Shown piece by piece: positions 1 through 64,000 of a stretch of 64,000 nt of DNA. Numbering within the stretch: the first letter of the stretch is position 1; every line of letters starts with the position of its first letter. A model generated the notes under the pieces. That model was not told the origin of the DNA. It did not search any database and saw only the letters and a list, made by a program, of their open reading frames with translations. The stretch lies in IMG/VR virus record IMGVR_UViG_3300045988_170206, positions 32,001 to 96,000 of that record; one strand, given 5' to 3'. The DNA comes from a virus. Position numbers and translations under genes: made by a program.

Positions 1-75
1 CGGCTTGTCGAGTGTCAGGGGGATGGAGATGGACTCGTCTCCCACCTGTGGCCGCATGTCGTTTCTGGTGCTCAT
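1..75 (-). CDS. Hypothetical protein, N-terminal end only (gene runs off the left edge)
   Basis: ATG at 73-75 on the minus strand gives MSTRNDMRPQVGDESISIPLTLDKP..., open to the window edge. Third positions are G/C-rich. Same direction as the upstream operon. Confidence 0.35.
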   Translation of the reverse strand, partial: MSTRNDMRPQVGDESISIPLTLDKP

Positions 76-128
76 GCCCCTATTTTACTGTGTTTTTGAC
101 GGTAAAGGCTGGTATGTGGGGTGCGTGT

Positions 129-1088
129 TTACCCGAAATGGACGTATCCGGTAACCCACTGGTTGAGGTAGCCCTTCTGGAAGCCAACATCGTGAGTTGC
201 TGCGGAGGACTCGTCGGGGGAAACATTGAGGCCGGTTGCGCCGTAGTCGGAGGCGTGGACGATCCATCCGTCCCCGACGTAGATGCCGACGTGGCCGGGG
301 CCCGTGATGATGTCGCCGGGAGTGAGGACTGACTCGTCACCGTTGTAGGGGGTAGCGTGGGCAGCGAAGAAGGCGCTGTTGGCCGATAGGAGGCTGGTGA
401 CCTGCGCGGAGGATGACTGTCCGACGACAATGCGGTCCTGGTCAGCTCCGAGCTGTACGGGGTTGCCAGAGTCGTCCATGGTCCACCCGGCCATAAGGAT
501 GAGGGCGCTCACCCAGCCGGAGCAGTCGTAGCCGGTGGGGCCGCGGCCTCCCCAGTCGTAGGAGTAGTAGCCCTGTGCAGGGAGGTTCGCCATGGCGTAT
601 TTGGCGTTCGCGAGCATGGCGGGGCCGATTTGGCCGGGGGAGGCTGCGACGGTCGGAACACCGTTACCGCCGTCGTATGCGTTGACAGCGGATGCGGCAC
701 TGACGGTTCCGTTGTTGCCAATGCCCATAACCTCGGGGGAGACCTTATCCGACAGGTTGGTGAGCCAGAACCACCCGCCGCCCGCGAGGACGAGCGCGAC
801 GATAGCGAAGATCGCGAGGACGGTCACCCAGCCCATCATGACGAGGCTGAGGAGCGCATCGACGGCGCGGGCGGCGAACTTGATTGCCCCGAGGGTTGCC
901 TGTCGGGCGATGCGAATGATCTTGGTGGTGTCGCTGTTTTCGCTGCCCGTTGCCTTCGCTGTCCCCTCGAGGGCGGCTTTGGAGGCAACGTCTGCTGTGG
1001 CGACGGCGGCGTTGAGGCCGACGCGAGCGGTGAGGGCGACGATCTTGAGGGAGATCGACAGGCATAGGAGGAGGAAGGAGAGAATCAC
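129..1088 (-). CDS. Membrane-anchored NlpC/P60-family peptidoglycan endopeptidase (transfer-associated cell-wall hydrolase)
   Basis: C-terminal YDCSGW...GDIITGPGHVGIYVGDGWIVHAS matches the Cys/His core of NlpC/P60. Two N-terminal TM segments. GTGA overlap with the upstream gene. Confidence 0.8.
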   Translation of the reverse strand: MILSFLLLCLSISLKIVALTARVGLNAAVATADVASKAALEGTAKATGSENSDTTKIIRIARQATLGAIKFAARAVDALLSLVMMGWVTVLAIFAIVALVLAGGGWFWLTNLSDKVSPEVMGIGNNGTVSAASAVNAYDGGNGVPTVAASPGQIGPAMLANAKYAMANLPAQGYYSYDWGGRGPTGYDCSGWVSALILMAGWTMDDSGNPVQLGADQDRIVVGQSSSAQVTSLLSANSAFFAAHATPYNGDESVLTPGDIITGPGHVGIYVGDGWIVHASDYGATGLNVSPDESSAATHDVGFQKGYLNQWVTGYVHFG

Positions 1089-4000
1089 TTCGCCTCTCCC
1101 TTCTTCGCACCTCCTGAGCTCTTGCCGCCCACGAGTTTCTTAGCGCCTGCCTTGATCTTGGAGTTGATGCTGGAGGCAGTGCTTTGAGTCTGCTTCTTGG
1201 ACGACTGGACGGTATCGGTGAGAGCGTCGCGTCGGATCTTGTCGGCGAGGTCGGAGCGTCCGAGCTTTTCTTGCATCTCGGCTTCGGCCTGTGCTGTCTG
1301 GATCTTCGTCTGGCGCGTACTGGTTGCAGTGGCTTCGTCCTGCGCAGCCTGCGTCTTCTTGTCCTGTCGGCGCTGCATGACCTGCTGGCCTGCGTTGACG
1401 GTCCCGCCGACAGCGTTGGAGAAGCCCTGTTTCATTGCTGCACCGATGCCGCCCACTGCTGCGATCTTCGAAAGGGCGCTGCCGAACACGCCGGAGACGC
1501 TGTTGTACGCAGCGGTGGCGTAGTGACGCATGTCCTTGAACACTCCCCGCAGGGTGCGGAAGTACAGGAGGGCCACGATGACGTTGAGCGCGCAGATCGC
1601 GAGGAGCACGAACACTGGGTCACCGAGGCGCACGGATGAGCTGAGCTGTCCGGTCACTCCATCGACGGGATCGCCCATGAGGAGGCTGATAATCCACGTC
1701 ATGCCGAGCGTGATGAGGAGGAACTTGCCCAGTGGTGCGAGGATCGCTCTGGATGCCTTGGAGGCCAGTTTCCCGTCGGTCGCTTGGAAGACTGCGGCGA
1801 GGAGGAAAACGAGGGCGCACACGGCGATTGCGAGGAGTGTCCCGTACTTGAGGAGCGGGACCACGTAGATGCTCAGGAAGTCCGTGAGGATGAGCATGAC
1901 GGAGGTCGTCATGGACGATTCCTGCGTGACCTGCTTGTAGAAGTTGTAGTCGCCGGCCTCGAGAGCGTCCTTCTGGAGGCTGTTCGACAGGATGAGACGC
2001 AGGTAGGAGTCGTAGGAGAAGTTCTTGAGCTCGTAGGACTGTGGGTAGAGCTGCACGCCCTGCTTGATGCCGAAGAACTCCGTATCGGAGAACGCCCGGT
2101 TGAACTCGAACGTGGTGAGCATCGAGGTCGCACTGTTGAGCACGCTGTCCTGGAAGCTGTAGTAGTTCAGCATCTCGTTGAACGGCTTGCGGCTGTTCTC
2201 GAGGACGCTCATGATGCGCGCTTCGACGCTCGTCAGGTCGGCCTTGGTGAGGCCGTAGGCGTTCATCTCGGAGGGGGAGAACACCATGGGGCGCTCTTCG
2301 GGGTAGGAGGCCGGGTCGAGGGGGTCGGTGATCGTGTAGGTCTTGCCGTTATGGCGGATCGTCTGTTGCTTGGCGTAGGAAGCGTCGTAGAGCTGGTCCA
2401 CCCATGCGGAGTGCATGTTGGCGAGCTGGGCAACATTGACGTTCTGCCAATATTTCTGGCGGTTCTCGGGGTCGTCGCGGAACTCTGCGTCGTGACCTGG
2501 CTCGAACGGGAGGTTCGGGTAGGTCTTAAGGCTGTAGCGCTTGTCGTATTCGACGACGACGTTGTTAGCTGCCTTGAGGTAGGGGATGGTGTAGGTGAAG
2601 AGTTCCTTCATGCCCAGGTAGTCCTTGAGCTCGCCGTCGTTGTCGGCGGTCTCGTCCTCGTTCTCCCCGGAGGCGTTGTTGTAGAAGAACCCCTGGTTGG
2701 GCTTGTTCAGGAGCATATCCTTGTAGCCGCCGGACGCGCTGTTCTTCGCGGAGAGGCCGTGGTCGTAGGTGTACCAGGAGAAGTGGTAGTAGGGGGATTC
2801 GGATGCGAGCGCGAAGGCTCCCAGGCCGTTGTAGTCGGCATCCGTGTACGTCTCGTCGTCGGGGTTGTATCCGGCGGGGTTGGCGCTCTTGATCTGCTCA
2901 CGCGCGGACTTGCCCTGCGTGTAGGTGCCGAGGCTGAACTGGAATGCGCCGCCGGGGATGCCTACGTGGTCGTTGTACGACAGGTTGTCGAGCTTGTTCA
3001 CGTCGGCGAAGTGGTCGGCGACGATCTTGCTGGACAGGACGGGCGTGATGTAGGACAGGGTGGCGGGGTTGGAGTCGCCGGTTGGGCGGTTCGCAAAGCC
3101 GGACCCCATGTAGGTGTCGAGGTCCGCCTTGTAGTTCCCGTAGCTGTCCTTAAGGCCCTGCGGCCAGGTGTCGGTAGCGGGGTCGGTGTTGACGGTGGCC
3201 TTACCGTCGCCGCGGGCCGCTACGCCGAGGTAGGTGTAGCGGGAGGAGTTGGAGATGTCCACGTAGGAGCGGTACAGGTATGTGGAATTGGGGTCGTCGA
3301 GGTAGGTTTCGCCGCCGTAGGCCTGCTGAGTGGCGCTGTTGAGGAGCTTGGAGAGGCTGGGGCTGTTCTGTGTGGCGTTGGCGAGGTCTTTGCCGTATTC
3401 GACAGCGGTGCGCTTCTTCGGGGACTGCCACTTCAGGAGGATGTTTTCGCCGCCTCGGTTGCTGATCGAGTTGGCCTTGCCGTCGGTGCCGTCGGACACG
3501 AAGGAGCCCATGTCGGCACTGTTGTTGAACACGGTTTGCAGGTAGTTCGAGTAGTCGTCACCTGCTGCGGCCTTGTCGATCTCCGTGGAGTACGTCTGGT
3601 GGGTGATAACGGCCCAGTACGTGAACTTTTGGCTGTAGACGGCGTTGCTGAACCTGTTCGTCGTGTCCACGACTCCGTTGATGACGGGGAAGATAGACAG
3701 GGCGATGACGACGAAGATTGTGAAGGAGCCGAGGGCTTGCTTCCAGCTCATCATGCTCATGACGGTGTAGACGCACAGGACGATGAGGATGACGAGGAGC
3801 AGGTAGACAACGTAGTCGTTGTAGACCTTGATGAGGGTGTCGGTCCAAGACAGATCGTGCAGGTTGGGTGTGGACACGTATCCAGCGAAGCCGGTGTAAC
3901 GGGTGGTGCCTTGGACGATACTGATGGCCTGGGTGCCGGTCATGTCGTCGTGCCAGCGGATGAGAAGGCCGGAGATTTTGCTCGTGATGAGCTGCGCCGC

Positions 4001-5926
4001 GTAATTCGTGTGCTCCCAGTTCGGGGACAGGAAGAAGTACAGGTAGTTGGTGATCGCGTCGGCCTTCTCGTTTTTCACCTGCGCGGGGTCGGCCTCGAGC
4101 TTCACGTCGGACTTAACGGCAGGGAGGGATGCGTTGTACTTCCATCCCATCTTCTGATTCACCTTGTCGTCGCCGAATGCGGCCATGACGTAGCTGGCGT
4201 AGAGGCTGACGGCGGTGGGCTTGGGCATTGACGCTGCGGTCTGGGCGAGGTTCGACGCGGGGTCGAGGGCTTTCTGCCAGGCGTTTGAGGTCGTGTTCTT
4301 GTCGAGGTTGCCTGCCTTGGCGAAGACCTCACCGGAGGGAGCGGTGATCGCATCCTGGTACATGCCGTCTTCGGGCACGTCGCCCTTGAATGCCTGGATG
4401 TCGTCGAGGACGACCATCTTGTTGGTCGTGTAGACGGTCGTGGAGGCCTGTCCTTCGTGTGCGCCGACCCATTCCTTGTAGATGAACGGGGAGCGGGACT
4501 GGTTGGTTTGCGTCGCGGAGCGCATGACGGCGAAGGCGTTCTGGTTGTTGCCGCCGAACATGTTGTGCACGTAGTCGTCTGAGGCTACGCCTGCTGTCTT
4601 GTACTTCTCTTTGAGCTGTTCTTCGAGCTTTTCTTTGGTGGTGGTCCAGGAGTCAGTGAAGAACCCGTCGTTGGCGGTGGTGTTACTCGCGGAGCCGGGC
4701 TGCGTCTTACCGAAGAAGCTGGAGATCGGCATGAAGCCAGAGCCGTTCGCGTCATCGAGGGTTCCGCTGATCTTGGTGGTCGCGTAGTTTGTGTTGTAGC
4801 CGCTCGAGGTCTCCCAGGGAGTCGTGAGCTGCTGCTCGATGTTCGACAGGACAAGGTTCTGGAAGTTCACGGTGTTGTAGGCGCTCGCGGGCCCGTACTT
4901 GGTGCCGGAGGAGTCTACCTTGGTCCAGGTGCCAGGGTTCATGGATGCGGGGATCGCGACCCACGTGTGGTTGGGGCCGCGGTACACGATGTCGCCGAAG
5001 GGGCTGATCGCCATTTTGCCGGAGAAGCTGGACTGGTCGAGGGCAGTATCGGCGAGGGCTTTAGCTGCTGCGGTTGCGTCCACGCCGTCGGTGAATGCGT
5101 CGGCCTCACCCTTGGAGAGGTCCGCATCGGCGGTGGAGAGGTCGAACAGGCTGGAGCCGTATCCGTTGCCGAGGTCGGCCATGGCGAGCGCCTGGTAGAG
5201 GGCGACAGTGGAGGGAGTGAGGTTCACGCCGGTGGGATCCCAGACGAAAGCGGGAACTGTCTTACCGTCCACCTGGTAGACGAGAGCGTTCCACTTAGCT
5301 TTCATCGCCGGGTCGTCTTCCTTGAGGAAGGTGTAGTTCGGGTTGGTGAGGCTACCGCCGGACACCATACGCAGGAAGGAACGCCAGTCGGTCGGGTAGG
5401 AGTCCTTGACTGTCCAGGAGGTGTTCTGGTCCCAGTAGTCGCCGTCGGAGTATGCGAAGGATAGGTCGGTGCCGCCCTGCCAGACGTTGCCGATGATGTA
5501 GGCGGCAACCGAGTCGGCGGAGTCGGCGCTCATGCCGACGGTGGACTGTAGGGCGCTGGACACGGACTTCTGTGTCGCGTCGCGAGCGTCGCTGTCCTTC
5601 TTCATGATCGAGCCGTTGTAGTTGAACTGGCTCTGGAAGGGCACGTAGAAGTTCGATGCGAAGGTGCCGAGGATCCGCAGTTCTTCCGGCTTGAGGCTAC
5701 TGGCATTGGTGTCTGCGAGCTTCTGGTTCTTCGCCAGGTTGATGATCGCAGCGGTACGGCTCGTCGCGTTGCCGCCCGTGGGGGTTTTCTCGTCGGCGGC
5801 GAACGCTGCGGGGGCGACGATAACGCCGCTCGTGACGACGAGGGCCATGAGGAACATGACGACGCGGGGCGCTGCCTTCTTGATGCGGCGCACAGTCGAG
5901 CGCATAATGCTGCGGATCTTCTTCAT
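1085..5926 (-). CDS. Giant polytopic membrane protein (1613 aa), candidate VirB6/PrgH-like channel component
   Basis: Start MKKIRSIMRS preceded by GAAAGG. N-terminal signal/TM, a mid TM pair (VVYLLLVILIVLCVY.., FTIFVVIALSIFPV), a C-terminal cluster of at least 4 TMs and a Lys/Gln-rich tail. Two ectodomains of about 600 aa each. Confidence 0.55.
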   Translation of the reverse strand: MKKIRSIMRSTVRRIKKAAPRVVMFLMALVVTSGVIVAPAAFAADEKTPTGGNATSRTAAIINLAKNQKLADTNASSLKPEELRILGTFASNFYVPFQSQFNYNGSIMKKDSDARDATQKSVSSALQSTVGMSADSADSVAAYIIGNVWQGGTDLSFAYSDGDYWDQNTSWTVKDSYPTDWRSFLRMVSGGSLTNPNYTFLKEDDPAMKAKWNALVYQVDGKTVPAFVWDPTGVNLTPSTVALYQALAMADLGNGYGSSLFDLSTADADLSKGEADAFTDGVDATAAAKALADTALDQSSFSGKMAISPFGDIVYRGPNHTWVAIPASMNPGTWTKVDSSGTKYGPASAYNTVNFQNLVLSNIEQQLTTPWETSSGYNTNYATTKISGTLDDANGSGFMPISSFFGKTQPGSASNTTANDGFFTDSWTTTKEKLEEQLKEKYKTAGVASDDYVHNMFGGNNQNAFAVMRSATQTNQSRSPFIYKEWVGAHEGQASTTVYTTNKMVVLDDIQAFKGDVPEDGMYQDAITAPSGEVFAKAGNLDKNTTSNAWQKALDPASNLAQTAASMPKPTAVSLYASYVMAAFGDDKVNQKMGWKYNASLPAVKSDVKLEADPAQVKNEKADAITNYLYFFLSPNWEHTNYAAQLITSKISGLLIRWHDDMTGTQAISIVQGTTRYTGFAGYVSTPNLHDLSWTDTLIKVYNDYVVYLLLVILIVLCVYTVMSMMSWKQALGSFTIFVVIALSIFPVINGVVDTTNRFSNAVYSQKFTYWAVITHQTYSTEIDKAAAGDDYSNYLQTVFNNSADMGSFVSDGTDGKANSISNRGGENILLKWQSPKKRTAVEYGKDLANATQNSPSLSKLLNSATQQAYGGETYLDDPNSTYLYRSYVDISNSSRYTYLGVAARGDGKATVNTDPATDTWPQGLKDSYGNYKADLDTYMGSGFANRPTGDSNPATLSYITPVLSSKIVADHFADVNKLDNLSYNDHVGIPGGAFQFSLGTYTQGKSAREQIKSANPAGYNPDDETYTDADYNGLGAFALASESPYYHFSWYTYDHGLSAKNSASGGYKDMLLNKPNQGFFYNNASGENEDETADNDGELKDYLGMKELFTYTIPYLKAANNVVVEYDKRYSLKTYPNLPFEPGHDAEFRDDPENRQKYWQNVNVAQLANMHSAWVDQLYDASYAKQQTIRHNGKTYTITDPLDPASYPEERPMVFSPSEMNAYGLTKADLTSVEARIMSVLENSRKPFNEMLNYYSFQDSVLNSATSMLTTFEFNRAFSDTEFFGIKQGVQLYPQSYELKNFSYDSYLRLILSNSLQKDALEAGDYNFYKQVTQESSMTTSVMLILTDFLSIYVVPLLKYGTLLAIAVCALVFLLAAVFQATDGKLASKASRAILAPLGKFLLITLGMTWIISLLMGDPVDGVTGQLSSSVRLGDPVFVLLAICALNVIVALLYFRTLRGVFKDMRHYATAAYNSVSGVFGSALSKIAAVGGIGAAMKQGFSNAVGGTVNAGQQVMQRRQDKKTQAAQDEATATSTRQTKIQTAQAEAEMQEKLGRSDLADKIRRDALTDTVQSSKKQTQSTASSINSKIKAGAKKLVGGKSSGGAKKGEAK

Positions 5927-5940
5927 TTGCTTAACCTTTC

Positions 5941-6723
5941 TTAGTTCACTCCGGCGACCTGGAGGAACCACCCCATGATCTCATAGATACTGCCGCTCAC
6001 GAGGTAGACCAGCACGATGGCGAGTCCAGCCATGACGAAGACTCTCCGCTTGAACCAGATCCACACGGCGCTCTTATTGCTGTCCATTTCTTCGCGCACC
6101 GCTCGTCGGGCTGCTGACGAGACGAACCTGCGGGTGATGCCCTTGTCCGCGTCGCCGACTTGGAACACGGGGATCGCGATGAAGGCCAGGTCGATGAGGA
6201 GGCTCGTCGTCACGAAAACGATAATGAGGATCGCGACGAGCCCCAAGAATGTGCTGAATGGGCCAGTGAAGGGCTTGAGGAGCGCCATGGCGCTGTAGAA
6301 GTTTGCGGATGCGTCAGTCGTTAGGTTACTGACCGCTGCTGAGACCTTGCCGTCTTGCTGACTGATGAAGGAATAGAGCTTGGACTTACGCTGCCCACCG
6401 AGGCCGCTCTTGCTGGTAGCCGACAGCGCAGCCTGCATGAAGGTCTGCTTGTCCTTGCTGTCGAGCTTGTTGTACGTCGTGAAGTCAAAGCTGACGGATC
6501 CTTCTTTGGCATCGTAGGCCATGATCTCGGGCGAGTTTTTGAGGCTCCGGTTCGCCTCGGTAACGATGGCGGAGATGTTGACATCGTTCTTGGCGATGTA
6601 GGTGGTGGCGCGCACGTTGTCGTCCGCGAAGGCTGGCCCGACAGAGATGATGAGCGCGACGAGGGTAGCGAGGAGCGTCAGGAGCGCCTTGCGGGGGCCT
6701 GCGAGTGTCTGCGTGGGGGTCAT
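5941..6723 (-). CDS. Secreted/membrane protein, paralog A of a three-member family (signal peptide, ectodomain, TM hairpin, basic loop, terminal TM)
   Basis: Signal peptide ...SVGPAFA. C-terminus FTGPFSTFLGLVAILIIVF..LIDLAFIAIPVFQV...AVWIWFKRR aligns with the 6815-7780 product. Confidence 0.75.
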   Translation of the reverse strand: MTPTQTLAGPRKALLTLLATLVALIISVGPAFADDNVRATTYIAKNDVNISAIVTEANRSLKNSPEIMAYDAKEGSVSFDFTTYNKLDSKDKQTFMQAALSATSKSGLGGQRKSKLYSFISQQDGKVSAAVSNLTTDASANFYSAMALLKPFTGPFSTFLGLVAILIIVFVTTSLLIDLAFIAIPVFQVGDADKGITRRFVSSAARRAVREEMDSNKSAVWIWFKRRVFVMAGLAIVLVYLVSGSIYEIMGWFLQVAGVN

Positions 6724-6814
6724 TGGGTCATTTGCCTTTGCGTGAGCGTGTGCGTGTTGTGGATGTCGATGAGGGCAGGGGAGCTGGCATGTTGCTCCCC
6801 TGCCCTCGAGCGGA

Positions 6815-7780
6815 TCAGAAGAGGCTTCCGGTCACAAGGTCCATGGCCGTACCGACAAGGCTCCAGAGGAGGTTGTAGGCGAGGAAGCACAGAGCAAGGC
6901 CAACCATTAGGTACTTCATAAAGGCCTTCTTGAAGTACACCCAGACGGCGTTCTGGCCATTCTCTTCAGCTTCGACGGCCTTTCGGGCTGCTGTGGACAC
7001 GAGCTTGGTGCTCGCCTGACGTAGGCCACCGCCGCCGCCACTACCGTTACCACCACCGTTGGCGACGGCATCGGAAAGCACCTGGAACGCGGGGATGCTG
7101 ATGTACGCCAGGTCGATGACCGCTGAAATTGTTGTCCCCGCGAGGATCAGGATAGCCAGGAAGCCCAGGGCGGTGGACAGTGGGCCGCTGAACGGCGCGA
7201 ACCAGCGCGCGCCGCCGTCAAGGTCGGCATACACGCCGCGAGCGAGCGTCGAGGTCAGGAGCTTCGAACCGAGGCCCGAGTTGGAGCGCAGTTCCTTGAA
7301 CCAGTTCTGCTTCGTCTCTGAGCTCACGCCAGCGGACTTAGCAAGGGACGGAGTGTAGTCCTGAGCAGTCGGCTCCGTGTAGCTGTCGGTCTTGGCCATC
7401 AGGTCGTTGGCGAACTGGCTCTGTGCCGAAGATGTGAGCTGTTCGTAGATGGCCTGGTTAATCGTGCCCTCGGGCTTGATAATGTCCGAACCGTTGACGG
7501 TGCCGCCGCCGCTGAGCTGGTAGGTGTTCCCAGCCAGATCCTTAGCGACGGTGGTACGTAGAGCCTTGTCGGCCTCCTGTGTGGCGTTACCAGCGCCGTT
7601 GCCGTCGGCTGCGGGCAGCACGCCAACTGTTGTGGGTGCAGTGACGCTGATCGACGCGCTCGCGGGCGCAGTGACGGGAGCCGCTGTCGCAGCGGTTGTG
7701 GTGGCAACGATTGGGGCGACGGCCAGGAACAGCGTTGCGAGTGCCGCTCGGCCCATGCCCATGCGTGGGGAGAGTTTCAT
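6815..7780 (-). CDS. Secreted/membrane protein, paralog B of the same family
   Basis: Signal peptide. FSGPLSTALGFLAILILAG..VIDLAYISIPAFQV, a Gly-rich loop, then AVWVYFKK and a terminal TM. Confidence 0.75.
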   Translation of the reverse strand: MKLSPRMGMGRAALATLFLAVAPIVATTTAATAAPVTAPASASISVTAPTTVGVLPAADGNGAGNATQEADKALRTTVAKDLAGNTYQLSGGGTVNGSDIIKPEGTINQAIYEQLTSSAQSQFANDLMAKTDSYTEPTAQDYTPSLAKSAGVSSETKQNWFKELRSNSGLGSKLLTSTLARGVYADLDGGARWFAPFSGPLSTALGFLAILILAGTTISAVIDLAYISIPAFQVLSDAVANGGGNGSGGGGGLRQASTKLVSTAARKAVEAEENGQNAVWVYFKKAFMKYLMVGLALCFLAYNLLWSLVGTAMDLVTGSLF

Positions 7781-7804
7781 TCTTCGGTGTCTTTCTGTGT
7801 CGAT

Positions 7805-8569
7805 TCAGATGATCTGGAACGATGTGTACGGGGCGATTCCGAGCCTGTAGATCAGCCAGCCCAGGAGTCCTAGGTTGACTGCGTGCAGGATGTTGAACAC
7901 GATCTTCTTCTCCCAAGTGCCACCAGTGGAGAAGAAGCCGGGCTCGCCCTTTCGTCGGGGTTTGACGTGAGGGATTATTTTGATCCGTTCGGGCAGGATC
8001 TTCTTCCTGAGTATCACTCGGTTGATGAAGAGTCCCGTTGCGAACGGTAGTCCCTCGGGGGTGAGGAGGTCGAGGGTGAGGTGGGCGATGAGGCCCATGA
8101 TGATGCCGGTGAGTACAAGCTGGGTTAGAGCCTCCCCTAGGTTGGTCGTGAGTGGATTAAGTTGCGTGAGTGCTCCGAAGAGGAGCAGGAATGGCAACTC
8201 GCTGTGGGTCTGCCAAGACCTGTGCTTACAGTCAAGGATACTGAGTATCTGCGCCGTTCGTGACTTACGGGGCGCAATGTCACGCAGTGGTCGCGTGAGG
8301 TGCAGGATATGGCTGATTGTCCTGGATACGGGATCCTGGGAGGGGATCGTGTGGCCTGAGCGTTCGCCGGCGAGCTTCACTTCATCCCACACGCTGCCGG
8401 GGTGGTGGTCAAGGTCGCTTGCTGTGGATCCCCACAGGGCGAAGGGGTAGAGGACGACCAGTGAGGCGAGCGGGGCTGCTTCAATGAGTGGCGCGTGGTG
8501 TGCTGCGAGGGCCGTGTAACCGATCATGCACGCTGCTGCGCCTCCGGCGCGGTGGGTTGCTCCCTGCAT
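7805..8569 (-). CDS. YdjM/DUF457-like membrane-bound metal-dependent hydrolase
   Basis: N-terminal MQGATHRAGG and SDLDHH motifs on a multi-TM body resemble the DUF457 family. Recalled by eye only. Confidence 0.45.
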   Translation of the reverse strand: MQGATHRAGGAAACMIGYTALAAHHAPLIEAAPLASLVVLYPFALWGSTASDLDHHPGSVWDEVKLAGERSGHTIPSQDPVSRTISHILHLTRPLRDIAPRKSRTAQILSILDCKHRSWQTHSELPFLLLFGALTQLNPLTTNLGEALTQLVLTGIIMGLIAHLTLDLLTPEGLPFATGLFINRVILRKKILPERIKIIPHVKPRRKGEPGFFSTGGTWEKKIVFNILHAVNLGLLGWLIYRLGIAPYTSFQII

Positions 8570-9057
8570 TAGGCTGTGGCCTCCTGTAGGTCGTTGAAGC
8601 GCTGACGGAAGGCAGGGTTAACGCATGTGCGGAACGTGGTGTCGGTGCCGTCCCATTTGGCGACGGCGGTTGCCCGGTTGAATCGGACTTTCCCGGTGTC
8701 GCTGACGTGGAGTGCGCCGATACCGCGGAGGACTGCGCGCCCCGACGTGGCGAGCTCTCGGATGATGGCGTTCGCGTATGCGGCGAGCACCATGCGGGCG
8801 AGTTCAATGTCGTAGCCGTAGTCGGCTGCGAAGGCTGCGTACTGGGCCTCGAGGGGCTGTCGCTCGTTCAGCCCGTAGCTGGGGGTGCCGTTGGAGAACT
8901 CGATGATGCCGAGGTAGCTGACGGTGGTTGGCTGGGTAGCGCTGGTTGCCTGGCTGGCCGTCCATTCACCGTATCGGGTGATGATCTCGTGTGCGAGGGC
9001 GTGGCTGACCTGGCATGTTTCCGCTGTCTGTCGGATGCGGGGGGTTCTGACGGTCAT
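8569..9057 (-). CDS. Hypothetical protein, possible HU/IHF-like fold in the C-terminal half
   Basis: 162-aa ORF coupled at both ends. ..IIRELATSGRAVLRGIGALHVSDTGKVRFNR.. resembles the HU arm region. Weak. Confidence 0.6.
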   Translation of the reverse strand: MTVRTPRIRQTAETCQVSHALAHEIITRYGEWTASQATSATQPTTVSYLGIIEFSNGTPSYGLNERQPLEAQYAAFAADYGYDIELARMVLAAYANAIIRELATSGRAVLRGIGALHVSDTGKVRFNRATAVAKWDGTDTTFRTCVNPAFRQRFNDLQEATA

Positions 9058-9347
9058 GCGAACTCCAGGGTCTTGATGGAGGCGTAGTACTTGGTGCGTA
9101 CCTCCGTGTCCTGCCAGATGTTGTATGTGGCCATGATCTTGGGGTCGGACATGGCCTGAATGACGGCGGCTTCCTCTGCTGTCCGGGTGATGTCGAACTC
9201 GAGCACGTCTCCGTTAGTGGGGACGTGCTCCTTGAGCATGGTGAGGAGTGCGTCTGCTGTGGATGCGGAGACGCGCGCGCTTTCGGTGGCCTGGCGGCGG
9301 CTGTTAGGCATGAAGCGCTGCTTGAACACTTCCTTGAAGGTGCTCAT
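9054..9347 (-). CDS. Hypothetical protein (97 aa)
   Basis: ORF in operon register, overlaps the downstream gene by 4 nt, G/C-rich third positions. Confidence 0.65.
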   Translation of the reverse strand: MSTFKEVFKQRFMPNSRRQATESARVSASTADALLTMLKEHVPTNGDVLEFDITRTAEEAAVIQAMSDPKIMATYNIWQDTEVRTKYYASIKTLEFA

Positions 9348-9422
9348 GGGCTTCCTTTCTGGCGGGTGCGGGGGCGACGCTCCCCACTGTTGTTTGGCGG
9401 ATGAGCGTCGCCCCGGTGGGGG

Positions 9423-10370
9423 TTAGAAGATCTGGGACAGGATCCAGTAGAGAACCTGGCTGAGGCCGTTGCCGAAGGCGATACCGGTATCAACAAGGAC
9501 GCTGGACAGGACCAGGAGAATGATCGCTACGCCGAGGGCTACGAGCTCGAGTGCCTGCTTCTGGAGGTAGTAGCGGATCGGCGTGATGGGCTTCGCGCTG
9601 CCTCCAACCTGCTGCGGGGCCCCGCCGAAGCTGCCGGGCATCATTGCGCCCATCTGGTTACCAGAGGGGCCTCCGCGTTCGCCAGACTCGGCCATCTCGA
9701 CTGCCTGAATAGCTGCGGCGGGGATAACTCGGATGCCTTTGAGCCAACCGCCCTGCGCCTTTGCACCACCGTTGGGGTTACCGCTCATGCCCATGCCCAT
9801 TCCCATGGAGTTCGCGCCGGACTGGCTTCCGGTGCCGTTGCCGTACATGCCACCCGAGAGGATGGTGCGGATGAAGCCGATACTGACGGCGACGTAGAAC
9901 AGGCCAAGCATGTTGCTAACTGTGACGAGCGCGATCATGATGCTGAGAAGCCAGCCGATAGCAAAAGAGAGGAAGCCCAGGAGTGGGCGGGCGCTCTCTG
10001 CGCCCTGCTTGACGCTCTCATCGTCGGTCCAACCGCCCGACAGCCAGCCGCCCTTGTCCTTCGAGTGGTCGGTTTTGACCAGCGGATCATTGCCGGGGTT
10101 GGTCACGTCGATCTGGGGCTTGGATGGGCCGCTGCTACCCTGCGTGGGCTGCGGCTGGTTGGGGGTCTGCTGCGTGCCCTGCTGAGTAGTGCCGGGCGCT
10201 TGCGTGGGCTGTGGGGTGGGCGTGTTGGTGTTCGCGTCACTGTCGTAGGCGGCGACGACTCCCTGCGTGGGGGCGGCGAGGGCTGCGCTAACGGCTGTTC
10301 CGGTGGCTGCTGGGGCCACGATGAGGGCGCATGTCAGAGCAGCGCGTGTGATCGCGGGGGCGAGTTTCAC
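9423..10370 (-). CDS. Secreted/membrane protein, divergent paralog C (Pro/Gln/Thr-rich ectodomain, TM hairpin, Gly/Met-rich loop, terminal TM)
   Basis: Signal peptide MKLAPAITRAALTCALIVAPAATG. Same C-terminal topology as 5941-6723 and 6815-7780. Confidence 0.7.
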   Translation of the reverse strand: MKLAPAITRAALTCALIVAPAATGTAVSAALAAPTQGVVAAYDSDANTNTPTPQPTQAPGTTQQGTQQTPNQPQPTQGSSGPSKPQIDVTNPGNDPLVKTDHSKDKGGWLSGGWTDDESVKQGAESARPLLGFLSFAIGWLLSIMIALVTVSNMLGLFYVAVSIGFIRTILSGGMYGNGTGSQSGANSMGMGMGMSGNPNGGAKAQGGWLKGIRVIPAAAIQAVEMAESGERGGPSGNQMGAMMPGSFGGAPQQVGGSAKPITPIRYYLQKQALELVALGVAIILLVLSSVLVDTGIAFGNGLSQVLYWILSQIF

Positions 10371-10447
10371 GGCAGGCGTTCCTTTCTTGCGGTTGATGGG
10401 TGTGGGGTAAGAGCGTTGACGACCGTGCGGGGATACGTCTTGCTCTG

Positions 10448-11239
10448 TCAGTCGCCGCTGTCGGGGTAGAGGTCGGAGAACAGCTTCGACATCTTCGCTG
10501 ATTCCTCAGCCACCTTCTGTTCTCGGCTCTTCTTGGGGGCAGGTGGGTTGTCGGCGGCGTTGTAGCCGAGTGGTGCGAACTTGGTCCCCTCGAACTCGGG
10601 GCGTAGAGCTCTATAGCCCTTGGCCTTGAAATACTGAACCCCTTCGCTTTCCTCGTATCCTTCCGTCTGGACGTAGTTGAGGACGGGGATCTCGGGATAC
10701 AGGCCGATGAGCGTCTTGGCTCCCATGGCGCGAGTGTCGGGGCGCAGGAGGACTGCGCTGGGGCGACTGTCAGGGCCGGAGCCGCGGCCCCATCGCGCCT
10801 CGATCATGAGAGCCTGCTCCTGGTCGATGTCCGGGTTCTGGCCGGTAATGCGTGTGCCGACCTTTCCTGCGAATGCGGCGAGTTCCCCTCGCGTGAGGTC
10901 GAAGTCTGTGTCCGCTTCGATGTTCTTGTAGCGTGTGGGGTCTTCGACTGCGTAAGCGTCGCGCCGGAACTTGTCTCCTGTTCCGAAGTCGGGGATGCGC
11001 AGCGGGACGTTGGTGTGGAACCTGTATCCGACGACCGTGCCCCGCTGTGGCGTACCGTCGGGGTTCTTCTTACCGGGGATCACCTTGGATGGGTCGGTGA
11101 TGAGGCCAACGAGGTAGATCTCGTCCGCGAGTGCCTTGAGGTTCTGGGCGGCAGGAGCGTCTTCGACGCGCTTGAGCACGTCTCGTTTCGTCATGCCCTT
11201 CGAGCGGGCAATGTGTGGAGGTGTGATTGGTGTCGGCAT
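10448..11239 (-). CDS. Hypothetical soluble protein (263 aa)
   Basis: Long ORF in operon orientation. No TM and no motif recognised. Confidence 0.75.
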   Translation of the reverse strand: MPTPITPPHIARSKGMTKRDVLKRVEDAPAAQNLKALADEIYLVGLITDPSKVIPGKKNPDGTPQRGTVVGYRFHTNVPLRIPDFGTGDKFRRDAYAVEDPTRYKNIEADTDFDLTRGELAAFAGKVGTRITGQNPDIDQEQALMIEARWGRGSGPDSRPSAVLLRPDTRAMGAKTLIGLYPEIPVLNYVQTEGYEESEGVQYFKAKGYRALRPEFEGTKFAPLGYNAADNPPAPKKSREQKVAEESAKMSKLFSDLYPDSGD

Positions 11240-11326
11240 GAATATGGCCTTTCGTGCGGAGGTAGTTTCTGCGTGTTTATCTCCATTATCCCCTATGGGA
11301 TCGTGTTGCGGTGTGTACGGCGCTCG

Positions 11327-11959
11327 TTAGCGGACGATAGCGATGCGACCGTCCTGATCGACTCGGTACTGCACGTCAATGAGGGAGCCTGATTCGTAGG
11401 AGTCGTACTGGCTCTTGGTAACGACATAGTCGACGGTACCGCCCTGCGCAGCTTGGGGGATGTTGGGGATGTTGATGCGCAGGGTGAAGACCAGCTGACC
11501 GTTGACTGCGGTGATGTCTTTCCCGATGACGACGGCACGCGCCTGCTGTGCCGGTGCGAACGTCAGACTGTTGGGGTCGATGGTCGCGTTTGGTGTCGGC
11601 TGCGCGGGGGTGGCTGGTGCTGTGGTTGCAGGGTCTTGCGTGGGTGTCTGCTGGGAGGGTGCCGGCTGCGGGGCTGCTGTCGTGTCGGGTGCGGGGATTG
11701 TGGGTGCGATGGTTGCTTGCGGCGTGGAGGCTTCTGCCCCTGCGTTGGCGGGGGTGCTGTGCCAGTTTTTGAGGCCGATAGCGACCACGAGGGCCACGAG
11801 GATCACGAGGGCGAGCGTGATGCTGCCGAGGATCACGGTGCGCGCGTTGCGCTTCTTCTCCACTTCGGGAGCTGGCTCGTCTGCGGTGGGGAGTGTCGTT
11901 GTCTCGTAGGTGTCTTCGTCGGCGACTGGGAGATCCCAGAAGTCATCGTTGTTGTCCAT
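11327..11959 (-). CDS. Single-pass membrane protein with a Pro/Thr/Ala-rich linker and a small C-terminal beta-rich domain
   Basis: Acidic N-terminus, TM ILGSITLALVILVALVVAIGL, PT-rich stretch. Confidence 0.75.
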   Translation of the reverse strand: MDNNDDFWDLPVADEDTYETTTLPTADEPAPEVEKKRNARTVILGSITLALVILVALVVAIGLKNWHSTPANAGAEASTPQATIAPTIPAPDTTAAPQPAPSQQTPTQDPATTAPATPAQPTPNATIDPNSLTFAPAQQARAVVIGKDITAVNGQLVFTLRINIPNIPQAAQGGTVDYVVTKSQYDSYESGSLIDVQYRVDQDGRIAIVR

Positions 11960-12197
11960 TGGGGGTGTCCTTTCTGAGTGTTCCGTATCGGCGTGTGGTC
12001 CTGCACGCCTGTTCGTATTTGCGCCATGCGATTTGGCGCAGGACGGCTTTCGGATTGATTGCGGGGTCGGGGGTGAGGATGTCGCGGGCTTCTGCGAGCT
12101 CGGCGAGGGCGTGGGGGCCTTCTTGTTCGGCGGCGCGCGCGGGGAGGCCTACGTCGTTGATGGGGGCGACCCATAGGCTCGTGTAGTCGTCGATCAT
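11943..12197 (-). CDS. Small hypothetical protein (84 aa)
   Basis: MIDDYTSLWVAPIND... The ATG overlaps the upstream stop as ATGA, and its 3' end overlaps the next start by 17 nt. Fills an otherwise non-coding gap in the operon. Confidence 0.5.
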   Translation of the reverse strand: MIDDYTSLWVAPINDVGLPARAAEQEGPHALAELAEARDILTPDPAINPKAVLRQIAWRKYEQACRTTRRYGTLRKDTPNGQQR

Positions 12198-12958
12198 AGT
12201 TCGCTCACTCTCACTTGCGCTTGGAGGTGGAGGATCACCTGCTGGGGTGTGGTGAAGTCGGGGTGCGCGTTGAGGATCGCGACGATGAGGGGCAGGGGGA
12301 TGTGGGCGCTGCCGGAGGCCATGTTCTCGGCCCATTCTGCGAAGGAGTAGCCCTGGCGCTTGTAGGCTGACAGGTTGAGGTTCACGGTGCCTGTTGCGTG
12401 GGTTTCGCGTACTGCTCCGACGCGGAGTCCAGCGTCCATGAGGGCACGTAGTCGGCGCATGTGGGCGGTGAGTGCCTGCTGTTTGCCCTGGGGTGGGAGC
12501 TTGGCCCATTGGAGGAGGTCAGCGTCGATAGCGAGTGCTGGTTCCATGAGATCCACCCATGAGAACAGGTCCGTGTAGGTGGAGCTGTAGGGAGCGTTGT
12601 GGAGGATGTTGAGGGCGGGCGCGTACCAGGTGGCGGGGTTGCGTGTTGGTAGGAGAGTGTCGGGGGCCGTGTGCTTCAAGGGGCTGGGCGCGTGGTCTTG
12701 GAAGGCGACGTAGTAGAACTCTGAGCGCAGGGCTGCGTTGTTGTGCCCGTAGGGGCGGTTGCGGGGATCCTTAGCGGCTTCTGGCGTTGGGGAGATCGGC
12801 GCGCTGCCTGGACCGGCTGGCCCCATTGCTGGGGGCTGCGGGATGGGTGCTGTAGGGACAATCGGGCCGGAGAGGACGCTCTGGGGGCCGCGGAGTGTGA
12901 AGGTTTTGTTGTGGCGCACGAAGATTCGTAGCGCACTTTTGATGCTAGTAGAGGTCAT
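12194..12958 (-). CDS. Hypothetical protein (254 aa)
   Basis: Long ORF in operon register, overlapping its neighbours. Confidence 0.7.
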   Translation of the reverse strand: MTSTSIKSALRIFVRHNKTFTLRGPQSVLSGPIVPTAPIPQPPAMGPAGPGSAPISPTPEAAKDPRNRPYGHNNAALRSEFYYVAFQDHAPSPLKHTAPDTLLPTRNPATWYAPALNILHNAPYSSTYTDLFSWVDLMEPALAIDADLLQWAKLPPQGKQQALTAHMRRLRALMDAGLRVGAVRETHATGTVNLNLSAYKRQGYSFAEWAENMASGSAHIPLPLIVAILNAHPDFTTPQQVILHLQAQVRVSEL

Positions 12959-14027
12959 TGTTGTACTCCTCGAGGGTGGCGTTTGGTGTCATCGTGTAAG
13001 TGACGACATGGCCGGGTGCGGCGTGCGTAATTCCTGGTTCGGCGGCGTGCTCGACGGTGATTTGGTCCAGTGGTGGGAGAGGGACGGATGAGGGGAGTCC
13101 TGCGAGGTCGGGGTCGTCGATGCTGATGGTATCGCCGTTGAGGTGGAGAGTGAGACTGTCTCCATAGGTGAGTGGGCCTGCGAGCCCGAGGTCGATGAAT
13201 GGGGGGCGGGCGAACAGGTCGGTGGGTTCGAGGCTGGAGTACTCGTCAGGGAAGGCGACCATCTGTCGCCCGAGGGTGAAGTCGATGGTCCACCATCCGC
13301 CTCGTGAGCGCCATTCGTTCTCGTCAAGGCGCGCCGGTAGTGGGGCATCGTCGGTGGCGAAGTGTTCCCAGGCCCATTTCTGCCAGGGTTGCCCGTCGTG
13401 TGTGCGCATCCAGTTGAGTGATGCGTCTGTGAGGGGCGTGTGTTGGCCGGTGGAGAATTGGCCGTCGAGGGCTACCCACATGTCGAAGCCTGCGGGGAGC
13501 GCGTCGAGGGCTTCGATCATGGGCGTGGTGGTGCCGATGGTGTTGTGGAAGAGTTCTTGCACGTCGGGGTGTTCCCACCATGTATGGAAGGTGGGCATTC
13601 CTTGTCCGAAGGTGCGTGCCTCGAGGATCCATCGGCAGTTGGGGGTGTTGGTTTTGCGGCGTTCGAGGCGGGTGTCTGCGTCGAGTGTTTCTTGGTTGGT
13701 GTGCAGGTCGAGGAGGTGTGTGCGCCAGCGGAGGGCCTGCCATGCGTCGTAGATGATCTGCTTATCGTCGTCGGTGATGAAAGGGTCGTCTTTGATGGTG
13801 GAGTAGGCGAGTCGGTAGTGGGCTGCTGTGGTGATGGCTGTGCCGTCGAGCTTCCAGCTGAGGGTGGGGATGATGGAGCGCGCAACGTCGTGCAGCTCCG
13901 TCTTGTTGAGGATCCACGGTTGGGTTTGCGCGTAGGCGAGGTAGAGGTTCGCGAGGTGCAGCTTGTAGAGCCCGAAGTAGGACAGGGCGCTCACGGTGCG
14001 TTTTTCGAGGGTTTCGATGCTGCTCAT
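12945..14027 (-). CDS. Hypothetical protein (360 aa)
   Basis: Start MSSIETLEK chosen because it forms an ATGA overlap with the sortase stop. The longer track ORF (to 14129) would overlap the sortase by about 100 nt. Confidence 0.7.
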   Translation of the reverse strand: MSSIETLEKRTVSALSYFGLYKLHLANLYLAYAQTQPWILNKTELHDVARSIIPTLSWKLDGTAITTAAHYRLAYSTIKDDPFITDDDKQIIYDAWQALRWRTHLLDLHTNQETLDADTRLERRKTNTPNCRWILEARTFGQGMPTFHTWWEHPDVQELFHNTIGTTTPMIEALDALPAGFDMWVALDGQFSTGQHTPLTDASLNWMRTHDGQPWQKWAWEHFATDDAPLPARLDENEWRSRGGWWTIDFTLGRQMVAFPDEYSSLEPTDLFARPPFIDLGLAGPLTYGDSLTLHLNGDTISIDDPDLAGLPSSVPLPPLDQITVEHAAEPGITHAAPGHVVTYTMTPNATLEEYNNDLY

Positions 14028-14911
14028 GCGTCCCCCTGTGGTCGTGGGCGTTTCTTCTTGGGTATCGCCATGACGATGCCCGTGGTGAGAGCGCCGAGGG
14101 ATGCGGCTCCCATGAGACGCATGTACCAAGGTAGGGGTGTGATTGTGTTGAGGATGAACTCGACGGGGCCGGGAGTCGTTGTTGTTGCAGCGGGGTCTGT
14201 TTCGGGGTTGTAGGGGATGCGTTCGCCGGTGACGAGGAGGCGGTGGGAGTTGACTGCGTAGGGGGTGCAGGTCATGAGGGTCACGAGGTCTTTGCCGGGG
14301 ACGGGGGCGAGGGCTTCGATTTGGTCGGGTGTGATGACATCAATGCTGGTGACTTCGTAGGCGAGGGTTTCGCCGTACACGTCCACGTAGAACATGTCGC
14401 CGACCTTTACGTCGCTGAGGCGGTCGAAGAGTGTGGCGCTGCGTAGGCCTGTGTGGGTGGAGAGGACGGGGCGGGTACCCGTGTCGCCGACGGGGAGTGC
14501 TGTGCCGTAGAGGTGGCCTGCGCCGGTACGCATGGCTTCGTCACTGGTGCCATGGTGGACGGGTAGGTCGATGCTGACGTTGGGGACTCTGATGCGAGCC
14601 ATTACGTCGGTGTCGGCGAGTTGGTGCAGGTAGTTGTCGTAGGCGGCTGCGTCGTGTTCACTCGGGGCAGTGTAGGGGTCGGCGAGGGGAACGCCTGCGA
14701 GGGACTGGTTGTAGGCGTGAGCGTCGCGGAGTGCTTGTTCGACTTTCTCGGGCTGCTGTCGCTTGAGGGTTTCGGCCTGCTGGGCTTGCTGGGCTGCTGC
14801 TTCGCGCGCCTGCTGATTCTCCCAGATGGTGCCTACAGTGGGGTAGGCGAGCATGAGGGCGACGGCGAGCATGAGTGCTGCTGCGAAGCGTCGCATGGTT
14901 GCTGCCTTCAT
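14024..14911 (-). CDS. srtC: Class C (pilus-polymerising) sortase
   Basis: TLMTC catalytic motif, upstream LSTHTG His, downstream RLLV Arg, DPY lid motif (LADPYTA), N-terminal signal/TM and a C-terminal TM followed by KKKRPRP. Confidence 0.9.
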   Translation of the reverse strand: MKAATMRRFAAALMLAVALMLAYPTVGTIWENQQAREAAAQQAQQAETLKRQQPEKVEQALRDAHAYNQSLAGVPLADPYTAPSEHDAAAYDNYLHQLADTDVMARIRVPNVSIDLPVHHGTSDEAMRTGAGHLYGTALPVGDTGTRPVLSTHTGLRSATLFDRLSDVKVGDMFYVDVYGETLAYEVTSIDVITPDQIEALAPVPGKDLVTLMTCTPYAVNSHRLLVTGERIPYNPETDPAATTTTPGPVEFILNTITPLPWYMRLMGAASLGALTTGIVMAIPKKKRPRPQGDA

Positions 14912-15023
14912 GACTTCCCTTCCTGCATTGACGTTACCGTATAAAGAATATCATCTGTCTAGGGTTTTCCAGATGAATTGCTGCTGTTTGTCCCGTGTTA
15001 TGTAGTCGATTTTGAGGCATGGG

Positions 15024-15068
15024 GAAGCCCCGCGCTTCGCAGCATGTGGCCGGTCAGCGCGGGGCTTC
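15024..15068 (-). terminator. GC-rich hairpin just after the shaft-pilin stop (terminator/attenuator)
   Basis: Perfect 12-bp inverted repeat GAAGCCCCGCGC (15024-15035) / GCGCGGGGCTTC (15057-15068) with a 21-nt loop. No clear U-tract. Confidence 0.45.
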
Positions 15069-15080
15069 AAGAGGCAGGGG

Positions 15081-16727
15081 TCAGGCGGTCTCGCCCTGCT
15101 TGCTGTTGCGGCGCGAACGGAAGGCGAAGAACCCAGCTGCGCCCGCCATGATGGTAGCGGCAGAGCCGATCAGGCCGATGCCTGCGCCACCCGTGAACGG
15201 GAGGAGCTGCTTCTTTGTGTCCACGATGGTGCGGGAACCACCCGCGTTGTCCGTGGTGTCTGCGTCGCGCTGTGCGTCGGCGAACGCTGCGGCCATGTCA
15301 GTGACCTCACCGGCGACAGTCAGGTCGAACTTGACGGGGCTCGGTAGGAGGTTGTAGCCCTCGGGGGCCTTGGACTCGACGAGGCAGTAGGAGTGCAGGT
15401 CGGTCTGCTCTGCGCCGTTGTACCAGTTGGAGAGCTGGAGGCCGGAGACCTTTGTGAGGCCCTGAGCGTCGGTGGGTGCAGACGTGGCGATGGGCTCGCC
15501 GGAGACGGCGGCAGCGTCACAGACGGTACCACCTGTGGCGCGGTAGACCTTGAACTCCGCGCCCGCGAGCACAGTGCCGTCAGTCCCCGTCTTCTTGAGC
15601 ACGATGTCACCGTACTTGGAGACGACCTCGGGCGACTTTGGCGGCTTGTTGGGGGTCTCAGGCGGGGTGTTGCCGGGGGTGCCCGGCTTGTTGCCGTTAT
15701 TGATGAGCCAGTTGTTTGACGGGATGAACCAGGCCTGGTTCTTCAGCTCACCCGTGACGTTGTTCGCCGTCACGCGGGTGACGATCTCGACGGTGAACTT
15801 CTTGCCGGTGTTGGCGGCGAGCTTGTTCAGGCCGTCCGATGTCACGGACCAGCCGAGCTGGTTGCCGGTCTGGGAGAGCACGTAGTCCGCGCCTTCGGTG
15901 AGCGCAGTGTCGCCGACGGAGACCTTGCTGGACACGTACTCGGTGCCCTCGGGGAGGGTGTCCTGCACGTAGTAGTAGCCCAGGTCTGCGCCGTTGACCT
16001 GGCCGTCGCCGTTGCTGTCACCTGCGAGGACGGTGGAGGCGAGTGTGTAGGTCAGGTTCTCGCCGACCTTGTAGCCGTCCTGGTTCTGGGTGCCGGTGTT
16101 GCCGTCCTTGACGGTCTTCTCGATGCTGTTCTCCGTGTTCTTCGGGTAGATGTCGATGTCGTACATCCAATCCGAGTGATTACGAGGGTTCGTCTGAGGC
16201 ATGATCGCCAGGAACGGCGCTGCTGGCGTGATCGCCGATGCGTCACCTGGGTAGTTCGCCAGGTTCTCGTTGACGATGTACACACCGAGCTCGACGGTCG
16301 CTGATGCGTCGCCGGTGGCGTTGGTGGTGACGCTCGTCGCCTTCGTGAAGGTGTAATCCTTGCCGTCGATGGACAGCTTGCCGGAGGCGACGATCTCCGG
16401 GGTGAGCGTGAGGTCCGCGGCCTTCTCTGCGATGGCCATGCCTGCGGTGGAGTGCAGGTCGATGCCGTCGATCTTGTAGAGATCGAACGTCACGTCGGCG
16501 AGGGGTTCGCCGAGTGCCTGGCGGGCCTGGTCGGAGAGCGGCGTGCCGTCAGCGCGGGTACCGCTCTCCACACCCTTGATCTTGTGGATCTTGATGGTGC
16601 CCTGGGTGGGGCCACCGTCGAGAATGGGGCTGGGGGCTGCGTTGGCGATACCTGCGCCCATGAGGCTCACGAGCGCGAGGGCGGCGGTCGCGGATGCGAC
16701 GGTGTATCGGTGGGTCGTCTTCTTCAT
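15081..16727 (-). CDS. Major (shaft) pilin of a sortase-assembled pilus
   Basis: Signal peptide, pilin motif WMYDIDIYPKN, E-box YCLVESKAPEGY, and the sorting signal LPFTGG followed by a hydrophobic stretch and RSRRN. Confidence 0.9.
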   Translation of the reverse strand: MKKTTHRYTVASATAALALVSLMGAGIANAAPSPILDGGPTQGTIKIHKIKGVESGTRADGTPLSDQARQALGEPLADVTFDLYKIDGIDLHSTAGMAIAEKAADLTLTPEIVASGKLSIDGKDYTFTKATSVTTNATGDASATVELGVYIVNENLANYPGDASAITPAAPFLAIMPQTNPRNHSDWMYDIDIYPKNTENSIEKTVKDGNTGTQNQDGYKVGENLTYTLASTVLAGDSNGDGQVNGADLGYYYVQDTLPEGTEYVSSKVSVGDTALTEGADYVLSQTGNQLGWSVTSDGLNKLAANTGKKFTVEIVTRVTANNVTGELKNQAWFIPSNNWLINNGNKPGTPGNTPPETPNKPPKSPEVVSKYGDIVLKKTGTDGTVLAGAEFKVYRATGGTVCDAAAVSGEPIATSAPTDAQGLTKVSGLQLSNWYNGAEQTDLHSYCLVESKAPEGYNLLPSPVKFDLTVAGEVTDMAAAFADAQRDADTTDNAGGSRTIVDTKKQLLPFTGGAGIGLIGSAATIMAGAAGFFAFRSRRNSKQGETA

Positions 16728-16752
16728 GGAGAAGGTTCCTTTCTTTTGGGGG

Positions 16753-18999
16753 TCAGTTCTCGTCGCTCGAGGCAGAGCGGCGCTTGTATGTGAGGGTCAT
16801 TCCTGCGACTCCGAGGAGCGCGATGGTGGCGATGCCTGCGATGAGGATGATGCCGGTGCCGCCGGTCATGGGCAGACGCGGGCTGACCGTGACAGGAGTC
16901 AGTTTACCCACAGTTTTGGCTGTAGATTGCGCCGACTCGACATTGCGGTTGCGCCCGTCGGAGATGCCGGTTGCGTGCGCAGTGTTTGTCACATCGCCCT
17001 GTCGGATGTCGTCGTCGTTCGTGTCGGATGTGGCCGTGCAGGTCATGGATGCGCCTGCGTCGAGCGTCGTGCCGGGGCATGTGACCGTTGACAGGGGCTT
17101 GTGGCCGTTGTAGGAATCCTCGACGACGGTCACGTCGTGCAGGCTGATGTCGCCGGTGTTACGCACGGTGAAGGTCCAGGTGAGTTTGTCGCCGGAGTGG
17201 AACTCTGGCTTATCTACGGTCTTCTCGATTTCGAGCGCCGGCTTGGCGGGGACGTAGGTGGATGAGTCGGAGGACGGGTCGGACGTGACAGGGATGCCTG
17301 CGGGGCTCATGCCGGTGGCCTTCGCCGTGTTCGTGATGGTCTTGCCTGCGTCAGGGAAGTCAGCGTCCACGAGGGGGCTGGTGATGTTCTTCCAGGTGCA
17401 GGTGTTGCCGGGCTGGACGGTTGCGCAGGCTTCGGTGACGGTGTTGACGGTGTTCGGGTCGGTGCCTGTGTAGCCGCCGTCGTAGGTGTCGTCGATGATG
17501 TGGACGTTCGTCAGGGGGACGTTGCCGGTGTTGGTGGCCGTGTAGGTCCAGTGGAGTTCCGTGGCCGTGTCGCCGTAGGTCTTTTCGGTGACGGTCTTAG
17601 TCAGGGCGATGGAAGGGGTTTCGGGGGTGAAGGTGCCGTGCCATTCGCGTGCTTCGCCGGAGCGCGCCCAGGTGTCGATGATTCGACCGTCGCCGTGCGT
17701 TCCTCGTTCTGACAGCGCACATTCGGGGTGGAGCTTCGGGTTCGCGTTGTTCACGTTCCAGCCGTGCACACCGGAGGGGGTGTCGGAGTTTACGCCTGCG
17801 AGAGCTTCCCATGGGGTGCGGGTGTTCTCTACGTAGCGGCAGGACGTGAGGTTACGGTCGTCCCAGTAAACGGTTGCGTCACCTGCGGAGGGGCCGTTGA
17901 GGGCCTTGATGGTGAGGCCTCCAAGCATTTCTACGTCACTGAACATCAGGTGCATCTCGTTACTCGATGCGGCCTTGAGGGTCCAGTCCACGGCCTTGTC
18001 TGCGTCGATGTTGATGGTGACGCTGGTCTTGCCCTGGACGGTAGTTTCCTTGCCTGCGGCGGTGAATGTGTAGGCGGCGAACTTGTCGAGGCCTGTGATG
18101 ACTGCCTGGGCTTTGTGGTTGCCGAGGTCTTTCAGTTCGACGGTGGGGGTGCCCAGCGTCTTGGGGGTGGGGAGGATACTCTCGGGGAGGTCGGCTGCGG
18201 GGGTGGTGAAGAACAGCTTGTAGCGTTCGCCGCACTTGTAGTTGGTGCGGTAGTGGTTGACCCAAGAGCCGGCGAGTTGCCCGTTAGGTGCGTATGCGTC
18301 GTAGCCGGAGCCGTCACGGATAGCCCAGTCGTCGTATGACTGGTAGGTCGGCTCACAGTAATCCTGCCCGTCCTTCGTGACGATCTTGTTGATGCCGGAC
18401 GAGGTGGCGGCAATGACTGACTGGATGCCACCGTACTCACGGGCCACGAATTGATACCTGTAGCCAGTCGGTGAGACAGCGATGAGGCTGACCTCGCCGA
18501 TAGAGCCCGGCTGCGGGGTTGAGGGGTTGTCCCAGTCGAAGGAGGCTCGCTGGCCGACGAACACCTTGTCGGCCCATACGCGACCTGGGATCGTCTTGTC
18601 ATCATGACTAACGGCCTGGATGTTCCAGAAGAACTGGTTGTCCGAGTACTGGTTGTTCGCGTCGATGTGGGGCACGTAGTACACCTGAAAGATGCCGTCG
18701 TGCTTTGCGTAGTGGGAGGCCATGCCGCCCTGCCACGCCGTCATGTTGGCGATGTTGCCGTCCTCGTCGAGGACGTACTCGGGTTGCTTTCCAAGGAAGG
18801 TGTACCACAGGTATTCACCCTTCTTCACGTAGACGTAGAAAACGTCGGGCGCGAAGGTGGGCGTGTTGTAGGCGGGCACCGTTTCCGCGTGTGCTGCCTG
18901 TTGGACGGTGGGGGTAGCAACAAGTCCCACTGCTGCGATGGCGGCAACTGCGAGCGCAGTAATTGCTCGCCGCAGTCGGGACGGCTTTCTGGATACCAT
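16753..18999 (-). CDS. LPxTG-anchored large pilus-associated adhesin (tip/minor pilin candidate) with DUF11-like repeats
   Basis: Start MVSRKPSRLRR preceded by AAGGAG. Two NTG(N/D)(V/I)(P/S)L(T/H)(N/D)V..(I/V)(D/E)D repeats. LPMTGG followed by a TM and KRRS. No YPKN motif. Confidence 0.8.
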   Translation of the reverse strand: MVSRKPSRLRRAITALAVAAIAAVGLVATPTVQQAAHAETVPAYNTPTFAPDVFYVYVKKGEYLWYTFLGKQPEYVLDEDGNIANMTAWQGGMASHYAKHDGIFQVYYVPHIDANNQYSDNQFFWNIQAVSHDDKTIPGRVWADKVFVGQRASFDWDNPSTPQPGSIGEVSLIAVSPTGYRYQFVAREYGGIQSVIAATSSGINKIVTKDGQDYCEPTYQSYDDWAIRDGSGYDAYAPNGQLAGSWVNHYRTNYKCGERYKLFFTTPAADLPESILPTPKTLGTPTVELKDLGNHKAQAVITGLDKFAAYTFTAAGKETTVQGKTSVTINIDADKAVDWTLKAASSNEMHLMFSDVEMLGGLTIKALNGPSAGDATVYWDDRNLTSCRYVENTRTPWEALAGVNSDTPSGVHGWNVNNANPKLHPECALSERGTHGDGRIIDTWARSGEAREWHGTFTPETPSIALTKTVTEKTYGDTATELHWTYTATNTGNVPLTNVHIIDDTYDGGYTGTDPNTVNTVTEACATVQPGNTCTWKNITSPLVDADFPDAGKTITNTAKATGMSPAGIPVTSDPSSDSSTYVPAKPALEIEKTVDKPEFHSGDKLTWTFTVRNTGDISLHDVTVVEDSYNGHKPLSTVTCPGTTLDAGASMTCTATSDTNDDDIRQGDVTNTAHATGISDGRNRNVESAQSTAKTVGKLTPVTVSPRLPMTGGTGIILIAGIATIALLGVAGMTLTYKRRSASSDEN

Positions 19000-19082
19000 A
19001 TCTGCTCCTTCTGGCTGATGTTTCCTGAACAATCCTAGCATTTTCCAGGTGCCCCTCTTCTACTTGTATCGGGGCATGTCGA

Positions 19083-19122
19083 AGGGGGAGGGGATTCCAA
19101 CATGGTGCTGGTCCCCCTCCCC
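19083..19122 (-). terminator. G/C hairpin between the giant adhesin gene and the pilus genes
   Basis: GGGGGAGGGG (19083-19092) pairs with CCCCTCCCCC (19113-19122), 20-nt loop. Overlaps a C5-T-C8 tract at 19112-19125. Confidence 0.4.
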
Positions 19123-19143
19123 CCCCTTATCGGTGAGCGCGGG

Positions 19144-22100
19144 TCAGTTGTCCGCGTTCTTGCGTCGGCGTGCCAACACGATCAGCGCTGCGGCTGCTGC
19201 GAGGATGCCGCCTGCGGCGCTGGTTGCGAGCACGTGGTGGCGGATCCAGTTGATGACCTGCCCGAAGGTGGAGGCGTTGACATACACGTCGCTGATAGTC
19301 GTCTCGGTGACGTTGCCTGCCATGTCGGTGGCCTTGAGGACAACCGTGTGCGCGCTCGTGGACTGCGGCAGAGTGCCCGTGTAGATCCCATTCTCGTCGG
19401 AGAGGAGCTGCATAGGCTTTCCGTCCACCTGGGCCTCGAGAGTCACGGTGGTCATGTCTCGGGGGGTGACGGTGAAGTCGCGGCTTTCGGAACGGTAGGC
19501 CGCGTCGGTTCGGATGCCGGACACCTGGAGCTCAGGGTTCGTGGAGTCCACGACGAAGGAGTAGCTGAGGCGGCTCACCTGGTCGAGGCCTCCCTCAGTC
19601 TGGGAGACAACCTGGATGAGGTAGGTGCCTTCCTTCTGGAATGCTGCCTTGTCGATGTGGTAGGCGTACACGTAGTCCCCGGCGTCTCCGCCCGTGCGGG
19701 TGGTGGACTGGAGCGCGGGGGCGACGGGGTAGGGTGCGCCGTCGAGGGTGACCTTGATGTCGGTCTTGTCCTCGTTGAGGGCTTCGACGGTGGTCTCCTC
19801 GAGGTCAACGTCCACGGGGGCTTGGAGGTAGCGGCCCTGGTAGTTGGTGCCGGTCACGTCCACGTTGGAGCCGTAGCGGTTGAGGATGAACTCGACGCTG
19901 GCGGTCTGGTCGTTGCCTGCGAGGTCGGTGCCCTTGATGGTGAGGGTGTAGAGGTCGTCGTACTTGGCTTCATCGGGGATCTCGGAGAGGTCGAGGTAGC
20001 CGCCGCTGACTGCGGGCTTGAAGACGTTGCCCTTGCGGCCTACGAGGACGGCGGTGACGCTGCTCGTGTCCGCGTTGGTGTCACTGTAGGTCACGCCGAC
20101 GGTGGGGAGCTGGTAGTAGGCGGTGCCCTTCGTGAGGCCACTGATGCTGATTTCCGGCTTCGTGGTATCGACGATGAACTCGCCTTCGGTGACCTCGTTG
20201 CTGGGGTTGCCTGCCTGGTCGGTGGTGCGGAACCCGAAGGTGTGGACTCCCTCGGGGAATGTCACGGTCGCCGTGTGCGTGGATCCGACGCTGCTCCAAC
20301 CACTGATGCTGCCGGTGCCGGTGAGCTGGTTGAGGGCGGGGTCGAAGTGCTCTTCGACGACGGTGATAGTGGCAGTACGTACTTGGTTGTAGTACTTGCC
20401 GTTGCGCACGTCGGTGGTGTTCCAGGCGACGGAGACGACGGGGGCTACCTTGTCTACGGTGAAGCGGCCCGATGTGAAGGTGTTGGACTGGTGGCCCACC
20501 ATGTCCGCTGCGGACAGGGTGAAGTCGTAGTCCGTGTTGTCGGAGAACGTGATGGTGTTCGTCCAGGTGTCGCCGGAGTGGACCCATGTGCCCCACGTGC
20601 CGACGAGGCCGGTGGTGGTGAGGCTACCGGGGTCGAAGTTGTTGTCGCGGACGGTAACCGTGGCGTGGCGGTCGGTGTTGTAGAAGCCGGACTGGTTGGT
20701 CTGGTCGAACGTGACCGTGAGCTCGGGGGCGGTTGCGTCCACGCTGATGGTGCGGCGCGTTTCGGCCTCGTAGCCAGCATTGTCGGCGACGTGGATCCAC
20801 ACATCCTGAGCGGGGTATTCACCGGCGAGCGTCAGGGGGACGGATACGCCGGTGACGAGGTTCTTGTCGGTGGCGGTCACCTGGACTGCGGGGTTATCGA
20901 CCTGGCCGTCGGGGGAGACGGTTGCAGTACCCAGGGTTGTGTCACCGTATCCCCAGGTGAGGGTACGGATGCCAGAGTGTGTGGCGACGGCGGTGAGAGT
21001 GCCGGATGCGGAGTCCTTGTAGAGGGGCACGCCAGCGCTGTTGGTCGCTGCTGGGGCTCCGAGTTCGACGCTCAGGTCGGTGCTGGTGATCGTCGTGTTC
21101 GAGTCCTCGGACACGAGGCCGTCGGGGCGCTGGCTGTCGCTGATGTTGCCCACCTTGTCGGTGGCGGTAGCGGACACGAAGCCCTTGAAGCCGCTGGGGA
21201 TGTCGAACTCGGCCACGCCGGAGTTGATGGGGGCCGACTCGGTGCGGATGACGGTGCCGGACGGCGTGTAGAACGTCATGAGAGCGTTACCCATGCCCGA
21301 AGATGGGGCGGGGTCGGAGACCTGAGCCTTGATGCGTGTGGCTCCCTGAACGAACAGGCCGTAGCGGTCGGAACCGTTGATGGTCTTGCCCGGCGCGTAG
21401 GACGGGTTCACGACGACGAAGTTCGTGATCGTCGGTGCCTGGTCGTCCACGTAGAACGTGTAGTTGCGGGCACTGACGTTACCTGCGAGGTCAGTCATGG
21501 TGATGGTGACCTGGTAGGAACCATCCTCCGCGCGTGCGGCTTTCGCGTAGTCCACGTCGAGGGTTCCAGTAGTAGCGGCTTCACCGGCCTTGTCGCTGGG
21601 GTTGACGGTGGCGACTTGGGTGCCGTTGACGGTGGCTGTCATGGTGGCGATGCCATTGTCGTCGTGGGCGGTGAAGCTGTTGATCGCCCCGCTGGTTGAT
21701 GAGAACCATGTCCCATCCGTGGCAGTGATGTCGGTGGTCATCGTGGGGGCCTGAGTGTCCACGGCTGCGTGCTTGGATGGCCAGCCGAGTGCGGTTGCGA
21801 CGTGGAGTGTCTGGGAGCGGCCCAGCGGGTCGGTGACGGTGACGGTGGGGTCGTTGACGCTGCCGGTGATGGTGGCAACGCCGTCGGGGGAGACGGTCAT
21901 GCCACTGCTGGGGTCGTTGTAGGTCTGCGCGAGGCCACCGCCGCCCTGTGGGGTGAGCTGCACCTGGATGGGGGTGCGGGAGAACACGCCGTAGGGGGTG
22001 ACGTTCATGTCGCCGGGGTTGCGGACAGTGGCGTTGATGGTGGCCTGGCTGGTGGATGTGGAGATCGTGCCGGTCCAGGAGGTGCGGTGGAGGCCGCGGT

Positions 22101-23535
22101 CTGCGCCGTAGAAGTCGATCTGGTGGCGCGTGCCGTCGGTGAACTCGGACGCGGGGATCGTGAAGGTGTACTTGTTGTCGGCTTCGCGGGTGGGGGCGAT
22201 GGGGCGACCGTCGAAGATGAGGCTCATGCCGCGCGGGGAGAGGGCCTGGTCGTCGCTGAATGTGAACGTCAGGTCTTCTGTGGGGGCGGAGGTGAGCCAG
22301 TACTGGCCGTCGCCGAGGGTCTTGGCGTTGGTGATCGCGTCGGGGACGGTGAGGGTGGGGATGGTGGAGTCCACGGCTACCACGTCGGTGTCGCCGCCGG
22401 TGAAGGCGCTGAGACCGACCTCGTTGGTGAGGCCTGCTTCGTCCATGGTCTGTACCTTGTAGGTGCCTGCTTCGGTGATCGTGAATGTGAAGTTGCCGCC
22501 CTGGCGCTTGAGGGTGGTGACAACTTCGCCGTCCTTGACGAGCTCCACGGAGTACACGCCCGATGGGCTGTCGGTGGCGGTGCCGCTGATGGTGACGTTG
22601 CCGGAGGTGGCGTAGTCGCCGTATGCGTTGACCTGGCCTCCGGTTGCGCGGAGGTTGGAGAACTGCGGGCCTTCGTCGTCGTAGGGGACGTTGATGGACT
22701 GGCTGGCGGTGCGGCCAAACTCGTCGGTGATGCGCAGTGTGGCCTTGCTGGGCTTGCCAGTCAGGTTGATGGTGGCGGTGGTGCCGCTGACGCTCACCGA
22801 GTAGCCCTCATCGGTCGTTGCGGACACGATCTGCGTGTCGGAGCTGATCGTTGCCGTGAGGGCGGGGATGGTTGTGTAGAAGCCCCATGCGGGGCCGGTG
22901 GCCGGGTCGAGCATCATGGCTGTGATCGACGGTTCGCCGACGGTGGTGTGTGCGCCGAGCGTGAAGGTCGTGTTGTCCCACGTGACGGTGGGGGTACCGG
23001 ACGCGGGGACGCGACTGGTGCCGACAGTGTAGGAGCCGTCCGCGAGCGCGAGCGCGCCGGAGTCCGTGGGGATGACTCCGGTCATGGTGATGGGTGTTGC
23101 TCCGGTGTTGGTGGCGAGGATGCCCGCAGCGTACACGCCCTTGTCGGTGTGGACGATGTAGACGATGCGTGTGGGGGCTGTGATGTCGGTGGGGAGCTGG
23201 TTCACGCCCGCTGTCCCCTGGCCTGCTGCGGTGAGCGCGCCGGAAGCGTCGTAGCGGCGCATTTCGACGCTGGTGATCGTTGCGCCGGATTGTGGGGCGA
23301 TGGTGGCGGTGCCCCGCCACTTGCGAACCTGCGAGTAGTTGCCGAGGTCGAAGTCAACGGACGCTGTAGGGGCGGGCGCTGCGGTGACGGCTGCGGGTGC
23401 GACGGTGGCGGCGGGCTGGGTGGTGCCGAAAGCGTTGGTGGCGAGCGCTGCGGGTGCGACGGTGGTGGTGGCTGTGGCGAATGCCAGGAGGGCAGCGATG
23501 CGCACTGTCGTCTTGGTCGTCTTCCGGGGAGTCAT
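19144..23535 (-). CDS. Giant surface adhesin (1463 aa) built of tandem Ig-like modules
   Basis: Signal peptide. At least 8 modules of about 90-110 aa, each ending in a (T/A)Dx(A/V)GNx(S/T) motif (TDLAGNVS, TDKVGNIS, TDQAGNPS, TDMAGNVT...). C-terminal TM followed by RRRKNADN. Confidence 0.8.
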   Translation of the reverse strand: MTPRKTTKTTVRIAALLAFATATTTVAPAALATNAFGTTQPAATVAPAAVTAAPAPTASVDFDLGNYSQVRKWRGTATIAPQSGATITSVEMRRYDASGALTAAGQGTAGVNQLPTDITAPTRIVYIVHTDKGVYAAGILATNTGATPITMTGVIPTDSGALALADGSYTVGTSRVPASGTPTVTWDNTTFTLGAHTTVGEPSITAMMLDPATGPAWGFYTTIPALTATISSDTQIVSATTDEGYSVSVSGTTATINLTGKPSKATLRITDEFGRTASQSINVPYDDEGPQFSNLRATGGQVNAYGDYATSGNVTISGTATDSPSGVYSVELVKDGEVVTTLKRQGGNFTFTITEAGTYKVQTMDEAGLTNEVGLSAFTGGDTDVVAVDSTIPTLTVPDAITNAKTLGDGQYWLTSAPTEDLTFTFSDDQALSPRGMSLIFDGRPIAPTREADNKYTFTIPASEFTDGTRHQIDFYGADRGLHRTSWTGTISTSTSQATINATVRNPGDMNVTPYGVFSRTPIQVQLTPQGGGGLAQTYNDPSSGMTVSPDGVATITGSVNDPTVTVTDPLGRSQTLHVATALGWPSKHAAVDTQAPTMTTDITATDGTWFSSTSGAINSFTAHDDNGIATMTATVNGTQVATVNPSDKAGEAATTGTLDVDYAKAARAEDGSYQVTITMTDLAGNVSARNYTFYVDDQAPTITNFVVVNPSYAPGKTINGSDRYGLFVQGATRIKAQVSDPAPSSGMGNALMTFYTPSGTVIRTESAPINSGVAEFDIPSGFKGFVSATATDKVGNISDSQRPDGLVSEDSNTTITSTDLSVELGAPAATNSAGVPLYKDSASGTLTAVATHSGIRTLTWGYGDTTLGTATVSPDGQVDNPAVQVTATDKNLVTGVSVPLTLAGEYPAQDVWIHVADNAGYEAETRRTISVDATAPELTVTFDQTNQSGFYNTDRHATVTVRDNNFDPGSLTTTGLVGTWGTWVHSGDTWTNTITFSDNTDYDFTLSAADMVGHQSNTFTSGRFTVDKVAPVVSVAWNTTDVRNGKYYNQVRTATITVVEEHFDPALNQLTGTGSISGWSSVGSTHTATVTFPEGVHTFGFRTTDQAGNPSNEVTEGEFIVDTTKPEISISGLTKGTAYYQLPTVGVTYSDTNADTSSVTAVLVGRKGNVFKPAVSGGYLDLSEIPDEAKYDDLYTLTIKGTDLAGNDQTASVEFILNRYGSNVDVTGTNYQGRYLQAPVDVDLEETTVEALNEDKTDIKVTLDGAPYPVAPALQSTTRTGGDAGDYVYAYHIDKAAFQKEGTYLIQVVSQTEGGLDQVSRLSYSFVVDSTNPELQVSGIRTDAAYRSESRDFTVTPRDMTTVTLEAQVDGKPMQLLSDENGIYTGTLPQSTSAHTVVLKATDMAGNVTETTISDVYVNASTFGQVINWIRHHVLATSAAGGILAAAAALIVLARRRKNADN

Positions 23536-23560
23536 TCTTGAACCTTTCCGATGATGGGGT

Positions 23561-24211
23561 TTATTGCCAACTATGGGCTTCTGCTACCAAGGTTACGCGA
23601 CTGAGCGGGTCGGTTGGCTGCGCGGATGGTTGTGGCGCAAGGTTTGCGGCAGGAATCTCGGTGTCCTCGAAGAAGGCAGTGTCTGCTTCTTCGGTGGTTT
23701 CCGTGCTTGCGTCTGAGAAGAACGTGGTGTCGTCGTCTTCTCCGACGTTAGCGGAGCGCTCGAGCGGTGCCGGTGCGGGTGGCTGTGTGGTTCGCGTGGG
23801 GGTGTCTGCGACCTGTAGGGGTGCAGGCTGAGCTGGCGCAGGCTTGGGGGCGGCAATGGGCGCAGGGGCGACTGTGGTGGGCTGTGGTGGGGTTGGGGTG
23901 AGGTCGCCGGAGAGCACGCCGCTTGTGTCGTCGGCGAGTGTACCGCTATCGAACGAGTCACTGTTCGTCGCGTCGTTCAGGGGCGAGTGTTCACCGAGAG
24001 ATAGGGCGGACATCTTGCGGTACGCTTCGACGGCTCCGTCGCTACTCAGTGTCGAGGTGAGGGTTTCAACGGTGTCGGTGAACGCCTGTCCCTTGAGTTC
24101 CCTGCGTGCTGCTGGGATGTCCCATTGGAAGAACAGGATGAGAGCGGTGAAGAACAGGATGAGGGCTGCGACTGCGAGGCCGATTGCCGTTGCGGTGAAT
24201 ACGGTCATCAC
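23561..24211 (-). CDS. N-terminally anchored protein with a Pro-rich, acidic cytoplasmic tail
   Basis: TM IGLAVAALILFFTALILFF. ATGA overlap with the kinase stop. Confidence 0.7.
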   Translation of the reverse strand: MMTVFTATAIGLAVAALILFFTALILFFQWDIPAARRELKGQAFTDTVETLTSTLSSDGAVEAYRKMSALSLGEHSPLNDATNSDSFDSGTLADDTSGVLSGDLTPTPPQPTTVAPAPIAAPKPAPAQPAPLQVADTPTRTTQPPAPAPLERSANVGEDDDTTFFSDASTETTEEADTAFFEDTEIPAANLAPQPSAQPTDPLSRVTLVAEAHSWQ

Positions 24212-25920
24212 TTGGTGGCTCCTTCGGCTGCGTACACAGCATCGACGAGGGTGCGGGACTGGTCGAGCTTCGTGGAGAGCTGGGCTGACAGTTCAGCCGG
24301 TCTTCCTGGTGTCGGGTTGGGGTGCTGCGTGAGGTAGTCTTTCGCGCGCTCGAGCTGCGCGTCAACGTCGGCTTTGGGCACGCCGTCGGTTCGGAGCCTG
24401 TATGTGTAGTTGTTGATGCAGTCCACGATGTAGTTGAGGAGCTGCAACTGTACGACCTCGCCGGAGTTGTCGGTGTTGAGGCTGGTGAGGTTGTTCCAGT
24501 AGGCCCGGTACATGCCGGTGTCGCTGCTGGTTTGGATCGCGGATGCGATGTCGCGGTTGAACGAGCCCATGTTGTAGAGGGCGCTCGCCTGTTCGACGTT
24601 GTAGTTGCCGCTGATCGCGTCCTTGAACCATGGGGCGGATAGGGCGAGGCCGTCGGCGTTTGCGTCGCTGGTGTAGAAAAACCAGTAGAGTTCACCGATC
24701 TGGTAAGCGAGCTCAGGGTAGCGCGGGTTGTCCTGAATGTCCTTAATGTGTTCGCGGACGAGGGGGATGAAGGCAGCTTCCTCAGCGGAGGTGAACCTGC
24801 CGTCTCCCTGCTTGATGGCGGTAATCGTGTCGAAGTATGAGTCGATGTTGGAGGGGCGCGCGTTGATGACTGGCTCCCACGCTTCGACGGTGCCGGCTTT
24901 TTGGGCAGCGCTGGTTAGTGCTGCGTAGGAGTTCGCGTCGGCGTTGGCCCCGTAGGTGTAAGTGCCCGCTGACGCTATTGACATGACGAGGGCTGCTGCT
25001 GCGAGCGCGCCGACGGTGCGGATGCGCCTGCGGTGCTTGGCTCGGTGACGACTATCGGCGGTCTTGTAGGTGTTGAGCGCAGCGATAACTTCGACCATGG
25101 ACGAGTAGCGGTCATCTGGGCGCAGGGCGACACATTTGGCGATCACGTCGGAGAGGGCGCGGCTAACTTCGGGGTTGGCTGCGTGCGCGTCCACGGGGCC
25201 TGTGGGGATGCCCCTGCGGTCGGACGCGGGAAGGTCGCCGACGAGGAGCTGGTACATCGTCATACCGAGGCTGTAGATGTCGCTTCGGATGTCGAGCGGC
25301 GCGCCCTTGGTGATCTGCTCGGGGGGCGCATATCCCTTGGTGCCGAGGGCGTGGGTGTTGATCTGATTGTCAGGGGTGATGACTTCGGCCAGGCCGTAGT
25401 CCATGAGCACCATGGAACCGTTCTGGTACATGATGTTCTTCGGCTTGATGTCGCGGTGGACGACAGGGCCGGGGTGAATATGTGGCGGGAGGGTGTGGAG
25501 GTACTGGAGGATGGTGGCGACCTGCACCATCTTGGAGACAACGAACTGCTCACTGAACCGGCCTTTGTCGGTGCGCTTGGCCGCATCAGCGAGGTCGTAG
25601 CCGCCGATGTAGTCCATGAGGACGGAGTACTTGCCACCCGGCTTGTCGGTACGATCTCGCACGTCGAGGATGCGAGGAATACCGGGGTGGGTGAGGGGCT
25701 GCATGAGGCGCGTTTCGCGCTTGAGGCTATCAACGGCGATTTTGCCGCGGCCTTTAGGGTCGGGGACGGGAGCTGCAACCTCTTTGAGGACGACGAGCTT
25801 ACCGTTCTTAGCGTCGGAAACTCCGTACACCTGGCTAAAAGTGCCGTTGTGGAGTACGGAGCTGATGACGTAGCGGTCCCCCTTGCCGAAGGTTGAGCCC
25901 TTTTTGCGCAGGTTCGTCAT
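24208..25920 (-). CDS. Hanks-type Ser/Thr protein kinase with one TM and an extracytoplasmic domain of about 250 aa that is not PASTA
   Basis: VVLKEV (Lys), HRDIKPKN, DYG, GTKGYAPPE. TM VGALAAAALVMSIASAG. Start MTNLRKKG overlaps the PP2C stop (ATGA). The track ORF extension to 26073 is rejected. Confidence 0.9.
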   Translation of the reverse strand: MTNLRKKGSTFGKGDRYVISSVLHNGTFSQVYGVSDAKNGKLVVLKEVAAPVPDPKGRGKIAVDSLKRETRLMQPLTHPGIPRILDVRDRTDKPGGKYSVLMDYIGGYDLADAAKRTDKGRFSEQFVVSKMVQVATILQYLHTLPPHIHPGPVVHRDIKPKNIMYQNGSMVLMDYGLAEVITPDNQINTHALGTKGYAPPEQITKGAPLDIRSDIYSLGMTMYQLLVGDLPASDRRGIPTGPVDAHAANPEVSRALSDVIAKCVALRPDDRYSSMVEVIAALNTYKTADSRHRAKHRRRIRTVGALAAAALVMSIASAGTYTYGANADANSYAALTSAAQKAGTVEAWEPVINARPSNIDSYFDTITAIKQGDGRFTSAEEAAFIPLVREHIKDIQDNPRYPELAYQIGELYWFFYTSDANADGLALSAPWFKDAISGNYNVEQASALYNMGSFNRDIASAIQTSSDTGMYRAYWNNLTSLNTDNSGEVVQLQLLNYIVDCINNYTYRLRTDGVPKADVDAQLERAKDYLTQHPNPTPGRPAELSAQLSTKLDQSRTLVDAVYAAEGATK

Positions 25921-26618
25921 GCTAGTCCTTCCGTTGAGGCGAGTAAAGCGGTGATGTTGTCCTGTTCTCCCGCTGTTTGTGCGCGCGTAGCGAGGTCGTT
26001 GAGGCCTGCTTCTGTGAGAGCGTCGAGCTTGTTGCCGACGGCCTCGTAAGCGTGCCAAAACCCGTCTGAGCATAGGAGGAATGTGTCGCCACTCTGGTAG
26101 GTGCCGGTGTAGATGTCAGGGGTGTGACCGTCGGCTTTGGGCTTTCCGAGTGCGCGGGTGATGCGGCTGGCGTAGGTGCGGGCGATGTCGGGGGTGATGG
26201 TGACTCCGCGGCGCTTGAAGGCGTTGAGGGCTGAGTGGTCCTCGGTGAGCTGTGTGCCCTCGAGGGTGCCTGCTGGGATCTTGTAGGCGCGGGAGTCGCC
26301 GATTTGGAGGATCCAGTACTGGCCGTCGTAGAGGCGTAGGAGGGTGAGAGTTGTACCTCCTCCCGTGTCGGTGACCTTCTGGTGGGCGGTGGTGACGGCT
26401 TCGATGAGGGTGTCGTCAGTGATGTCTCCGGCCTTGATTGCGTCCATGTAGGTGCGGGCGGCGCTTTGGGAGGCTTGTGCGCCGTTGGCGACTCCGCCCA
26501 TGCCGTCGGCGATGAGTGCGAGGATGCCGGTCTTGCCGTCGGCGGTGAAGGTGGCCCAGGCGTAGGTGTCCTGGTTTTCTTTTCGTTGGTTGCGGTGGGT
26601 GATCGTGTGGACGCTCAT
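25917..26618 (-). CDS. PP2C-family Ser/Thr phosphatase
   Basis: RKENQDTYAW, ADGMGG and CSDGFWH motifs. Confidence 0.85.
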   Translation of the reverse strand: MSVHTITHRNQRKENQDTYAWATFTADGKTGILALIADGMGGVANGAQASQSAARTYMDAIKAGDITDDTLIEAVTTAHQKVTDTGGGTTLTLLRLYDGQYWILQIGDSRAYKIPAGTLEGTQLTEDHSALNAFKRRGVTITPDIARTYASRITRALGKPKADGHTPDIYTGTYQSGDTFLLCSDGFWHAYEAVGNKLDALTEAGLNDLATRAQTAGEQDNITALLASTEGLA

Positions 26619-27733
26619 GCCTGCTCCTTGACGACGTTGAAGGCGACGTGGCCGAGGCGTAGGAGTGCGCCGTCGGGGACGATGGTGGGGGTGTGTGGTT
26701 GGAGGCGGTGTGCGCCGATGTGGGTACCGTTCTTGGAGCCCAGGTCGGTGACGATGACTTGGCCGTCCTGCTCGTAGATCTGGGCGTGGCTGCGGCTGAG
26801 GCTGCTGTCGCGGCTGACGCTGATCTCGCTGCGTGTGGAGGAGCGCCCGATGATGACGGGGCGGGTGAGGATCGGCCAGCTTTCCTCTGTGGTGAGGCTG
26901 TGGAGGCTGTAGGTCGTGGCCGTGGGTTCGTCGTCGTCGAAGAAGCCGGTCATGTCGTCTTCGTTGGTTGCGGCGGATGCTACCGGCTTGGGTACGACAG
27001 GCGCAGGGGCGACGGGCGCGGGGGCAGGTGCGGGGCGCACCGGGGTTTCGACAACTGGAGTTGGCGCGGGAGCCGGTGCTAGAGGTGGCGTAACCGGCGC
27101 GGGGGACTGAACGATGGGGGCCGGTGGGGCTGGAGGTTCAGGGAGCGTCGGCGCAGGGAGAGCTGCTTGTGGCTGTGGCGGCTCTGGGGCTACTACCGGC
27201 GGGGCTGGCGGCTGCGGGGTGGACGCACGGTCGAACAGGGACTTGCGTGCGGGTTGTGGGGTCATCATGGCCTCGAGCTCGGCCACCGCTGACTGTTCGA
27301 CGGCTGGGATGCTCTTGTCCTTGACTGATGAGCGTAGGGCTGCTGCGAGAGCGTCGGGAGTGCCGATGGTCGCGAGAGGACCGTTGGCGGGGGCAACGAT
27401 CTGGCTGAGCGTTACGGGCGACAGGTTGGTGGATACGAGGCGAGGTCCGCCGTTTGCGAGCGCCGCCCAGTGTGGTGCGACCTTGGGCATGATGAAGGTC
27501 CACAGGTTGAAGGTGGGGTTGTCCTGCGGCGGTGCGACGGCGACCCAGAAGTCGCCTTGGCCGTTGGTGACGATGCCGGTTGCTGTGCGGTAGTCGCCTC
27601 CTTCACGGATGAAAGCTCGCCACACGTTGATGATGCCGTCGAGGGAGGCTTTCCCGTTGAGGGTTTCGACGGGGGCGAGTCCGAGCTGCTGTGCGTGGGC
27701 TGCGGGGACGGCTGTCATTGGGGTGATGGTCAT
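26615..27733 (-). CDS. FHA-domain protein (N-domain, Pro/Ala-rich linker, C-terminal FHA)
   Basis: IIGRSSTRSEISV..SLSRSHAQIYEQDGQVIVTDLGSKNGTHI. Start MTITPMTAV lies just after the upstream stop. The track extension to 27952 is rejected. Confidence 0.85.
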   Translation of the reverse strand: MTITPMTAVPAAHAQQLGLAPVETLNGKASLDGIINVWRAFIREGGDYRTATGIVTNGQGDFWVAVAPPQDNPTFNLWTFIMPKVAPHWAALANGGPRLVSTNLSPVTLSQIVAPANGPLATIGTPDALAAALRSSVKDKSIPAVEQSAVAELEAMMTPQPARKSLFDRASTPQPPAPPVVAPEPPQPQAALPAPTLPEPPAPPAPIVQSPAPVTPPLAPAPAPTPVVETPVRPAPAPAPVAPAPVVPKPVASAATNEDDMTGFFDDDEPTATTYSLHSLTTEESWPILTRPVIIGRSSTRSEISVSRDSSLSRSHAQIYEQDGQVIVTDLGSKNGTHIGAHRLQPHTPTIVPDGALLRLGHVAFNVVKEQA

Positions 27734-27740
27734 TGTCTGC

Positions 27741-29222
27741 TCACTTTCCGCTGGAGGGGTTTCCGGCGAGGACGCGGAACCAGATCGGATTGGTGGATCG
27801 GTCGTAGGAGGCTCCCCAGATGAGGTAGAGCTCGGAGAGTCGCGTAGAGGAGGTCCAGGACTCGAGAGTCCCAGATTCACCTGGCGCGAGGGTAACGCTG
27901 TTCGTGAGGCCGTACACGGTGCCGGTCCTGGTGTAGGGGTTGCGTGTGGCATCGACGAGGGTGTCGTCGGGGGTGAGTGTGATGGTCTCGGTGCCGAGGT
28001 TGCGGACCTTGAACGTGTAGAAGGCGTACTGCACTTCGCTCGCTTCGACGAAGCCTCGGTTTTGTGCAGACTTTTGGCTCATGGCGCGGAATGCGTCGGG
28101 GCCGGTGAGGAACGCACTGAGGGTAACTTCGATGGGGGTGTCGGTACCGTCGGTGGTTTTGACGACGACGGGCGTGTTCAGACCTGCGGGAGCGTTGAAG
28201 GTGCCATCTCCAACTCGGGGGAGCGCGCTCGTATCAGGCAGGGATCCGTCTTGTCCTGCACTGGTGAGGGCGTGTGCGCCGATCCAGTTGGGCTCGGTGT
28301 AGTAGTTATCCGCGTATTTGCGGCTGGTTTTGGCTTCTTCGGTGTCTTCGTCGCGCGTGGTGGCGGTAGTATGCTCGGGATCGAGAGCGTCTACGGCGAG
28401 TTCGCTGAATGTGTCTTGGAGCTTGTGGAAGCTGTCGGACGCGAACAGGGTGTCATCCATATACACGTCCTCAGCGCTGGAGAGTCGGCAGGAGGAGCCG
28501 AGGCCGGTGCCGGTGCAGTCCATGACGGGAGGGCGGCTGACGGTGGTCGTGGGGAGGTTGGCGGCGTTGGCTGCAATGTAGCTGGCGAACGCATCCGTGA
28601 CTTTACGGCTGAACTCCACGTCGCTGATCGACGTGAGCTTCGCTTTGGCGAGCGCGTCCTTCACGCCGGTCTTGTCGAGGGTGACTGCCCCGTAGTCTAC
28701 GAGCTGGAAGTCCACGTTCTCACCGTTGTTGAGCGTCGAGGGGGCGGTGGTGGGTTTCCAGGTGAAGGGGTTGCGGTGGGGCTGGCCTGTCCAAGTGAGC
28801 TGCCCAGTTTCAGGAAGCTGGTAGGTGACGGTGGCGAGGATGGCTCGCACGGCGTTGGTGCGTGCTTCGTTACCGTTGAGGTAGTCGTACTCCCGCGCCA
28901 CCCAGGACTGCTCGATGACCGAGTTGAGTCCGTCGGTGTCGAAGTCGTGGAGGGCCGTCATGTAGGGCACGAACGTGGAGGTGCCTTTAGCGGCCTCGGG
29001 GAGGCTCTTCGCCGGCGGGACAATGACCCCGAAGTAGGTGCCGATCAGTGCGACGGGCACTAGGGCGATGAGGGAGCGCTTGAGGAGCTTCTTCTTTCCG
29101 CGCTTCTTCTTGGCTGACGTTGCAGGTGTAGCGGGTGACCCCCACGAGTCCCAGGCCTCGCCTTGCGCGGGCACGTTGTTCTGCATGGGGGTGGTGGGGA
29201 TGTTGGTGTCCCAAGAAGCCAT
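27741..29222 (-). CDS. Single-pass membrane protein with a large ectodomain (C-terminal DUF4352-like Ig fold)
   Basis: KKKRGKKK followed by TM LIALVPVALIGTYFGVIV. C-terminal FKVRNLGTETITLTPDD...LAPGESGTL pattern. Confidence 0.7.
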   Translation of the reverse strand: MASWDTNIPTTPMQNNVPAQGEAWDSWGSPATPATSAKKKRGKKKLLKRSLIALVPVALIGTYFGVIVPPAKSLPEAAKGTSTFVPYMTALHDFDTDGLNSVIEQSWVAREYDYLNGNEARTNAVRAILATVTYQLPETGQLTWTGQPHRNPFTWKPTTAPSTLNNGENVDFQLVDYGAVTLDKTGVKDALAKAKLTSISDVEFSRKVTDAFASYIAANAANLPTTTVSRPPVMDCTGTGLGSSCRLSSAEDVYMDDTLFASDSFHKLQDTFSELAVDALDPEHTTATTRDEDTEEAKTSRKYADNYYTEPNWIGAHALTSAGQDGSLPDTSALPRVGDGTFNAPAGLNTPVVVKTTDGTDTPIEVTLSAFLTGPDAFRAMSQKSAQNRGFVEASEVQYAFYTFKVRNLGTETITLTPDDTLVDATRNPYTRTGTVYGLTNSVTLAPGESGTLESWTSSTRLSELYLIWGASYDRSTNPIWFRVLAGNPSSGK

Positions 29223-29231
29223 GTCTTTTCC

Positions 29232-29858
29232 TTACCCGAATATGTTGCTGAAGAAGGTATCTGCGTTCGCCGTGTCTTCCGGCTCTGGTTCCGGCTCTGG
29301 CTCGTCTGCCCTGTGGGGCGATGGAGTGTCGTCGATGCGGGGGGCGAAGTCGTCCTCGTTGTCACCCGTGGGGAACACCCAAGGGCTCACAGCGTTAGAA
29401 CCAGTTGTTTCCACCTGAACCTGTTGGGGTTCTTGGGGTTTTTGCTGGGTTCTGAGCAGTTCTCGGACGAGGGATTCAAGCTCGTCCATACGGTCGTCCT
29501 TCTTGGGCTGTGCCTGTGGGGCCTGAACGACGACCTGCGGTTGTACGGGCGCAACCTGCTCGAAGTAGCTTATCCCCTGCTGTGTGCGCATGGTGAGTGA
29601 GTCAAGCATGAACTGGAGGCGGTCGTTCTCCCGCTGCGCTTCATCCAGGGCTGTTTGGAGCTGAGCGCGCTCGAAGTCTTCCTCGTAGCCGAGCATGACG
29701 TTGACGATGCGTCGCACTTCCTCATTGTCGCGGTAAGCGGTCAGTAGGGTGATGACGAGGGGGGATGCCTGCCGTTGCTGAGCGAACGGGCGGATCACGT
29801 CGTCGTAGATGTCCTGCGGGAGGCCCTTGACGACCAGTGTGTGTTTACTCGATGACAT
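29232..29858 (-). CDS. Hypothetical protein with a ribbon-helix-helix-like N-terminus and a coiled coil (ParR-like adaptor candidate)
   Basis: KHTLVVKGLPQDIYDDVIRPFAQ fits a beta-strand/helix RHH start. The rest is a coiled coil and an acidic tail. Inference only. Confidence 0.65.
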   Translation of the reverse strand: MSSSKHTLVVKGLPQDIYDDVIRPFAQQRQASPLVITLLTAYRDNEEVRRIVNVMLGYEEDFERAQLQTALDEAQRENDRLQFMLDSLTMRTQQGISYFEQVAPVQPQVVVQAPQAQPKKDDRMDELESLVRELLRTQQKPQEPQQVQVETTGSNAVSPWVFPTGDNEDDFAPRIDDTPSPHRADEPEPEPEPEDTANADTFFSNIFG

Positions 29859-31206
29859 CGGTCAGCCTATCTCCCTCGCGGACAACGTTCGTAGCAACTG
29901 ATCTGGCGATGAACTGGATCAACTGCTGCGCCTGCCCAGCTGTTGAGGGTTTGTAGATGAGGGCTCGAGGCTGAGGGTTCAGGCCTCCGAGGTTGATGAG
30001 GGTCGCTCGTAGCGACTGGATGATTCCGTCGATGATGACGGTGGGGAGCTTGTGGGCTGCGAACGCCATGTAGAGGACGCGCGCGACCATGCTGTTGGCG
30101 GGTGGGCCGACGAGGATGATCTGCTTGCCGTCGTGGGCGACCTGTGCGAGGCGAGCTGCCCAGTCCACGAGCAGATAGGAGAGGTCGTTCATGTAGGAGC
30201 GCGCTCCCATGGTGATGAAGCTGACCTGGTTGACACTGGTGTCCGTGTAGGGGACCGGGCCGGTGCCTTTGGTGAGCCATGTGCGCCCATCGGTCACATC
30301 GTTGGTGCCGAAGCGGTAGTCGATGAGGCTGTCCACGTTCAGGTCGATGATGCAGACGGGACCGTTGTAGGCGAGTTCTGCGGCGTACTTCTGGATGAGC
30401 TTGTACGTCGTTTGGACGGCTCCCCCGGTGCCGGGGAAGAGCACGTGTAGGCTCTTGACGACCGTCGGTGAGAGTGTGGCGACCGTCGGCAGGCTCAGCG
30501 TCAGGATGGAGTCTGCGTTGGAGAATGCGTCAAGGCGCGCGAACGGGGATCGCTCAAAAGCTGCGAGCCGTTTGCGGAGTTCCACGTCACTGCCGCCGTG
30601 CATGACCTGCTTTTCGAGTTCGGCCTTTTCTCGGGCGAGGCGCGTCGCGTCGGCTTCGAGCGCGGCAATGCGGTCACTCTCTGACGCTCGAGTGTTCAGG
30701 AGAGCTTCCTGTTCCGCGAGCTTCTGGTTCGCTGCGTCGAGGTCGGCTTGCAGTCGCGCCACGTCGGCATTGGGGGACGTGACGGCAGGCGCGACAGTTG
30801 AGGTGGCCAGTTGGGGAGTCACCGTGTTAGCTCCTTGAGCGGCGGCAAACGTGGCGAGCACCTGCATGAAGGCTGTGGGATCTAGCGGCTGTTCTCCCGT
30901 GGGAGCGTCGAGCTTCGCTCCTCGAGCATTCAGAGCTTCAGCGAGGCGCGCGTCAGTTGAGTAGGGGATGTACTTGTCGGTGCTCACGATGCTGGGTGCG
31001 ATGCGACCACTATCCGCGTACCCGTCAGGGACGATGAAGGCCACCACGTCATTGCGCGTGGCGCTCCTGTGCGACTGGAGCTTGAGGCTGGTGGCTGACA
31101 CTTCCGACAGTTCGACAACATCCTCAGCCCCGTAAATCTGCGCGAAGCCCTCGCGTGCGAGTTTCACCGCGGAGGCGGGGAGGCCGTAGTAGTAGGCCTT
31201 GAACAT
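29845..31206 (-). CDS. Three-part protein: receiver-like N-domain, coiled coil, degenerate MinD/ParA-like C-domain (TadZ/CpaE-like architecture)
   Basis: The C-domain has LFPGTGGAVQTT where a deviant Walker A would sit (no Lys), then VCIIDLNVD and IILVGPP. Central ARLQADLDAANQKLAEQEAL... coiled coil. Confidence 0.6.
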   Translation of the reverse strand: MFKAYYYGLPASAVKLAREGFAQIYGAEDVVELSEVSATSLKLQSHRSATRNDVVAFIVPDGYADSGRIAPSIVSTDKYIPYSTDARLAEALNARGAKLDAPTGEQPLDPTAFMQVLATFAAAQGANTVTPQLATSTVAPAVTSPNADVARLQADLDAANQKLAEQEALLNTRASESDRIAALEADATRLAREKAELEKQVMHGGSDVELRKRLAAFERSPFARLDAFSNADSILTLSLPTVATLSPTVVKSLHVLFPGTGGAVQTTYKLIQKYAAELAYNGPVCIIDLNVDSLIDYRFGTNDVTDGRTWLTKGTGPVPYTDTSVNQVSFITMGARSYMNDLSYLLVDWAARLAQVAHDGKQIILVGPPANSMVARVLYMAFAAHKLPTVIIDGIIQSLRATLINLGGLNPQPRALIYKPSTAGQAQQLIQFIARSVATNVVREGDRLTDVIE

Positions 31207-31307
31207 GCTGGGCTCCTTCCTATGTGGTGGGGCCTCCGCGCCCCTACCTGTTCGACTGGGTGAGCAGGGGGCCAGTGAACCGTGGGGGCGCGGAGGGGCT
31301 TGTGGGA

Positions 31308-32573
31308 TTACTTCTTCGCGTTCTTGTCGGCGAATCGCGCGAAGTTGATGGCACCTTCAATGTTGAGGGTGCGCAGGTTGACGCCCTCCTTGATGGGGAG
31401 GAGTTCGATGTCGGGGGCGAAGGAGCGGACCTGACGTACAACCGACTCAGCGATGGGTTCCATCTCTTCTGCCCTGTCGAGAGAGGGGTCTGTCTGTTCC
31501 GTCTTGATCGCGCCGCCGCCTATGACGAGGAGGTAGGCGAACTCATCGGGCGCGAAGCGGTTGGCTTCGAAGGTGTTTCGCAGGTTGGCCGTGATAGTGC
31601 CTGCAACCTCGTTGCGGGCGGCGTTGACCTGGCGGGACACGTCCTTGCGCTTCACGCCTGAACGGATGGTGCCGGTGAGGACCGCTTCTGTGGCGGCTTC
31701 ACGGGAGAGTGCGCGACCGTGTTCCTGGTGCACGTACTTGGCGACCAGGGAGGCAATGGTGTTGCCGCCAACGGGGTAGGAAGCGGACGCGGACGTAATG
31801 GGGTTGAGGTTCTTGATGAACGTCACGTCGGCAGTGCCGGCCCCGAGGTCGAGGACAATGATCGGCTCGTTTACACAGTCTGCATAGTCGGCGACTGTGC
31901 CCATCGCAGGAGTGAAGACGGTGGCACTGAAGCCTGCCAGACCCTCCGCGAGGACGGACACGTCGCCCACCTTGATCGGGATGCTGACACGCTCAGGAGC
32001 GATGACCTCCACGCTCTTCGAGAGCGTGAAGATCTTCTTGAAGGTCTCTCCCTTTCCGGTCTCGCTGGGCGGGGCGAGGAGAGTCACGTCCCAGGTGATC
32101 TCCAGAGACTCCGGCTTCTTACGCAGGAGCTTCGCAACGAGTTCACGCCCGACGAAGACGGCGTAGTGGAAGCTCCACAGTGTCGTCTCGGACTGTGCCT
32201 TCGTCGCAATGGCAGAACTGGGGCGTGTTGCCGACATGGCGAACTCTCGGTCAGCGAGAGGCCCTGCGGCGTACAGGTGAGTTGGTTCACCAGCTGCGAG
32301 GCCCTGGGGTGCCCGGAAGATGATCGAGCGGAGCTCGTTGGGCTTGCCATTCACCTCGTCGGCGACGTACTGCTCTGGGATTACGTAATCGTCCCCGATG
32401 GCCGCGAAGGCGTTGGGGAGGATCGTGATGGGGCTGGCCTTGCCGTTCACGAGGACAGCAACTCGGGTTTCCGAGTTGCCGAAGTCGATAACCAGGCGCG
32501 CCTGCACCTTGGTCTTGGTCTGCTCACTCACTGCGCTGCCTTTCTGTCGGTTTTTCTGCGCTGTTTGCATCAT
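31308..32573 (-). CDS. Actin-like ATPase of the ParM/Alp (plasmid segregation) type
   Basis: Phosphate-1 LVIDFGNSETRVAV, phosphate-2 IVLDLGAGTADVTFI, adenosine motif LLVIGGGA. Confidence 0.75.
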   Translation of the reverse strand: MMQTAQKNRQKGSAVSEQTKTKVQARLVIDFGNSETRVAVLVNGKASPITILPNAFAAIGDDYVIPEQYVADEVNGKPNELRSIIFRAPQGLAAGEPTHLYAAGPLADREFAMSATRPSSAIATKAQSETTLWSFHYAVFVGRELVAKLLRKKPESLEITWDVTLLAPPSETGKGETFKKIFTLSKSVEVIAPERVSIPIKVGDVSVLAEGLAGFSATVFTPAMGTVADYADCVNEPIIVLDLGAGTADVTFIKNLNPITSASASYPVGGNTIASLVAKYVHQEHGRALSREAATEAVLTGTIRSGVKRKDVSRQVNAARNEVAGTITANLRNTFEANRFAPDEFAYLLVIGGGAIKTEQTDPSLDRAEEMEPIAESVVRQVRSFAPDIELLPIKEGVNLRTLNIEGAINFARFADKNAKK

Positions 32574-32601
32574 TTTATCGGTAAATGGCCTGTCTGTGTG
32601 T

Positions 32602-33441
32602 TTAGGCGCGTCTGTGTCGTTGATTAGCGACGTTCGCTTCGAGAGCTCGGGCGTTGACTGTGGCGTTGCTGAGTCCCGGCATGAGGAGTTCTCGGGTGAG
32701 GGTTCCTTTCTCCCACCCTTCTTGGATGCGGGCTATCTGAGTGCCGGAGTACTGGAAGCTACCGTCCTCGTTCTGGGAGGAGAGCTGCTGCATGAGGCCG
32801 GGAACCGTGTCGGGGATGCGTGTGGCGTACATGTCGGCGAGTGCTTCGAGGGTGTCGGCCTGGCTGTTCCTCGTGAGGGGCAGGTCGGCGAGGATTGGTG
32901 CCCGGCTGATCTGGTGGAGTTGTTCCTCGTTGAGGCCTGCGCGCGCGAGGCTGGGGCGCGCGAGGCTGAGGAGGGAGCGTAGGGCCGTGTCGGAGGAGAT
33001 GCCCGCGTTGAGGTAGGGCTTGATGTCCATGCCTTGTGCGAGGGCGCTCTCGTAGAGGGAGAGCTGGGTTTCGCGCATGTACCGGAAGTCGCATCCTGTG
33101 GTGGGGTATCCGCGCGCTGTCCATTCGAGTACTGCTGCGAGGACGGGAACAGTGAGGCCCATCTTGAGGAAGGGCCTGAAGCTGTTGAGGTTGCCCTGGT
33201 TGTGGGCGTGGTTGCGGACGATACGCAGGATGGGGGCGGGGAGTACGAAGAATGGCTCGGGGATGGTTTCGAGCATGGCGAGCCGGATCTGGTGGAGGTC
33301 GTCGGGATCTCGGTCGATGTAGGGCATGATCGGGGTGCCGTCGAAGATGGCGCTGCGTACCTCGTCGAGGATGTCGAGGGGGTAGCCGGTGAGGATTGCT
33401 CGGTAGTTCTCGAGCGTGAGTTCTTTGCCTGCATACTTCAC
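32602..33441 (-). CDS. Hypothetical protein (279 aa)
   Basis: GTG start (VKYAGKELTL) forms a GTGA overlap with the upstream stop. The Pro/Arg-rich track extension to 33687 looks non-coding. Confidence 0.65.
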   Translation of the reverse strand: MKYAGKELTLENYRAILTGYPLDILDEVRSAIFDGTPIMPYIDRDPDDLHQIRLAMLETIPEPFFVLPAPILRIVRNHAHNQGNLNSFRPFLKMGLTVPVLAAVLEWTARGYPTTGCDFRYMRETQLSLYESALAQGMDIKPYLNAGISSDTALRSLLSLARPSLARAGLNEEQLHQISRAPILADLPLTRNSQADTLEALADMYATRIPDTVPGLMQQLSSQNEDGSFQYSGTQIARIQEGWEKGTLTRELLMPGLSNATVNARALEANVANQRHRRA

Positions 33442-34088
33442 TGGTCGGTGCCTTTCGTCGTGGTGGTGAGCGCTGCGCGTCGCTGGGCTGTGGCGTGCAC
33501 GAGTTCGTCGAGCACATGAGGGTAGAGGCTGCACATCCAGGAGCGGTTGGTGCTCCACCCGTCGGTGGGATGGTGGAGTGCTGTGGGGATGCGGGCGGCG
33601 TTGAGGCTTTCGAGGTAGGAGGTGACTGCGGCGTGAGGGCTGAGGTCTTTGTAGTGGAGGCGCGCTGTGGGTGGCATGTTGGCCCACGTGTAGGAGCCGT
33701 CGTGCTGCTGCTGGAGTTGCTGTGCGGTTACGTCGAGGATGAGTGCGTCGTAGGCCAGGCCTCGGGTGGCTTCAGCGGCGCGGGTGCCATTGCTCGAGCG
33801 GGGGCTGGTGATGGCGACGGCGAGGACATGTCCGTCGTCGTAGTGGAGGGCGTATTCGTCCTTCTTGATGGTGCGGGCCCCTTCTCGGTTGTAGATGGGC
33901 AGGGGGATGGTGGCGAGGCGCGCGAGAGTGTGCAGGCGAGCGAAAGACGGGTGGGCGCACAGGTCGATGCGGGCCGTTCGTTCGACGGTTGCTCCGGCGC
34001 GTCGGCACGTGGAGTAGGCGACGTGGCCGCGGTGTGGGGCGTGGACCGTCGTGTATGGGGTGGAGCTGATGAGCTCTCGGAGGTTCAT
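33438..34088 (-). CDS. Hypothetical protein (216 aa)
   Basis: ORF coupled at both ends within the operon. Confidence 0.7.
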   Translation of the reverse strand: MNLRELISSTPYTTVHAPHRGHVAYSTCRRAGATVERTARIDLCAHPSFARLHTLARLATIPLPIYNREGARTIKKDEYALHYDDGHVLAVAITSPRSSNGTRAAEATRGLAYDALILDVTAQQLQQQHDGSYTWANMPPTARLHYKDLSPHAAVTSYLESLNAARIPTALHHPTDGWSTNRSWMCSLYPHVLDELVHATAQRRAALTTTTKGTDQ

Positions 34089-35110
34089 TCGTCGTTGTCC
34101 TCAGTGGCTAGGTGTCGTGTCGCTTCGAGCTGTACTCGTTGCGCGAGGTCGGGTGGGGGGAGTTCGCCGTGCGTGTCCCAGGCTGGCGGTTGTCCGTTGA
34201 GGGCTTCGGCGTTCTCGAGCTTGAAGCGTTCACGGTCGAAGTCGATGCCGCGCTGGGAGAGCGCCCAGTAGGCGAGGTCTACCTCGGACAGGATAGTGGG
34301 CGTGAGCTGTCCATCGCGGGTGACGACTGTGGGCACGGTGTTGGTCTGGTCGATGGGTTCGATCATGTACGGCTCTTGGTAGCCGAGGTAGCCGACGGCG
34401 CAGTCGGCGAGATGGTAGGAGGCATCGTGGGGTTGGGGCGGGGCGATGAGGTCTGTGTACTTCCACCTGTCGGCGAGGGGGATGTTGCACAGGTCGGTGA
34501 TGGAGTCTTCGATGGTGCCGTTGATCGGCCAGGCCTGTAGGTCCAGCTGGTCGCTGGTGGCGGGGTCGTTGCGGACAACGGCGAGGGTGCAGCCAGTGAG
34601 GCGCGGGTAGGAGCCTGCCGTTGAGGCGGTGGAGAGGCGCGAGTGGACGACGACGACGCTGCCGGTGGTGAACCAGGCGGCGGCGCGTTTCTCTTCGACG
34701 GTGGCCGGGCGGAACGTGTCGAGCTCGCGGGTGACTCCCTGCCAGAGCACATAGTCGATGTCCCTGTAGGTCGCGTTCGTCGTGTCGATGTCGATGTCGG
34801 GGTTGTTGAGCTGCCAGAGGAGGAGCGCGAGCGGCTGGAAGATGCGTCGGTTCTTCACGTGCGCGACCGGGGGCGTGATGAGCGCTCGCGGGGTGGGGGT
34901 GGTGCGGGCCCAGTGGGCGAGGCCGCTCATGTAGGCGGTGACAGTCTGTGCGTCGGTGAGCTTCGGCTCCGTGGAGACGGTGACGGTCGTCGTGTCTCCC
35001 TCACGGGTGAGGGTGGCGCGCTTGTGGGGGCGCTTCTCAGTGTGGAGTAGGGTCTCCCACTGCTGTTTGTAGGGGAGTGCTTGTCGGGCTTGGGTCTGCG
35101 GGTTCATCAT
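34085..35110 (-). CDS. Hypothetical protein (341 aa)
   Basis: ORF coupled at both ends within the operon. Confidence 0.7.
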   Translation of the reverse strand: MMNPQTQARQALPYKQQWETLLHTEKRPHKRATLTREGDTTTVTVSTEPKLTDAQTVTAYMSGLAHWARTTPTPRALITPPVAHVKNRRIFQPLALLLWQLNNPDIDIDTTNATYRDIDYVLWQGVTRELDTFRPATVEEKRAAAWFTTGSVVVVHSRLSTASTAGSYPRLTGCTLAVVRNDPATSDQLDLQAWPINGTIEDSITDLCNIPLADRWKYTDLIAPPQPHDASYHLADCAVGYLGYQEPYMIEPIDQTNTVPTVVTRDGQLTPTILSEVDLAYWALSQRGIDFDRERFKLENAEALNGQPPAWDTHGELPPPDLAQRVQLEATRHLATEDNDE

Positions 35111-35766
35111 CGGCGGGCCTCATTTCGGAGCTTCTGGGCAAACATGTACTGGTCGTTCGAGTTGCCGCCGGTGCCGGTGATGAGTGCTGCGACGTAGGCG
35201 AGAGTTCCCGCGTCGAGGGCGTGGAGTTCGTCGTGGATGCGAGCCTTCGAGAACTGCATGACGTAGGCGAGGGTCTGCTGGAGCAGCTCGATGTCTGGCG
35301 AGGCCGTGGAAGTCGTGCCATTGGTCGCTGCTTTGAGTTGGGCGATGAACTCGGAGTCGAAGTAGTCCTCGAGGCTCCCGGTGCCGGTGTCGCGGGCGAC
35401 GGCGCGGTCGAGGGTGCGGGCGGCGGCTGCGAGAGAATCGGGGGTGTCGGTGGTGATGAGGGTGAGGAAGTTCTTCCCGAGGCGAGCTTCGACTTCGCGC
35501 AGTCCTTTTTCGACTTCGATGCGCACGGTTGTCTCTTTGCGGTTGAGGTGCTTGCCGATCTCCTCGTAGCTCATGCCTTTATGGGCGAGCGCCCCATCGG
35601 GAGTGCCGGGGATACGGAGCCGGATTGCCTGCGGGTAGAGGCGGGTTTGCCGGTAGGACGCTCCCCTGATGTAGACGACGGTGCGGTTGATGAGGGTTTG
35701 CGCGTCGGCGGACAGGGTATGCGCGTTTGAGACAAGCCTCGTTAGTTGCGTGTAGAACCTCGCCAC
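35107..35766 (-). CDS. Transcription regulator with a sigma-70 region-4 / LuxR-type HTH
   Basis: GMSYEEIGKHLNRKETTVRIEVEKGLREVEARL. GTG start at 35766 lies 5 nt after a perfect AAGGAG. First gene downstream of the iteron array. Confidence 0.6.
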   Translation of the reverse strand: MARFYTQLTRLVSNAHTLSADAQTLINRTVVYIRGASYRQTRLYPQAIRLRIPGTPDGALAHKGMSYEEIGKHLNRKETTVRIEVEKGLREVEARLGKNFLTLITTDTPDSLAAAARTLDRAVARDTGTGSLEDYFDSEFIAQLKAATNGTTSTASPDIELLQQTLAYVMQFSKARIHDELHALDAGTLAYVAALITGTGGNSNDQYMFAQKLRNEARR

Positions 35767-36187
35767 GATGCTCTCCTTCTGACCACTGATTGAGGGGGTG
35801 ATCGTTGATGTGGGAAAAACCATCGTTTTTTGTCCACGCGCTTTTGCTGGCGGCGTTTTGGGCCTCCTGGAGGGGTTCACCGCCGGTTTGGAGGTGCGCG
35901 TGGACTCAAAATGATGTCTGAAACCATCATTTCACGATCAACATTTTTCATCACTTTGAGCGGTCGGAGGGTCGCAGATTGAGATGCGGGTCGGGCGTTG
36001 GGGACGCGGTAGAGGTGGCTAGAGGGGGTTGTTGGCGCGGCGACGCGAGAGTCAGGAATGGGGTGTTTTATCGGGGTTTGTCCAGTTGTGCCACTGCCGG
36101 GTGCTTGTCGGTGGGATGTAATCCCCGCCTGTGTGGACCTATAGTTGCGCCGTGTATATCCTCGCTTCTCTCGGTGGGAACTGGCTC

Positions 36188-36673
36188 TAGTGCTACCTAG
36201 ATGTCCGCTAGTACACCCCTGAACTATGTCTAGTGCAACCATGATCTAGGCATGGTTAACCTGGATGTCGATAGGTTCAACCTATATCTTCTATATTGCG
36301 TGTGGACCTAGCCTCTGGTAGTACCAAGAACTAGCTCTAGTTACACCTGTATCTACGCAGGGTTAACTTGGATGTCGATAGGGTTAACCTGTATCTCGAC
36401 AGGTACAACCACTATCTATGTTTTCTCGTGCTGATCTAGGCCTAGGTACAACCTCTATCTGCGCAGGTATAACCTCTATCGCTACAGGTACAACCGTTAT
36501 CTCGGTCAGGTGCAACCTGTATCTTCGATATTGCGTGTGGACCTAGGGGCTAGTAGTACCAAGAACCAGGTAGAGGCAACCCGGATGTCGGGAGGGTCAA
36601 CCTAGATGTTGGCGGCGGTGTACCTGGATGTGGGTCTAGTGCTACGCGGATGTGGCGCTAGGTGCACTTCCTT
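36188..36673. repeat. Iteron array: about 18 same-orientation copies of (T/C)AGGTNCAACCNNNATCT at about 21-bp periodicity, containing a nested pair of 54-bp direct repeats
   Basis: Examples: AGGTACAACCACTATCT, AGGTACAACCTCTATCT, AGGTATAACCTCTATCG, AGGTACAACCGTTATCT, AGGTGCAACCTGTATCT, GGTTAACCTGGATGTC. Long repeats at 36278-36331 and 36513-36566 (about 46/54 identical). Confidence 0.85.
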
Positions 36674-36693
36674 CCCTGTGTGAGCATAAGGAG

Positions 36694-36728
36694 CGGCCCC
36701 TCGCTCGTGGTTATGAGCCGAGGGGCCG
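36694..36728 (-). terminator. Hairpin terminating the ATPase/J-domain transcription unit
   Basis: CGGCCCCTCG (36694-36703) pairs with CGAGGGGCCG (36719-36728), 15-nt loop, 20 nt downstream of the 36749 stop. Confidence 0.5.
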
Positions 36729-36748
36729 ACTTGTTGGAGTGGAAGGTT

Positions 36749-37066
36749 CTAGCGTGAGCACTCCGTGGCGTGGGAGTAGATCTTTGCGAGGTCGTCGGGT
36801 GCGACGTTGGCGAGCGAGTGGGTGTCTTGGATCTGGGAGATGGCTACGGGGTCGAGGTCGCTCCATGATTTCTCAACCATGCACTGTGTGGTGGTGGCCG
36901 TGTACTCGCCGAGGCCAACGATGCCCTCGGGCACGTAGGAGCTGGTCCACGGGTGCCAGAGGGTCACGAGGTAGATGACGGCGGCTGCTAGGAGGATGGA
37001 GAGGATCGACTGGACGATGCCGCGGGTTTTGTGCGCCATGCGGAATGGCGTGAAGATGCTGAACAC
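36749..37066 (-). CDS. Small single-pass membrane protein (105 aa)
   Basis: TM IVQSILSILLAAAVIYLVTLW. Follows the J-domain gene. Confidence 0.65.
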   Translation of the reverse strand: MFSIFTPFRMAHKTRGIVQSILSILLAAAVIYLVTLWHPWTSSYVPEGIVGLGEYTATTTQCMVEKSWSDLDPVAISQIQDTHSLANVAPDDLAKIYSHATECSR

Positions 37067-37078
37067 GGCTGGGGCCTT

Positions 37079-37318
37079 TCAGTTGTTGCGCACGGTGTAG
37101 CGCAGTGGGTGGCGGTCGTGGATGAGGACGGGGCGGGCGAGTGCTTCCTTGAGGCGCTGGTGTGCGTTGTTGAGTTCTTGGAAGGCGTGGGGGTCGCCGC
37201 CCCTGTCGGGGTGGAGGGTGCGAGCTCGGGCGCGGAACGCTCGGTTGAGGTCGGCGAGGGTCGCGGTGGAGGTCACGCCGAGGAGCTTGAGGTCGTGGGG
37301 GTTAGGGCGGGGGGTCAT
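37079..37318 (-). CDS. Stand-alone J-domain protein (79 aa)
   Basis: LLGVTSTATLADLNRAFRARARTLHPDRGGDPHAFQELNNAHQRL with the HPD tripeptide. ATGA overlap with the giant ATPase gene. Confidence 0.85.
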   Translation of the reverse strand: MTPRPNPHDLKLLGVTSTATLADLNRAFRARARTLHPDRGGDPHAFQELNNAHQRLKEALARPVLIHDRHPLRYTVRNN

Positions 37319-40300
37319 GCTTGTTCCTTGTTCTTCATCTGCTGGCGGTAGTTGGCGATGCCGCCGCCGATCATGGAGGCGAGGCTGCGCACGCCCCTGG
37401 ATGCGACGTTGGCGGCTCCCATGGCGAGGGTGCCGGTGAGGCCTGCGGTGATGCGCCAGGTCTTGCTCAGGCCTCCGAGGTCGGTGCGCTGCCAGGTCTT
37501 GCGCGTGTAGTCGCTGGCGTTGCGTTGGCCTGTGGAGAGGATGTGCGTGGCGGCGGACATGGCGCGCTGCATTTCGTCGTAGCGTCGCACGCCTGATGGT
37601 GTGCCGTTGATGGTGCTCCAGGTCTGGCGGTCGAACTCTTCGCCTTCGATGCTGATGTGCTGGAGGAGCGGCATGTCAGCGAAGAGCTGGGAGATTGACG
37701 AGTCGGGCTTGTACCCGAGGTCGGGGCAGACGTAGGAGCAATAGAAGTCCCAGGAGTCGAAGGACAGTCGGCGCAGGTTGGGCATCTCCCGTAGGACGGT
37801 CCAGTTCATGATGGGCGCGATGTTGGAGGAGCGGATCGCGTCGGTCATGTACGGGGGGATGACTTGGTTGTTGCGCCAGTCGTCGGTTACCTGGGTGCGG
37901 TAGGCGACTCCGTTCATGATGATGGTTTCGCCGACGACTCCGACGCGCTTGACGCGAGCCCAGGTGCCGGCCCATTCGTTCATGTCGGCGTAGAGCGCTG
38001 CTTGCACTGCGTCGGGGGTCATCTCTGTGGGGGTGATGGTGCGGGGGGTGCTGGTGTTGAACTCGTAGCCGCCGCCGGTGGTGGGTCGCACGGGGCTGGT
38101 GGAGTAGTCCCATGTGGGGGCGGGCGCGTCGGGTTCGTCGGGCATGGCCATGCGGTCGGCGTTGGGGTCGGTGGTGTCGTCCATGTCGGGGACGGTGGGG
38201 GCCGGGGGCATGGGTGGCGGTGGGGGGACAGGTGGGATTGGCGCAGTGGGTGTGGCGACGGTCGGGGGTTGGGGGATCGCTGTGTGCGCGTCTTGGGTGT
38301 CGCTGGCGGCGCGCTCGGCGGCTGGCTTATCGTCGTCGCCGGTGAGGCCGCTCATGTCCCACTCTTCTGCGTCGCTGCCCGCGAGCGCGAAGCCGCTGTT
38401 GGTGTCTTCTGACTCGAAGGCCTGGGGGTAGACGTGACGGAATAGGGTGACGGACTGGGGATCGTACTCGTAGCCCTGGAAGACGTTGTAGATGTCCTCG
38501 ACGGAGGCGATCCACTGCGGGCGCAGGTCGGACACCCATTCTTGCCAGGTGCCCTCGTAGCCGAGTTTGCGGACGGTGAGGTTCGCTGCGTCGGAGAGCT
38601 TCTGGAGTGTGGCCGCGGCTTGCTCGCGGGTGACTCCGGCTTTCGCGAGGTAGCCCTCAAAGCCGAGGGAGGGGTCGAGCTCGCCGGTGTCGGTGGACAC
38701 GTCGCGTCGGACGGCTTCTACGTCCACGCCTGCACTCTTCATGTAGGAGATGGAGTTGTTCCAGCAGTAGCCGTCTTCACTGCCGTCGGCGAACAGGAGG
38801 CCGGGGCGCAGGTAGGTGGCGGTGCGCGCGACGGATTCGTCGCCGTTCATGATCTTGTGGATGTTATCGCCGCTGAATCCGGGGAGGTAGGCGAAGCATC
38901 GCATGGTGGAGGACAGCTTGTCGGAGGCGTAGGAGCCGGGGGTGAGCTGGTTCAGGTAGTTGCGTCCAGGGTGATGGCCGATGAGCACGTCGGTCTTGCC
39001 GATGGAGGCGTAGCTGTAGATGAAGTTGTCAGCCTCCTTGAAGGGGATCGAGATGTTCTTCGTGCTGGCGTTGAGCGGTTTGCCTGCGGGGAAGAACTGG
39101 CCGATGTCAGTGACGGGGTTGACGGGATCCTGGCCGATCATGAAAACGCGGGAGCGTTTGGCTTCGGCGTTGTTGAAGCCTGCGTTGCGTAGCTGGGATA
39201 GTTTCTCGAAGGAGCGGCGCATCATGAAGTACATGCTGGTAAACCACAGTTCGCCGGGGTTCACTTCCTGCTTGGGCTTCTTCTTGTCGTCGAAGTCGGA
39301 CTGCTCCCACGCGACCCACTCGGACTCGTAGTTCGTGTAGCACATGTGGCCTTGCATGTTGGACTGGAAGAACGTCTGGATCTGCTGGTTCGTGTTACTG
39401 ATTTCATCGAACACGATGCAAATACCGTCTTTTCCGCCTAGTTGTTCAGCGATTTCGGGGCTGATTGTGCGGGCTGCGAGCATTCCGAGCGCGAGGATCA
39501 TGTATCGCAGGTAGACGACGGTGCCGAGGGTGCCCGTGTAGCCGGGGGCCCACGCGAGGTTGTTCTTGTTCAGGTACTCGGGGATGTGGGCGCGGGCTTC
39601 GAGCTCGGCGACCTTTGCTGCCGTGTACTGCATGAACATGTCCGTACCCTCTTCGGGGTTGCTGGCGATGTTCGAGCCGTTGATGACGAAAGCGTCGGGG
39701 TTGATCGACAGGAGAAGAGAGGCCATGTCGGGCTTGTTGTCGCCCAGGCCCGGCGCGATGCCGGCGATGAGGTGCATTGCAAGGATCGTCTGCGTGGTCA
39801 GGCCCTTACCGGATCGGGAGCCCGCGAAGATGCCGTGGCTGGTGTGATCGTTGAACTGCCTGATCTCCTTGCCGGTGGTCACTACGTCATCATCGAGGCC
39901 GATGCCGAGGATCATGTTGCTGGCGCTGGGCTTGCGTCCCTGGCGTTGCATCGCGTCGAGGATCTTGCCTGCCCACACGGGTGAGGCGTTGGCGAGTACC
40001 TTGTCCATGTCGTGCCGGAACTCCCAGAAGATCCCCTCGTTGATGGGGTCGTAGTTCTGGGCTGTTGTGCCGCCTGCGAAGCCGAGGGCTTCGACGATGG
40101 CGCGCTCGACGATGTTCTCGCTGAAGCCTTCGTAGGGGGTGAGGACTCGGACCTTGACCTTGACGGGGATGTTGCTCGGGGAGTTGTCGTAGGCGGAGAC
40201 GAGGACGCACGTCGTCATGGCCTTGTAGATGCTCTCGAGCGCGCCGACGACCTTGGTCATCATGGAGGGGTCGTGGTAGGCGAGGCCGTTGTCGGCTTCG

Positions 40301-41895
40301 CTCTTGAGGAGGGCGCGGACGACGGCGGTGAGCATGGCTTGCAGGCTCTTCTTGACTTCGCGTTCGCGGTAGGTGTCCCAGGAGGATGCGTCGCTGTGGC
40401 GGGGGTAGAGGTCTTGCGCGCCGTCGTTGGACTCTCGTCCAAAGGCATACTCGAGCATCTTGTAGGGGAAGTAGAAGCGTGTGCCGTTGGGGTAGGTGTT
40501 GCCCTGGCGGTCCTTCCCGTTAATCAGGATCTCGGCGATCTCGTTGATGTTTCTCGTCGGCATGGGGGTCAAGTGCTGCGCTGCTTGGATCTGTTCCCAG
40601 AGGCGCAGGAGGACGAGGTTGTGGGTGCGCTGGTAGGCGCGTCCGTCGGAGGAGAGGGCCATGAGTCGGCCTTGGCCTTCTTCGTCGCAGGTGAGGACAC
40701 CGGCGGGCTGGAGGACGCTGTAGCCGGACTTGAAGATGCGGTCGTACTCGTCGAGGATGCTTTCGGCGCGGGCGACGATCTGGCCTTGGTAGAAGGTCAT
40801 GGCCTCTTCGGGCACGTTGTCGCCGGCGGTTTCACCATTGAGGGCTGCGAGTACCTTGTCGATGGTGATGTCGCGGGTGATCTTCTCGAAGCCCAGGTTC
40901 GTGCGCGCATCCTGGGGGAGGGAGGCGAGGTAGAGGGCGGCTGAGCGTTCGTCGCTGGCTGCGTCAAGGAGGATGCCGCGGCTTTGAGAGTTGACCTTGG
41001 AGGCGAGTGCCTTGTGGTTGGCGAGGGTTGGCCACCATCCTGGCTGCGTGTCGAGGTCGGTGAGGTCGCGACACTGGGAGGCCATCGCCGCCGTGTAGGG
41101 CTCGCCTTTTTCGAGGCTGGCTTTGAGAAGGGCCAGGATCTTGGTGTGGTGGGGGCTGGTCTCGAAGTCGTGGAGACGATCAGCGAGGTCGTCGCCGGGG
41201 GTGTCCTCGTCGGGCGCGGGGATGCGGGCGGGCGCGTCCGTGTCGGTGTCGTCGCGCATCTGCTCGCGCTTGGGGGCCTTGAGGGAGGACAGGTAGGTCT
41301 CGAGGGTACCGCCGATCTGGTCGGAGGCGTAGACGTTGGGGGCGAGCTGGTAGGACTCGACGACCTGCGCGAAGGGGCGCAGTTGCGTGTAGTGGCCGTG
41401 TGTGGCGAAGTCGGTGGCCAGAGCGAGGCGCGCGCCTTCGGGTGCGTCGGGGATGAGGGGGCGGGGGTCGCCTTTCGCGCCGGAATGGGCCGACATGTAG
41501 GCTTCGCGTTCGAGGCGCAGGCTCCGGGCGATCTGCTCGATGGGGGGCATGATGTCGTCGGGGATCTGGTAGTAGCCGCCAAGGCGCACGCCTTCACTGA
41601 ACATGCTTTCGACGTTGACTCCCTCGAACATGCTGGCGGGGGCGACGATGGCTTCGAGTGCGCCGAACTGCTTGTGGGAGAGGGCGCGCAGCGGAGACTT
41701 CGACGTGGAGGAAGGTTTCGTGGCGGCGCGCGTGAGCTCGCCCTTCGTTTTGCCGTGACGTTCCACGTACACGCCGTCATGGGCGATGATGAGGGTCTTG
41801 ACCGTGTTGGGGGTCCATGTCCCGTAGTCGGTGCCGTCGCCGTCGGTGATGTAGTGGCCTCCGAGGGCCTTGATGGTGTCGTCGTAGGTAGTCAC
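37315..41895 (-). CDS. Giant (1526 aa) soluble P-loop protein with a TraG/VirD4- or FtsK-HerA-like ATPase core, a Pro-rich linker and a distinct C-terminal domain
   Basis: Walker A FAGSRSGKGLTT, Walker B ICIVFDEISN about 120 aa later, then RVFMIGQD. No N-terminal TM. PPVPPPPPMPPAPT linker. GTG start. Confidence 0.6.
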   Translation of the reverse strand: MTTYDDTIKALGGHYITDGDGTDYGTWTPNTVKTLIIAHDGVYVERHGKTKGELTRAATKPSSTSKSPLRALSHKQFGALEAIVAPASMFEGVNVESMFSEGVRLGGYYQIPDDIMPPIEQIARSLRLEREAYMSAHSGAKGDPRPLIPDAPEGARLALATDFATHGHYTQLRPFAQVVESYQLAPNVYASDQIGGTLETYLSSLKAPKREQMRDDTDTDAPARIPAPDEDTPGDDLADRLHDFETSPHHTKILALLKASLEKGEPYTAAMASQCRDLTDLDTQPGWWPTLANHKALASKVNSQSRGILLDAASDERSAALYLASLPQDARTNLGFEKITRDITIDKVLAALNGETAGDNVPEEAMTFYQGQIVARAESILDEYDRIFKSGYSVLQPAGVLTCDEEGQGRLMALSSDGRAYQRTHNLVLLRLWEQIQAAQHLTPMPTRNINEIAEILINGKDRQGNTYPNGTRFYFPYKMLEYAFGRESNDGAQDLYPRHSDASSWDTYREREVKKSLQAMLTAVVRALLKSEADNGLAYHDPSMMTKVVGALESIYKAMTTCVLVSAYDNSPSNIPVKVKVRVLTPYEGFSENIVERAIVEALGFAGGTTAQNYDPINEGIFWEFRHDMDKVLANASPVWAGKILDAMQRQGRKPSASNMILGIGLDDDVVTTGKEIRQFNDHTSHGIFAGSRSGKGLTTQTILAMHLIAGIAPGLGDNKPDMASLLLSINPDAFVINGSNIASNPEEGTDMFMQYTAAKVAELEARAHIPEYLNKNNLAWAPGYTGTLGTVVYLRYMILALGMLAARTISPEIAEQLGGKDGICIVFDEISNTNQQIQTFFQSNMQGHMCYTNYESEWVAWEQSDFDDKKKPKQEVNPGELWFTSMYFMMRRSFEKLSQLRNAGFNNAEAKRSRVFMIGQDPVNPVTDIGQFFPAGKPLNASTKNISIPFKEADNFIYSYASIGKTDVLIGHHPGRNYLNQLTPGSYASDKLSSTMRCFAYLPGFSGDNIHKIMNGDESVARTATYLRPGLLFADGSEDGYCWNNSISYMKSAGVDVEAVRRDVSTDTGELDPSLGFEGYLAKAGVTREQAAATLQKLSDAANLTVRKLGYEGTWQEWVSDLRPQWIASVEDIYNVFQGYEYDPQSVTLFRHVYPQAFESEDTNSGFALAGSDAEEWDMSGLTGDDDKPAAERAASDTQDAHTAIPQPPTVATPTAPIPPVPPPPPMPPAPTVPDMDDTTDPNADRMAMPDEPDAPAPTWDYSTSPVRPTTGGGYEFNTSTPRTITPTEMTPDAVQAALYADMNEWAGTWARVKRVGVVGETIIMNGVAYRTQVTDDWRNNQVIPPYMTDAIRSSNIAPIMNWTVLREMPNLRRLSFDSWDFYCSYVCPDLGYKPDSSISQLFADMPLLQHISIEGEEFDRQTWSTINGTPSGVRRYDEMQRAMSAATHILSTGQRNASDYTRKTWQRTDLGGLSKTWRITAGLTGTLAMGAANVASRGVRSLASMIGGGIANYRQQMKNKEQA

Positions 41896-42089
41896 GAGGA
41901 CTCTACCTTTCCGTTGTGGTCGCAGGTGTTCAGTGTGTGAGTGTTAGTGCTGGCGGGATGGTGCCCGTAATGCAGGGCACCCCCACCCATCGAGCGCTTG
42001 TCTCGCTGGTTGCGTCACCTGGTGGCAATAGGTGGCGTTCTCGGCGAGGGGCGTATCGGGGTGAGGGTGCGGCCTGTGGGGGACTGGGG

Positions 42090-42248
42090 TCACCAGTCGG
42101 AGCCACCTCCAGCGGAAGCGGTAGCGATGTCGCTGCGACCTTCGGCGCGGATTTTGCTGCGCTCGACTGCGCGACCGACCTTGTAGCCGATGAAGGCGGG
42201 AACGCCAATGACGGCGATGATGGCGAGGATTGTGAGGGCCAAGTGCAT
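42090..42248 (-). CDS. Small membrane protein (52 aa)
   Basis: MHLALTILAIIAVIGVPAFIGYKVGRAVERSK... Below the ORF-track cutoff. AAAGGA upstream. G/C-rich third positions. Confidence 0.4.
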   Translation of the reverse strand: MHLALTILAIIAVIGVPAFIGYKVGRAVERSKIRAEGRSDIATASAGGGSDW

Positions 42249-42272
42249 GATGGGTCCTTTGCTTGGTTGGGG

Positions 42273-42526
42273 TTAGGCTACGACGAGTGCCGCGGCCTTT
42301 TCGATGCGGTCGGGGCGGAACCCGCCCCAGGTCTCCAGGATAGCGCCGTCCCCACTGCGGACTGCGACGACAGGCGCTTGGCTGTATCCGAGGCCCTTGA
42401 TGAGGTTGAGGGAGTCCTCATCCTTGGTGACATCAACGGACTCGTGGCCACGCCCAGCTTCTTGAGCTTCCTGTAGGTCGCGTCGCACTGGGGGCAGCGG
42501 GGCTTGGAGTAGACGGTGATCGACAT
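42273..42526 (-). pseudogene. nrdH: NrdH-type glutaredoxin-like protein interrupted by a -1 frameshift
   Basis: Frame A gives MSITVYSKPRCPQCDATYRKLKKLGV. Frame B gives HESVDVTKDEDSLNLIKGLGYSQAPVV...WGGFRPDRIEKA. The frames meet at about 42446-42448 (GTGGCC|ACGAG). One extra C would restore an ~84-aa NrdH with the CxxC and WxGFRP hallmarks. Confidence 0.75.
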
Positions 42527-42761
42527 GAGTGGTTCCTTCCTATCCCCACGGTGGGGGCTTGGGTTTGGTCTTCTGGGTTACGAGTATCCATCGTGGGGAG
42601 CGTCATGAGTGTAGCGGCGCACCCAAGGGTGGACATGTGCCCATCATGCCACACAAACTCAGACGTGCACGAACTGGACAGGCCATTCGCAGCGTAAATG
42701 TGCGAGATGCCTAGACGTTCTGTGCTGTTAGGCGCAGATATGTTGCCTCAGAGGTGAGGGG

Positions 42762-42861
42762 GTAGTCCAAGTTTTGGATGACGTTCACCACCCAAGCAGG
42801 TCACTTTTTCGGGGGGGGGTAGTCCAAGTTTGAGACGACCCCGTAGTCCAAGTTCTGGACG
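42762..42861 (+). promoter_or_regulatory. Three direct copies of GTAGTCCAAGTT(N)(T/G)(G/A)GA(C/T)G in the divergent hub (candidate operator or promoter element)
   Basis: Copies at 42762-42780, 42819-42837 and 42843-42861. A G9 run at 42811-42819 abuts copy 2. Confidence 0.5.
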
Positions 42862-43058
42862 TAAACGTATATAGAAACCATTGAAGATAAAGAACTACCC
42901 CCTCTAGTCCCCCAAGCCGTTCACGCGAGGCTGTCCAAAGCGCATGGCTGGTTGAGCAGGCGCGCGCTTCGCGCACGCGAGCGAGAGACACACGTAGTTG
43001 AATTGCACACAAAGGGAGGTGTGTGTAGACTGACGATCACCAGAAAGGAAGGAGCAAC

Positions 43059-43499
43059 ATGCTTACCACCGACCCCGTTATCCAGGCAGGCGTACTCGCC
43101 ACACGCGAGTGCATGATCCCCGGAAGAGCCCGAATCAAGCACTCTGTCCAGTGCTTCCTCCGAGAGCTCATGAGGGAATGGCCTACTGACGAAAGCGAAG
43201 ATCTCCTCTTCAGCATCACCGCCGCCTCTAAGCGCGTTGGCCTCGACCGCTCCGTCCTGTATGTCGGACGGCGCAACCTCGTCGCTGACGACGCGATACG
43301 TTTCCGCCAGCGCGAAGACGGCGGCATCGTCTACTACGTGGACTGGGCCAAGATCGTCAACGCTTACGGTATGAAGCGTCTTGGCGTTCAGGCTCACGGC
43401 GAGTCTCACTCGTTCGAGTCTGCGGGGTGTCCCAAGGAGCCTTGCACCCCGGAGCCGGACCCGAAACAGCACAAGCGCTCATCCAAGAAGGGAGAATGA
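43059..43499 (+). CDS. Small DNA-binding protein candidate (HTH, Xis/MerR-like)
   Basis: Strong RBS GGAAGGAG. FSITAASKRVGLDRSVLYVGRRNL resembles an HTH_17-type motif. Confidence 0.55.
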   Translation: MLTTDPVIQAGVLATRECMIPGRARIKHSVQCFLRELMREWPTDESEDLLFSITAASKRVGLDRSVLYVGRRNLVADDAIRFRQREDGGIVYYVDWAKIVNAYGMKRLGVQAHGESHSFESAGCPKEPCTPEPDPKQHKRSSKKGE

Positions 43500-43502
43500 G
43501 CG

Positions 43503-44138
43503 ATGTCTAGCTTCGAAGAGTGCAACGCGCAGCTCGCAGCACCCAAGCGCACGGGGGAAGATAGCCCCCTGTACGGTCTGGGAGCTGTGTCCCACCCGGC
43601 CATCGCAGTCATCCATTTCGACCCGCTGCTGGAGCACAAGCTCACGCGCAAAGAGAGGGCCTTCATGGTCTGGTTCTTCACGCGCTGGAACGATCCCTAC
43701 GTTGAGTACGACGTTGAGGGGATCATGAAGCTGACAAACATGAAGCGCGATGAAGTGCACATGACTCTCTACAACCTGTGCGCGCGCGACATCATCCGCA
43801 TGAAGGCCATGCAGCGGAAGGATGACGAGACAAAGGTTGCGGTCTTCCTGTACTTCGAGCCCTCCCACCTTTTCGTGCCCGAAGCTGTGAACCTGGCTGG
43901 CTGCTTCAATGGGTGTGTCCACTCGTTCTCCGAGTGGGTTGACCCCGCACGACCAGTCACCCTCGAAGAGATCGAAGCGTCACTGCCTACCTACGAGTGG
44001 ATCGATCCGCGCAACATGAAGTGGCTTCAAGCCCAGCGCGAGAAGGGGAGCAACCAGACCCGAACGCAGAAACGTCTTGCTTTCGAGGCTCAGGCCAAGA
44101 AGGACGAAGCCGGGGCGGAAACCCGGACGCAGAAGTAA
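43503..44138 (+). CDS. Winged-helix (MarR-like) protein, paralog 1
   Basis: LTRKERAFMVWFFTRW...GIMKLTNMKRDEVHMTLYNLCARDIIRM..VAVFLYF aligns with the N-domain of the next gene. Confidence 0.6.
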   Translation: MSSFEECNAQLAAPKRTGEDSPLYGLGAVSHPAIAVIHFDPLLEHKLTRKERAFMVWFFTRWNDPYVEYDVEGIMKLTNMKRDEVHMTLYNLCARDIIRMKAMQRKDDETKVAVFLYFEPSHLFVPEAVNLAGCFNGCVHSFSEWVDPARPVTLEEIEASLPTYEWIDPRNMKWLQAQREKGSNQTRTQKRLAFEAQAKKDEAGAETRTQK

Positions 44139-44143
44139 AAGCA

Positions 44144-44173
44144 AGAGGGGGAACCCCTTGAGGCTCCCCCTCT
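44144..44173 (+). terminator. Short hairpin after the 43503-44138 gene
   Basis: AGAGGGGGA (44144-44152) pairs with TCCCCCTCT (44165-44173), 12-nt loop. Confidence 0.35.
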
Positions 44174-44214
44174 CTCATAGAAAGATAGCTATATTGTATC
44201 AGCTTTTTGACGGA

Positions 44215-45642
44215 ATGCACGTGTCTGCACTCCACGCTGCCGTCAACTTCCGCAAGCACCTCAAGGTGGACCTGAGTCGCAGGGAAGTTCTGACACTCAT
44301 GGCGCTGTTCACCTTCTGGCAGTGCAAGATCATCAGCCCCTCCTACAACCTCCTCCTCGAGCGGTGTGTTGGCGCAAAGCGCTCCACGATGTTCACCGCC
44401 ATGAAGTCCCTCGAGGACCGAGGCCTCCTCATTCGACGCTCGTTCCTGGATCGCAAGGACGGGTCGCGCCACGTCGTGTTCTTCCTGGACCTCCCTGGGA
44501 TCTTCACCGACGAATGCTGCGCGCAGCTCGACTCCGATCCCAAGTCGCCGATCACGACCCGTCACACCATCGAAGTGGGGCGAACTGCCAGCACTGAGGA
44601 AATCCTCGCCATGGTCACGTTCGCTGACGTGTCCCAGTGGCAGGAAATCGACTGCAAGCTGACACGTAGGAAGCTGCCACTAGGTAACTTCGACGACCTA
44701 AGCGGCTTCCTCCTGCCCTGCCCGGACAACTTTCCTGTGCACGAAGAGGAAGAGCCAAAGCCGGAGCTGTGCGTCGCAGTCAGCGACAACCAAGGCGATC
44801 TCTTCGACATGCTGCACGAAGCGAAGACACAGGAAACCAGCAACAAGGCCGCGGCAACGCATGGCACGGAAGACCAAGGCGCATATGGCACGTTGTGGCC
44901 TACTGCCGCCACCATCCCTGGCGGCTCAGTGTGGACCCCTGCCGACGTGGAGGACACGTCCACGGTGCCCGCTACTCCAGCAGCGGGAGAGAGCGTCCAG
45001 GAGCGCGCTGAGCGCATCATCCGCGACCATCCTGGCGACGACATGATCGATGCTGAGATCATCGACGTGGAGATCGTCGAAGACGAAACCCCCTCGGACG
45101 CGCTGATCGACGTTCCCGCGTCCCAGGAGCTCGCCATCGCCACCCCTGCGGTGCCCGTGAAGGCCAAGAAGCAGACCGGCTACACCGATGACTTTGAGAA
45201 CTTCTGGCGCACCTACCCGCGCCGCATCGAGAAGAAGTCCGCCTTCAAGGCATGGAAGACTGCGCTCAAGAGCGGAGCAACCGCCGACGAGATCACCGCA
45301 GGCGCAGCCCGCTACGCCAAGTACCGCGCAGGCGAACCCGAGCGCTTCACAAAGCACCCCTCGACCTGGCTCAACCAGGGATGCTGGGAGGACGAGTACT
45401 CGACCGCCGGCATCGGCTACGGATACAACGGCGGCAACGGCACTGGCCTCGTTGCTCGCACACCAGAGGAGGCCGAATACCTCCGCCAGCTCGACAACTC
45501 CTGCTCGGAGATGTTCTACCGCAGCCTCGGCTTCAACAGCGCTGAGGAATACGTTGAGTACCAGCGAGGAATCGCCGAACTCAACGCCCGAGAAGCCGAA
45601 GCTGCATACGCCGAAGCCGCAGCCCGACGCATCGCTTTCTGA
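44215..45642 (+). CDS. Winged-helix paralog 2 fused to an acidic linker and a C-terminal FxxFWxxYP...WLNxxCW module (candidate replication initiator or replisome organiser)
   Basis: LSRREVLTLMALFTFW...STMFTAMKSLEDRGLLIRR..HVVFFL. C-terminus DDFENFWRTYPRRIEKKSAFKAWKTAL...HPSTWLNQGCWEDEY. Start after the hairpin. The track extension from 44077 is rejected. Confidence 0.5.
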   Translation: MHVSALHAAVNFRKHLKVDLSRREVLTLMALFTFWQCKIISPSYNLLLERCVGAKRSTMFTAMKSLEDRGLLIRRSFLDRKDGSRHVVFFLDLPGIFTDECCAQLDSDPKSPITTRHTIEVGRTASTEEILAMVTFADVSQWQEIDCKLTRRKLPLGNFDDLSGFLLPCPDNFPVHEEEEPKPELCVAVSDNQGDLFDMLHEAKTQETSNKAAATHGTEDQGAYGTLWPTAATIPGGSVWTPADVEDTSTVPATPAAGESVQERAERIIRDHPGDDMIDAEIIDVEIVEDETPSDALIDVPASQELAIATPAVPVKAKKQTGYTDDFENFWRTYPRRIEKKSAFKAWKTALKSGATADEITAGAARYAKYRAGEPERFTKHPSTWLNQGCWEDEYSTAGIGYGYNGGNGTGLVARTPEEAEYLRQLDNSCSEMFYRSLGFNSAEEYVEYQRGIAELNAREAEAAYAEAAARRIAF

Positions 45643-45660
45643 CCCCGAAAAGAGCCTCCA

Positions 45661-46464
45661 ATGCCGAACTTCTCATACGACACGCTCGCGAAACTCATGA
45701 AGCGAGCCATCGACACCAACCAGCTGGCCTCGAAACCGAACAGCCCCCAGGAGTTCCCCCAATTCGTCGCATCCTGGGCGGAACTCATCCTCCCCTGCGC
45801 CACAGACAAGAACCTCCAGGAAGCCTTCGCAGCAGTGGTCGGAGGCCAGTACGGCCCCTACAAGATCAGCGTGGCAGCACTCAACCAAGCTATCCGCGAA
45901 GCCCGCTCGAAGCGCGTGAGAGACTGGCTAGAGCGCTCGCGCATCGCCATTGACTTCCAGCCGCCCTACGAGCGGGAACTCCTCTACGAGAAGGTCTTCT
46001 ACGACTGCATCGCCGGCGGTGGCAGCGACACAGCAGCCGACCAATATGGCAGGCAGGCACTCGAGCGCGCCAACGAGTACTTCGCAACAAACAGCAAGAT
46101 CACCTGGCGCGACATCCTTGACCAGACAGAAGCGAGCCTGAAAGCAGGCTCATTCCGCCGCCCCGAACTCGCCCTCCCATCAAGCCGCACAAAGGACAAC
46201 TACCTCGTCTCCGCGCGCGACATCGTGACCATGATCCCCGAAGCGGGACAGAAGCGACAGCTGACAGCAGGCACCCAGACCGCCAGCAATGAGCCTGTGG
46301 AACGTCCTCGTGCCGTCCAGGCAGCTATCGAAGCAGCCCGACGCAAGATGAGCCTCCATGCAGCAGAAGAACGCCGCAAGCAGGAACGCCTGCGCCAGAA
46401 CCTTGACGGACGCTTCCAGCGCCTTACAGGCATCGACCCCACCACCATCGAACCACAACGATAA
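45661..46464 (+). CDS. Hypothetical protein (267 aa)
   Basis: Long ORF in the plus-strand operon. No motif recognised. Confidence 0.75.
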   Translation: MPNFSYDTLAKLMKRAIDTNQLASKPNSPQEFPQFVASWAELILPCATDKNLQEAFAAVVGGQYGPYKISVAALNQAIREARSKRVRDWLERSRIAIDFQPPYERELLYEKVFYDCIAGGGSDTAADQYGRQALERANEYFATNSKITWRDILDQTEASLKAGSFRRPELALPSSRTKDNYLVSARDIVTMIPEAGQKRQLTAGTQTASNEPVERPRAVQAAIEAARRKMSLHAAEERRKQERLRQNLDGRFQRLTGIDPTTIEPQR

Positions 46465-46477
46465 GAAATCGCACACC

Positions 46478-46873
46478 ATGAACTCCCAGATCGCCCTCCT
46501 CAACATCACCTTTGGAATGCTTGTATGCCTAGTGTGGCATCCCCTGCTCGCATCTCCCTCCTTGTGGAGGAAACGCAAGAATCTGAGCGAAGAACAACGC
46601 GCTAGACTGTATTTCACGCGAGCGCTGGCCATTATCGCCGTACTCGGTCTAGCCCACATGTTGAGTGTAGTAACCCTAGGGTGGTCATCTGCGCATGAGC
46701 TGCTGTCGGCTAAAAGCTACACGCTTCTCATTACTGCGGCGGGCATTTCCTCGTGCATTGTTGGATCATGGATGCTCCTAATTCAACGGAAGCGCGAAAC
46801 CCCCGAATATGACGGGCGATCCTTTATCGCCATTGGGCTGTTCATCCTCGTCACAAACTTCCTCATCTCCTGA
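46478..46873 (+). CDS. Small polytopic membrane protein (131 aa), lower GC than its neighbours
   Basis: MNSQIALLNITFGMLVCLVW..., about 4 hydrophobic segments. AT-richer codons by eye. Confidence 0.65.
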   Translation: MNSQIALLNITFGMLVCLVWHPLLASPSLWRKRKNLSEEQRARLYFTRALAIIAVLGLAHMLSVVTLGWSSAHELLSAKSYTLLITAAGISSCIVGSWMLLIQRKRETPEYDGRSFIAIGLFILVTNFLIS

Positions 46874-46894
46874 CACGCCCCCGGAAGGACCAAC

Positions 46895-47959
46895 ATGAAC
46901 ACCCAGGAAATCACGCTGGACCACAACAGCGACGACGGCCTCTACACGAAACTCCTACGAGGCCGCTACGTTACCAGCGTCGAAGGCAGCATCATCACTC
47001 TCGACGACGGGACAGAACTCCACATCTACGGCAACGAAGGATGCGGCGGCTGCTCGAGCGGCTGGTACTGGCTCGAAGAAACCTTCAAGCGCGGCAACCG
47101 CAAGGCCCGTATCATGAGCGCCTACGTAGCCTACAGTGAGGACAGGACAGAAGACGAACCTGCCAGATCCGTCTACACGATCTTCGTGCTGGTGGACGGC
47201 AACCCCACCCAGCTTCCCCTCGCGACCGTGCGGGGCACCGACGGCAACGGCTACTACGGCACCGGCTTCACGCTCACCGCCACCATCCAAAAGCCCCCGA
47301 CAGTGACCGCCACGGTCACGTCACGGGACATCATCAACGCGCTCGTGGACGGGCAAACACCCTCTGATGTCCCTGACATCCGCAACCGTGAAGACCTCCT
47401 CAACGCCGTCGTCTACACGCTCCAGCAGACGCGGGGCTTCGACTCTCCTCTGCGCATCACCGGGCCAGAGGCCCAGCTTTTCCGCAAGCTGGCCTCTATT
47501 CAGTACGGAGACCGCGGCCCCTACTATGTGGGCGCATGGTATGGCTTCCACCAAACACTCCTCCTCTGGTTTGCCGACATGGAGGGAGGCCTATCCCTCG
47601 TCCTGCGCGACTTATCCAACGGAGCGGAAGGCTACGTGGCGAAACTACGCGACTTTACAGAACGAGTGCGCGCCTCCAAGGAGCCTATCAAGACCTTCGT
47701 CACCGGCTACGACTTGAAAGGCGACACAGCCACCGTCAACGGAGTCCGAGTGCCGGCCACCGACTTCCTCCTCTCCGAAGTCTGCGGCTTCCACGGCAAT
47801 CGCATCGGCTACGAGAGCACTTACATCCATGATTGGATCTTCTTCCGCTACGGCGCGCGCATCATCAAGCACCGTGCAGGCGGACGCGGAGACGTTACAA
47901 TCACCTCAGACACCCAGAGCGTTTGGGCAGTAAACCCCCAGAAAGGCATCGCATCATGA
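46895..47959 (+). CDS. Hypothetical protein, member 1 of the GNEGCGxC family
   Basis: ITLDDGTELHIYGNEGCGGCSSGWY...ARIMSAYV...YTIFVLVDGNP..LPLATVRGTDGNGYYGTGF. C-terminal GDTATVNGVRVPA. Full-length paralog of 54551-55651. Confidence 0.8.
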   Translation: MNTQEITLDHNSDDGLYTKLLRGRYVTSVEGSIITLDDGTELHIYGNEGCGGCSSGWYWLEETFKRGNRKARIMSAYVAYSEDRTEDEPARSVYTIFVLVDGNPTQLPLATVRGTDGNGYYGTGFTLTATIQKPPTVTATVTSRDIINALVDGQTPSDVPDIRNREDLLNAVVYTLQQTRGFDSPLRITGPEAQLFRKLASIQYGDRGPYYVGAWYGFHQTLLLWFADMEGGLSLVLRDLSNGAEGYVAKLRDFTERVRASKEPIKTFVTGYDLKGDTATVNGVRVPATDFLLSEVCGFHGNRIGYESTYIHDWIFFRYGARIIKHRAGGRGDVTITSDTQSVWAVNPQKGIAS

Positions 47960-48489
47960 CCAAGAAGACCCGCAGCAAGCACCGCGGCGCGCCACGTCGA
48001 GGAACCCCCCTCCGTGGCCTTGCCCGACTCGTCCGCCCACTCACCGCCATCATTGGTGTCGCCAGCGGCATCATGGCATCGTTCGCACTCGCGGACATGA
48101 ACCGAGCCATCAGCATCAACGACGCTGTACTCGCCTCACACCCCCCGCAGGACGCGACAACCACGATCCCTAACCCGCTCCCCGAGGGCACCATCACCGC
48201 TCTCGTCTCCTCCCACGCCGGTAGTGCGGGCTACAGCTCCACCGCCGGAGTCCTCATCGAACCTATCTGGCTCTTCCACCCACGCATGAGCTTCATCCTG
48301 GCACTCATCGCAGTCCTCGCGCTCGCATCCTGGATCACCAAACACAGCAGATGGAACACCCTCCCCTTCGTCCGCAAGTTCCACATCGAGGCCCCCAAAC
48401 CTCGCTGGTGGTGGGAGTTCACCGGCTACGCCGAAGTCTTCCTCCTCGTCAGCCTCACCGCCACCGTGATCTACACGCTCGGCAGATAG
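47956..48489 (+). CDS. Membrane protein (177 aa, about 3 TMs)
   Basis: MTKKTRSKHRGAPRRG... ATGA overlap with the upstream stop. Confidence 0.7.
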   Translation: MTKKTRSKHRGAPRRGTPLRGLARLVRPLTAIIGVASGIMASFALADMNRAISINDAVLASHPPQDATTTIPNPLPEGTITALVSSHAGSAGYSSTAGVLIEPIWLFHPRMSFILALIAVLALASWITKHSRWNTLPFVRKFHIEAPKPRWWWEFTGYAEVFLLVSLTATVIYTLGR

Positions 48490-48502
48490 CACTCAGCACG
48501 AC

Positions 48503-48545
48503 AAAGCGGCCCGGCACCCCACCATGGGGAACGCCGGGCCGCTTT
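48503..48545. terminator. Bidirectional terminator hairpin between convergent genes
   Basis: AAAGCGGCCCGGC (48503-48515) pairs with GCCGGGCCGCTTT (48533-48545), 17-nt loop. A/T flanks on both sides. Confidence 0.65.
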
Positions 48546-48554
48546 CGTATGCGA

Positions 48555-49520
48555 TCAGTCGCCGATCAGGGAACCATCAGCACCGATACGCGCCGTGAGT
48601 TTGTAGGTGTAGCCCCACTTGTACTCCTTTTCCTTGTAGCCGAGGTCGTGAAGCAGCTGCATCCACGACTCGTAGCCGCCCTTGGTGAGAGCGTCACGGA
48701 AACGCTCCAGATCATCCTCTGCGAGCTCAGGCGAAACCTCAACACGCTCAACGCTTGGGAGGATGGGCTCTCGCTCACCAAACGCGCCCAGAACATACGG
48801 CTCCGCACTGTAGATGACTGTCACTTCATGCTCGCCGGAGTCGAGTCCAAACTCAGACAGACGCTCCTTCAACGTGAACCGCTCGCGAGGCTTCCAGCCC
48901 TCGCAACGGTCCAGGCGCTCGCTCAGGTCGCGCACGGCAGCAAGCATCGGACGCGACGCTGCGATGGTCAATGCAGCAAGCTCGAGCGGCACGATGAACC
49001 GATCATCTTCCTCTTCGGCGGGCTTGACGTACTCGAACTCTGCGCCACAGCAGTCAAAGCCGATAGGCGCACTGAATCGCCGCTCCTGCGTAGCATCAGG
49101 GGTCACGGGAACCCGCAGAACAGCAACAACCTCCTCGCCCTTGTTGTACTTGTCGTCAAAAGTCCACGTGAGGACCAGAACACCACCACGCAAGGCAGCT
49201 GAAACGCTGCGAAGAGGTCCAGCGGCAAACGTCACGTCAGACTCCTCGTTGAGATCTACCTCAAAGCACTGAGCGAAGGTCCGCGCAGCGCCCCTGTGAG
49301 AATCTGTTGCGATCAAGCAGTCCACAGCGATATGCGCATAGAGCCTAGGGTTCCCTGACTCAATAGCTCGTTCGACATCGTGCTTGAGGAAGTTCTCGAA
49401 CCAAGTCCGAGCCTTCGCGAAGTCAGGGTGCGCCTTCTCGTAGGCGATGTAGTACTCCTGCTGAGCGGTCTCGAACCTGTCGTGAGCTTCCTTGAGGCTG
49501 GCGGGGGTGTAGGTGGACAT
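48555..49520 (-). CDS. Hypothetical acidic protein (321 aa)
   Basis: Long minus-strand ORF with AGGAG 7 nt before the ATG. Confidence 0.75.
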   Translation of the reverse strand: MSTYTPASLKEAHDRFETAQQEYYIAYEKAHPDFAKARTWFENFLKHDVERAIESGNPRLYAHIAVDCLIATDSHRGAARTFAQCFEVDLNEESDVTFAAGPLRSVSAALRGGVLVLTWTFDDKYNKGEEVVAVLRVPVTPDATQERRFSAPIGFDCCGAEFEYVKPAEEEDDRFIVPLELAALTIAASRPMLAAVRDLSERLDRCEGWKPRERFTLKERLSEFGLDSGEHEVTVIYSAEPYVLGAFGEREPILPSVERVEVSPELAEDDLERFRDALTKGGYESWMQLLHDLGYKEKEYKWGYTYKLTARIGADGSLIGD

Positions 49521-49555
49521 TGCGGGGCTCCTGACGTTCTGGGTAGTAGGGGGTG

Positions 49556-49723
49556 TTAGCGGTGGTTGAGTCTCGAGCTTCGAGCTGTCACCCGTCGCCT
49601 GTCGGCTTTTGACGCGCGCCGCTTGGAGGAGGGTGCGTAGGTGAACATGAAGACGATGGCGGGGAGTGAACCCAGCACAGGGGCGAGCACTGCAATGAGG
49701 GCAATCGAGCTGGCAAGTGACAT
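49556..49723 (-). CDS. Small membrane protein (55 aa)
   Basis: MSLASSIALIAVLAPVLGSLPAIVFMF followed by a basic tail. AAGGGAGG 6 nt upstream of the ATG. Confidence 0.5.
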   Translation of the reverse strand: MSLASSIALIAVLAPVLGSLPAIVFMFTYAPSSKRRASKADRRRVTARSSRLNHR

Positions 49724-49808
49724 GTGGGGCCTCCCTTTCTCACATATCCACAGGAGTTGTGAACAAGACTGAGTGTAGCATCCCAAAATGGAGTACGCAA
49801 GTAGGGTA

Positions 49809-49827
49809 GTAGTCCAACATGGGGACG
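49809..49827 (+). promoter_or_regulatory. Additional copy of the GTAGTCCAA motif
   Basis: GTAGTCCAACATGGGGACG in the 49724-50277 intergenic region. Confidence 0.4.
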
Positions 49828-49857
49828 AGAGAAAGCCTCCCGCCCCTACGCGCGCAT

Positions 49858-50043
49858 CTATCGGCCAATCGCTGCCCGATCACCACCAACACGCTGCCGA
49901 CCAGGAGTTCCCACACCGCTCTGATAGCCGTCCACTTCGCCCCGGCTCACGCCGTTACGGTAGAGCGTCATCCGACTCTTGCTGACACGTTGGTTCGGGA
50001 ACGCCTCATTGATGCGACGCTCAGCACGCGAAGCCCTCCCCAT
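49858..50043 (-). CDS. Possible small HTH protein (61 aa)
   Basis: AAGGAG 9 nt before the ATG. ..NQRVSKSRMTLYRNGVS resembles a resolvase/Xis-type HTH. G/C third-position bias is weaker than in neighbouring genes. Confidence 0.25.
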   Translation of the reverse strand: MGRASRAERRINEAFPNQRVSKSRMTLYRNGVSRGEVDGYQSGVGTPGRQRVGGDRAAIGR

Positions 50044-50277
50044 GGCCACCAGCTCCTTCGACGTTCCCAATGCTCCATCTCTCACAGCTGCGCGAACTCG
50101 AGCGCAGACAGATACAGAGTAACAACGCACACAACAAGCAACCTGTAGCAGCAGGCCAATACACAGCCCCCTCCACGCCTTACGCCGCAGGAGTCTAAGT
50201 TGGATTACATGGCTTGCGCGACCGTCCAACCTAGACTACAGTCTAACCCAAGGAACTCAGAAAGAAAGAAGGCCGTC

Positions 50278-50748
50278 ATGCTCACCCGGAAAATAATCGC
50301 CATCGGTGCACGCTCCAACCTCGCCGAGGTAACTATCTTCGACAGCAATGAAGTTGTCGAATACCTCAAACAGCGCGACTGGTATCTCCCCAGTGAGTCC
50401 TTCATTAAGATCGCGCCAGACGAATACTGCCTGATCGATAATTTAGCAATCATGCCCGGCATGGATGTCGTTGATGAACAGCGTACCCGTGAGCGGATCG
50501 CAGCCAAAACCGCAGGGCTAAAAGAGTTGCAAAAACGTAAGCGCCATGCAGCTATCATGAGTATGATCCTCGCAGTAGGGATCGCAATGGTGCTCGCATA
50601 TCTGATGCTAAGTACAACTGAAAGTTGGGACCATATGACCACAAAAGAAAGCGTACTTACTTTCGTAATGGCATTTTTTACCTTCTTCCCTTTCGTTGGG
50701 ATCGGCGTCCTGGCAGTAATTGACTTGAAAGGAGGGTGTCATGACTGA
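50278..50748 (+). CDS. Membrane protein (156 aa: soluble N-domain and 2 C-terminal TMs), in the low-GC islet
   Basis: MLTRKIIAIG... TMs AIMSMILAVGIAMVLAYLML and LTFVMAFFTFFPFVGIGVLAVI. Confidence 0.65.
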   Translation: MLTRKIIAIGARSNLAEVTIFDSNEVVEYLKQRDWYLPSESFIKIAPDEYCLIDNLAIMPGMDVVDEQRTRERIAAKTAGLKELQKRKRHAAIMSMILAVGIAMVLAYLMLSTTESWDHMTTKESVLTFVMAFFTFFPFVGIGVLAVIDLKGGCHD

Positions 50749-51052
50749 GGAAGAAACACCCATGGAATGCTTGATTAAGTCTCTGGTGACGGTGGTTCAA
50801 GTCATCGTTATTGCTACCTTGCTCGGTGTGTTTTTCGGAGCGTCAGCTGTTTTCGCGTACAAGGGCACGCTCGTCGCGATTGACGAGTTTGGGTTCACGC
50901 CTGTATGTGTTGCAGCCTTCGTCACCTTCGGATTCCTGGCGGCTGCGGTTCAAGAATGGAAGGAGTCGAGGTGCAAGCAGAGCGACGCTCAACACTCGAG
51001 AGGCGAAGGCCCGGCAGAAAACGACAACCGCCCCACCAAGGATGAGAACTGA
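50741..51052 (+). CDS. Small membrane protein (103 aa, 2 TMs), in the low-GC islet
   Basis: 8-nt overlap with the upstream gene. TMs VTVVQVIVIATLLGVFFGASAVFAY and VCVAAFVTFGFLAAAV. Confidence 0.65.
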   Translation: MTEEETPMECLIKSLVTVVQVIVIATLLGVFFGASAVFAYKGTLVAIDEFGFTPVCVAAFVTFGFLAAAVQEWKESRCKQSDAQHSRGEGPAENDNRPTKDEN

Positions 51053-51053
51053 C

Positions 51054-51773
51054 ATGTACCTACAGACCGACCATACGTGCAGCATCGCCGACCTGTACGC
51101 CAGGCGAGACAGTATCGGCTTGTCCCGCAGTGAATGCAAACAGCCTCATCATCACCGCTCCCTGTTTGAGTGGGGGAGGGGTCAGCAAGCCTACTATCTG
51201 AACAATCTCACGCTGAACCTCTCTAGCCCTCCAGTTGTCTACATCTGGGAACCCTCAGACGGGTTTGGTAGGGGCGCTGTCCTGGATGGTCGCCAGCGCC
51301 TCAAAGCATTCTTCTCCTACCTCGATGGCAACTATCGGCGGAGAGAAATTGCCCCTAGTGAATGGGGTGGAAAAGACTTCATCCACCTAGTTGCAAAAGA
51401 CCCATCCCTCGCACAAATACTCCAACAAACCCCAATCCAGGTGGTCACCATCCAAGCTCCCTCCTACTGGGAAGCTGCCATCGCCACCTATCCCCAGATC
51501 TGCGGACACACTCGCGAAACCGTGTCGAATGAGCAGCAGATGCTCATGCACCATCTTGACGCGGGCGACAATATCTTCGGCAGCAGGGACTTCTGCGACC
51601 GAAAAGTAGCGAGCCTGAAAAAGAGCATCAATGGGATCGAGTTCCGCTACGCGGGGCTGCGAGTTCCAGTCCCCCAGCTTTCACCTCGCAACTGCTCAAA
51701 GATCGTAGAGTGGCAGATCAGGGCCACCGAGTTCGTCGCCAGACACCACCACAGAGGAGTCATCCCATGCTGA
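51054..51773 (+). CDS. DUF262-like (ParB/Srx-fold, GmrSD N-domain type) protein
   Basis: ..VVYIWEPSDGFGRGAVLDGRQRLKAFFSYLDGNY matches the DGQQR core. Start MYLQTDH 2 nt after the upstream stop. Confidence 0.55.
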   Translation: MYLQTDHTCSIADLYARRDSIGLSRSECKQPHHHRSLFEWGRGQQAYYLNNLTLNLSSPPVVYIWEPSDGFGRGAVLDGRQRLKAFFSYLDGNYRRREIAPSEWGGKDFIHLVAKDPSLAQILQQTPIQVVTIQAPSYWEAAIATYPQICGHTRETVSNEQQMLMHHLDAGDNIFGSRDFCDRKVASLKKSINGIEFRYAGLRVPVPQLSPRNCSKIVEWQIRATEFVARHHHRGVIPC

Positions 51774-52309
51774 GCACATTCATTATCCCTGACCCGGCAA
51801 CTGTCCCCGATGACTACGACCTTCCGACAGAGCTCACCGTCCGCGGCCTCCCTACCCGCTGGATCGGTGAGTTCTGCGAGCACACCGGAAACGATGTCCG
51901 CATCGCCTTCTACGACCAGGCCTACGGGTACGACACCGAGGAAGACGGCGGCGACGCGCTCGTATGGAACCCCAACACTCACGAGGTCTGGTACCTGTCC
52001 AGAGGCGACGTAGAAGCCATACAGCGCACCACCCCCGGCACGCCGTTCGCGCACTTAGGCTACTCGTACTACGTCCTCACCGAGGACATGAACCATGACT
52101 TCGACGTGCTCCAGCGTGAAGGGCTCAACTGCCAGATCTGCGCCAGCCACCTCGACGGAACCGACATGGAACCAGCCATCGACATCCTGGACCTTTACGG
52201 CGACTTCGGCAATCTCGCCTACCCCGGCGACATGATCGTCTACACCAGCGGAGTACTCTACGAAACGATCCCCGAGGAGGTGGTCAAAGCCGTCAGGTCC
52301 ACGTCCTGA
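51767..52309 (+). CDS. Hypothetical acidic protein (180 aa)
   Basis: MLSTFIIPDP... Start overlaps the upstream gene by 7 nt. Confidence 0.7.
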   Translation: MLSTFIIPDPATVPDDYDLPTELTVRGLPTRWIGEFCEHTGNDVRIAFYDQAYGYDTEEDGGDALVWNPNTHEVWYLSRGDVEAIQRTTPGTPFAHLGYSYYVLTEDMNHDFDVLQREGLNCQICASHLDGTDMEPAIDILDLYGDFGNLAYPGDMIVYTSGVLYETIPEEVVKAVRSTS

Positions 52310-52419
52310 CCTCCTCATGTATGAAGCGCTCCTCCCCACTGACCACCAGGGGAGGGGTGCTTCCATATGTGGAGGGTTATCGAAAGTGGGCACCCATTAT
52401 GGACTTGCGCCAACTTGCA

Positions 52420-52438
52420 GTAGTCCAATATGGGATAT
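52420..52438 (+). promoter_or_regulatory. GTAGTCCAA motif copy lying in the spacer of a putative promoter
   Basis: TTGCAG (52415-52420), 17 nt containing GTAGTCCAATATGGGA, then TAGGCT (52438-52443), 24 nt before the 52468 ATG, with a GAAAGGAG RBS in between. Confidence 0.4.
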
Positions 52439-52467
52439 AGGCTGAGGGGCAGAAAGGAGTCCCCTCT

Positions 52468-52995
52468 ATGGCCGCACGTAAGGCGATTCTTGCCCTCGAC
52501 TTCGACGAGGTGTTCATCCTCGCTCCCGGCACCCCAACCGCGAAAGGGGCATACTCAGATCGTGCCCGCACTCTGGTCACGGTCAAGCTCGACAGCGGAC
52601 TCGTGGGCACGGGGGATGTCTGGTACTCGCCCCGCATGATCGAAGCCCTCAACGTCATCGTCAGCGACTCAGACAAGATTCTCCTCGCCTCATCGTGGGG
52701 CAAAGCGAGCATGAAAGCAGTGAAGGCCGTGGGCCTGCACCTCCCGCGTCGAAAGACCGTCAACCTGTTCCCATACCTCACGCCGGGCACCATCAGCCAG
52801 GAGCGCAAGCTCCGCCGTGCCCACGACCTCATCCTCGACCACCTCACCGACACAGACACCCGCATCGCATGGGTGGACGACCAGCACCCCCGAGGCTACG
52901 GGCAGGTAGACGGTATCAACACTATCGGCACCGACCCCATCACCGGCTTAACCCGAGCTGACCTCGCGCACATCCGCGACGTGCTCTTCTACTGA
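52468..52995 (+). CDS. HAD-superfamily-like phosphatase
   Basis: Motif I LALDFDEV, LASSWG, C-terminal IAWVDDQ. Weak call made by eye. Confidence 0.45.
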   Translation: MAARKAILALDFDEVFILAPGTPTAKGAYSDRARTLVTVKLDSGLVGTGDVWYSPRMIEALNVIVSDSDKILLASSWGKASMKAVKAVGLHLPRRKTVNLFPYLTPGTISQERKLRRAHDLILDHLTDTDTRIAWVDDQHPRGYGQVDGINTIGTDPITGLTRADLAHIRDVLFY

Positions 52996-53007
52996 AAGGA
53001 ACCACCC

Positions 53008-53727
53008 ATGCCATTGACGCTCAAGTGGGCGAACGGCACCTGCACGGGCGACCTCACGCAGGTCGCGAGCCTCGTTACGGCCATCACCCAGAAGAAGCCC
53101 TGGACACAGACGACACGCAAGCCTGGTGGGCTCATCGTGTGGCAGAAGTGGGACGAGTCGGAGCAACTAATGTCAGTGGGTGACCCCACCATCGCTGACG
53201 ACCTCGCCGACCTCCTCGCCGACCACCTGGGAGTCCCCCAGGACGAGGTGACCATCAAGCCTGACCCGCGTGACTCGTCGCAGCTGACCGCCAGCGAACT
53301 ACGCGCTCGACGACTCCGCGCCCACCTCAGCAAGGCCGATCTCGCTGAGATGTGTGGTGTCAATGCGTACACGGTGCGCAACTGGGAGCAAGGCGTGCGC
53401 ACCGTCATCCCCACCCGACTCCTGCGCGTTTTCCAGCGCCTCGACTCCTACAGGGAGGAAGCCCATACAACAGTCCACGCCGAAGCAGTGCGCCTCGCCG
53501 GAAACGAGGACGCGCTCACGCAGACTGACTTCACCGGCTACGCCGTCTACGCGCCCAACGACCACGCATACGCAACCCTCTGGCCGGACGCTGTAATCAA
53601 CGCCGACATGTGGCGTGATGTCATCATCGAGTGCGGGCGCTTCCGCACCGTTGCAAGCGACTACGAGGCAAGACTCATGGGCCTTAAGCTCATGACCATC
53701 GAACCACCACGAAAGGGCAAGCCATGA
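53008..53727 (+). CDS. XRE-family HTH protein with extra N- and C-terminal domains
   Basis: LRARRLRAHLSKADLAEMCGVNAYTVRNWEQGVRTV. Confidence 0.7.
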   Translation: MPLTLKWANGTCTGDLTQVASLVTAITQKKPWTQTTRKPGGLIVWQKWDESEQLMSVGDPTIADDLADLLADHLGVPQDEVTIKPDPRDSSQLTASELRARRLRAHLSKADLAEMCGVNAYTVRNWEQGVRTVIPTRLLRVFQRLDSYREEAHTTVHAEAVRLAGNEDALTQTDFTGYAVYAPNDHAYATLWPDAVINADMWRDVIIECGRFRTVASDYEARLMGLKLMTIEPPRKGKP

Positions 53728-54539
53728 GAATCGCGCCAGCGCCACAACAACCAGAGCGGCCCACCCTCGAGACCGCCTGGGTCGAAGACGAGAGCGCCCC
53801 TGCGCCATCGCGTAAGCGCGCCATCATCGTCATCCTCATCGCCGTTGTCGCTCTCATCGCGTCAGGTGTCGCAGCATGGGTGTGGAGCACCCCCCAGCCG
53901 CAAACACCCGCACCCCAGCCTGCGGCTACACAGACGGCACGCGCGTACACGGCCAGCGACTACGAGGAAAACCGCGCAATCTGCCGAGAGATGTACGAGA
54001 CCCGCGACCTCCAGCTCTACTGGTCATGCGTCGTCGGCGACATCCGCCTCGGACAGGAAACAGACCCAGCGGTCCCGCTCACGGATCTGCCACCCGTCCG
54101 CCTAGCACCAAAGGCCAGCCTCGGAGGCCAAACCGACATCGCCTTCGCGCCCGACGCAACCGCGCGATGCTACGCCACCGGCTACTGCCTCACCGACGCA
54201 ACCTTCAACGCGGGCCACACCAACGTCAAGGTCATGTTCACGCGAGGCGACGGCGACATCATGGGCATCTTCGTCCCCACAACAGACGCGTCCACCGTCA
54301 TGACGCAAGAAGTCCTTGCACCCTACATGCCCACCGGAGCCGCCCCGGACCCCACCGTCCACCAGGCGACCCTCAGCCGCATCCACATGGGAGCCGACAC
54401 CCTCGTCGGCTACGTGTTCTCACAGCCCCGCTACTGCGGCGACACGCCCGACGAGTGCTCCGCAAAGTACACGGCCCGCACACCCATCCCCTTCACGGGC
54501 ACCACACACATCACCACCCAAGCCGAAGCCCAGAACTGA
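53724..54539 (+). CDS. Single-pass membrane-anchored extracytoplasmic protein (271 aa)
   Basis: ATGA overlap with the upstream gene. TM AIIVILIAVVALIASGVAAWVW. Confidence 0.7.
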   Translation: MRIAPAPQQPERPTLETAWVEDESAPAPSRKRAIIVILIAVVALIASGVAAWVWSTPQPQTPAPQPAATQTARAYTASDYEENRAICREMYETRDLQLYWSCVVGDIRLGQETDPAVPLTDLPPVRLAPKASLGGQTDIAFAPDATARCYATGYCLTDATFNAGHTNVKVMFTRGDGDIMGIFVPTTDASTVMTQEVLAPYMPTGAAPDPTVHQATLSRIHMGADTLVGYVFSQPRYCGDTPDECSAKYTARTPIPFTGTTHITTQAEAQN

Positions 54540-54550
54540 GAGAGTCCGTC

Positions 54551-55651
54551 ATGTCAGTCGAGAGAACCACCATCGAGCACTACGCGCCCAGTAGCGACTT
54601 CGCGCGCGTCCTCCAAGGCCGCTACGTCGTGGAGATCGACGAAGAGTTCGACACCATCACTCTCGACGACGGCACGATCCTCGAGGTCGAAGGCAACGAA
54701 GGATGCGGATGGTGCAGGTCAGGCTGGTACGACTTCATCAACGTCTTCAAGCAGGGCGACAGCCACGCGCGCATCATGAGCGCCCACGTCGCCTGCGACA
54801 TCGACGAGGAGAACGACGATGAGGGAGCAGTTGACCCACACGTCTACACCCTGTTCGTCATGGTGGACGGCAACCCAGGGTTCCTGCCTCTCGCGACGAT
54901 CCGCGGCGACGACGGTGCTGGCGGTTACGGCACCGGGTTTAGGATCTTCGCGAACGTCGTTGTCCCTCCGACTTCGGCGACGCGCCAAGACCTAGCCAAC
55001 GCCATAGCAGGAGGCCTCTACCCGCTCAACGACACAACGGAAGATGTGCTCACCTTCGTCGCAGGCATCCTCTACGACGCGCGTGGAGCTAACGTCCCCG
55101 TCCGCATCTGCGGCGATGAGGCAACCCGCTTTCACGTGGACCTTCTGGATATGCGCGACCAGACCGACAAGGAGATCGGCCTGCCCTACAAGCCGTCATT
55201 CCATCACCTCGAGAATGGCCTCACTCTCCTATGGCACAAAGACACGGACGGTAGCTTCACGTTCGTCCTTCGAGACCTGAGAGCCCACACGGGAGGACTC
55301 AGCGTGTATGCGCGAAACCTCAGCGCCTTCCTCAACGCCATCCACGAGCGCGCACAGCACGCCGAAGTCGTCAGGTTTGTAGCCGCATCAGCATCACGCA
55401 ACAACTACCTCACAGTAGACGGCGAACGCATCCCCTCATGCGGTTTCCTCCTGTCGGAACTCGACGGCACCTACATGTACGCCGAACAGGAACGATCTGA
55501 CCAACTCGACAAGCCAAGCCAATACGTCATGAACCAGAAAACCGGCAGAGAAATGCGCTATACCTCAAACCTGCGCACCATCAAGCCACTCGCCGATAAC
55601 GGAGTGATCCTCGTGGCCACAAGCGATACGAAGGACGTGTGGGCGCTCTAA
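54551..55651 (+). CDS. Hypothetical protein, member 2 of the GNEGCGxC family
   Basis: ITLDDGTILEVEGNEGCGWCRSGWY..ARIMSAHV..YTLFVMVDGNPGFLPLATIRGDDGAGGYGTGF. The N-terminal 225 aa of the 53876 track ORF are an out-of-frame shadow. Confidence 0.8.
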   Translation: MSVERTTIEHYAPSSDFARVLQGRYVVEIDEEFDTITLDDGTILEVEGNEGCGWCRSGWYDFINVFKQGDSHARIMSAHVACDIDEENDDEGAVDPHVYTLFVMVDGNPGFLPLATIRGDDGAGGYGTGFRIFANVVVPPTSATRQDLANAIAGGLYPLNDTTEDVLTFVAGILYDARGANVPVRICGDEATRFHVDLLDMRDQTDKEIGLPYKPSFHHLENGLTLLWHKDTDGSFTFVLRDLRAHTGGLSVYARNLSAFLNAIHERAQHAEVVRFVAASASRNNYLTVDGERIPSCGFLLSELDGTYMYAEQERSDQLDKPSQYVMNQKTGREMRYTSNLRTIKPLADNGVILVATSDTKDVWAL

Positions 55652-55725
55652 GCGGCGTTACGTTGCATCCTGCTCATCAGCGGATGCTCACACCGTGAAC
55701 CGTCCGCGCACGAAAGGAAACCGTC

Positions 55726-56889
55726 ATGGCGCTCATCAACAAGGACACGCGCATCGCGCGATACTCAGCCGAAGAAGGCGTGGGCTGGGTGCCCCTCGTC
55801 CCCGGCCTGGAAACATCCCCGTCGTTCGACAAGTACCTGGAAGAAACCGGCTACTACATCAACGACTACAGCGACCGTGATGAAGACAATCTGCTTCGAG
55901 ACTCACTCTTGGACCCTCTGGGCCCCGTGTGGGACGACATGAACGAAGAGTTCCTGCTCGACCTCTACGAGGGCTGGGGCCACATCCCCATGGTCGGCCC
56001 GGACACTCCCGTCTTCGCGTTCGTCGAAGGCAAAGCCCCCACCTCGGCACCACTGTCGAAGGCCATCAGCTCACCCCTGATCGGCGGAGGCGAAACACTC
56101 GCCCTGAAAGTCCTGCACGAAGTCGCTGACAGGCGGAACATCTACGTCCCCAGCGACGCGACCGTGTACGACGTTCTGAACCTCATCAGCATGGCAACAA
56201 ACAGCCCCCTCTGGGCCCTCAACTGCCTCCTACGCGCCCAAAGCAGCCAGAGCGGCAACCAGCTCACACTCGGCTACCACGAGAACCAACGCGAAAGCAG
56301 CTGGATCGCAGCCACCCACAACAGCGGCTACGCCTGCGCCTTCGACCTACTCGACCAAGACCTACGACGCGACTACGGCGTGAACTACGTGATCGTCCCC
56401 GACGACGACCACAACGACTACTTCTACACCAACGCCCAGTACCGCGACAAGAACATGAAAGTCATGCGATACAAGGAAAACGGCGTAGTCGGAGACGCTA
56501 TCGAACTACTCGACCTCGACGGCGGCAACGCATACCCCAACCTCCATGGATGCCAGCCCAAGACACGAATGCCTGAACTCCTGCGTCTCGACAAGTACCT
56601 CGCGACGATGAAAAACCTGCCCCAAGGTACTCAGGTACCCATCGCGATCTACTCCACCAACAAGGGGGACACAATCACGATCAACGGTACACGCATCCCC
56701 GCATTCAAGATCGTCGCCGAAGACCTCTACGAGCGCTGTGAACTCTACGACCGCACCGACTTCCGAGTCATGCGGCAACCCATCCGCTCATACGGTCGCT
56801 TCCAACTGCGCCCACAGTTCGGCAAGCACATCCTCACTCCAACACCCAGCGGGAACGCCGTCCTCGCCCACATCCAGAAGCAACGGTGA
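55726..56889 (+). CDS. Hypothetical protein (387 aa) sharing the C-terminal TITxNG motif
   Basis: ..IAIYSTNKGDTITINGTRIPAFKIVAEDL. Confidence 0.75.
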   Translation: MALINKDTRIARYSAEEGVGWVPLVPGLETSPSFDKYLEETGYYINDYSDRDEDNLLRDSLLDPLGPVWDDMNEEFLLDLYEGWGHIPMVGPDTPVFAFVEGKAPTSAPLSKAISSPLIGGGETLALKVLHEVADRRNIYVPSDATVYDVLNLISMATNSPLWALNCLLRAQSSQSGNQLTLGYHENQRESSWIAATHNSGYACAFDLLDQDLRRDYGVNYVIVPDDDHNDYFYTNAQYRDKNMKVMRYKENGVVGDAIELLDLDGGNAYPNLHGCQPKTRMPELLRLDKYLATMKNLPQGTQVPIAIYSTNKGDTITINGTRIPAFKIVAEDLYERCELYDRTDFRVMRQPIRSYGRFQLRPQFGKHILTPTPSGNAVLAHIQKQR

Positions 56890-56895
56890 CACCAC

Positions 56896-57825
56896 ATGCG
56901 CATCAACGACAAGTCCCTCTTCCCCTACCGGGGGAAGTACGGTTCGCGCCCACCCCTCAACTTTGGGCGCACCAAAACCCACATGCAAAGCTCCATCGGA
57001 ACCAGCATCCTCCTCACCGACGCATACGACGGCCTCATCGGCCCCGTCTGGATCGCCATTCCCGACCCGGCGTTCAGCGACCCCGAGACGATGCCGGTTC
57101 CCCCCTACAAAATCGCCGTAAACCTACGCGCCCGCGAAGTCATCAACCAGACAGTCACGCCCCAGGTTGAGATCGTGGCCTACGCACGTACACACATGTC
57201 CCCCGCGTCTGCGATGCAGGCCAGCATCGACGCGATTGTTCACTTTCCAGGTGGCGGAGCTGGGCTTGCTGAGGTCACCAAAACACGAGACAATCCCAAC
57301 GGCCCAGGCAAGGTGACACGAACATCGACCCTAAAGCCAGACAGTCACCTCGTCATTGGAGCCAACGAGGTCTGGCCCGTAGACCCGATCCCCGTGCGCA
57401 CATGGTCAGGCCGCAACCCCGTGTACGTCCTCCACGCCGACGACGTGAAGAATATGTCCGACAAGACCCTCGACCTCATCCTCCGACGCACCCCATCCGT
57501 GCTCGCACACAACCGAGGTCGCGAGTACGGTGAAATCTGGGACGAAGAACTCGAACAAGACCCAACCGACTGGGACACCCCGTTCCTCCTACGTATTCTC
57601 GCGCGCAGCATCCCCGGAAACACCAAGGTCGGACGATCAGACACCCAAACCAAAGGCCTGTGGACGTACTGGGTGAGCCGCGACGGGCGCAAGCCCCGTA
57701 AGCTCGCCGACTTCACCAACCCGCTGGTCTACACTGGAGCGACCCTCAGCTTCCTCGCCTGGAGCGTGTACGGAAACCTCGAGGAAGACCTCGCAAGAAA
57801 GACAGAAGACCTGCTCCACCGTTAA
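56896..57825 (+). CDS. Hypothetical protein (309 aa)
   Basis: Long ORF in operon register. Confidence 0.75.
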   Translation: MRINDKSLFPYRGKYGSRPPLNFGRTKTHMQSSIGTSILLTDAYDGLIGPVWIAIPDPAFSDPETMPVPPYKIAVNLRAREVINQTVTPQVEIVAYARTHMSPASAMQASIDAIVHFPGGGAGLAEVTKTRDNPNGPGKVTRTSTLKPDSHLVIGANEVWPVDPIPVRTWSGRNPVYVLHADDVKNMSDKTLDLILRRTPSVLAHNRGREYGEIWDEELEQDPTDWDTPFLLRILARSIPGNTKVGRSDTQTKGLWTYWVSRDGRKPRKLADFTNPLVYTGATLSFLAWSVYGNLEEDLARKTEDLLHR

Positions 57826-57845
57826 CCCCCGAAAGGGAACCCCAC

Positions 57846-59039
57846 ATGCTCACACGCGCCCGACGAGTACTCCTCGCTCTCATCGCCGCGGCCACCGTCA
57901 TGCTGCCGCTCACCCCAGCTCCCGCATACGCTCTCCCAGCCAACCCCAATGTCTCCGATGAGGTCATCGAGGCGAACTGGGCGACCCTATCCGCTGAGCA
58001 GCAGGAAGCAGCCAAGCAGGTTGTTGCAGAAGCCAAGGCCGAAGGCTACTCGGCGGAGGCCGCAGCGGCCATCGCCGGTAACTTCTGGCGCGAGTCCCAC
58101 TTCAACGTGGACGCAGTGAACGCCTCATCGGGCGCGTGTGGCATGTACCAGGCCCTCGGAGATCGACAGACCCTCCTGTTCACCTACAACGGAGTCTCAG
58201 GCTGTTCAGGCCTCAAAGCCAAAGAAACCACCCAAGCGGCGCTCGCGGACGGACGCAGCGAATGGCTCGGCTGGCCCACCACCAGCAGCATCTACGGCGG
58301 CATGGCATCCTACGCGCTCAACGAAGCCGACACCTGGGGCATCACCGGCGGCACCGTCCCCTCCGCCGACGACTCATTCGGGAGCCTCGAAGGCTTCAAG
58401 AGCACCGACAACTGGTACTTCGCGACCTGGATCTGGATGACGAACTGGGAAGCCCCCGGCGCAGCTGAAGCAGGCTTCATGGAGCGCGCCTCCTACGCTG
58501 CAACCGTCCTCAAGAAAGTCGGCAACACCGACCCCACCGCAAAGTCCACCACAAGCGGCGCACAGTCCGGCTCAGGCGGGGGAGTCCTCGACGAGTGGTC
58601 CCTCCCTGGTATGCCCAAGAAACCCGAAATCACTAAAGGCCAGTCCCTCACGTTCGCGGACGGTTCACAGCTCACGGCGAAGCAGCGCGCAAACGCCTCC
58701 GACCTGAAAACGCAGCTCGAAGAAGAACGGGACCGAGAAGCAGCTGAGTCAGCTCGAACATGGGTCGCCGTCGTCGGTGTCGTCCTGTTTGTCTACGCTC
58801 TCGTCATCCTCCTAGCCCTCCTGATCGACCTGTCGTTCCCGCTGTTCTCTGTCCTCAAGGGTGTGACCTTCGGGCGGATCAAGTACTCACCGCTACCAGC
58901 CGACGAGCGCCCGAAAGGCACCTACGGAGTCGCCGGAGTCCTAGCCACCTGTTTCGCCTTCGCAGCCCTCGGTGCCCTCATCTTCACGGGCGTGATCCAA
59001 ACCTGGCTCGCGCACCTCGTCATCGCTCTCACCTCTTGA
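57846..59039 (+). CDS. Secreted lysozyme-like peptidoglycan hydrolase (phage-tail-lysozyme-type domain) with 2 C-terminal TMs
   Basis: Signal peptide. AAAIAGNFWRESHFNVDAVNASSGACGMYQALGDR. C-terminal TMs VAVVGVVLFVYALVILLALLI and VAGVLATCFAFAALGALIF. Confidence 0.6.
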   Translation: MLTRARRVLLALIAAATVMLPLTPAPAYALPANPNVSDEVIEANWATLSAEQQEAAKQVVAEAKAEGYSAEAAAAIAGNFWRESHFNVDAVNASSGACGMYQALGDRQTLLFTYNGVSGCSGLKAKETTQAALADGRSEWLGWPTTSSIYGGMASYALNEADTWGITGGTVPSADDSFGSLEGFKSTDNWYFATWIWMTNWEAPGAAEAGFMERASYAATVLKKVGNTDPTAKSTTSGAQSGSGGGVLDEWSLPGMPKKPEITKGQSLTFADGSQLTAKQRANASDLKTQLEEERDREAAESARTWVAVVGVVLFVYALVILLALLIDLSFPLFSVLKGVTFGRIKYSPLPADERPKGTYGVAGVLATCFAFAALGALIFTGVIQTWLAHLVIALTS

Positions 59040-59052
59040 AAGGAACCCTCCC

Positions 59053-59736
59053 ATGACCCGCCAGTCCGAAACCGACTTCGCAACGAACCTCGTCACCAAG
59101 TACGGGCAGCAATGCGCCGAGCTCTTCGCCCTGTTCCTCCACACCATCCCCCTCGGATGCTCATGGGCGTTCCTGCACCCCCAGCAGGTCGAAGACCTTG
59201 GCCTGCCCTGCAACCCAGAAGGCCCCGTCCCCCTCATCTGGGATCCCCAACACAAAGCGGTCACCACTCGCACCGCCGCCAACGCGAACGCCTCCACCCT
59301 GACGTTCGTCCTCATCCCCGTCGTCGGTGGCTTCATCCTCGAAACCGCCTACAGCGTCGCCGTCAACGTCATCGAACAGTGCGGGGGACTCTACGACGAA
59401 GACATCCTCACGACAGCGGGGGAGAGCCGCACCAAAGCCAAGGAGCTGTTCGCTAAGCGCCTCGAAAAAGCAATCAACGACGGTGGCGAGCTCCGCTTCG
59501 GCTACTACTGCGTCAACGGCTCCCAGACGATCACCATGAACGGTGTCGCCTACCCCGCCTACTCGCTCCCACTACGCGCCATCGCCGAAATCGCAGCACA
59601 ACAGGGCCTCTCCTTCCGCGTCCCCCAACATGCCCCCATCCTGGCCTCCACTGTCGCCGCAAGCCCCTGGGACACCCTCTCCCGATCAGTTGCAGCCCCC
59701 TCTGGCAACGCAATCCTCGGATCCCTCGCCCGCTGA
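59053..59736 (+). CDS. Hypothetical protein (227 aa) carrying the TITMNGVAYP motif
   Basis: ..YYCVNGSQTITMNGVAYPAYSLPL. Shares 9 of 11 aligned residues with GETIIMNGVAY in the C-terminus of the 1526-aa ATPase (TI and MNGVAY identical in both). Confidence 0.75.
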   Translation: MTRQSETDFATNLVTKYGQQCAELFALFLHTIPLGCSWAFLHPQQVEDLGLPCNPEGPVPLIWDPQHKAVTTRTAANANASTLTFVLIPVVGGFILETAYSVAVNVIEQCGGLYDEDILTTAGESRTKAKELFAKRLEKAINDGGELRFGYYCVNGSQTITMNGVAYPAYSLPLRAIAEIAAQQGLSFRVPQHAPILASTVAASPWDTLSRSVAAPSGNAILGSLAR

Positions 59737-59747
59737 AAGACACTGCC

Positions 59748-60374
59748 ATGTTCATCCACATTCCAGAGCGCCCCACCCATGAAGGCATCGCCCCCACCCT
59801 CGAACTCCAGATCCGCGCCCGACTGGACAACGCCCCGACAGAACCCGCCAGTGAAGCTGTCACCATCAGCTCACCCCAATACGAGACCTTCATCGCGCAA
59901 TGCACAGAAGCTCTCCAGCGCGACAAGTCCATCGACCTCGAAGTCTCACCCGCGAGCGCAAACGACACTGAGACCATCACCATCGTCAATGACTCCGGCA
60001 TCACCGTAGAAGACATGCGCGAAACCCTGAACGACCTCATTGGAGACGCGCCCGACATCGGAGTCACGATTAGCGTCAACGACGGCCAGTACACCATCAC
60101 TCTGACCGCCGTCCCCGACCTGCCCGTCCTCGAAGCCCACGTCGAAACACTCACCTGGTCCGCAGATGGACACACCCTCACGCCCACCATCCACACAACA
60201 ACGGGAACCGAGATCCCCACATGGACCCCGGCGATCCTCGCTCAAACCGAAGCGTACCCAGGTGGGACCGTCCGCTACGTCGATACCACCTACGGGCCGA
60301 TCCCCTGCACCCCACAGGGGACAGTCATCATCGACGCAGCCATAGCCACCTCAATACACCACGCCAGCGTGTAA
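59748..60374 (+). CDS. Hypothetical protein (208 aa)
   Basis: Long ORF in operon register. Confidence 0.7.
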   Translation: MFIHIPERPTHEGIAPTLELQIRARLDNAPTEPASEAVTISSPQYETFIAQCTEALQRDKSIDLEVSPASANDTETITIVNDSGITVEDMRETLNDLIGDAPDIGVTISVNDGQYTITLTAVPDLPVLEAHVETLTWSADGHTLTPTIHTTTGTEIPTWTPAILAQTEAYPGGTVRYVDTTYGPIPCTPQGTVIIDAAIATSIHHASV

Positions 60375-60461
60375 CACTCCTTCCGCATCCCTTCCAGTTG
60401 GTACCCTTAAAGAAACTAGGGCAAAAGCCCCGGTTATGGCACCCGCAGGAAGGGAGGCGCT

Positions 60462-60728
60462 GTGCGCCGCTACATCGAACAAACCACACAGCCCGACGGG
60501 ACCGTCACTGAGACCCCCGTTGACGGCATCGTGCTCACCGAGCGCGAGTACCAGGAACAGCGCGACCAGCTGGAAACCCTCATCGTCACCGCCGACACCT
60601 TCCTCCAGCAAGCACAAAGCGCCCTCGACTCCCTCATGGACACCTACAGGGCACAGCGCCCCACCGACAAGGCGTACCTCGCAGCCTTCGGTCTCGAAGA
60701 CGACCCCCAGCCCGAAACCATCCTCTAA
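60462..60728 (+). CDS. Small coiled-coil protein (88 aa)
   Basis: GTG start 5 nt after GGGAGG. Confidence 0.55.
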   Translation: MRRYIEQTTQPDGTVTETPVDGIVLTEREYQEQRDQLETLIVTADTFLQQAQSALDSLMDTYRAQRPTDKAYLAAFGLEDDPQPETIL

Positions 60729-60749
60729 GCTCCCATCGAACGGATCACC

Positions 60750-62564
60750 ATGAACGACTACAACGACATTGAAGACCTCGACGAGACGACGGAAGACACC
60801 ATCGTCCTGAACCTTGATGACGACATTGACGACCTTGACGAAGCCGACCTCGAGACCCCAGACGAGGATGAGGACGACTACGACGAATACGAGGACGACG
60901 AAGATGACGATGATGAAGACGAGGACGACGTAACCTCAGCTCCCGTCACCACCTTCGCGCTCACCCCACTACGAGACGAGGCCGACAAGGCCGACGAGGA
61001 TGCTGCGGACGACAGCGACGAAGCGCCCGAGGATGATACGGACCTCAACGAGGGCGCTGACGACGAAACCAGCACCGACACCGAGGGCACTCCCTTCCGC
61101 ATCGACATCGACACGGACAACCTCGACAGTGCGGCAGTCGAAGCGATCAGTAGCGTCAACGACGTTGTGACCGTCAAGAGCGACGCATACTCTGTCCGCT
61201 ACACGCACATCAGCCCTCACCAGGTCGTCGGCACCAAGCCCGTCAAGGACTACCGCGCCGACACCTACAGCGGACTCTTCAACGTGATCCGCGAAATGGG
61301 GGTTATCGTCCCCGTCGTCGTCACGCCGCTCGCTGAGTACGCCGACTTCCTCGCCGCCAACAACATCACCACAGGCGCAGAAGCCGACGAGCTCGGCTAC
61401 GCGGGCCCACGCTACCGAGTCCTCGACGGGTGGCGACGAATCTTCGCGTCCCTCAAGAACCATCATGACGAGATCCCCGCCGCCGTCGTCACCTTCCACG
61501 ACCCCGAGGTTGGGCGCGACCTATCCAACCTCATGCACCTCGTCCTCAACCGCACCCAGGAGCACACGTGGCCCGAGAAGTGGGCGATGCAGCAAGTGTT
61601 GGAAGAGTCTTACTCTCTCACCCCATCCATGCTCGACTGGCTCCTCCTCATCGAGCCGGGCGACTCCATGCGCCTCAAGGAAGTCATGCTCGCCGAGTAC
61701 CCCGAAGTGACTGAGGGCTTCCTGTCGGGCAAGAAAGACCTCACACGGTCCTACAAGGCCCTCGAAAAGCTCCGCAAGGCAGAAGCGAACCCAACGGCAG
61801 GCGACGACGACCGGAAGATCTCCAGCGTTGACGAAGCCGGCGACCTCGCAGCCGCCGACACGGAAGATGCCCCCCTTACCGACGAGGAAGTCAAGAACCT
61901 CCTCGAAATGGGCGACGAACTCCGCGAAGTCCGCGACCTCCTCAACAAGGAAGCCGACACCGACGACGCAGACATCGACGATGAGAACTACGGCGGCGAC
62001 CCCATCCCCGAAAACGCAGCCGAACAGGTCGGCTTCGAGGGCGGCGACGACGACGAGGACATGTTCGGCGAAGTCGATGAGAACACCGTCCAGGACACGA
62101 AGGACCGAAAGCCCCTCTCCAAGGAGCTACGCACGGCGATCCTCGCGCGCGACGAGTTCACCTGCCAGGCCTGCGGCTACGGCAAGGGCATCACGTCCAT
62201 GGTTCACCTCGGACAGCTCGAAGCCCACCACAAGACCAGCGTCTACGTGGGCGGCTCTGACGCGATGAGCAACTTCGTGACGCTCTGCCAGCGCTGCCAC
62301 GGCCTCGTGCACATCCTCGCTGGCTTCAACGCCAAGATCGGCATGACCAAGGAAGAGTTCGAGAACGTCCCCGACAACGATCAGACGATGTTCCGCGTCT
62401 GCATCAAGCTCGCAAAGGTCATCCTTAAGGCTGAGGAGGAGACCGGCAAGGCGCTCAGGAAGTACAAGCCTGTGCGCAACCCGTTCTGGGAGCAGCAGAA
62501 GCAGGCGCAAGAAGTCGTCAAAACCCTAAAGGGTGAGGAAGCATTGGAGGATACAGCGCAATGA
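60750..62564 (+). CDS. Fusion protein: poly-acidic N-region, ParB/Srx-like nuclease domain, acidic linker, HNH endonuclease
   Basis: N-terminal run EDEDDYDEYEDDEDDDDEDEDD. YRVLDGWRRIFAS (ParB DGxxR core). CQACGY...LEAHHKTSVYVGGSD..NFVTLCQRCHGLVH (HNH). Confidence 0.75.
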   Translation: MNDYNDIEDLDETTEDTIVLNLDDDIDDLDEADLETPDEDEDDYDEYEDDEDDDDEDEDDVTSAPVTTFALTPLRDEADKADEDAADDSDEAPEDDTDLNEGADDETSTDTEGTPFRIDIDTDNLDSAAVEAISSVNDVVTVKSDAYSVRYTHISPHQVVGTKPVKDYRADTYSGLFNVIREMGVIVPVVVTPLAEYADFLAANNITTGAEADELGYAGPRYRVLDGWRRIFASLKNHHDEIPAAVVTFHDPEVGRDLSNLMHLVLNRTQEHTWPEKWAMQQVLEESYSLTPSMLDWLLLIEPGDSMRLKEVMLAEYPEVTEGFLSGKKDLTRSYKALEKLRKAEANPTAGDDDRKISSVDEAGDLAAADTEDAPLTDEEVKNLLEMGDELREVRDLLNKEADTDDADIDDENYGGDPIPENAAEQVGFEGGDDDEDMFGEVDENTVQDTKDRKPLSKELRTAILARDEFTCQACGYGKGITSMVHLGQLEAHHKTSVYVGGSDAMSNFVTLCQRCHGLVHILAGFNAKIGMTKEEFENVPDNDQTMFRVCIKLAKVILKAEEETGKALRKYKPVRNPFWEQQKQAQEVVKTLKGEEALEDTAQ

Positions 62565-63724
62565 CAACATGGGTTTACTTCCAGAGGCCAGGTTTTGCTC
62601 TCTACCAGGAGGACGGTGGCGTGCTCACGTCCACCGCACAGACCGTCAAGCGCGCCCAAGCCCTGCGTGACATGGCGACGCGACGCGCGCCCAACCTGCA
62701 AGCCGCACCCTACAACCCGGCAGGCTACGAGTACTGCGCCTACGATGGGCAACGAGTCGTTAGCCTGTTCTCCCGAGACGGCCTCACCATCACCCCCGGC
62801 ACCGTCGTCAAGACAGACCAGGGCAACAAGACCCTCGCGCAGGTTCTCGCCGACTACGAGATCACCGACCAGGGTATCGACCCCAAGGCCGCGGCGTGGG
62901 ACATCCAAGCCCTCCGTGAGGCCGTTCGATACGCCAATGCCTACATGCTCACCCGCATCGACCCCCAAGACGATGGTCCCTTCAAGCCGGCCGGATTCAC
63001 ACGGCCAATCTACTGGGCTCTCACGCGCCCCGAAACTGACACCGAGTGCATCCTGCGCACGTGTTGCTATACGCAAGGAACCCCCCAGGCCCACAAGCCC
63101 ACCCTCGAGGCCCGCATCGGCAACTCCGGCTACTTCCTCGTCTCCCTCCCCAAGGACTGCATCCCCCTGTTCGACGGAACAGGAGCGACCCCTACGCAGG
63201 AAATGCTACGAGCGCTCGCCCGAGCGGTAGACGACGCAGCCGCCAACCCCTTCTGCCTCGAACGAGACATTAAGGGCGTAGCCTATGCCCTTACCCGCGG
63301 CGGCGAACGTCTTGAGTTCTGCCTCGAAAACGTCGGCTCCTTTACCTACACGGGCGACGACTTCGTAGCACACGAGAGTCATGGCGACCCTGCATACACC
63401 ATGGGCCGCTCCATGCTCGTCAAGGGAGCACTCAAGAACTACGGTGGGGGGTGCTTCGCCGGCGTGTATGAGATCATCGACACTCTCGTTCGACAGAGAG
63501 GCGACCGCTCCGACCGTCCCTTACTGTCCGTTGACAGGTATCGAGCTGCGCGAAACGGCAAGTGGGACGTGTACGCCGATGCGCGCACCCCCTACGTGCC
63601 GTCACGCAGCACGCACCCCGAAACTCGACGCAACGAGCCGTACAGCACCTACGACCGCTACGTCATGCACTACAGGAACCTCATCAAAGCCGACGCAGTA
63701 AACGTGACCCCACGAGCAGACTAG
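62561..63724 (+). CDS. Hypothetical protein (387 aa)
   Basis: ATGA overlap with the ParB-HNH gene. Confidence 0.75.
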   Translation: MTTWVYFQRPGFALYQEDGGVLTSTAQTVKRAQALRDMATRRAPNLQAAPYNPAGYEYCAYDGQRVVSLFSRDGLTITPGTVVKTDQGNKTLAQVLADYEITDQGIDPKAAAWDIQALREAVRYANAYMLTRIDPQDDGPFKPAGFTRPIYWALTRPETDTECILRTCCYTQGTPQAHKPTLEARIGNSGYFLVSLPKDCIPLFDGTGATPTQEMLRALARAVDDAAANPFCLERDIKGVAYALTRGGERLEFCLENVGSFTYTGDDFVAHESHGDPAYTMGRSMLVKGALKNYGGGCFAGVYEIIDTLVRQRGDRSDRPLLSVDRYRAARNGKWDVYADARTPYVPSRSTHPETRRNEPYSTYDRYVMHYRNLIKADAVNVTPRAD

Positions 63725-63732
63725 GCCAGCAT

Positions 63733-64000
63733 ATGAACATGCCCCGTAGTGCCATTGCGCGACGTAACGCCCGCCAGGCGCACACCCATGAGGCGCGCAG
63801 CCGTCTCGAATGGGCGGCAGAAGTCCGCGCCATCCTCGAAGCCGCCGCCACTACCTTCGACGAGACCGTGGTCCAGCAACAGATCACGGTCCCAGCGAAC
63901 CGCACGCGCGGCCCAGTGCAAGCACGAGGCATCCTGGACATGTGCCAGGCCCTCAGCATCGTAGGCATGGCTACCAGCACTCCAACCGGCGATATCATCC
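63733..64000 (+). CDS. Hypothetical protein, N-terminal part (runs off the right edge)
   Basis: ATG at 63733 gives MNMPRSAIARRNARQAHTHEARSRLEWAAEVRAILEAAATTFDE..., open to the edge. G/C-rich third positions. Confidence 0.5.
   Translation, partial: MNMPRSAIARRNARQAHTHEARSRLEWAAEVRAILEAAATTFDETVVQQQITVPANRTRGPVQARGILDMCQALSIVGMATSTPTGDII

Follow-up and report, generated by a model that had tools for sequence, protein, structure and literature searches.

A composite array of phased 21-bp iterons beside an actin-type operon as a candidate centromere of a ~140-kb extrachromosomal element

What is the role of a long array of direct repeats that lies upstream of an operon encoding an actin-like ATPase? 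The array was found in a stretch of 64,000 nucleotides (the window, to which all positions refer) of an extrachromosomal element of ~140 kb (~135 to 146 kb), and an earlier note on this DNA had taken it for a centromere and/or a replication origin. The reading best supported by context and comparative evidence is that the array is a composite, centromere-like site on which the segrosome of an actin-type DNA-segregation module (type II-like, ParM/Alp family) assembles; we assign this reading a probability of about 50%. Such a centromere would be unusual in its architecture, with a 107-bp higher-order unit built from three kinds of sites. The segregation function, as well as the assignment of proteins to sites, is what we infer from these data.

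The array occupies part of a 982-bp gap (35767-36748) that the earlier note had given as ~980 bp and noncoding, which agrees with our results. It consists of 23 slots in a single orientation, covering ~490 bp with slot starts from 36188 to 36658 and spacings of solely 21 or 22 bp (mean, 21.36 bp). The slots contain 17 to 18 A-type iterons (+ strand consensus, nnG[T/G]nnnACCnnnAT[C/G]T), three B-type sites (one degenerate), and two C-type sites; the iteron consensus is on the + strand and the neighboring operon is on the - strand. The ~18 same-orientation iterons at 21-bp spacing reported earlier were thus correctly placed, and the copy number held when checked with a leave-one-out position weight matrix (PWM): 15 of the 18 A iterons scored at least 13 bits, slot 23 being a half site, and at a threshold of at least 12 bits there were 17 matches in the array versus 2 in the remainder of the window (both strands). 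Sequence identity autocorrelation peaked at a lag of 107 (0.44), with further peaks at 128, 85, and 21 (shuffle maximum, 0.34; n = 500). The higher-order period is 107 bp (5 slots, ~10 helical turns). TRF by itself detected just two short pieces of the array.

A coding or RNA reading of the array was rejected. All six array frames contain stops, substitutions show no 3-periodicity, an Rfam search of the array gave no match at an E value of ≤1, and the fold z-scores against shuffles (-1.9 and -2.8, the latter for the + strand) are modest and due to small AGGTnnnACCT palindromes. The hairpin on the far side of the array, previously described as a terminator, is strong (-27.9 kcal/mol; z, -4.1) but lacks a U-tract (Table 1).

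TABLE 1 Features of the array, its flanks, and the adjacent operon
Feature	Position	Strand	Remarks
Iteron lattice, 23 slots	36188..36680	+	Spacing 21/22 bp; layout A5-B-C-A4-B'-A4-B-C-A5
Best-preserved four A-type iterons, slots 13-16	36444..36524	+	AGGT(A/G)(C/T)AACCnnnATC(T/G)
B-type site, slot 6, TATTGCGTGTGGACCTAG	36294..36314	+	Core GCGTGTGGA unchanged in 13 relatives
C-type site, slot 7	36316..36336	+	GGTAGTACCAAGAAC unchanged in relatives
Degenerate B-type site, slot 12, TTTCTCGTGCTGATC	36422..36442	+	Relatives: TTTCACGTGTGGAC / TTCCACGTGTTTATC
B-type site, slot 17	36529..36549	+	
C-type site, slot 18	36551..36571	+	
62-nt repeat, copy 1 (A+B+C slots)	36273..36334	+	87% identity with copy 2
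62-nt repeat, copy 2	36508..36569	+	87% identity with copy 1
Extra B-like site TGTGTGGACC	36131..36140	+	Kept in relatives; 48 bp ahead of lattice
Promoter/leader block, nearly invariant	35807..35990	-	
Terminator-like stem-loop, end of upstream 1526aa-DnaJ-105aa transcription unit	36694..36728	-	Without U-tract
Gene 1, 219 aa, sigma-70 region-4-like HTH	35107..35766	-	Candidate binder of B sites and/or iterons
Gene 2, 341 aa, uncharacterized	34085..35110	-	Kept in all lineages, 24-31% identity
Gene 3, 216 aa, uncharacterized	33438..34088	-	
Gene 4, 279 aa, uncharacterized	32602..33441	-	53% identity to L023-lineage counterpart
Gene 5, actin-fold ParM/Alp-type ATPase	31308..32573	-	Start 4-24 codons further downstream in relatives (397-417 aa)
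Gene 6, 453 aa, uncharacterized	29845..31206	-	Adjoins actin gene in all lineages
Gene 7, 208 aa, ParR-like architecture	29232..29858	-	Candidate centromere adaptor
Gene 8, 493 aa, uncharacterized	27741..29222	-	50% identity to L023-lineage counterpart

The B-type word GCGTGTGGAC occurs three times in the array (once in degenerate form) and the C-type word GGTAGTACCAAGAAC twice. On the operon strand, the latter reads TTCTTGGTACTAC, which is the main iteron word of a sister lineage (L023; see below). The nested pair of 54-bp units with ~85% identity mentioned in the earlier note is real and slightly longer (62 nt). The proposed resemblance between TAGTAGTACCAAGAAC and the GTAGTCCAAG repeats at 42762-42852 requires a 1-nt insertion/deletion and is insignificant alone, while a relative lends it some support. 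Between the array and the operon, the promoter/leader block includes an AT-rich segment (35901-35960; 35% GC) that is the second most AT-rich 60-mer in the window, a putative -35 element (TTGATC, 35937-35942), and two B-like 10-mers in inverted orientation (35832-35841 and 35896-35905), which fold into a stable hairpin when transcribed from the minus strand. Scans with sigma-70 promoter and terminator consensus sequences performed at chance level. The A iterons stop ~250 bp short of the predicted promoter, and the promoter/leader has B-like sites only. The first gene of the operon starts with GTG at 35766, preceded by an AAGGAG Shine-Dalgarno sequence.

Selection on the array was measured over 13 distinct relatives from four sub-lineages. 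Per-position iteron information was negatively correlated with variability between these relatives (Spearman, -0.77; P = 4e-5), the conserved iteron positions being G3, A8C9C10, A14T15, and T17. Across the four sub-lineages, there were zero insertions/deletions over 1102 bp, despite an identity in the array of ~80%. The iteron core positions and their phasing are under purifying selection. Array length, on the other hand, ranges among relatives from about 15 to 39 slots, the changes always involving entire units of 107 or 321 bp. Near-identical 107-bp units are present in L049 (four), L052 (three), and L056 (two); L045 carries a 321-bp duplication, bringing its array up to about 830 bp, and L051 has the shortest array. 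The identity of the second site type also varies by lineage (i.e., GCGTGTGGAC in the window, CACGTGTTTATCC in L049, and CTTTCCCTA in L020). The three site types, the 107-bp period, and the length variation by 107-bp units had escaped the earlier note.

The operon begins with the sigma-r4-like helix-turn-helix (HTH) gene, followed by three uncharacterized genes, the ParM/Alp-type actin gene, an uncharacterized gene, the small ParR-like gene, and a last uncharacterized gene. The actin assignment draws on several matches (Pfam PF21522, 2.7e-13; phrog_691 'partition protein', 7e-17; NF010498 ParM, 1.4e-7, which is below the family cut-off) and on a tblastn alignment to an annotated ParM/StbA (24% over 90%); an actin homologue carries the name ParM/StbA [Schaalia sp.]. 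For the module proteins as a whole, Pfam, PHROGs, and NCBIfam returned solely the actin, weak sigma-r4 matches, and a DnaJ domain. The HTH protein had no match in a PDB sequence search, and its AF2 model (pLDDT, 80) gave nothing significant in Foldseek, with local similarity to sigma region 4 only.

In the 208-aa product of gene 7, ~57 N-terminal residues (an extended segment and two helices) are followed by a coiled coil and then by a disordered, acidic tail whose last residues are ...DTFFSNIFG. Comparison between lineages shows conservation of both the first 57 residues and the D(T/S)FF motif at the C terminus. The label "RHH-like" that it had received is plausible by architecture but was confirmed by no search: no RHH/ParR family match was found in Pfam, NCBIfam, PDB sequences, or a profile comparison against the PDB, and hhalign against pSK41 ParR gave a probability of 1.5%. 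Its single-sequence AF2 model was of too low confidence to be used in a fold search. Co-variation within the family between recognition residues of the adaptor or HTH protein and iteron variants was uninformative because the candidate DNA-contacting segments are nearly invariant.

Linkage of the array to the actin-like operon recurs in all of the diverged lineages examined. The eight-gene module is present in the L023/24/25 lineage (22 to 53% identity) and partially in L019, L020, and L021. Sister lineages with ~30% identical proteins have arrays of similar period and other repeat words; specifically, L023, L022, and L020 each have their own array with a 20- to 22-bp period and differing words upstream of the HTH gene. 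In L023, ~5.6 kb of other genes separates the homologue of the upstream 105-aa gene from the array, which remains beside the operon, and a Rep homologue is absent within the loci of this lineage. The main iteron of L020 (AAGGGTTCGA; 25 matches versus 0.9 expected) makes up an array of >660 bp as well as a seven-copy cluster located immediately upstream of the actin sub-operon. Copies of the second site type of L020 (CTTTCCCTA) are scattered through the arrays and also form a cluster at the HTH promoter, so that the placement of AAGGGTTCGA and CTTTCCCTA mirrors the A/B arrangement of the window. Upstream of the HTH gene of L019 and L021, a convincing array was not found. Neither a comparable array nor a comparable module was found for the distant actin relatives L014 and L016 or at the ParM/StbA locus of B. 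thuringiensis.

If the array is a centromere, the ~18 A-type iterons, sharing one helix face at two-turn intervals, would be the cooperative binding sites of an adaptor that is a product of the operon. The 208-aa protein, with its small predicted N-terminal DNA-binding domain and its acidic tail with the conserved FF motif, is the most likely adaptor, with the sigma-r4-like HTH protein as the other candidate. Binding along the array would give a nucleoprotein filament that displays many tails and could thereby capture the ends of actin-like filaments, which would then push or position the copies of the element. The B sites, one per 107-bp unit plus the inverted pair in the promoter/leader, may be the targets of another protein, probably the HTH regulator; binding at both the array and the promoter would tie operon expression to array occupancy. 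The C sites may represent an ancestral iteron form; a sister lineage has them as its main iteron.

Type II parC sites consist of tandem repeats that lie ahead of their operon (PMC5016525). The locus resembles parC of pSK41 (4 × 20 bp) and R1 (10 × 11 bp) in having tandem same-orientation repeats upstream of an operon with an actin-fold NTPase and a small tailed protein (here a candidate adaptor), and the ~20-bp period is also that of pSK41 parC (80 bp). However, type II parC sites measure 80 to 160 bp, whereas the present array measures 490 bp (about 830 bp in relatives), i.e., 3 to 6 times the length of characterized sites. It further differs in its three site types interleaved in a 107-bp unit and in where it lies, 250 bp or more upstream of the putative promoter, which parC overlaps. 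The operon has eight genes, the actin gene is fifth and 3.6 kb away, a 453-aa gene stands between the actin gene and the adaptor candidate, and homology of the latter to ParR was not detected by hhalign. Of these differences, the array length, the distance from the promoter, the place of the actin gene, and the lack of a ParR match count against the centromere reading. Moreover, the module may serve replication or DNA transport instead of or besides partition, given its four to five uncharacterized genes and the UvrD-type helicase encoded inside the same operon/module in L019 and L020.

The prophage CGP3 of Corynebacterium (C. glutamicum) has 24 alpS repeats ahead of the alpAC operon; the adaptor AlpA, which is co-transcribed, binds both these repeats and the filament (PMC4446434). 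Like the present locus, this is an actinobacterial mobile element with many repeats upstream of an actin-like operon, although here the adaptor is a candidate. The earlier remark that the copy number is high for a centromere or an origin must be softened in view of these 24 repeats. The comparison concerns architecture alone. Here alpS differs in being a short degenerate TTAAnnG motif rather than a phased 21-bp iteron, and AlpAC is a two-gene operon that aids viral replication rather than classical partition. The type III tubC sites (pBtoxis/pBsph) and parS1-3 of pSM19035 likewise have many direct repeats in blocks that combine centromere and operator, but with other motors (TubZ; ParA-like delta) and binders (wHTH TubR; RHH omega) and with repeat units of 7 to 12 bp, for which a higher-order 107-bp unit is not described.

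Rep iterons (P1, F, RK2, and R6K origins) are typically direct repeats of ~21 bp at intervals of two helical turns. The one-orientation 21-bp spacing, which as a hallmark of such iterons counts against the centromere reading, raises the question of whether the array is an iteron origin of replication or serves in copy-number control ('inc', handcuffing). The iterons would then be bound by an initiator, the B sites would be DnaA boxes, 35901-35960 would be the unwinding element, and the downstream operon would be a replication/segregation module. We consider this unlikely, even though the likeness to P1 oriR/incA, F oriS/incC, and RK2 oriV extends to repeat length (17 to 22 bp at about two-turn spacing, which the mean period fits), to a reduced GC content (50% in the array versus 62% in the window) with AT-rich sequence adjacent, to DnaA-box-like words close by, and, for P1 and F, to the adjoining partition operon. 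The AT-rich block coincides with the expected operon promoter, and GC skew follows gene orientation, locating no origin. As the high-GC DnaA box consensus is TTGTCCACA, the B-like words TTGTCCACG (at 35829) and TGTGGACCT match it at 8/9 and 7/9 positions, respectively, and relatives have TGTGGATAT; this resemblance is weak because ~2.6 chance matches of at least 7/9 are expected in the gap, and we down-weighted it because the second site type is lineage-specific, which argues against a host DnaA box. The UvrD-like helicase in the L019 and L020 operons fits a role in replication, as does the requirement of AlpAC for efficient replication of CGP3 (PMC4446434). The L023 array region also holds a motif nearly identical to the Rep-operon promoter repeats (TAGTCCA[A/C]GTTT(T)GAGACG). 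Theta-plasmid iteron arrays, however, have an adjoining rep gene and a 2 to 4 times lower copy number. The sole Rep-like gene of the window (44077-45642) lies 7.4 kb off in the other arm, with its own three repeats and AT-rich patch upstream, and strong A-type iterons are absent near it; the sole match of the region 43503-45642, which had been read as encoding wHTH proteins, is to a phage replication initiator (DnaD-like). In the L023 lineage, the array co-segregates with the actin operon and not with the upstream genes. Hence, of the two roles proposed earlier, the origin is the weaker.

The array might also act purely in transcriptional control, as an enhancer-like platform or multi-site operator where oligomers of the sigma-r4-like HTH (or gene 7) protein repress or activate the operon, with no DNA movement. 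Its position upstream of an operon whose first gene encodes a DNA-binding regulator, the recurrence of B-type 10-mers at the promoter/leader, and the 20-bp repeats of L022, merely ~105 bp from the start codon, all suit such a role. Since the centromere-binding proteins of known systems double as autorepressors (PMC5016525), operator function is expected under any reading. As the only function it seems quite improbable to us: at least 17 phased sites over 490 bp (up to about 830 bp in L045), the nearest of them 250 bp or more away from the putative promoter, far exceed the needs of autoregulation, and expansion and contraction by 107 bp (15 to 39 slots) without loss of the element fits a dosage-tolerant scaffold better than a tuned operator. 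Furthermore, the large array of L020 lies 2.7 kb from the HTH gene, beyond three genes and a terminator. We give very little credence to another kind of mobile-element cis site, i.e., a pac/cos site with terminase-binding repeats, a clt/oriT-like transfer locus, or a repeat-derived RNA. Contigs of this element are classed as viral genomes in IMG/VR, and short direct repeats like those of the array are found in actinobacterial clt loci and in some pac sites; its + strand also folds somewhat better than shuffles. However, the modest fold score comes from the palindromes noted above and Rfam gave no match, genes for terminase, portal, capsid, relaxase, or TraB-like proteins were not found in the window, and a pac or clt site would not predict linkage to an actin operon across lineages.

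The centromere reading can be extended to a modular "mini-kinetochore," a speculative proposal that we would not favor as a whole. Each 107-bp unit would offer three or four adaptor sites and one site for a second protein, two to three element proteins would co-assemble in register into a repeating complex, and unequal recombination would adjust how many units there are. A shared TAG(G)TCCA(A/C) site family would provide a link to the replication-gene promoter/origin at 42.8 kb, coupling segregation, expression, and replication of the ~140-kb element, and the segrosome would gain new components in the uncharacterized module proteins (341, 216, 279, 453, and 493 aa).

A description of this element was not found in literature searches, and blastn of 35000-38500 against phage and plasmid collections gave no match. 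The host is probably the oral actinobacterium Schaalia, an assignment taken from one NCBI MAG label, since scans of representative genomes (GTDB) found nothing; the element was absent from 185,579 species-representative genomes. If the centromere reading holds, the locus represents a bacterial centromere whose higher-order repeat is satellite-like, with five phased slots, three site types, and about 15 to 39 copies among natural variants, and the conserved actin-type segregation module to which it is joined is unusually large. The natural length variants could then reveal the number of sites required by a type II-like system and, together with the iteron words of the sister lineages, would make up a specificity panel for the co-evolution of centromere-binding proteins and their sites. 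The finding also highlights five uncharacterized proteins that consistently accompany the ParM-like actin. The carrier elements are abundant in human-associated metagenomes.

The window has a GC content of 62%. Minus-strand genes occupy it as far as ~42.5 kb, and plus-strand genes begin at 43.06 kb. The noncoding gap of ~980 bp reported in the earlier note spans 982 bp and contains no gene. It is bounded on the left by a gene with a GTG start at 35766, preceded by an AAGGAG Shine-Dalgarno sequence, and on the right by a stem-loop that ends a unit encoding 1,526-aa, DnaJ, and 105-aa proteins. This stem-loop, previously called a terminator, is strong (-27.9 kcal/mol; z, -4.1) and lacks a U-tract. 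The gap carries a lattice of three site types, A, B, and C, arranged in the slot order A5-B-C-A4-B'-A4-B-C-A5, with slot 23 being a half site only. The early count of about 18 iterons agrees with the number of A-type slots, and the single orientation was confirmed; the spacing, described as 20 to 24 bp, is exclusively 21 or 22 bp from start to start (mean, 21.36 bp).

Features of the array locus and of the rest of the window (window positions)
Feature	Position	Strand	Description
Noncoding gap	35767-36748
Iteron lattice	36188-36680	one strand	23 slots
A-type site	17-18 slots		nnG(T/G)nnnACCnnnAT(C/G)T; sub-forms AGGTRCAACCnnnATCT, AGGGTTAACCTGGATGT, TAGTGCTACCnnGATGT
B-type site	slots 6 and 17		TATTGCGTGTGGACCTAG
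Degenerate B-type site	slot 12
C-type site	slots 7 and 18		TrGTAGTACCAAGAAC
A+B+C block	36273-36334, 36508-36569		62 nt
B-type 10-mer outside array	36131-36140
B-type 10-mers, inverted pair	35832-35841, 35896-35905		in promoter/leader block
Stem-loop	36694-36728
Promoter/leader block	35807-35990	minus
Predicted -35 element	35937-35942		TTGATC
Gene 1	35107-35766	minus	219 aa; sigma-70 region-4-like HTH
Genes 2-4		minus	341, 216, 279 aa; no family
Gene 5		minus	421-aa ORF; actin-fold ParM/Alp protein
Gene 6		minus	453 aa; no family
Gene 7		minus	208 aa; ParR-like layout
Gene 8		minus	493 aa; no family
Ser/Thr kinase gene	24208-26073
GTAGTCCAAG, three tandem copies	42758-42906		with AT-rich patch
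GTAGTCCAAG, single copies	49809-49818, 52420-52429
DUF7448/phrog_2131 paralogues	46895-47959, 53876-55651		plus arm
ParB-like/HNH protein gene	60750-62564		604 aa

In a leave-one-out position weight matrix analysis, 15 of the 18 A slots scored at least 13 bits. The lattice is confined to this locus: on both strands of the window, 17 matches of at least 12 bits fell in the array versus 2 in the other ~127 kb. A nested pair of 54-bp repeats proposed earlier is real and proved to be longer, comprising two A+B+C blocks with 87% identity. The autocorrelation of array identity peaked at a lag of 107 bp (0.44), followed by 128, 85, and 21 bp (shuffle maximum, 0.34; n = 500). A coding reading of the array was rejected, as all frames contained stops and substitutions had no 3-periodicity. 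No Rfam family matched the array.

Close homologues of the gene 1 protein formed 54 clusters (≥86% identity) on metagenomic contigs, the longest of which repeatedly reached 135 to 146 kb. An alignment of 1,102 bp around the gap from 13 distinct relatives, representing four sub-lineages with array identities of 79 to 92%, contained no indels. When this alignment was folded on the lattice, the informative iteron positions (G3, A8C9C10, A14T15, and T17) were the least variable (Spearman rho, -0.77; p, 4e-5, a value that overstates the evidence because the relatives are nonindependent samples). No variation occurred in the C sites or in the B core GCGTGTGGA. On this pattern of conservation, the array sites and their phasing are evidently under selection.

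Array length in the wider sample of relatives changes by whole higher-order units, which makes five slots, or 107 bp (~10 helical turns), the true repeat unit. Among contigs of the same element, L049 carries four near-identical tandem 107-bp units (C-A-A-A-B), L052 three, and L056 two; a 321-bp duplication brings L045 to ~39 slots, and the shortest array, in L051, has ~15. The array evolves by unequal exchange, like a small satellite.

Beside the array lies a module of eight minus-strand genes (27741-35766). The ParM-like assignment of gene 5 was upheld by PF21522 (2.7e-13), phrog_691 ("partition protein"), and annotated ParM/StbA (24% identity over 90%). The sigma-r4 label for gene 1 extends to local similarity only (AF2 model; pLDDT, 80), Pfam matches being weak. 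The five uncharacterized module proteins (341, 216, 279, 453, and 493 aa) had no match in Pfam, PHROGs, or NCBIfam. The 208-aa protein has a conserved N terminus of ~57 residues (an extended segment and two helices), followed by a coiled coil and a disordered, acidic tail whose last residues are DTFFSNIFG; distant lineages conserve this N-terminal domain together with a D(T/S)FF C terminus. Judged from its sequence, this layout is that of ParR-type adaptors. The layout is also compatible with the RHH-like label given earlier, to which family, PDB, and hhalign searches added no ribbon-helix-helix support; a single-sequence model was of low confidence.

Upstream of gene 1, the promoter/leader block had 10% variable columns, versus ~30% in adjacent noncoding DNA, and its minus-strand RNA folds at -72.8 kcal/mol (z, -4.4 versus shuffles). 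Within a 10-bp stem, two substitutions in relatives are tolerated through G-U pairs only, which are possible in the minus-strand RNA and not in its complement. The block, which had no Rfam match, may supply the operon with a structured 5' leader, with the predicted -35 element followed by a leader hairpin. IS605-family TnpB (Cas12f-like) genes occur inside or beside the module in relatives (L003, 12195-14077; L006, 12202-14078; L004, 2360-3667; L024, 7038-8162); the L003 and L006 insertions, each paired with a resolvase-family gene, separate operon genes 3 and 4. Genes for an FHA protein, a PP2C phosphatase, and a Ser/Thr kinase immediately follow the module in relatives (L002, 18066-20717), and a Ser/Thr kinase is also present in the window. 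These neighbors suggest phosphoregulation linked to the module.

In a full HMMER scan, the HTH protein had six remote homologues (28 to 32% identity). The module is partly conserved in lineages of 32 to 54% GC, with proteins 22 to 53% identical, and is retained entirely in L023, L024, and L025 (~56% GC). In L021 (32% GC), the order is a big-protein/DnaJ/small-protein unit, a gap, and the HTH gene; L019 and L020 have a UvrD-type helicase within the module. In three diverged lineages, a separate phased array precedes the HTH gene, and the words differ: nine (T/C)CTTGGT(T/C)AT sites spaced 19 to 22 bp in L023, 6.7 × 20 bp of CCCTTGAAGTCTGCCTAACA plus a second cluster in L022, and 4 × 22 bp after a terminator in L020. 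No convincing array was found in L019 or L021. When the window C site is read on the operon strand, it gives the word of the L023 iteron (TTCTTGGTACT), so that the A form probably arose within one lineage from an ancestral C. The L023 array remains with the operon, although ~5.6 kb of other genes separates it from the counterpart of the 105-aa gene found upstream in the window.

The main L020 iteron, AAGGGTTCGA, had 25 matches (0.9 expected); it makes up an array of >660 bp and a seven-copy cluster immediately ahead of the actin sub-operon. Copies of a second L020 site type, CTTTCCCTA, are scattered through both arrays and concentrated at the HTH promoter, mirroring the placement of window B-type 10-mers within the array and in the promoter/leader block. 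The large L020 array is separated from the HTH operon by a tandem set of three paralogous genes (L020, 741-3016) encoding proteins of 277, 245, and 230 aa with no family. Of the DUF7448 paralogues in the window, the first is 58 to 64% identical to a gene adjoining the module in the L023/L024 lineage.

We infer, with a probability of about one-half, that the array is a centromere-like scaffold for segregation. A module-encoded adaptor, most likely the 208-aa protein or alternatively the HTH protein, would bind the A iterons cooperatively on one DNA face and display multiple tails for the capture of actin-like filaments. The B sites, present once per 107-bp unit and at the promoter, would recruit a second protein, probably the HTH regulator, thereby coupling operon expression to occupancy. 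In type II systems, parC consists of tandem repeats that precede the operon (PMC5016525); the pSK41 site is 80 bp (8 × 10 bp). In the actinobacterial prophage CGP3, the adaptor AlpA binds 24 alpS repeats located upstream of alpAC (PMC4446434). The window locus likewise has repeats upstream of an operon encoding an actin-fold NTPase and would work in the manner of a type II or Alp centromere. The array differs from described centromeres in its size, three site types, 107-bp higher-order unit, and eight-gene module. The architecture is distinctive and the find solid; the segregation function and the identity of the binders are inferred.

The earlier note had proposed a centromere and/or an origin. 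These readings are mutually compatible, and linkage of the array to the actin operon across lineages favors the centromere. That the array is an iteron-type replication origin or copy-control array is unlikely, even though the iterons have two-turn spacing and a single orientation and relatives have a helicase in the module. GC content is low (array, 50%), and only one 60-mer in the window is more AT-rich than 35901-35960, but this block coincides exactly with the expected operon promoter position. B-like words match the high-GC DnaA box at 7 to 8 of 9 positions, yet the second site type is lineage specific and DnaA boxes are not. The sole Rep-like gene (phrog_270; 2.7e-32) lies 7.4 kb from the array, and its promoter region has an AT-rich patch and three different repeats (GGGGGTAGTCCAAGTTTnGGAyGAC); strong A iterons do not recur elsewhere in the window, e.g., at this gene, and the array tracks the actin operon in relatives. 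GC skew is ~+0.2 on the plus strand over minus-strand genes and negative over plus-strand genes (1-64000), the coding strand being C- and A-rich on both arms. Because the skew flips with gene orientation at ~43 kb, it is unusable for origin placement.

A purely regulatory operator array is somewhat less probable still, given 15 to 39 phased sites, the nearest at least 250 bp from the putative promoter, in units freely gained and lost. A packaging or transfer site, or an RNA, is very improbable, as a search for supporting genes or signals found none. The centromere-like scaffold remains our preferred reading.

IMG/VR files the contigs of the element as viral genomes, and it was seen as 97- to 146-kb contigs in many metagenomes (L026-L069); it was absent from 185,579 species-representative genomes (GTDB), PLSDB, and INPHARED. 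One actin homologue is labeled "MAG: ParM/StbA [Schaalia sp.]." The window has no capsid, portal, or terminase genes and no visible ParA-type ATPase; it carries SpaA-type pilin, Ig-like adhesin, NlpC/P60, and lysozyme genes and encodes a 604-aa protein in which a region weakly resembling the ParB N terminus is joined to an HNH nuclease domain. The element may be a plasmid or else a phage-plasmid.

A second motif family, GTAGTCCAAG, had nine matches with at most one mismatch (2.3 expected; 0/100 shuffles) and could represent Rep iterons or a promoter/operator element. Its three tandem copies are located in the interval between the glutaredoxin and Rep-like operons, and each single copy lies just upstream of a plus-strand gene. 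In the distant relative L023, a near-identical word, TAGTCCACGTTTTGAGACG, falls within the array region (9676-9712). The minus-strand reading of the B sites (CTAGGTCCACACGC) has its 5' half in common with the GTAGTCCAAG family.

Follow-up and report, generated by a model that had tools for sequence, protein, structure and literature searches.

A giant, divergent FtsK/SpoIIIE-like ATPase is a hallmark of pXO16-like elements in Gram-positive bacteria

The window analysed here, a stretch of 64,000 nucleotides, belongs to an element of 62% GC; among its named homologs the closest is from a Schaalia MAG. Examination of the region centred on a giant ATPase gene reveals the following features:

37315..41895, minus strand: coding sequence of the 1526-aa FtsK/SpoIIIE-like giant ATPase (open reading frame; motifs; full-length ortholog BTF1_RS28215 on pXO16; dN/dS)
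41233..41847, minus strand: N-terminal module, aa 17-221, with homology to the N-terminus in the pXO16 RS28220 family, whose genes usually lie directly upstream
40804..41232, minus strand: variable, poorly conserved region, aa 222-364 (column occupancy 0.07-0.36 in a 148-sequence family alignment)
38401..40803, minus strand: family-wide conserved core, aa 365-1165 (conservation profile; AF2 model; Foldseek)
39802..39825, minus strand: Walker A AGSRSGKG, aa 691-698, with R694, G696, K697 and G698 invariant and an invariant H687 preceding it
39721..39741, minus strand: D719-N-K721-P722-D723-M-A motif, located on the strand that follows the P-loop helix, counterpart of the FtsK 'IDPKmlEL' (hhalign)
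39403..39420, minus strand: Walker B strand CIVFDE, aa 826-831, with D830/E831 at least 90% conserved and a β-strand at aa 825-830 in the model
39130..39138, minus strand: IGQ, aa 920-922, where a core β-strand ends, with Q922 at least 90% conserved
38026..38328, minus strand: low-complexity Pro-rich linker, aa ~1190-1290 (occupancy 0.2-0.47)
37471..38025, minus strand: C-terminal domain, aa ~1291-1475, conserved and shared with the pXO16 ortholog (alignment; tblastn)
37351..37458, minus strand: Gly/Ala-rich, mildly hydrophobic segment, aa ~1480-1515, at a conserved position 35-55 residues before the C-terminus
37079..37318, minus strand: gene for a 79-aa J-domain (DnaJ, HPD motif) mini-protein (PF00226, 37.6 bits against a cutoff of 27.8)

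The 1526-aa open reading frame reported by the first-pass annotation spans exactly 37315..41895 on the minus strand and opens with a GTG codon. Its GC3 is 0.86, and dN/dS values of 0.11-0.18 against four natural variants indicate a real gene under purifying selection. The motifs previously described in the product are likewise present: a single Walker A (SRSGKGLT, aa 693-700, overlapping the full P-loop), with no second Walker A-like motif anywhere in the 1526-aa protein; a Walker B (IVFDE, aa 827-831); and a poly-Pro linker, Pro-rich at about aa 1205-1245 with up to 16 prolines per 40 residues. The reported absence of a TM segment holds for the giant ATPase itself by Kyte-Doolittle analysis: the hydropathy peak (1.71 over 19 residues, at aa 790, between Walker A and Walker B) is no TM anchor, as aa 786-808 form a buried helix in a model of pLDDT>90, and no 19-residue segment outside the folded core reaches 1.6. 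Family-wide this is less certain, because the Gly/Ala-rich tail, which scores 0.79 here, is TM-like (at least 1.6) in 26 of 148 relatives.

What had been described as an N-terminal region of about 640 residues resolves into three parts, namely the N-module, the variable stretch and the start of the conserved core. The N-module (aa 17-221) is matched by a jackhmmer search seeded with RS28220 (domain E 8.7e-23), and RS28220-type modules stand at the N-terminus of many family members; furthermore, a 510-aa ORF upstream of the homolog at locus L049 aligns with aa 3-368 of the giant ATPase. The core is composed of an N-terminal α/β part, an FtsK-like RecA-type ATPase domain with helical insertions and a C-terminal helical part. 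Its P-loop is aligned by hhalign to FtsK PHLLVAGTTGSGKS...IDPKmlEL, and the signature G[ST]R[SA]GKG is carried by about 145 of 156 family proteins. In a 36-sequence alignment D719, K721, P722 and D723 are invariant, as are H687, G696 and K697, and across 36-127 diverse family members every catalytic residue is either invariant or conserved at 90% or more. As judged from these alignments, the catalytic set, comprising K697, D830/E831, H-x-I-x-AG...GKG, D-x-K-P-D, Q922, R797 and R809, is intact, with Q922 being a candidate sensor residue. The C-terminal domain matches positions 23502-24116 of pXO16 (tblastn E 5.7e-9).

Searches of the profile libraries with the giant ATPase recovered no match in Pfam or NCBIfam at E<=1, and none in PHROGs, PADLOC or the PDB sequences; the PADLOC defence-system models yielded only generic ABC-ATPase matches, all of them to its neighbours. 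Likewise, Pfam models for T4CPs, FtsK, HerA or other ATPases matched none of the 36 diverse family members scanned. Exhaustive HMMER searches showed that the protein belongs to a large, so far unannotated conserved family of 446 cluster representatives at the 50%-identity level, mostly of 1.1-1.8 k aa. This family is defined by an RS28215-like core of ~800 aa with G[ST]R[SA]GKG, D-x-KPD, DE and IGQ, a definition that the giant ATPase fits. Only one carrier is cultured, namely pXO16, the conjugative plasmid of 350 kb from B. thuringiensis israelensis; the carriers, which also include contigs assigned to Schaalia and Mogibacterium MAGs, span 33-62% GC, and many are catalogued as 'viral' in IMG/VR, on whose contigs (up to 284 kb) 47 family loci were found. 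The family characterises giant pXO16-like elements in Gram-positive bacteria, and at least 10 proteins of the window have homologs on pXO16. The full-length ortholog on that plasmid (pXO16 / pBTHD789-1 of Bacillus thuringiensis sv. israelensis) is BTF1_RS28215 (WP_000083855.1), a 1440-aa hypothetical protein with 25.6% identity over aa 368-1168 of the giant ATPase (tblastn E 3e-54). Both possess GSRSGKG, D-x-KPDMA, V-x-DE, IGQ, the C-terminal domain and the Gly/Ala-rich tail; however, the pXO16 protein lacks the fused N-module, which is carried there by the separate upstream gene RS28220, and the pXO16 J-domain gene lies elsewhere on the plasmid rather than beside BTF1_RS28215. A sortase was also seen in pXO16.

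Of the checks suggested with the first-pass annotation, profile searches left the curated HMMs silent, and structure prediction put the core in the FtsK/HerA superfamily. The AF2 model of the core (m557d931c9784) has a mean pLDDT of 93.1 and a pTM of 0.90. Its best Foldseek match in the PDB is the P. aeruginosa FtsK motor (2iut_A, E 9.5e-5, prob 1.0), followed by TcpA (6o1x/6o1w, E ~1e-3, prob 1.0) and then by EccC-D2 (EccCb1-D2, 9jv8), VirB4/TrwK, EssC and HerA; matches to VirB4 and HerA structures come after those to FtsK, TcpA and EccC, at E 0.014 or higher, and no TrwB or VirD4 structure is found among the top 50 PDB matches. In BFVD, the best viral matches (E 8e-8 to 1e-4) include phage models named 'DNA translocase FtsK'. 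The Foldseek E-values are modest and the TM-scores low (0.20-0.24 on the query, 0.37-0.51 on the targets), the latter because the query has several domains. With hhalign, the FtsK/SpoIIIE-like profile is matched at P 2.7e-4 (prob 42%) over the LG..G...H.I.AG..GKG...D.KPDMA stretch, as against P 0.0087 for the T4CP (TrwB+VirD4), 0.024 for the VirB4-like and 0.65 for the VirB11 profile.

Comparison with FtsK/SpoIIIE (PF01580) reveals a common RecA-type core and a shared series of motifs, LG-x-D-x-x-G...H-x-[IL]-x-AG-x-x-G-x-GK and D-x-K-x-x-[EA]-L, although the Walker A of the giant ATPase ends in GKG instead of the GK[ST] of FtsK. The architectures also differ: FtsK has an N-terminal membrane domain, a linker and a C-terminal motor with the gamma (KOPS-reading, DNA-recognition) domain, whereas the giant ATPase lacks the membrane domain, has its Pro-rich linker after rather than before the motor, shows no gamma domain that could be identified, and contains large extra domains on both sides of the motor along with helical insertions within it. 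PF01580 matches neither the giant ATPase at E<=1 nor any of the 36 family members; an HMM of the family does not detect the FtsK-like protein of pXO16 (RS29390); and the VirB4/HerA Pfam profiles (DUF87, AAA_10) match neither the giant ATPase nor 35 other relatives. Since the protein fails every curated HMM, including PF01580, its placement in the FtsK clade is remote. Taken together, the model and the profile alignments indicate that the core holds a divergent FtsK/SpoIIIE-type RecA-fold NTPase domain. The first-pass annotation had offered two alternatives, a coupling or translocation ATPase or a member of a different HerA/FtsK-clade family; given that FtsK and TcpA are the best structural matches, the second fits, with clade membership upheld by Foldseek and hhalign and the coupling function not.

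The likeness to VirD4/TraG is confined to the Walker A motif, x-[ST]-R-x-GKG. The GKG-type P-loop that had been ascribed to VirD4 is correct (APTRAGKG in A. tumefaciens VirD4, AGSRSGKG here), but this is a local resemblance between members of the same superfamily. The giant ATPase has no T4SS-DNA_transf, TraG-D_C or TrwB_AAD_bind match, is without the N-terminal TM anchor that is a feature of T4CPs, is encoded by a gene that adjoins neither relaxase nor T4SS genes, and is closer in profile to FtsK (P 2.7e-4) than to T4CPs (P 0.0087). Furthermore, a contig with 99.95% identity over a 1,960-nt overlap at the left end of the window shows that the transfer block runs past this edge. Beyond it the block encodes a 773-aa DUF87 ATPase and an 829-aa PF01580 FtsK_SpoIIIE protein, which has hydrophobic segments at aa 167-205 and matches TcpA (28% identity, E 9e-11). 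The former places a VirB4-type ATPase just outside the window, so that the earlier statement that none is visible holds for the window and not for its flank. The latter fits a TM-bearing T4CP elsewhere on the element, a finding that had been named in advance as one that would overturn the TraG/VirD4-like reading.

TcpA (Clostridium perfringens pCW3, PDB 6o1w/6o1x), the second-best structural match, is itself an FtsK-like coupling protein, and its kind of Gram-positive transfer system is resembled by the window block at 129-8569 and by the pXO16 block; such tip/Tcp-like blocks combine a giant protein with a YdjM-type hydrolase, a wall hydrolase and an FtsK-type T4CP. However, the element has a TcpA-like protein of its own in the 829-aa product, whereas the giant ATPase lies outside the block and is without a TM anchor. 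We considered the giant ATPase for the role of the element's coupling protein and rejected it, as this role fits the separate, TM-bearing PF01580 protein in the tip/Tcp-like block. The giant ATPase does not act as coupling protein in this transfer apparatus.

The stop codon of the ATPase gene and the start codon of the J-domain gene share nucleotides (GCATGA), and a J-domain gene is found 0-208 nt downstream of the ATPase gene in the window clade and at loci L010 (where the ortholog is likewise PF00226), L049-L053 and L009; this pairing is kept across lineages that are only 26-36% identical. In divergent loci the ATPase gene is the last of a co-directional string that comprises Rad50-like, Mre11-like, AAA_21 and RS28220 partner genes. 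Across 22 such loci (pXO16 and 21 others), in which the gene lies in the Rad50/Mre11-like string and not in the transfer block, AAA_21 occurs in 21, RS28220 in 18 and the Mre11-like gene in 18, all co-directional. The 64 kb of the window contain no Rad50, Mre11 or AAA_21 homologs, so this linkage to the ATPase gene is not universal; the conserved order could also reflect genome-wide colinearity rather than functional coupling. In low-GC relatives a secreted peptidoglycan hydrolase (PcsB/CHAP) belongs to the same string, a hint that the function might instead lie in crossing the envelope.

This hydrolase is among the observations that would suit a part in conjugation other than coupling. The giant ATPase might be an accessory second FtsK-like motor, in the way that TcpB accompanies TcpA in pCW3, or belong to a relaxase-independent DNA-processing module that, with the SbcCD-like nuclease and the RS28220 partner, would load onto DNA and feed it to the tip/Tcp-like channel. 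We regard this as unlikely, if deserving of weight: TcpA is among the nearest solved structures, the ATPase gene lies on the strand of the transfer block ~29 kb upstream of it in the window, and the Gly/Ala-rich C-terminal segment is TM-like in some family members; yet the pXO16 ortholog (23.5-27.8 kb) is ~180 kb from the probable tip locus, the tip-like block already has two ATPases (FtsK_SpoIIIE and DUF87), and hydropathy reveals no TM anchor in the giant ATPase. The tip locus is probably at 204-227 kb of pXO16, as its contents match the published '16 CDS, 25 kb, two ATPases and a hydrolase'. pXO16, for which neither relaxase nor oriT has been identified, mobilises chromosomal markers and also plasmids devoid of mob and oriT (PMC9673590, PMC6199540). 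A motor that loads DNA non-specifically would explain such mobilisation. In the fullest form of this proposal, which we consider quite improbable, the ATPase, the RS28220-type partner, the SbcCD-like nuclease and the J-domain co-chaperone would constitute the DNA-processing machine that pXO16-type conjugation is missing, a motor with no need of relaxase or oriT that loads on DNA non-specifically and passes it to the Tcp-like channel. If true, this machine would account for the mobilised 'non-mobilisable' plasmids, the chromosomal markers and the failure to find a relaxase, and it would work in a phylum-spanning lineage of giant elements, apparently including those of human oral bacteria (Schaalia- and Mogibacterium-assigned contigs).

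The J-domain partner also brings to mind replication, in that an origin-proximal ring ATPase could be loaded or released by this partner and host DnaK. DnaK and DnaJ act on lambda P-DnaB or P1 RepA, and the polyomavirus large T antigen has a J-domain. Consistent with such an initiation or origin-remodelling motor are the stop-to-start overlap and the conservation of the pairing across distant lineages, the position of the ATPase gene as the first of a leftward gene arm in the window, and the DNA-metabolism genes upstream in relatives. In addition, a dip to 50% GC with three 25-nt repeats lies ~900 bp from the ATPase gene; gene orientation diverges there and cumulative GC skew turns, this turning point being a maximum on the + strand, which by itself does not identify an origin. 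However, FtsK/HerA-clade ATPases are not known as replicative helicases or initiators, pXO16 has its own DnaB-like helicase, primase-type proteins and clamp-loader-like ATPase, and in most relatives no origin features are visible around the gene, which is embedded in a long co-directional string; this role is accordingly very unlikely.

Very unlikely, too, is a role in protein export as an ATPase like EssC/EccC (type VII-like), whose substrates would be the ~150-155-aa paralogs encoded in arrays after the ATPase gene in pXO16 and in low-GC, L054-type loci. The fold is FtsK-like in both cases, with EccCb1-D2 (9jv8) giving the highest target TM-score (0.51) and EssC (4lya) also matched; EssC, at ~1,500 aa, is similar in length, and a wall hydrolase occurs within the gene string. 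Nevertheless, EssC/EccC proteins contain three tandem ATPase domains, an FHA domain and two N-terminal TM helices, as against a single P-loop domain and none of the others in the giant ATPase. Moreover, no WXG100-type gene was noticed, the window clade is without a paralog array downstream of the ATPase gene, and the upstream partners are nuclease-like.

The occurrence of 47 family loci on IMG/VR contigs raises the question of a virion-related motor that packages or ejects the genome of a giant phage or phage-plasmid, as FtsK/HerA-clade ATPases package DNA in some virus lineages. At 1.1-1.8 k aa, though, the family is far above the known packaging ATPases of this clade in size, the giant ATPase has no PHROG match, and capsid, portal and terminase annotation is absent from the complete pXO16 record. 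The elements have a T4SS-like block, pilins and giant Ig-repeat surface proteins, in the manner of conjugative plasmids. The investigators of pXO16 suspected a phage-like nature, but no plaques have been obtained (PMC6199540). We consider this reading the most improbable of those set out here.

In light of the sequence motifs, the modelled fold and the contextual connections, we propose, at roughly even odds (about 0.5), that the giant ATPase is an FtsK-clade ring DNA translocase that helps to maintain or process the giant element. The motor probably forms a ring, as others of the FtsK clade do, and this ring would use ATP to move along DNA or to pump it; that the substrate is DNA rather than protein is suggested by the nearest structural neighbours of the ATPase and by the neighbouring nuclease genes, and by these only. 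Its most likely task would be the handling of the element's own DNA, for example in segregation, resolution or end processing, perhaps jointly with the SbcCD-like nuclease. The J-domain partner would bring in host DnaK/Hsp70 to assemble, remodel or release the ATPase complex, while the Pro-rich linker, the C-terminal domain and the Gly/Ala-rich tail may serve to attach the motor to a partner or the membrane. Such a tethered motor would mirror the FtsK arrangement of anchor, linker and motor.

pXO16, described as 'almost 350 kb of terra incognita', is unusually efficient in its transfer. It is no oddity of one Bacillus serovar: at least 10 of its proteins, including the giant ATPase, recur on a 62%-GC element. 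The giant ATPase family is present on hundreds of metagenomic contigs, mostly large (100-280 kb) and of 33-62% GC, many of them filed as viruses, and it is among the best-conserved markers of the pXO16-like lineage. The intact catalytic site, the J-domain co-chaperone in several lineages and the want of any library annotation together make this protein a practical marker to find and classify pXO16-like elements, a candidate for their unexplained DNA handling, with pXO16 being genetically tractable, and an FtsK-type motor in a new architecture.

The gene at 37315 to 41895 lies exactly where the first-pass annotation had it; it is on the minus strand, starts with GTG and encodes a product of 1526 aa. 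Its GC3 (0.86) is typical for genes of the 62%-GC window. With a dN/dS of 0.11-0.18 against four natural variants from IMG/VR contigs, it is real and under purifying selection. The P-loop AGSRSGKG lies at residues 691-698, with SRSGKGLT at 693-700, and the Walker B strand IVFDE at 827-831; a motif scan of the full protein recovered no second Walker A-like motif, so that the single Walker pair seen at first reading stands, as does the poly-Pro linker (about residues 1205-1245, with up to 16 prolines per 40 residues). The highest hydropathy in a 19-residue window (Kyte-Doolittle 1.71) is reached at residue 790, between Walker A and Walker B, in a segment (residues 786-808) that forms a buried helix in a confident structure model and thus is not a membrane anchor, in agreement with the earlier impression that the protein has no TM segment. 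The Gly/Ala-rich tail attains TM-like hydrophobicity in 26 of 148 relatives, with a score of only 0.79 in this protein.

Profile searches, by which the first-pass annotation had proposed to place the protein, returned no family from Pfam (FtsK and coupling-protein models included), NCBIfam or PHROGs, even at E<=1. PADLOC likewise gave no match, and a defence-system reading was rejected on this ground. A Pfam scan of 36 diverse relatives detected no ATPase family, sequence searches of the PDB (phmmer with the protein; hmmsearch with 5- and 36-sequence profiles) yielded noise or nothing, and neither plasmid megablast nor phage tblastn produced a match. The only match in an annotated record is BTF1_RS28215, a 1440-aa hypothetical protein of the ~350-kb plasmid pBTHD789-1, which is pXO16 of B. 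thuringiensis israelensis (PMC6199540); the two proteins align end to end, C-terminal domain included. A word-indexed protein search missed even this ortholog and returned only 8 close relatives, the same set with a single sequence or an alignment, among them a hypothetical protein of a Schaalia sp. MAG. When a conserved-core profile was searched exhaustively with HMMER, 446 representatives of 50%-identity clusters passed E<=1e-3, of which 177 also passed E<=1e-30; their lengths fall almost without exception between 1,100 and 1,800 aa. We found no published description of the protein.

A multiple alignment of 36 family members (mean column identity 16%) shows P639, G664, H687, R694, G696, K697, G698, D719, K721, P722, D723, N739, R797 and D1123 to be invariant, with R809, D830, E831 and Q922 at least 90% conserved; about 145 of 156 members carry the motif G[ST]R[SA]GKG. 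Judged by this conservation, the residue pattern is that of an active NTPase.

An AlphaFold2 model built from a 7-row alignment (pLDDT 50.7) left the P-loop region unmodelled and was discarded; one based on 62 diverse family members and covering the core, residues 365-1165, reached a mean pLDDT of 93.1 and a pTM of 0.90. With these 801 residues as the Foldseek query, the best PDB match was the P. aeruginosa FtsK motor (2iut_A; E 9.5e-5, probability 1.0), followed by the pCW3 coupling protein TcpA (6o1x/6o1w; E about 1e-3), EccCb1-D2, then VirB4/TrwK, EssC, HerA and TdpAB, and finally generic RecA and F1 folds. Phage FtsK-like translocases were among the best matches in the viral structure library (E 8e-8 to 1e-4), and no TrwB or VirD4 structure occurred among the top 50 PDB matches. 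The TM-scores are low (0.20-0.24 by query, 0.37-0.51 by target), which is not surprising for a query of 801 residues with several domains and insertions.

Profile comparison with hhalign, using a 148-sequence family profile and reference ATPases from R388, pTiC58, pCW3, E. coli and pXO16, was only suggestive against single sequences (probabilities <=7%), and small reference profiles were therefore used instead. The FtsK/SpoIIIE-like profile matched with P 2.7e-4 over 66 columns and a probability of 42%, to be read against the 46-91% obtained for known families against one another; the T4CP (TrwB+VirD4), VirB4-like and VirB11 profiles gave P values of 0.0087, 0.024 and 0.65, respectively. The aligned stretch corresponds to the FtsK signature LG-x-D-x-x-G ... 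H-x-I-x-AG-x-x-G-x-GK with the next strand D-x-K-x-x-[EA]-L, the invariant H687 falling on the His of FtsK PHLLVAG and D719-x-K721 on the D-P-K of the FtsK IDPK motif. A family ATPase HMM run over all pXO16 and window ORFs did not detect paralogy with FtsK-like or VirB4-like proteins.

The protein is thus a RecA-fold NTPase of the FtsK clade, with an intact catalytic set and a family-specific core of about 800 aa, and we consider it very probable that the family is a new and highly divergent one of the FtsK/HerA superfamily, with FtsK/SpoIIIE/TcpA as its nearest branch. It fails PF01580, and for that reason we leave it outside this Pfam family. The initial suggestion of a TraG/VirD4-like protein or another HerA/FtsK-clade member accordingly survives in its second half, which both Foldseek and hhalign favour; the GKG-type P-loop attributed to VirD4 does exist (APTRAGKG in the A. 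tumefaciens protein, against AGSRSGKG here), but the likeness is confined to it.

Comparison of every window ORF with the whole of pXO16 (NC_018516.1) showed that at least ten of the proteins encoded in the window have homologs there, dispersed along the plasmid in an order roughly colinear with the window. Among these proteins are a 1628-aa giant protein (E 6e-140), its two paralogous neighbours, a YdjM-type hydrolase and the following:

19144-23535: Ig-repeat giant protein (E 2e-118)
24208-26073: Ser/Thr kinase (E 3e-75)
27741-29222: ORF with a pXO16 homolog
31308-32573: actin-like ParM protein
60750-62564: HNH/ParB protein

By these homologs, the window is part of a pXO16-like giant element of a high-GC host. 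pXO16 itself is conjugative, and little of its sequence has counterparts in databases. Transfer requires the tip locus, a 25-kb segment of 16 CDS that encodes two ATPases and the wall hydrolase TipB. Neither a relaxase nor an oriT is known for the plasmid, which mobilises chromosomal markers and also plasmids that lack mob and oriT (PMC9673590, PMC6199540).

The window carries a related block at its left end:

129-8569, minus strand, continuing leftward as 11014-20676 of contig L020: transfer block resembling pXO16 tip and pCW3 Tcp
1085-5971: the 1628-aa giant protein within this block, with Walker A GTYTQGKS at residue 1015

In order of transcription, the window part encodes the YdjM-type hydrolase, the two paralogs, the giant and an NlpC/P60 hydrolase, and is colinear with pXO16 227->216 kb. 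L020, found through contigs encoding an identical NlpC/P60 protein, overlaps the left end of the window by 1,960 nt at 99.95% identity. Past that edge it encodes, in order, proteins of 319, 442 and 414 aa, a 773-aa DUF87 ATPase (motif AETGGGKS; E 1e-122 to pXO16 RS29410), proteins of 355 and 51 aa, and an 829-aa PF01580 FtsK_SpoIIIE protein with hydrophobic segments at residues 167-205, Walker A GEPRSGKS and 28% identity to TcpA (E 9e-11). Thus extended, the block is colinear with pXO16 227->204 kb, a region in which 17 CDS are annotated, among them those for the FtsK/SpoIIIE protein RS29390, for RS29445 and for an NlpC/P60 protein; from the fit of this gene content to the published description, we infer that the tip locus lies at about 204-227 kb.

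The element therefore has its own TM-bearing FtsK-type coupling protein and its own VirB4/HerA-type ATPase, the latter being of the VirB4 type for which a search beyond the window had been suggested. Since a canonical coupling protein, the 829-aa protein, is present elsewhere on the element, the 1526-aa protein, which is encoded outside the transfer block, does not serve the transfer apparatus as its coupling protein, contrary to the first proposal. It might still act as an accessory or relaxase-independent conjugation motor on an element of the kind that mobilises plasmids lacking mob and oriT; with its pXO16 ortholog some 180 kb from the 227->204 kb block, we regard this as doubtful.

Family members were located on 47 IMG/VR contigs, the longest of 284 kb, with one cluster recurring on 217-229-kb contigs from many samples. 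The GC content of the carrier loci ranges from 33% (pXO16), by way of 36-45% and 55%, up to 62%. A scan of GTDB species representatives yielded a single locus, in a Mogibacterium MAG, with the gene fragmented. The carriers L022-L068 are catalogued in IMG/VR as viral genomes; the complete pXO16 record has no annotated capsid, portal or terminase gene, and pXO16-like elements carry T4SS-like, pilin and surface-protein genes. These carriers may be phage-plasmids, or else giant plasmids that were wrongly catalogued as viruses. That the protein is a virion motor is very improbable, given the lack of a PHROG match and of virion genes in pXO16.

Our literature search turned up no report of pXO16-like elements beyond the Bacillus cereus group. 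In oral Streptococcus, the Inocle elements (~350 kb) encode gyrase, Pol III, a RecD-like helicase, sortase and LPXTG proteins, with ORF orientation switching at origin and terminus (PMC12340149). By published description, this general gene set is the same as that of pXO16 and the window element, and loci L054-L068 (36-39% GC, with a PcsB-like CHAP hydrolase) could belong to Inocle-type elements; the Inocle paper mentions neither pXO16 nor this protein (PMC12340149). The window also has genes for adhesion and wall remodelling at 15081-19041 (minus) and 57846-59039 (plus), which encode a sortase-type pilin (GramPos_pilinD1/SpaA), a surface protein with DUF7507 and a protein of the 'phage tail lysozyme' family (PF18013) and may parallel the pXO16 aggregation region.

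In pXO16, L009 (the Mogibacterium contig), L010 (the P0008 contig) and 20 divergent IMG/VR loci (L049-L068), the gene is the last of a co-directional string consisting, in order of transcription, of genes for a Rad50-like protein (AAA_23), a small ORF, an Mre11-like metallophosphatase, proteins of ~250 and ~400 aa, a small AAA_21 ATPase, a protein like pXO16 RS28220 and the family member itself. Among 22 divergent loci, AAA_21 is a neighbour in 21, RS28220 in 18 and the Mre11-like gene in 18; low-GC relatives add a secreted PcsB-coiled-coil and CHAP peptidoglycan hydrolase between the AAA_21 and RS28220 genes (L054 5035-6378). No Rad50, Mre11 or AAA_21 homolog was found within the 64-kb window. 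The ATPase and RS28220 share a homologous N-terminal module, which in the ATPase spans residues 17-221 (iterated search, domain E 9e-23) and which argues for a physical or functional partnership of the two proteins.

A second partner gene, unremarked until now, lies immediately downstream, its ATG overlapping the TGA of the ATPase gene (GCATGA):

37079-37318, minus strand: J-domain (DnaJ) mini-protein, 79 aa, with HPD motif (PF00226, 37.6 bits against a cutoff of 27.8)

The J-domain gene follows at 0-208 nt in 16 of 18 window-clade loci, and also in L010, L049-L053 and L009, whose homologs are only 26-36% identical to the window protein. The pairing was undetected in the P0007 clade and the L054-L068 group, and in pXO16 the J-domain gene, RS30135, is displaced from the ortholog. 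In the P0007 clade (L011), two IS605 OrfB/Cas12f-like TnpB genes (8680-9990 and 16579-17700) flank the homolog, which is followed by a gene for a vWA/Ro60-like protein.

Arrays of hypothetical paralogs lie directly downstream of the gene in pXO16 and in low-GC relatives:

pXO16 23 kb -> 0 -> 334 kb (L002, L003) and L054 13343-14301: ~150-155-aa paralogs, no Pfam match

They are absent downstream of the gene in the window clade. Membership in the T7SS EssC family was rejected because the protein has a single P-loop, and an EssC-like exporter for the array products is, in our view, a distinctly remote prospect.

In the window the gene is the first of the leftward arm. At 42700-42899, GC content falls to 50%, against a window mean of ~62%, in coincidence with a turning point of the cumulative GC skew and the divergence of genes onto both strands; the region is a candidate origin, terminus or divergent-promoter operator and contains:

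42758-42782, 42815-42839 and 42839-42863: three copies of the 25-nt repeat GGGGGTAGTCCAAGTTTTGGATGAC

That the ATPase is an origin-remodelling motor is improbable.

We propose, with a probability of about 0.5, that the protein is an FtsK-clade ring translocase that handles DNA of the element with the J-protein and Hsp70. It would form a ring and translocate DNA, and might serve the segregation, resolution or processing of the element's own DNA together with an SbcCD-like nuclease; a specific role in DNA maintenance is put forward tentatively. The J-protein could recruit host Hsp70, which would assemble or release the complex, and the Pro-rich linker, C-terminal domain and Gly/Ala-rich tail may act as a tether, an arrangement that would mirror the anchor-linker-motor order of FtsK. 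The kind of protein, a motor of the FtsK/HerA superfamily, is already known; new are the family, its architecture and its J-domain partner, and the family's status as a marker for the pXO16-like giant elements, a lineage that spans phyla.

Follow-up and report, generated by a model that had tools for sequence, protein, structure and literature searches.

The question raised by this locus is why a short motif recurs in four proteins encoded in the right arm of a 64,000-nucleotide stretch of viral DNA (in the following, the window) and once more in the C-terminal domain of a giant protein with Walker motifs, and what these proteins might have in common. A preliminary description had proposed a small domain in all five, which could serve as a tag for docking to the giant ATPase or for translocation through it, should this be a coupling protein, or else bind a common ligand such as DNA ends. 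The five strings claimed there are all present where they were reported:

47720-47758, plus strand: GDTATVNGVRVPA, residues 276-288 of the product of the 46895 gene
55403-55438, plus strand: NYLTVDGERIPS, residues 285-296 of the product of the 54551 gene
56665-56703, plus strand: GDTITINGTRIPA, residues 314-326 of the product of the 55726 gene
59521-59559, plus strand: SQTITMNGVAYPA, residues 157-169 of the product of the 59053 gene
37894-37932, minus strand: look-alike string GETIIMNGVAYRT, residues 1322-1334 of the 1526-aa giant protein, outside the family module described below

The identity between the strings of the giant protein and of 59053, given earlier as 9 of 11 residues, is 8 of 11 (TI plus MNGVAY). 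Shuffling of the motif windows gave significant results for the right-arm proteins, and the similarity among these four exceeds chance.

The product of the 59053 gene is a canonical member of a family which features the motif in a defined structural context:

59053..59736, plus strand: canonical family member, 227 aa (profile search, AlphaFold2 model)
59356..59733, plus strand: its C-terminal module, residues 102-227 (domain-only AlphaFold2 model)

Profile searches found 105 homologs with a length of 205-250 aa (about 215 aa for the canonical protein across the family), none of them with a relevant Pfam domain, and 13 matches to the family came from an exhaustive profile search through 1.84 billion cluster representatives. 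The 59053 protein belongs to it over its full length, as it is scored by the family profile at E 6e-46 and can be aligned collinearly with 88 homologs along its entire length. The alignment takes in the N-terminal motif N-x-x-N-G-C-x-W-E, whose G35, C36 and W38 are invariant in all these proteins. Its N-terminal domain, carrying the invariant G-C-x-W, is followed by the C-terminal module of about 110-125 aa. In the AlphaFold2 models (whole protein: pLDDT 88, pTM 0.83; domain only: pLDDT 89.4), this module runs from a long helix through a three-stranded meander and further helices to a closing strand. The structure prediction suggested by the preliminary description places the motif in a hairpin of the 59053 module, composed of strand 2, an N-G turn and strand 3 (pLDDT 88-89). 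Neither the family nor the module matched Pfam, PHROGs, NCBIfam or PADLOC, the latter including its defence and anti-defence models, and no consistent weak Pfam signal was found across 89 family members. Likewise, fold searches with the whole-protein model against PDB and BFVD and with the domain-only model against PDB gave no match, and no family member was found in sequenced plasmids or phages with either a real member or the HMM consensus as query. The 59053-type family, comprising over 100 unannotated proteins, is a candidate new domain family, and the motif would represent the beta-hairpin at the centre of its defining C-terminal module, two strands joined by an N-G turn. One further protein, P0101, joins a full family protein to a C-terminal DUF4268 and is unreliable as a clue to domain fusion; another, P0112, was rejected as such a clue, since on its contig of 992 bp the sequence passes, halfway through the motif, into a piece of SpoIIP, probably as the product of a chimeric assembly.

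A second carrier of the module is encoded shortly upstream:

55726..56889, plus strand: 387-aa divergent paralog (hhalign, profile search, BLASTP)
56494-56886, plus strand: module copy, residues 257-384, behind an unrelated or extended N-terminus

Comparison of the 55726 protein with the 59053 module by hhalign gave a probability of 96.9% and E 1.7e-10 over 125 columns; an independent profile of 89 sequences, from which 55726 was excluded, recovered it at E 4e-11 (hmmsearch), and BLASTP linked it to distant family members at E 3e-7. Moreover, its motif window scored z = 9.7 against that of 59053 in the shuffle test, with the downstream flank independently at z = 4.1, and the signature T161, G164, P168, A169 and E176 is completely kept (5/5). 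These alignments firmly support a C-terminal module of about 125 aa shared by 55726 and 59053. The module would have spread within this Schaalia-type element, with 55726 as a clear paralog bearing an additional N-terminal region. A six-frame search revealed no extra copies elsewhere in the window, and distant elements feature a single module copy within +/-10 kb of their family member.

The surroundings of the family gene are conserved as well:

57846..59039, plus strand: Phage_lysozyme2-type hydrolase (Pfam), directly upstream of 59053
58572-59036, plus strand: conserved C-terminal part of the hydrolase, about 150 aa
60750..62564, plus strand: ParB_N/HNH protein (Pfam), with 59053 in its upstream neighbour region

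The C-terminal 150 aa or so of the hydrolase recur in distant elements, in the product of a gene that lies immediately or shortly before the family gene, and the order hydrolase, family gene, ParB/HNH gene was found at five distant loci. Of the markers in common with the distant elements (E 1e-71 to 1e-78) and with plasmid pXO16, the ParB/HNH protein is the one conserved best. In the distant elements, the family gene has DnaB on one side and a DnaG-type Zn-ribbon gene on the other and is located upstream of ParB/HNH; it sits inside the replication gene block. The canonical gene is conserved and single-copy in large pXO16-like elements of 130-480 kb. That a mobile element has copies of one module on several of its proteins is in itself ordinary; it is the lack of database and fold matches, together with the retention of the family in a fixed neighbourhood by over 100 large uncultivated elements, that makes it a candidate new domain family.

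Regarding function, a common docking or assembly role appears most likely, as one module is found on three N-terminal architectures and the adjacency to the hydrolase gene is conserved. The module may accordingly be pictured as a folded docking or assembly domain which would bring different N-terminal domains to one element-encoded partner, and it seems reasonable to expect from the shared module that the four right-arm proteins share a partner or ligand. The best candidate for this partner would be the C-terminal domain of the neighbouring hydrolase rather than the ATPase. To this explanation as a whole, i.e., a hairpin within a module that spread to several proteins, a giant protein without the module and a docking role, we assign a probability of roughly 0.6.

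Conserved polar residues of the module (N155, D156, S157, T161, R196, S217 and N219) and its mildly positive net charge, with a mean of +3.2 in 86 distant members and +9 in 55726, would also fit a ligand- or nucleic acid-binding site. Together with the position of the family gene between DnaB and the Zn-ribbon gene and upstream of ParB/HNH, the charge could indicate a nucleic acid-binding domain of the replication or DNA-processing block, e.g., an accessory of primase or helicase, whose paralogs would direct different activities to one and the same DNA structure. Nevertheless, the module resembles no known DNA-binding fold, its conserved residues in the family alignment are mostly small or polar and seldom basic, the whole module-bearing proteins are acidic (-4 to -25) and the conserved gene next door encodes a cell-wall hydrolase, which makes this role unlikely in comparison with docking or assembly.

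The remaining two right-arm proteins have a different N-terminal part:

46895..47959, plus strand: 354-aa protein with N-terminal DUF7448 and a C-terminal region
46961-47272, plus strand: DUF7448 domain of 46895 (Pfam E 6e-8, also phrog_2131)
47588-47956, plus strand: C-terminal region of 46895, probably a diverged module copy
54551..55651, plus strand: 366-aa protein of the same architecture (BLASTP, phrog_2131)
55268-55648, plus strand: C-terminal region of 54551

Both are full-length paralogs (BLASTP E 7e-64). The 46895 protein belongs to DUF7448 (PF24240) with 33.4 bits at a Pfam gathering threshold of 27, and 54551 is linked to this domain only by phrog_2131 and its paralogy to 46895. The DUF7448 and phrog_2131 models cover the N-terminal 105 aa or so of 46895 and leave the motif-bearing C-terminal region outside, while 55726 and 59053 are devoid of DUF7448. 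The likeness of this pair to the module might, like that of the giant protein, be confined to a short hairpin and not stem from common ancestry, so that only 55726 and 59053 would share the module. The family profile by itself is compatible with such a limitation, reaching only E 5-10 for 46895 (hmmsearch), as are a probability of 15% by hhalign on the full-length alignment and the shuffle tests, in which the signal between 46895 and 55726 is concentrated at the motif, the flanks by themselves reaching no significance. Still, BLASTP aligned 46895 with 55726 over 81 aa at E 1.7e-4, the window of 46895 scored z = 9.9 and that of 54551 z = 4.4 against 55726, and local hhalign comparisons gave probabilities of 62-81% (P about 1e-5 to 7e-5; 15-81% over 18-66 columns in all comparisons of the pair). 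The longest of these alignments is collinear over 66 columns and includes the preceding and the following helix. In addition, the T-G-PA-E signature is retained, with all five positions in 46895 and four in 54551, which has S instead of A at 169, and the region is C-terminal in 4/4 proteins. A mere hairpin resemblance is hence rather improbable; the C-terminal region of 46895 and 54551 is probably a diverged module copy, and the DUF7448 pair would carry a more diverged version of the module than 55726.

The fifth string belongs to a protein of different character:

37315..41895, minus strand: giant protein, 1526 aa, with Walker A and Walker B
39796-39825, minus strand: its Walker A motif (AGSRSGKG)
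39397-39420, minus strand: its Walker B motif (IVFDE)
37318..38112, minus strand: its C-terminal domain, residues 1262-1526, following a proline-rich linker

This C-terminal domain ends in a hydrophobic tail rich in Gly and Ala. No family was assigned to the giant protein by Pfam, NCBIfam, PHROGs, PADLOC or PDB sequences, the last also without a match for a two-sequence profile, and among its relatives a single one is annotated, a hypothetical protein of 1440 aa from pXO16, with which it has no conserved motifs in common other than Walker A and B. The C-terminal domain is nearly invariant in all relatives (96-100% conserved): scans for homologs gave copies of 96-100% identity, one 69% fragment without the motif region, or nothing, and no diverged homolog covering the motif region was found in IMG/VR, metagenomes, GTDB or by a word-based search. 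The one informative diverged homolog is that of pXO16, detected by BLASTP (C-terminus E 2e-9; C-terminal segments alone E 6e-13). Residues 1304-1505 are homologous to the pXO16 C-terminus in a 210-aa alignment that runs through the motif position, where other residues are conserved than in the family.

The proposal that all five proteins share a small domain which marks docking to, or translocation by, the giant ATPase draws on several observations. Shuffling shows the match of nine residues to 59053 to be unusual, the BLOSUM62 score of 40 of the giant 11-mer being reached by 1/300 shuffled proteomes; pure chance is an uncomfortable explanation for a string this much rarer than the shuffle null predicts. 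The order of helix, strand, turn and strand ahead of and across the motif is similar by eye, the hairpin core is kept between the Schaalia-type and the pXO16 giant proteins, and conjugation of pXO16 is unconventional in that it involves two ATPases while a relaxase is not known (PMC9673590). Against this, the profiles find no relationship: hmmsearch with the family profile gave E = 22-52 for the giant protein, hhalign a probability of 1.1-1.5% over 9 columns, also when the pXO16 homolog was included, and the exhaustive profile search recovered no giant protein. Alignment with 59053 does not extend beyond about 9 residues, and here the shuffle check yielded flank z-scores of about 0, as for random sequence. 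The matches fall mostly on family-variable positions (M162, N163, V165, A166), and G147, G150, N155, D156, T161, P168 and A169 of the family are missing; 2/17 conserved family positions are matched by the giant protein and 0/17 by its pXO16 counterpart, in which the family-invariant G164 is N, and the T161/G164/P168/A169/E176 signature is absent from both. The DNA of the two sites agrees in 30/39 nucleotides, only at identical amino acids in preferred C-ending codons, and this likeness is explained by the sharing of those codons. Recent DNA exchange or a repeat was likewise rejected as the source of the match, with identity tracking the shared amino acids, flanks diverging at once and no repeat linking the sites. 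Finally, no feature of the giant protein other than Walker A and B points to a coupling protein. As judged from these comparisons, the giant ATPase is without the module, and the hairpin of GETIIMNGVAYRT is part of another C-terminal domain, which the giant protein seems to have inherited in common with that of pXO16; the resemblance of this hairpin to 59053 would reflect chance or convergence on a sequence type common among hairpins. An unrelated Ig-domain adhesin (19144-23535) contains a hairpin string of this sort as well, MTATVNGTQVA. Of the small domain once suggested for all five proteins, the part concerning 55726 and 59053 is firm and that concerning 46895 and 54551 probable, while the giant ATPase drops out. 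The reading as a docking, translocation or DNA-end-binding mark rests on the ATPase link and loses its basis with it; we regard one domain in all five that marks docking to or translocation by the ATPase as very unlikely. Equally slim are the chances of a variant in which the 59053 family is a core and hitherto unrecognised component of the unconventional pXO16-type machinery for DNA transfer and replication, its module is a recognition domain, and the hairpin of the giant protein, in a then membrane-proximal C-terminal domain, is a convergent mimic acting at the same site, e.g., by strand pairing; if true, this pXO16-type machinery would be spread across Bacillota and Actinomycetota, and the four module carriers would be recruited to it or exported by it.

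Among known systems, the top-ranked Foldseek entries for the module were beta-grasp and Atg8/GABARAP-like domains, which are alike in having an N-terminal helix and a mixed sheet with helices, but the values (E about 0.6, probability <=0.07, TM about 0.2, rmsd >12 A) do not amount to a match. The coupling proteins VirD4, TraG and TrwB possess Walker A and B as does the giant protein, and its AGSRSGKG recalls the xxTRSGKG form of Walker A in VirD4/TraG. Nevertheless, comparison of the giant protein with type IV secretion entries of Pfam, NCBIfam and PDB, including TrwB/VirD4 structures and the T4SS-DNA_transf and TraG-type models, gave no match, and neither a relaxase nor VirB4 was found in Pfam searches of 30 window proteins, PHROGs searches of 20 or NCBIfam/PADLOC searches of smaller sets. 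Type IV secretion signals are often C-terminal, like the motif-bearing regions, yet the 59053 module is a folded domain of about 120 aa and no disordered charged tail.

The closest likeness is found with pXO16 (pBTHD789-1, NC_018516) of Bacillus thuringiensis sv. israelensis and its tip transfer locus. This plasmid encodes a homolog of the giant protein, with 25.6% identity over about 800 aa and a further match in the C-terminal domain, and one of the ParB/HNH protein, with 31% identity over about 450 aa. Both were found in pXO16 alone among 72,556 PLSDB plasmids, and INPHARED phages contained neither. A search for the 59053 family in 74 kb of pXO16 gave no member, and tblastn with the family consensus found none in any plasmid. 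In pXO16, the genes for a cell-wall hydrolase and for transfer are embedded in the replication region (PMC9673590, PMC6199540). As neither a relaxase nor an oriT of pXO16 is known, conserved genes beside its hydrolase-type and ParB/HNH-type genes are reasonable targets for genetics. Both are large elements with mostly hypothetical genes and surface adhesins, and they differ in host phylum (Bacillota for pXO16, Actinomycetota here) and in size (350 kb compared to about 135-144 kb). The element described here is a large pXO16-like mobile element of oral Schaalia, and the 59053 family helps to define a class of such elements ranging from Bacillus to oral Schaalia.

All five strings of the hairpin-type motif named in the preliminary description were found in the sequence where it had placed them, in four right-arm genes, each named by its start coordinate, and in the giant Walker-motif protein of 1526 aa:

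46895 gene, aa 276-288, plus strand: motif string, read from sequence
54551 gene, aa 285-296, plus strand: motif string, read from sequence
55726 gene, aa 314-326, plus strand: motif string, read from sequence
59053 gene, aa 157-169, plus strand: motif string, read from sequence
Giant protein, 37315-41895, aa 1322-1334, minus strand: motif string, read from sequence

The identity between the 59053 and giant strings, given before as 9 of 11 residues, amounts to 8 (TI and MNGVAY). A string of this hairpin type recurs in unrelated beta-rich proteins, as demonstrated by an internal control, the 1463-aa Ig-domain adhesin (19144-23535), which features MTATVNGTQVA at aa 632-642 (nt 21614-21639), identical to the 46895 motif in 7/11 residues and at 85% over 26 nt (47726-47751). 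Regarding the 54551 gene, the longest ORF (53876-55651) was rejected: a start at 53876 adds an Arg/His/Pro-rich extension of 225 aa, which overlaps gene 53724-54539 and represents an out-of-frame artefact owing to the high G+C content (62% in the window), and the genes called in L001, a related locus, back the start at 54551.

The assumed common small domain stood for the right-arm proteins but not for the giant ATPase. It corresponds to the C-terminal module of 59053 (aa 102-227, ~125 aa) and is certainly common to 55726 and 59053, which align over ~110 aa reaching the C-terminus. The C-terminus of 55726 was matched at E 4e-11 by a profile of 89 sequences built without it, and hhalign against the family gave Prob 96.9% over 125 columns. 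The proteins 46895 and 54551 are paralogous over their full length (E 7e-64); both have a DUF7448/phrog_2131 domain at the N-terminus and probably carry a diverged copy of the module. The family profile reached them only at E 5-10 (hmmsearch) and Prob 15-81% over 18-66 columns (hhalign), and most of the signature residues T161, G164, P168, A169, and E176 (59053 numbering) are kept in both. Shuffling of the motif windows gave z = 9.9 for 46895 against 55726, but the flanks by themselves were not significant. P0024 (204 aa), related to 46895, has lost the intervening region, and its DUF7448 passes straight into the motif (…TLTATVNGTRVPA…).

When the C-terminal regions of the four proteins were searched exhaustively (HMMER) against 1.84 billion representatives of 50% identity clusters, only 13 proteins emerged, among them distant 59053-like proteins with G(I/V)(F/Y)CTN-SQTIT(I/V)-G-x-x-YPA(F/Y) and a C-terminal APSxNA. 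The subsequent profile search extended this 59053-type family to 105 members, nearly all of 205-250 aa; scans of all members against Pfam revealed neither a relevant domain nor a consistent family. The module represents a new family, so far without annotation, within a poorly known class of pXO16-like elements. One member, the 375-aa protein P0026 (L055 10001-11128), features the module duplicated in tandem. AlphaFold2 models of whole 59053 (pLDDT 88) and of the isolated module (pLDDT 89) both show a long helix, strand, loop, strand, N-G turn, strand, helix, two short helices, and a final strand, so that the motif is predicted to form strands 2 and 3 and the turn joining them. Foldseek comparison of both models with the PDB, and of the whole-protein model with BFVD, gave nothing significant, the top matches being Atg8-like proteins (E about 0.6, TM about 0.2).

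The giant protein lacks the module, as profiles, flanks, conserved positions and, decisively, the comparison with its homolog on pXO16, a plasmid of B. thuringiensis sv. israelensis, all fail to link them. Module profiles met it at E 22-52 and hhalign at Prob about 1% over 9 columns (still 1.4% with pXO16 added to the giant profile), and its motif flanks were random with respect to the family. The string itself is rare under shuffling (1/300), and DNA identity with 59053 is limited to about 25 nt of preferred codons common to both. The pXO16 homolog (1445 aa) aligns with the C-terminal domain over 210 aa (E 2e-9; C-terminal segments alone 6e-13) straight through the motif position (GETIIMNGVAYRTQV vs DGSLIINNQKYSKKI), which makes the hairpin an inherited part of a different C-terminal domain, the giant protein's own. 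The giant lineage conserves I161, N163, and Y167, whereas the family conserves T161, G164, P168, and A169; G164, invariant in the family, is N in the pXO16 giant. Among 17 family positions conserved to at least 88%, the giant matches 2 and its pXO16 homolog none. Beyond the motif, the domain runs into segments that, in our reading, are leucine-rich-repeat-like, with no LRR model matching them, and into a hydrophobic tail rich in Gly and Ala; this tail is also conserved in the pXO16 homolog and may act as membrane anchor. The C-terminal domain (aa 1262-1526, nt 37318-38112) is at or near 100% invariant across >40 related contigs, with giant proteins being 90-98% identical where compared whole and most variable in the linker that precedes it (aa 1181-1219). 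Since its recognisable motifs are limited to Walker A and B, the protein is at most a putative coupling protein, and the suggested docking to or translocation by this ATPase found no support.

Each of the distant loci has the module once, and its occurrence in four proteins is peculiar to the Schaalia-type element. Four distant elements (five loci, L007, L008, L009, L056, and L057, around position 10001; contigs of 34-230 kb) feature the order GyrB, GyrA/TopoIV, DnaB, others, hydrolase-type gene, family gene, DnaG-type Zn-ribbon, others, ParB/HNH, the gene before the family gene encoding a hydrolase or a protein with the C-terminal ~150 aa of the window hydrolase. This order is absent from a sixth locus, L055, where the family gene lies about 9 kb upstream of Cas3/Cas5d, with Thg1-like and DNA ligase genes between. 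The combination of one module with three distinct N-terminal architectures, together with the adjacent conserved hydrolase gene, suggests that it may be a shared domain for docking or assembly. Alternatively, the module might bind nucleic acid or a ligand, being mildly basic with conserved polar residues.

Gene orientation in the window changes at about 42.5 kb, from the minus strand on the left to the plus strand on the right. At about 42-43 kb, exactly where transcription diverges, both GC skew and AT skew change sign. The coding strand is rich in C and A, in line with the strong preference for C-ending codons (GC3 about 0.8); the skew thus follows gene orientation and is not necessarily the mark of an origin. 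The left arm encodes sortase-type pilins, Ig-domain adhesins, a Ser/Thr kinase, a ParM-like actin, and NlpC/P60, the right arm a replication initiator, a Phage_lysozyme2 hydrolase, and a ParB_N/HNH protein. An iteron-like array at 36205-36609 occupies an intergenic gap that lies downstream of the operon of the giant protein and upstream of the gene cluster with the ParM-like actin. In it, a unit of ~17-21 nt, AGGTNCAACCTNTATCT, recurs about six times with spacings of 21 nt and 107 nt, making it a candidate centromere (parC) or set of origin iterons.

Near-identical copies (90-100%) occur on metagenome and IMG/VR contigs of 130-144 kb, and one homolog is named from a metagenome-assembled genome of Schaalia sp. 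IMG/VR lists the element as viral contigs (135-144 kb), and no homologs of the giant or ParB/HNH protein were found among 50,697 phage records. Among 72,556 plasmids, only pXO16 (L028, L058) carries homologs of these two signature proteins, which lie in the window at:

37315-41895, minus strand: giant protein
60750-62564, plus strand: ParB_N/HNH protein

The plasmid pXO16 is described as carrying a novel 'tip' transfer locus that encodes two ATPases as well as a cell-wall hydrolase, as having no known relaxase or oriT, and as being suspected of a phage-like nature (PMC9673590, PMC6199540). The element seems to belong to a broad class of pXO16-like elements, hitherto undescribed, that extends to oral Actinomycetota.
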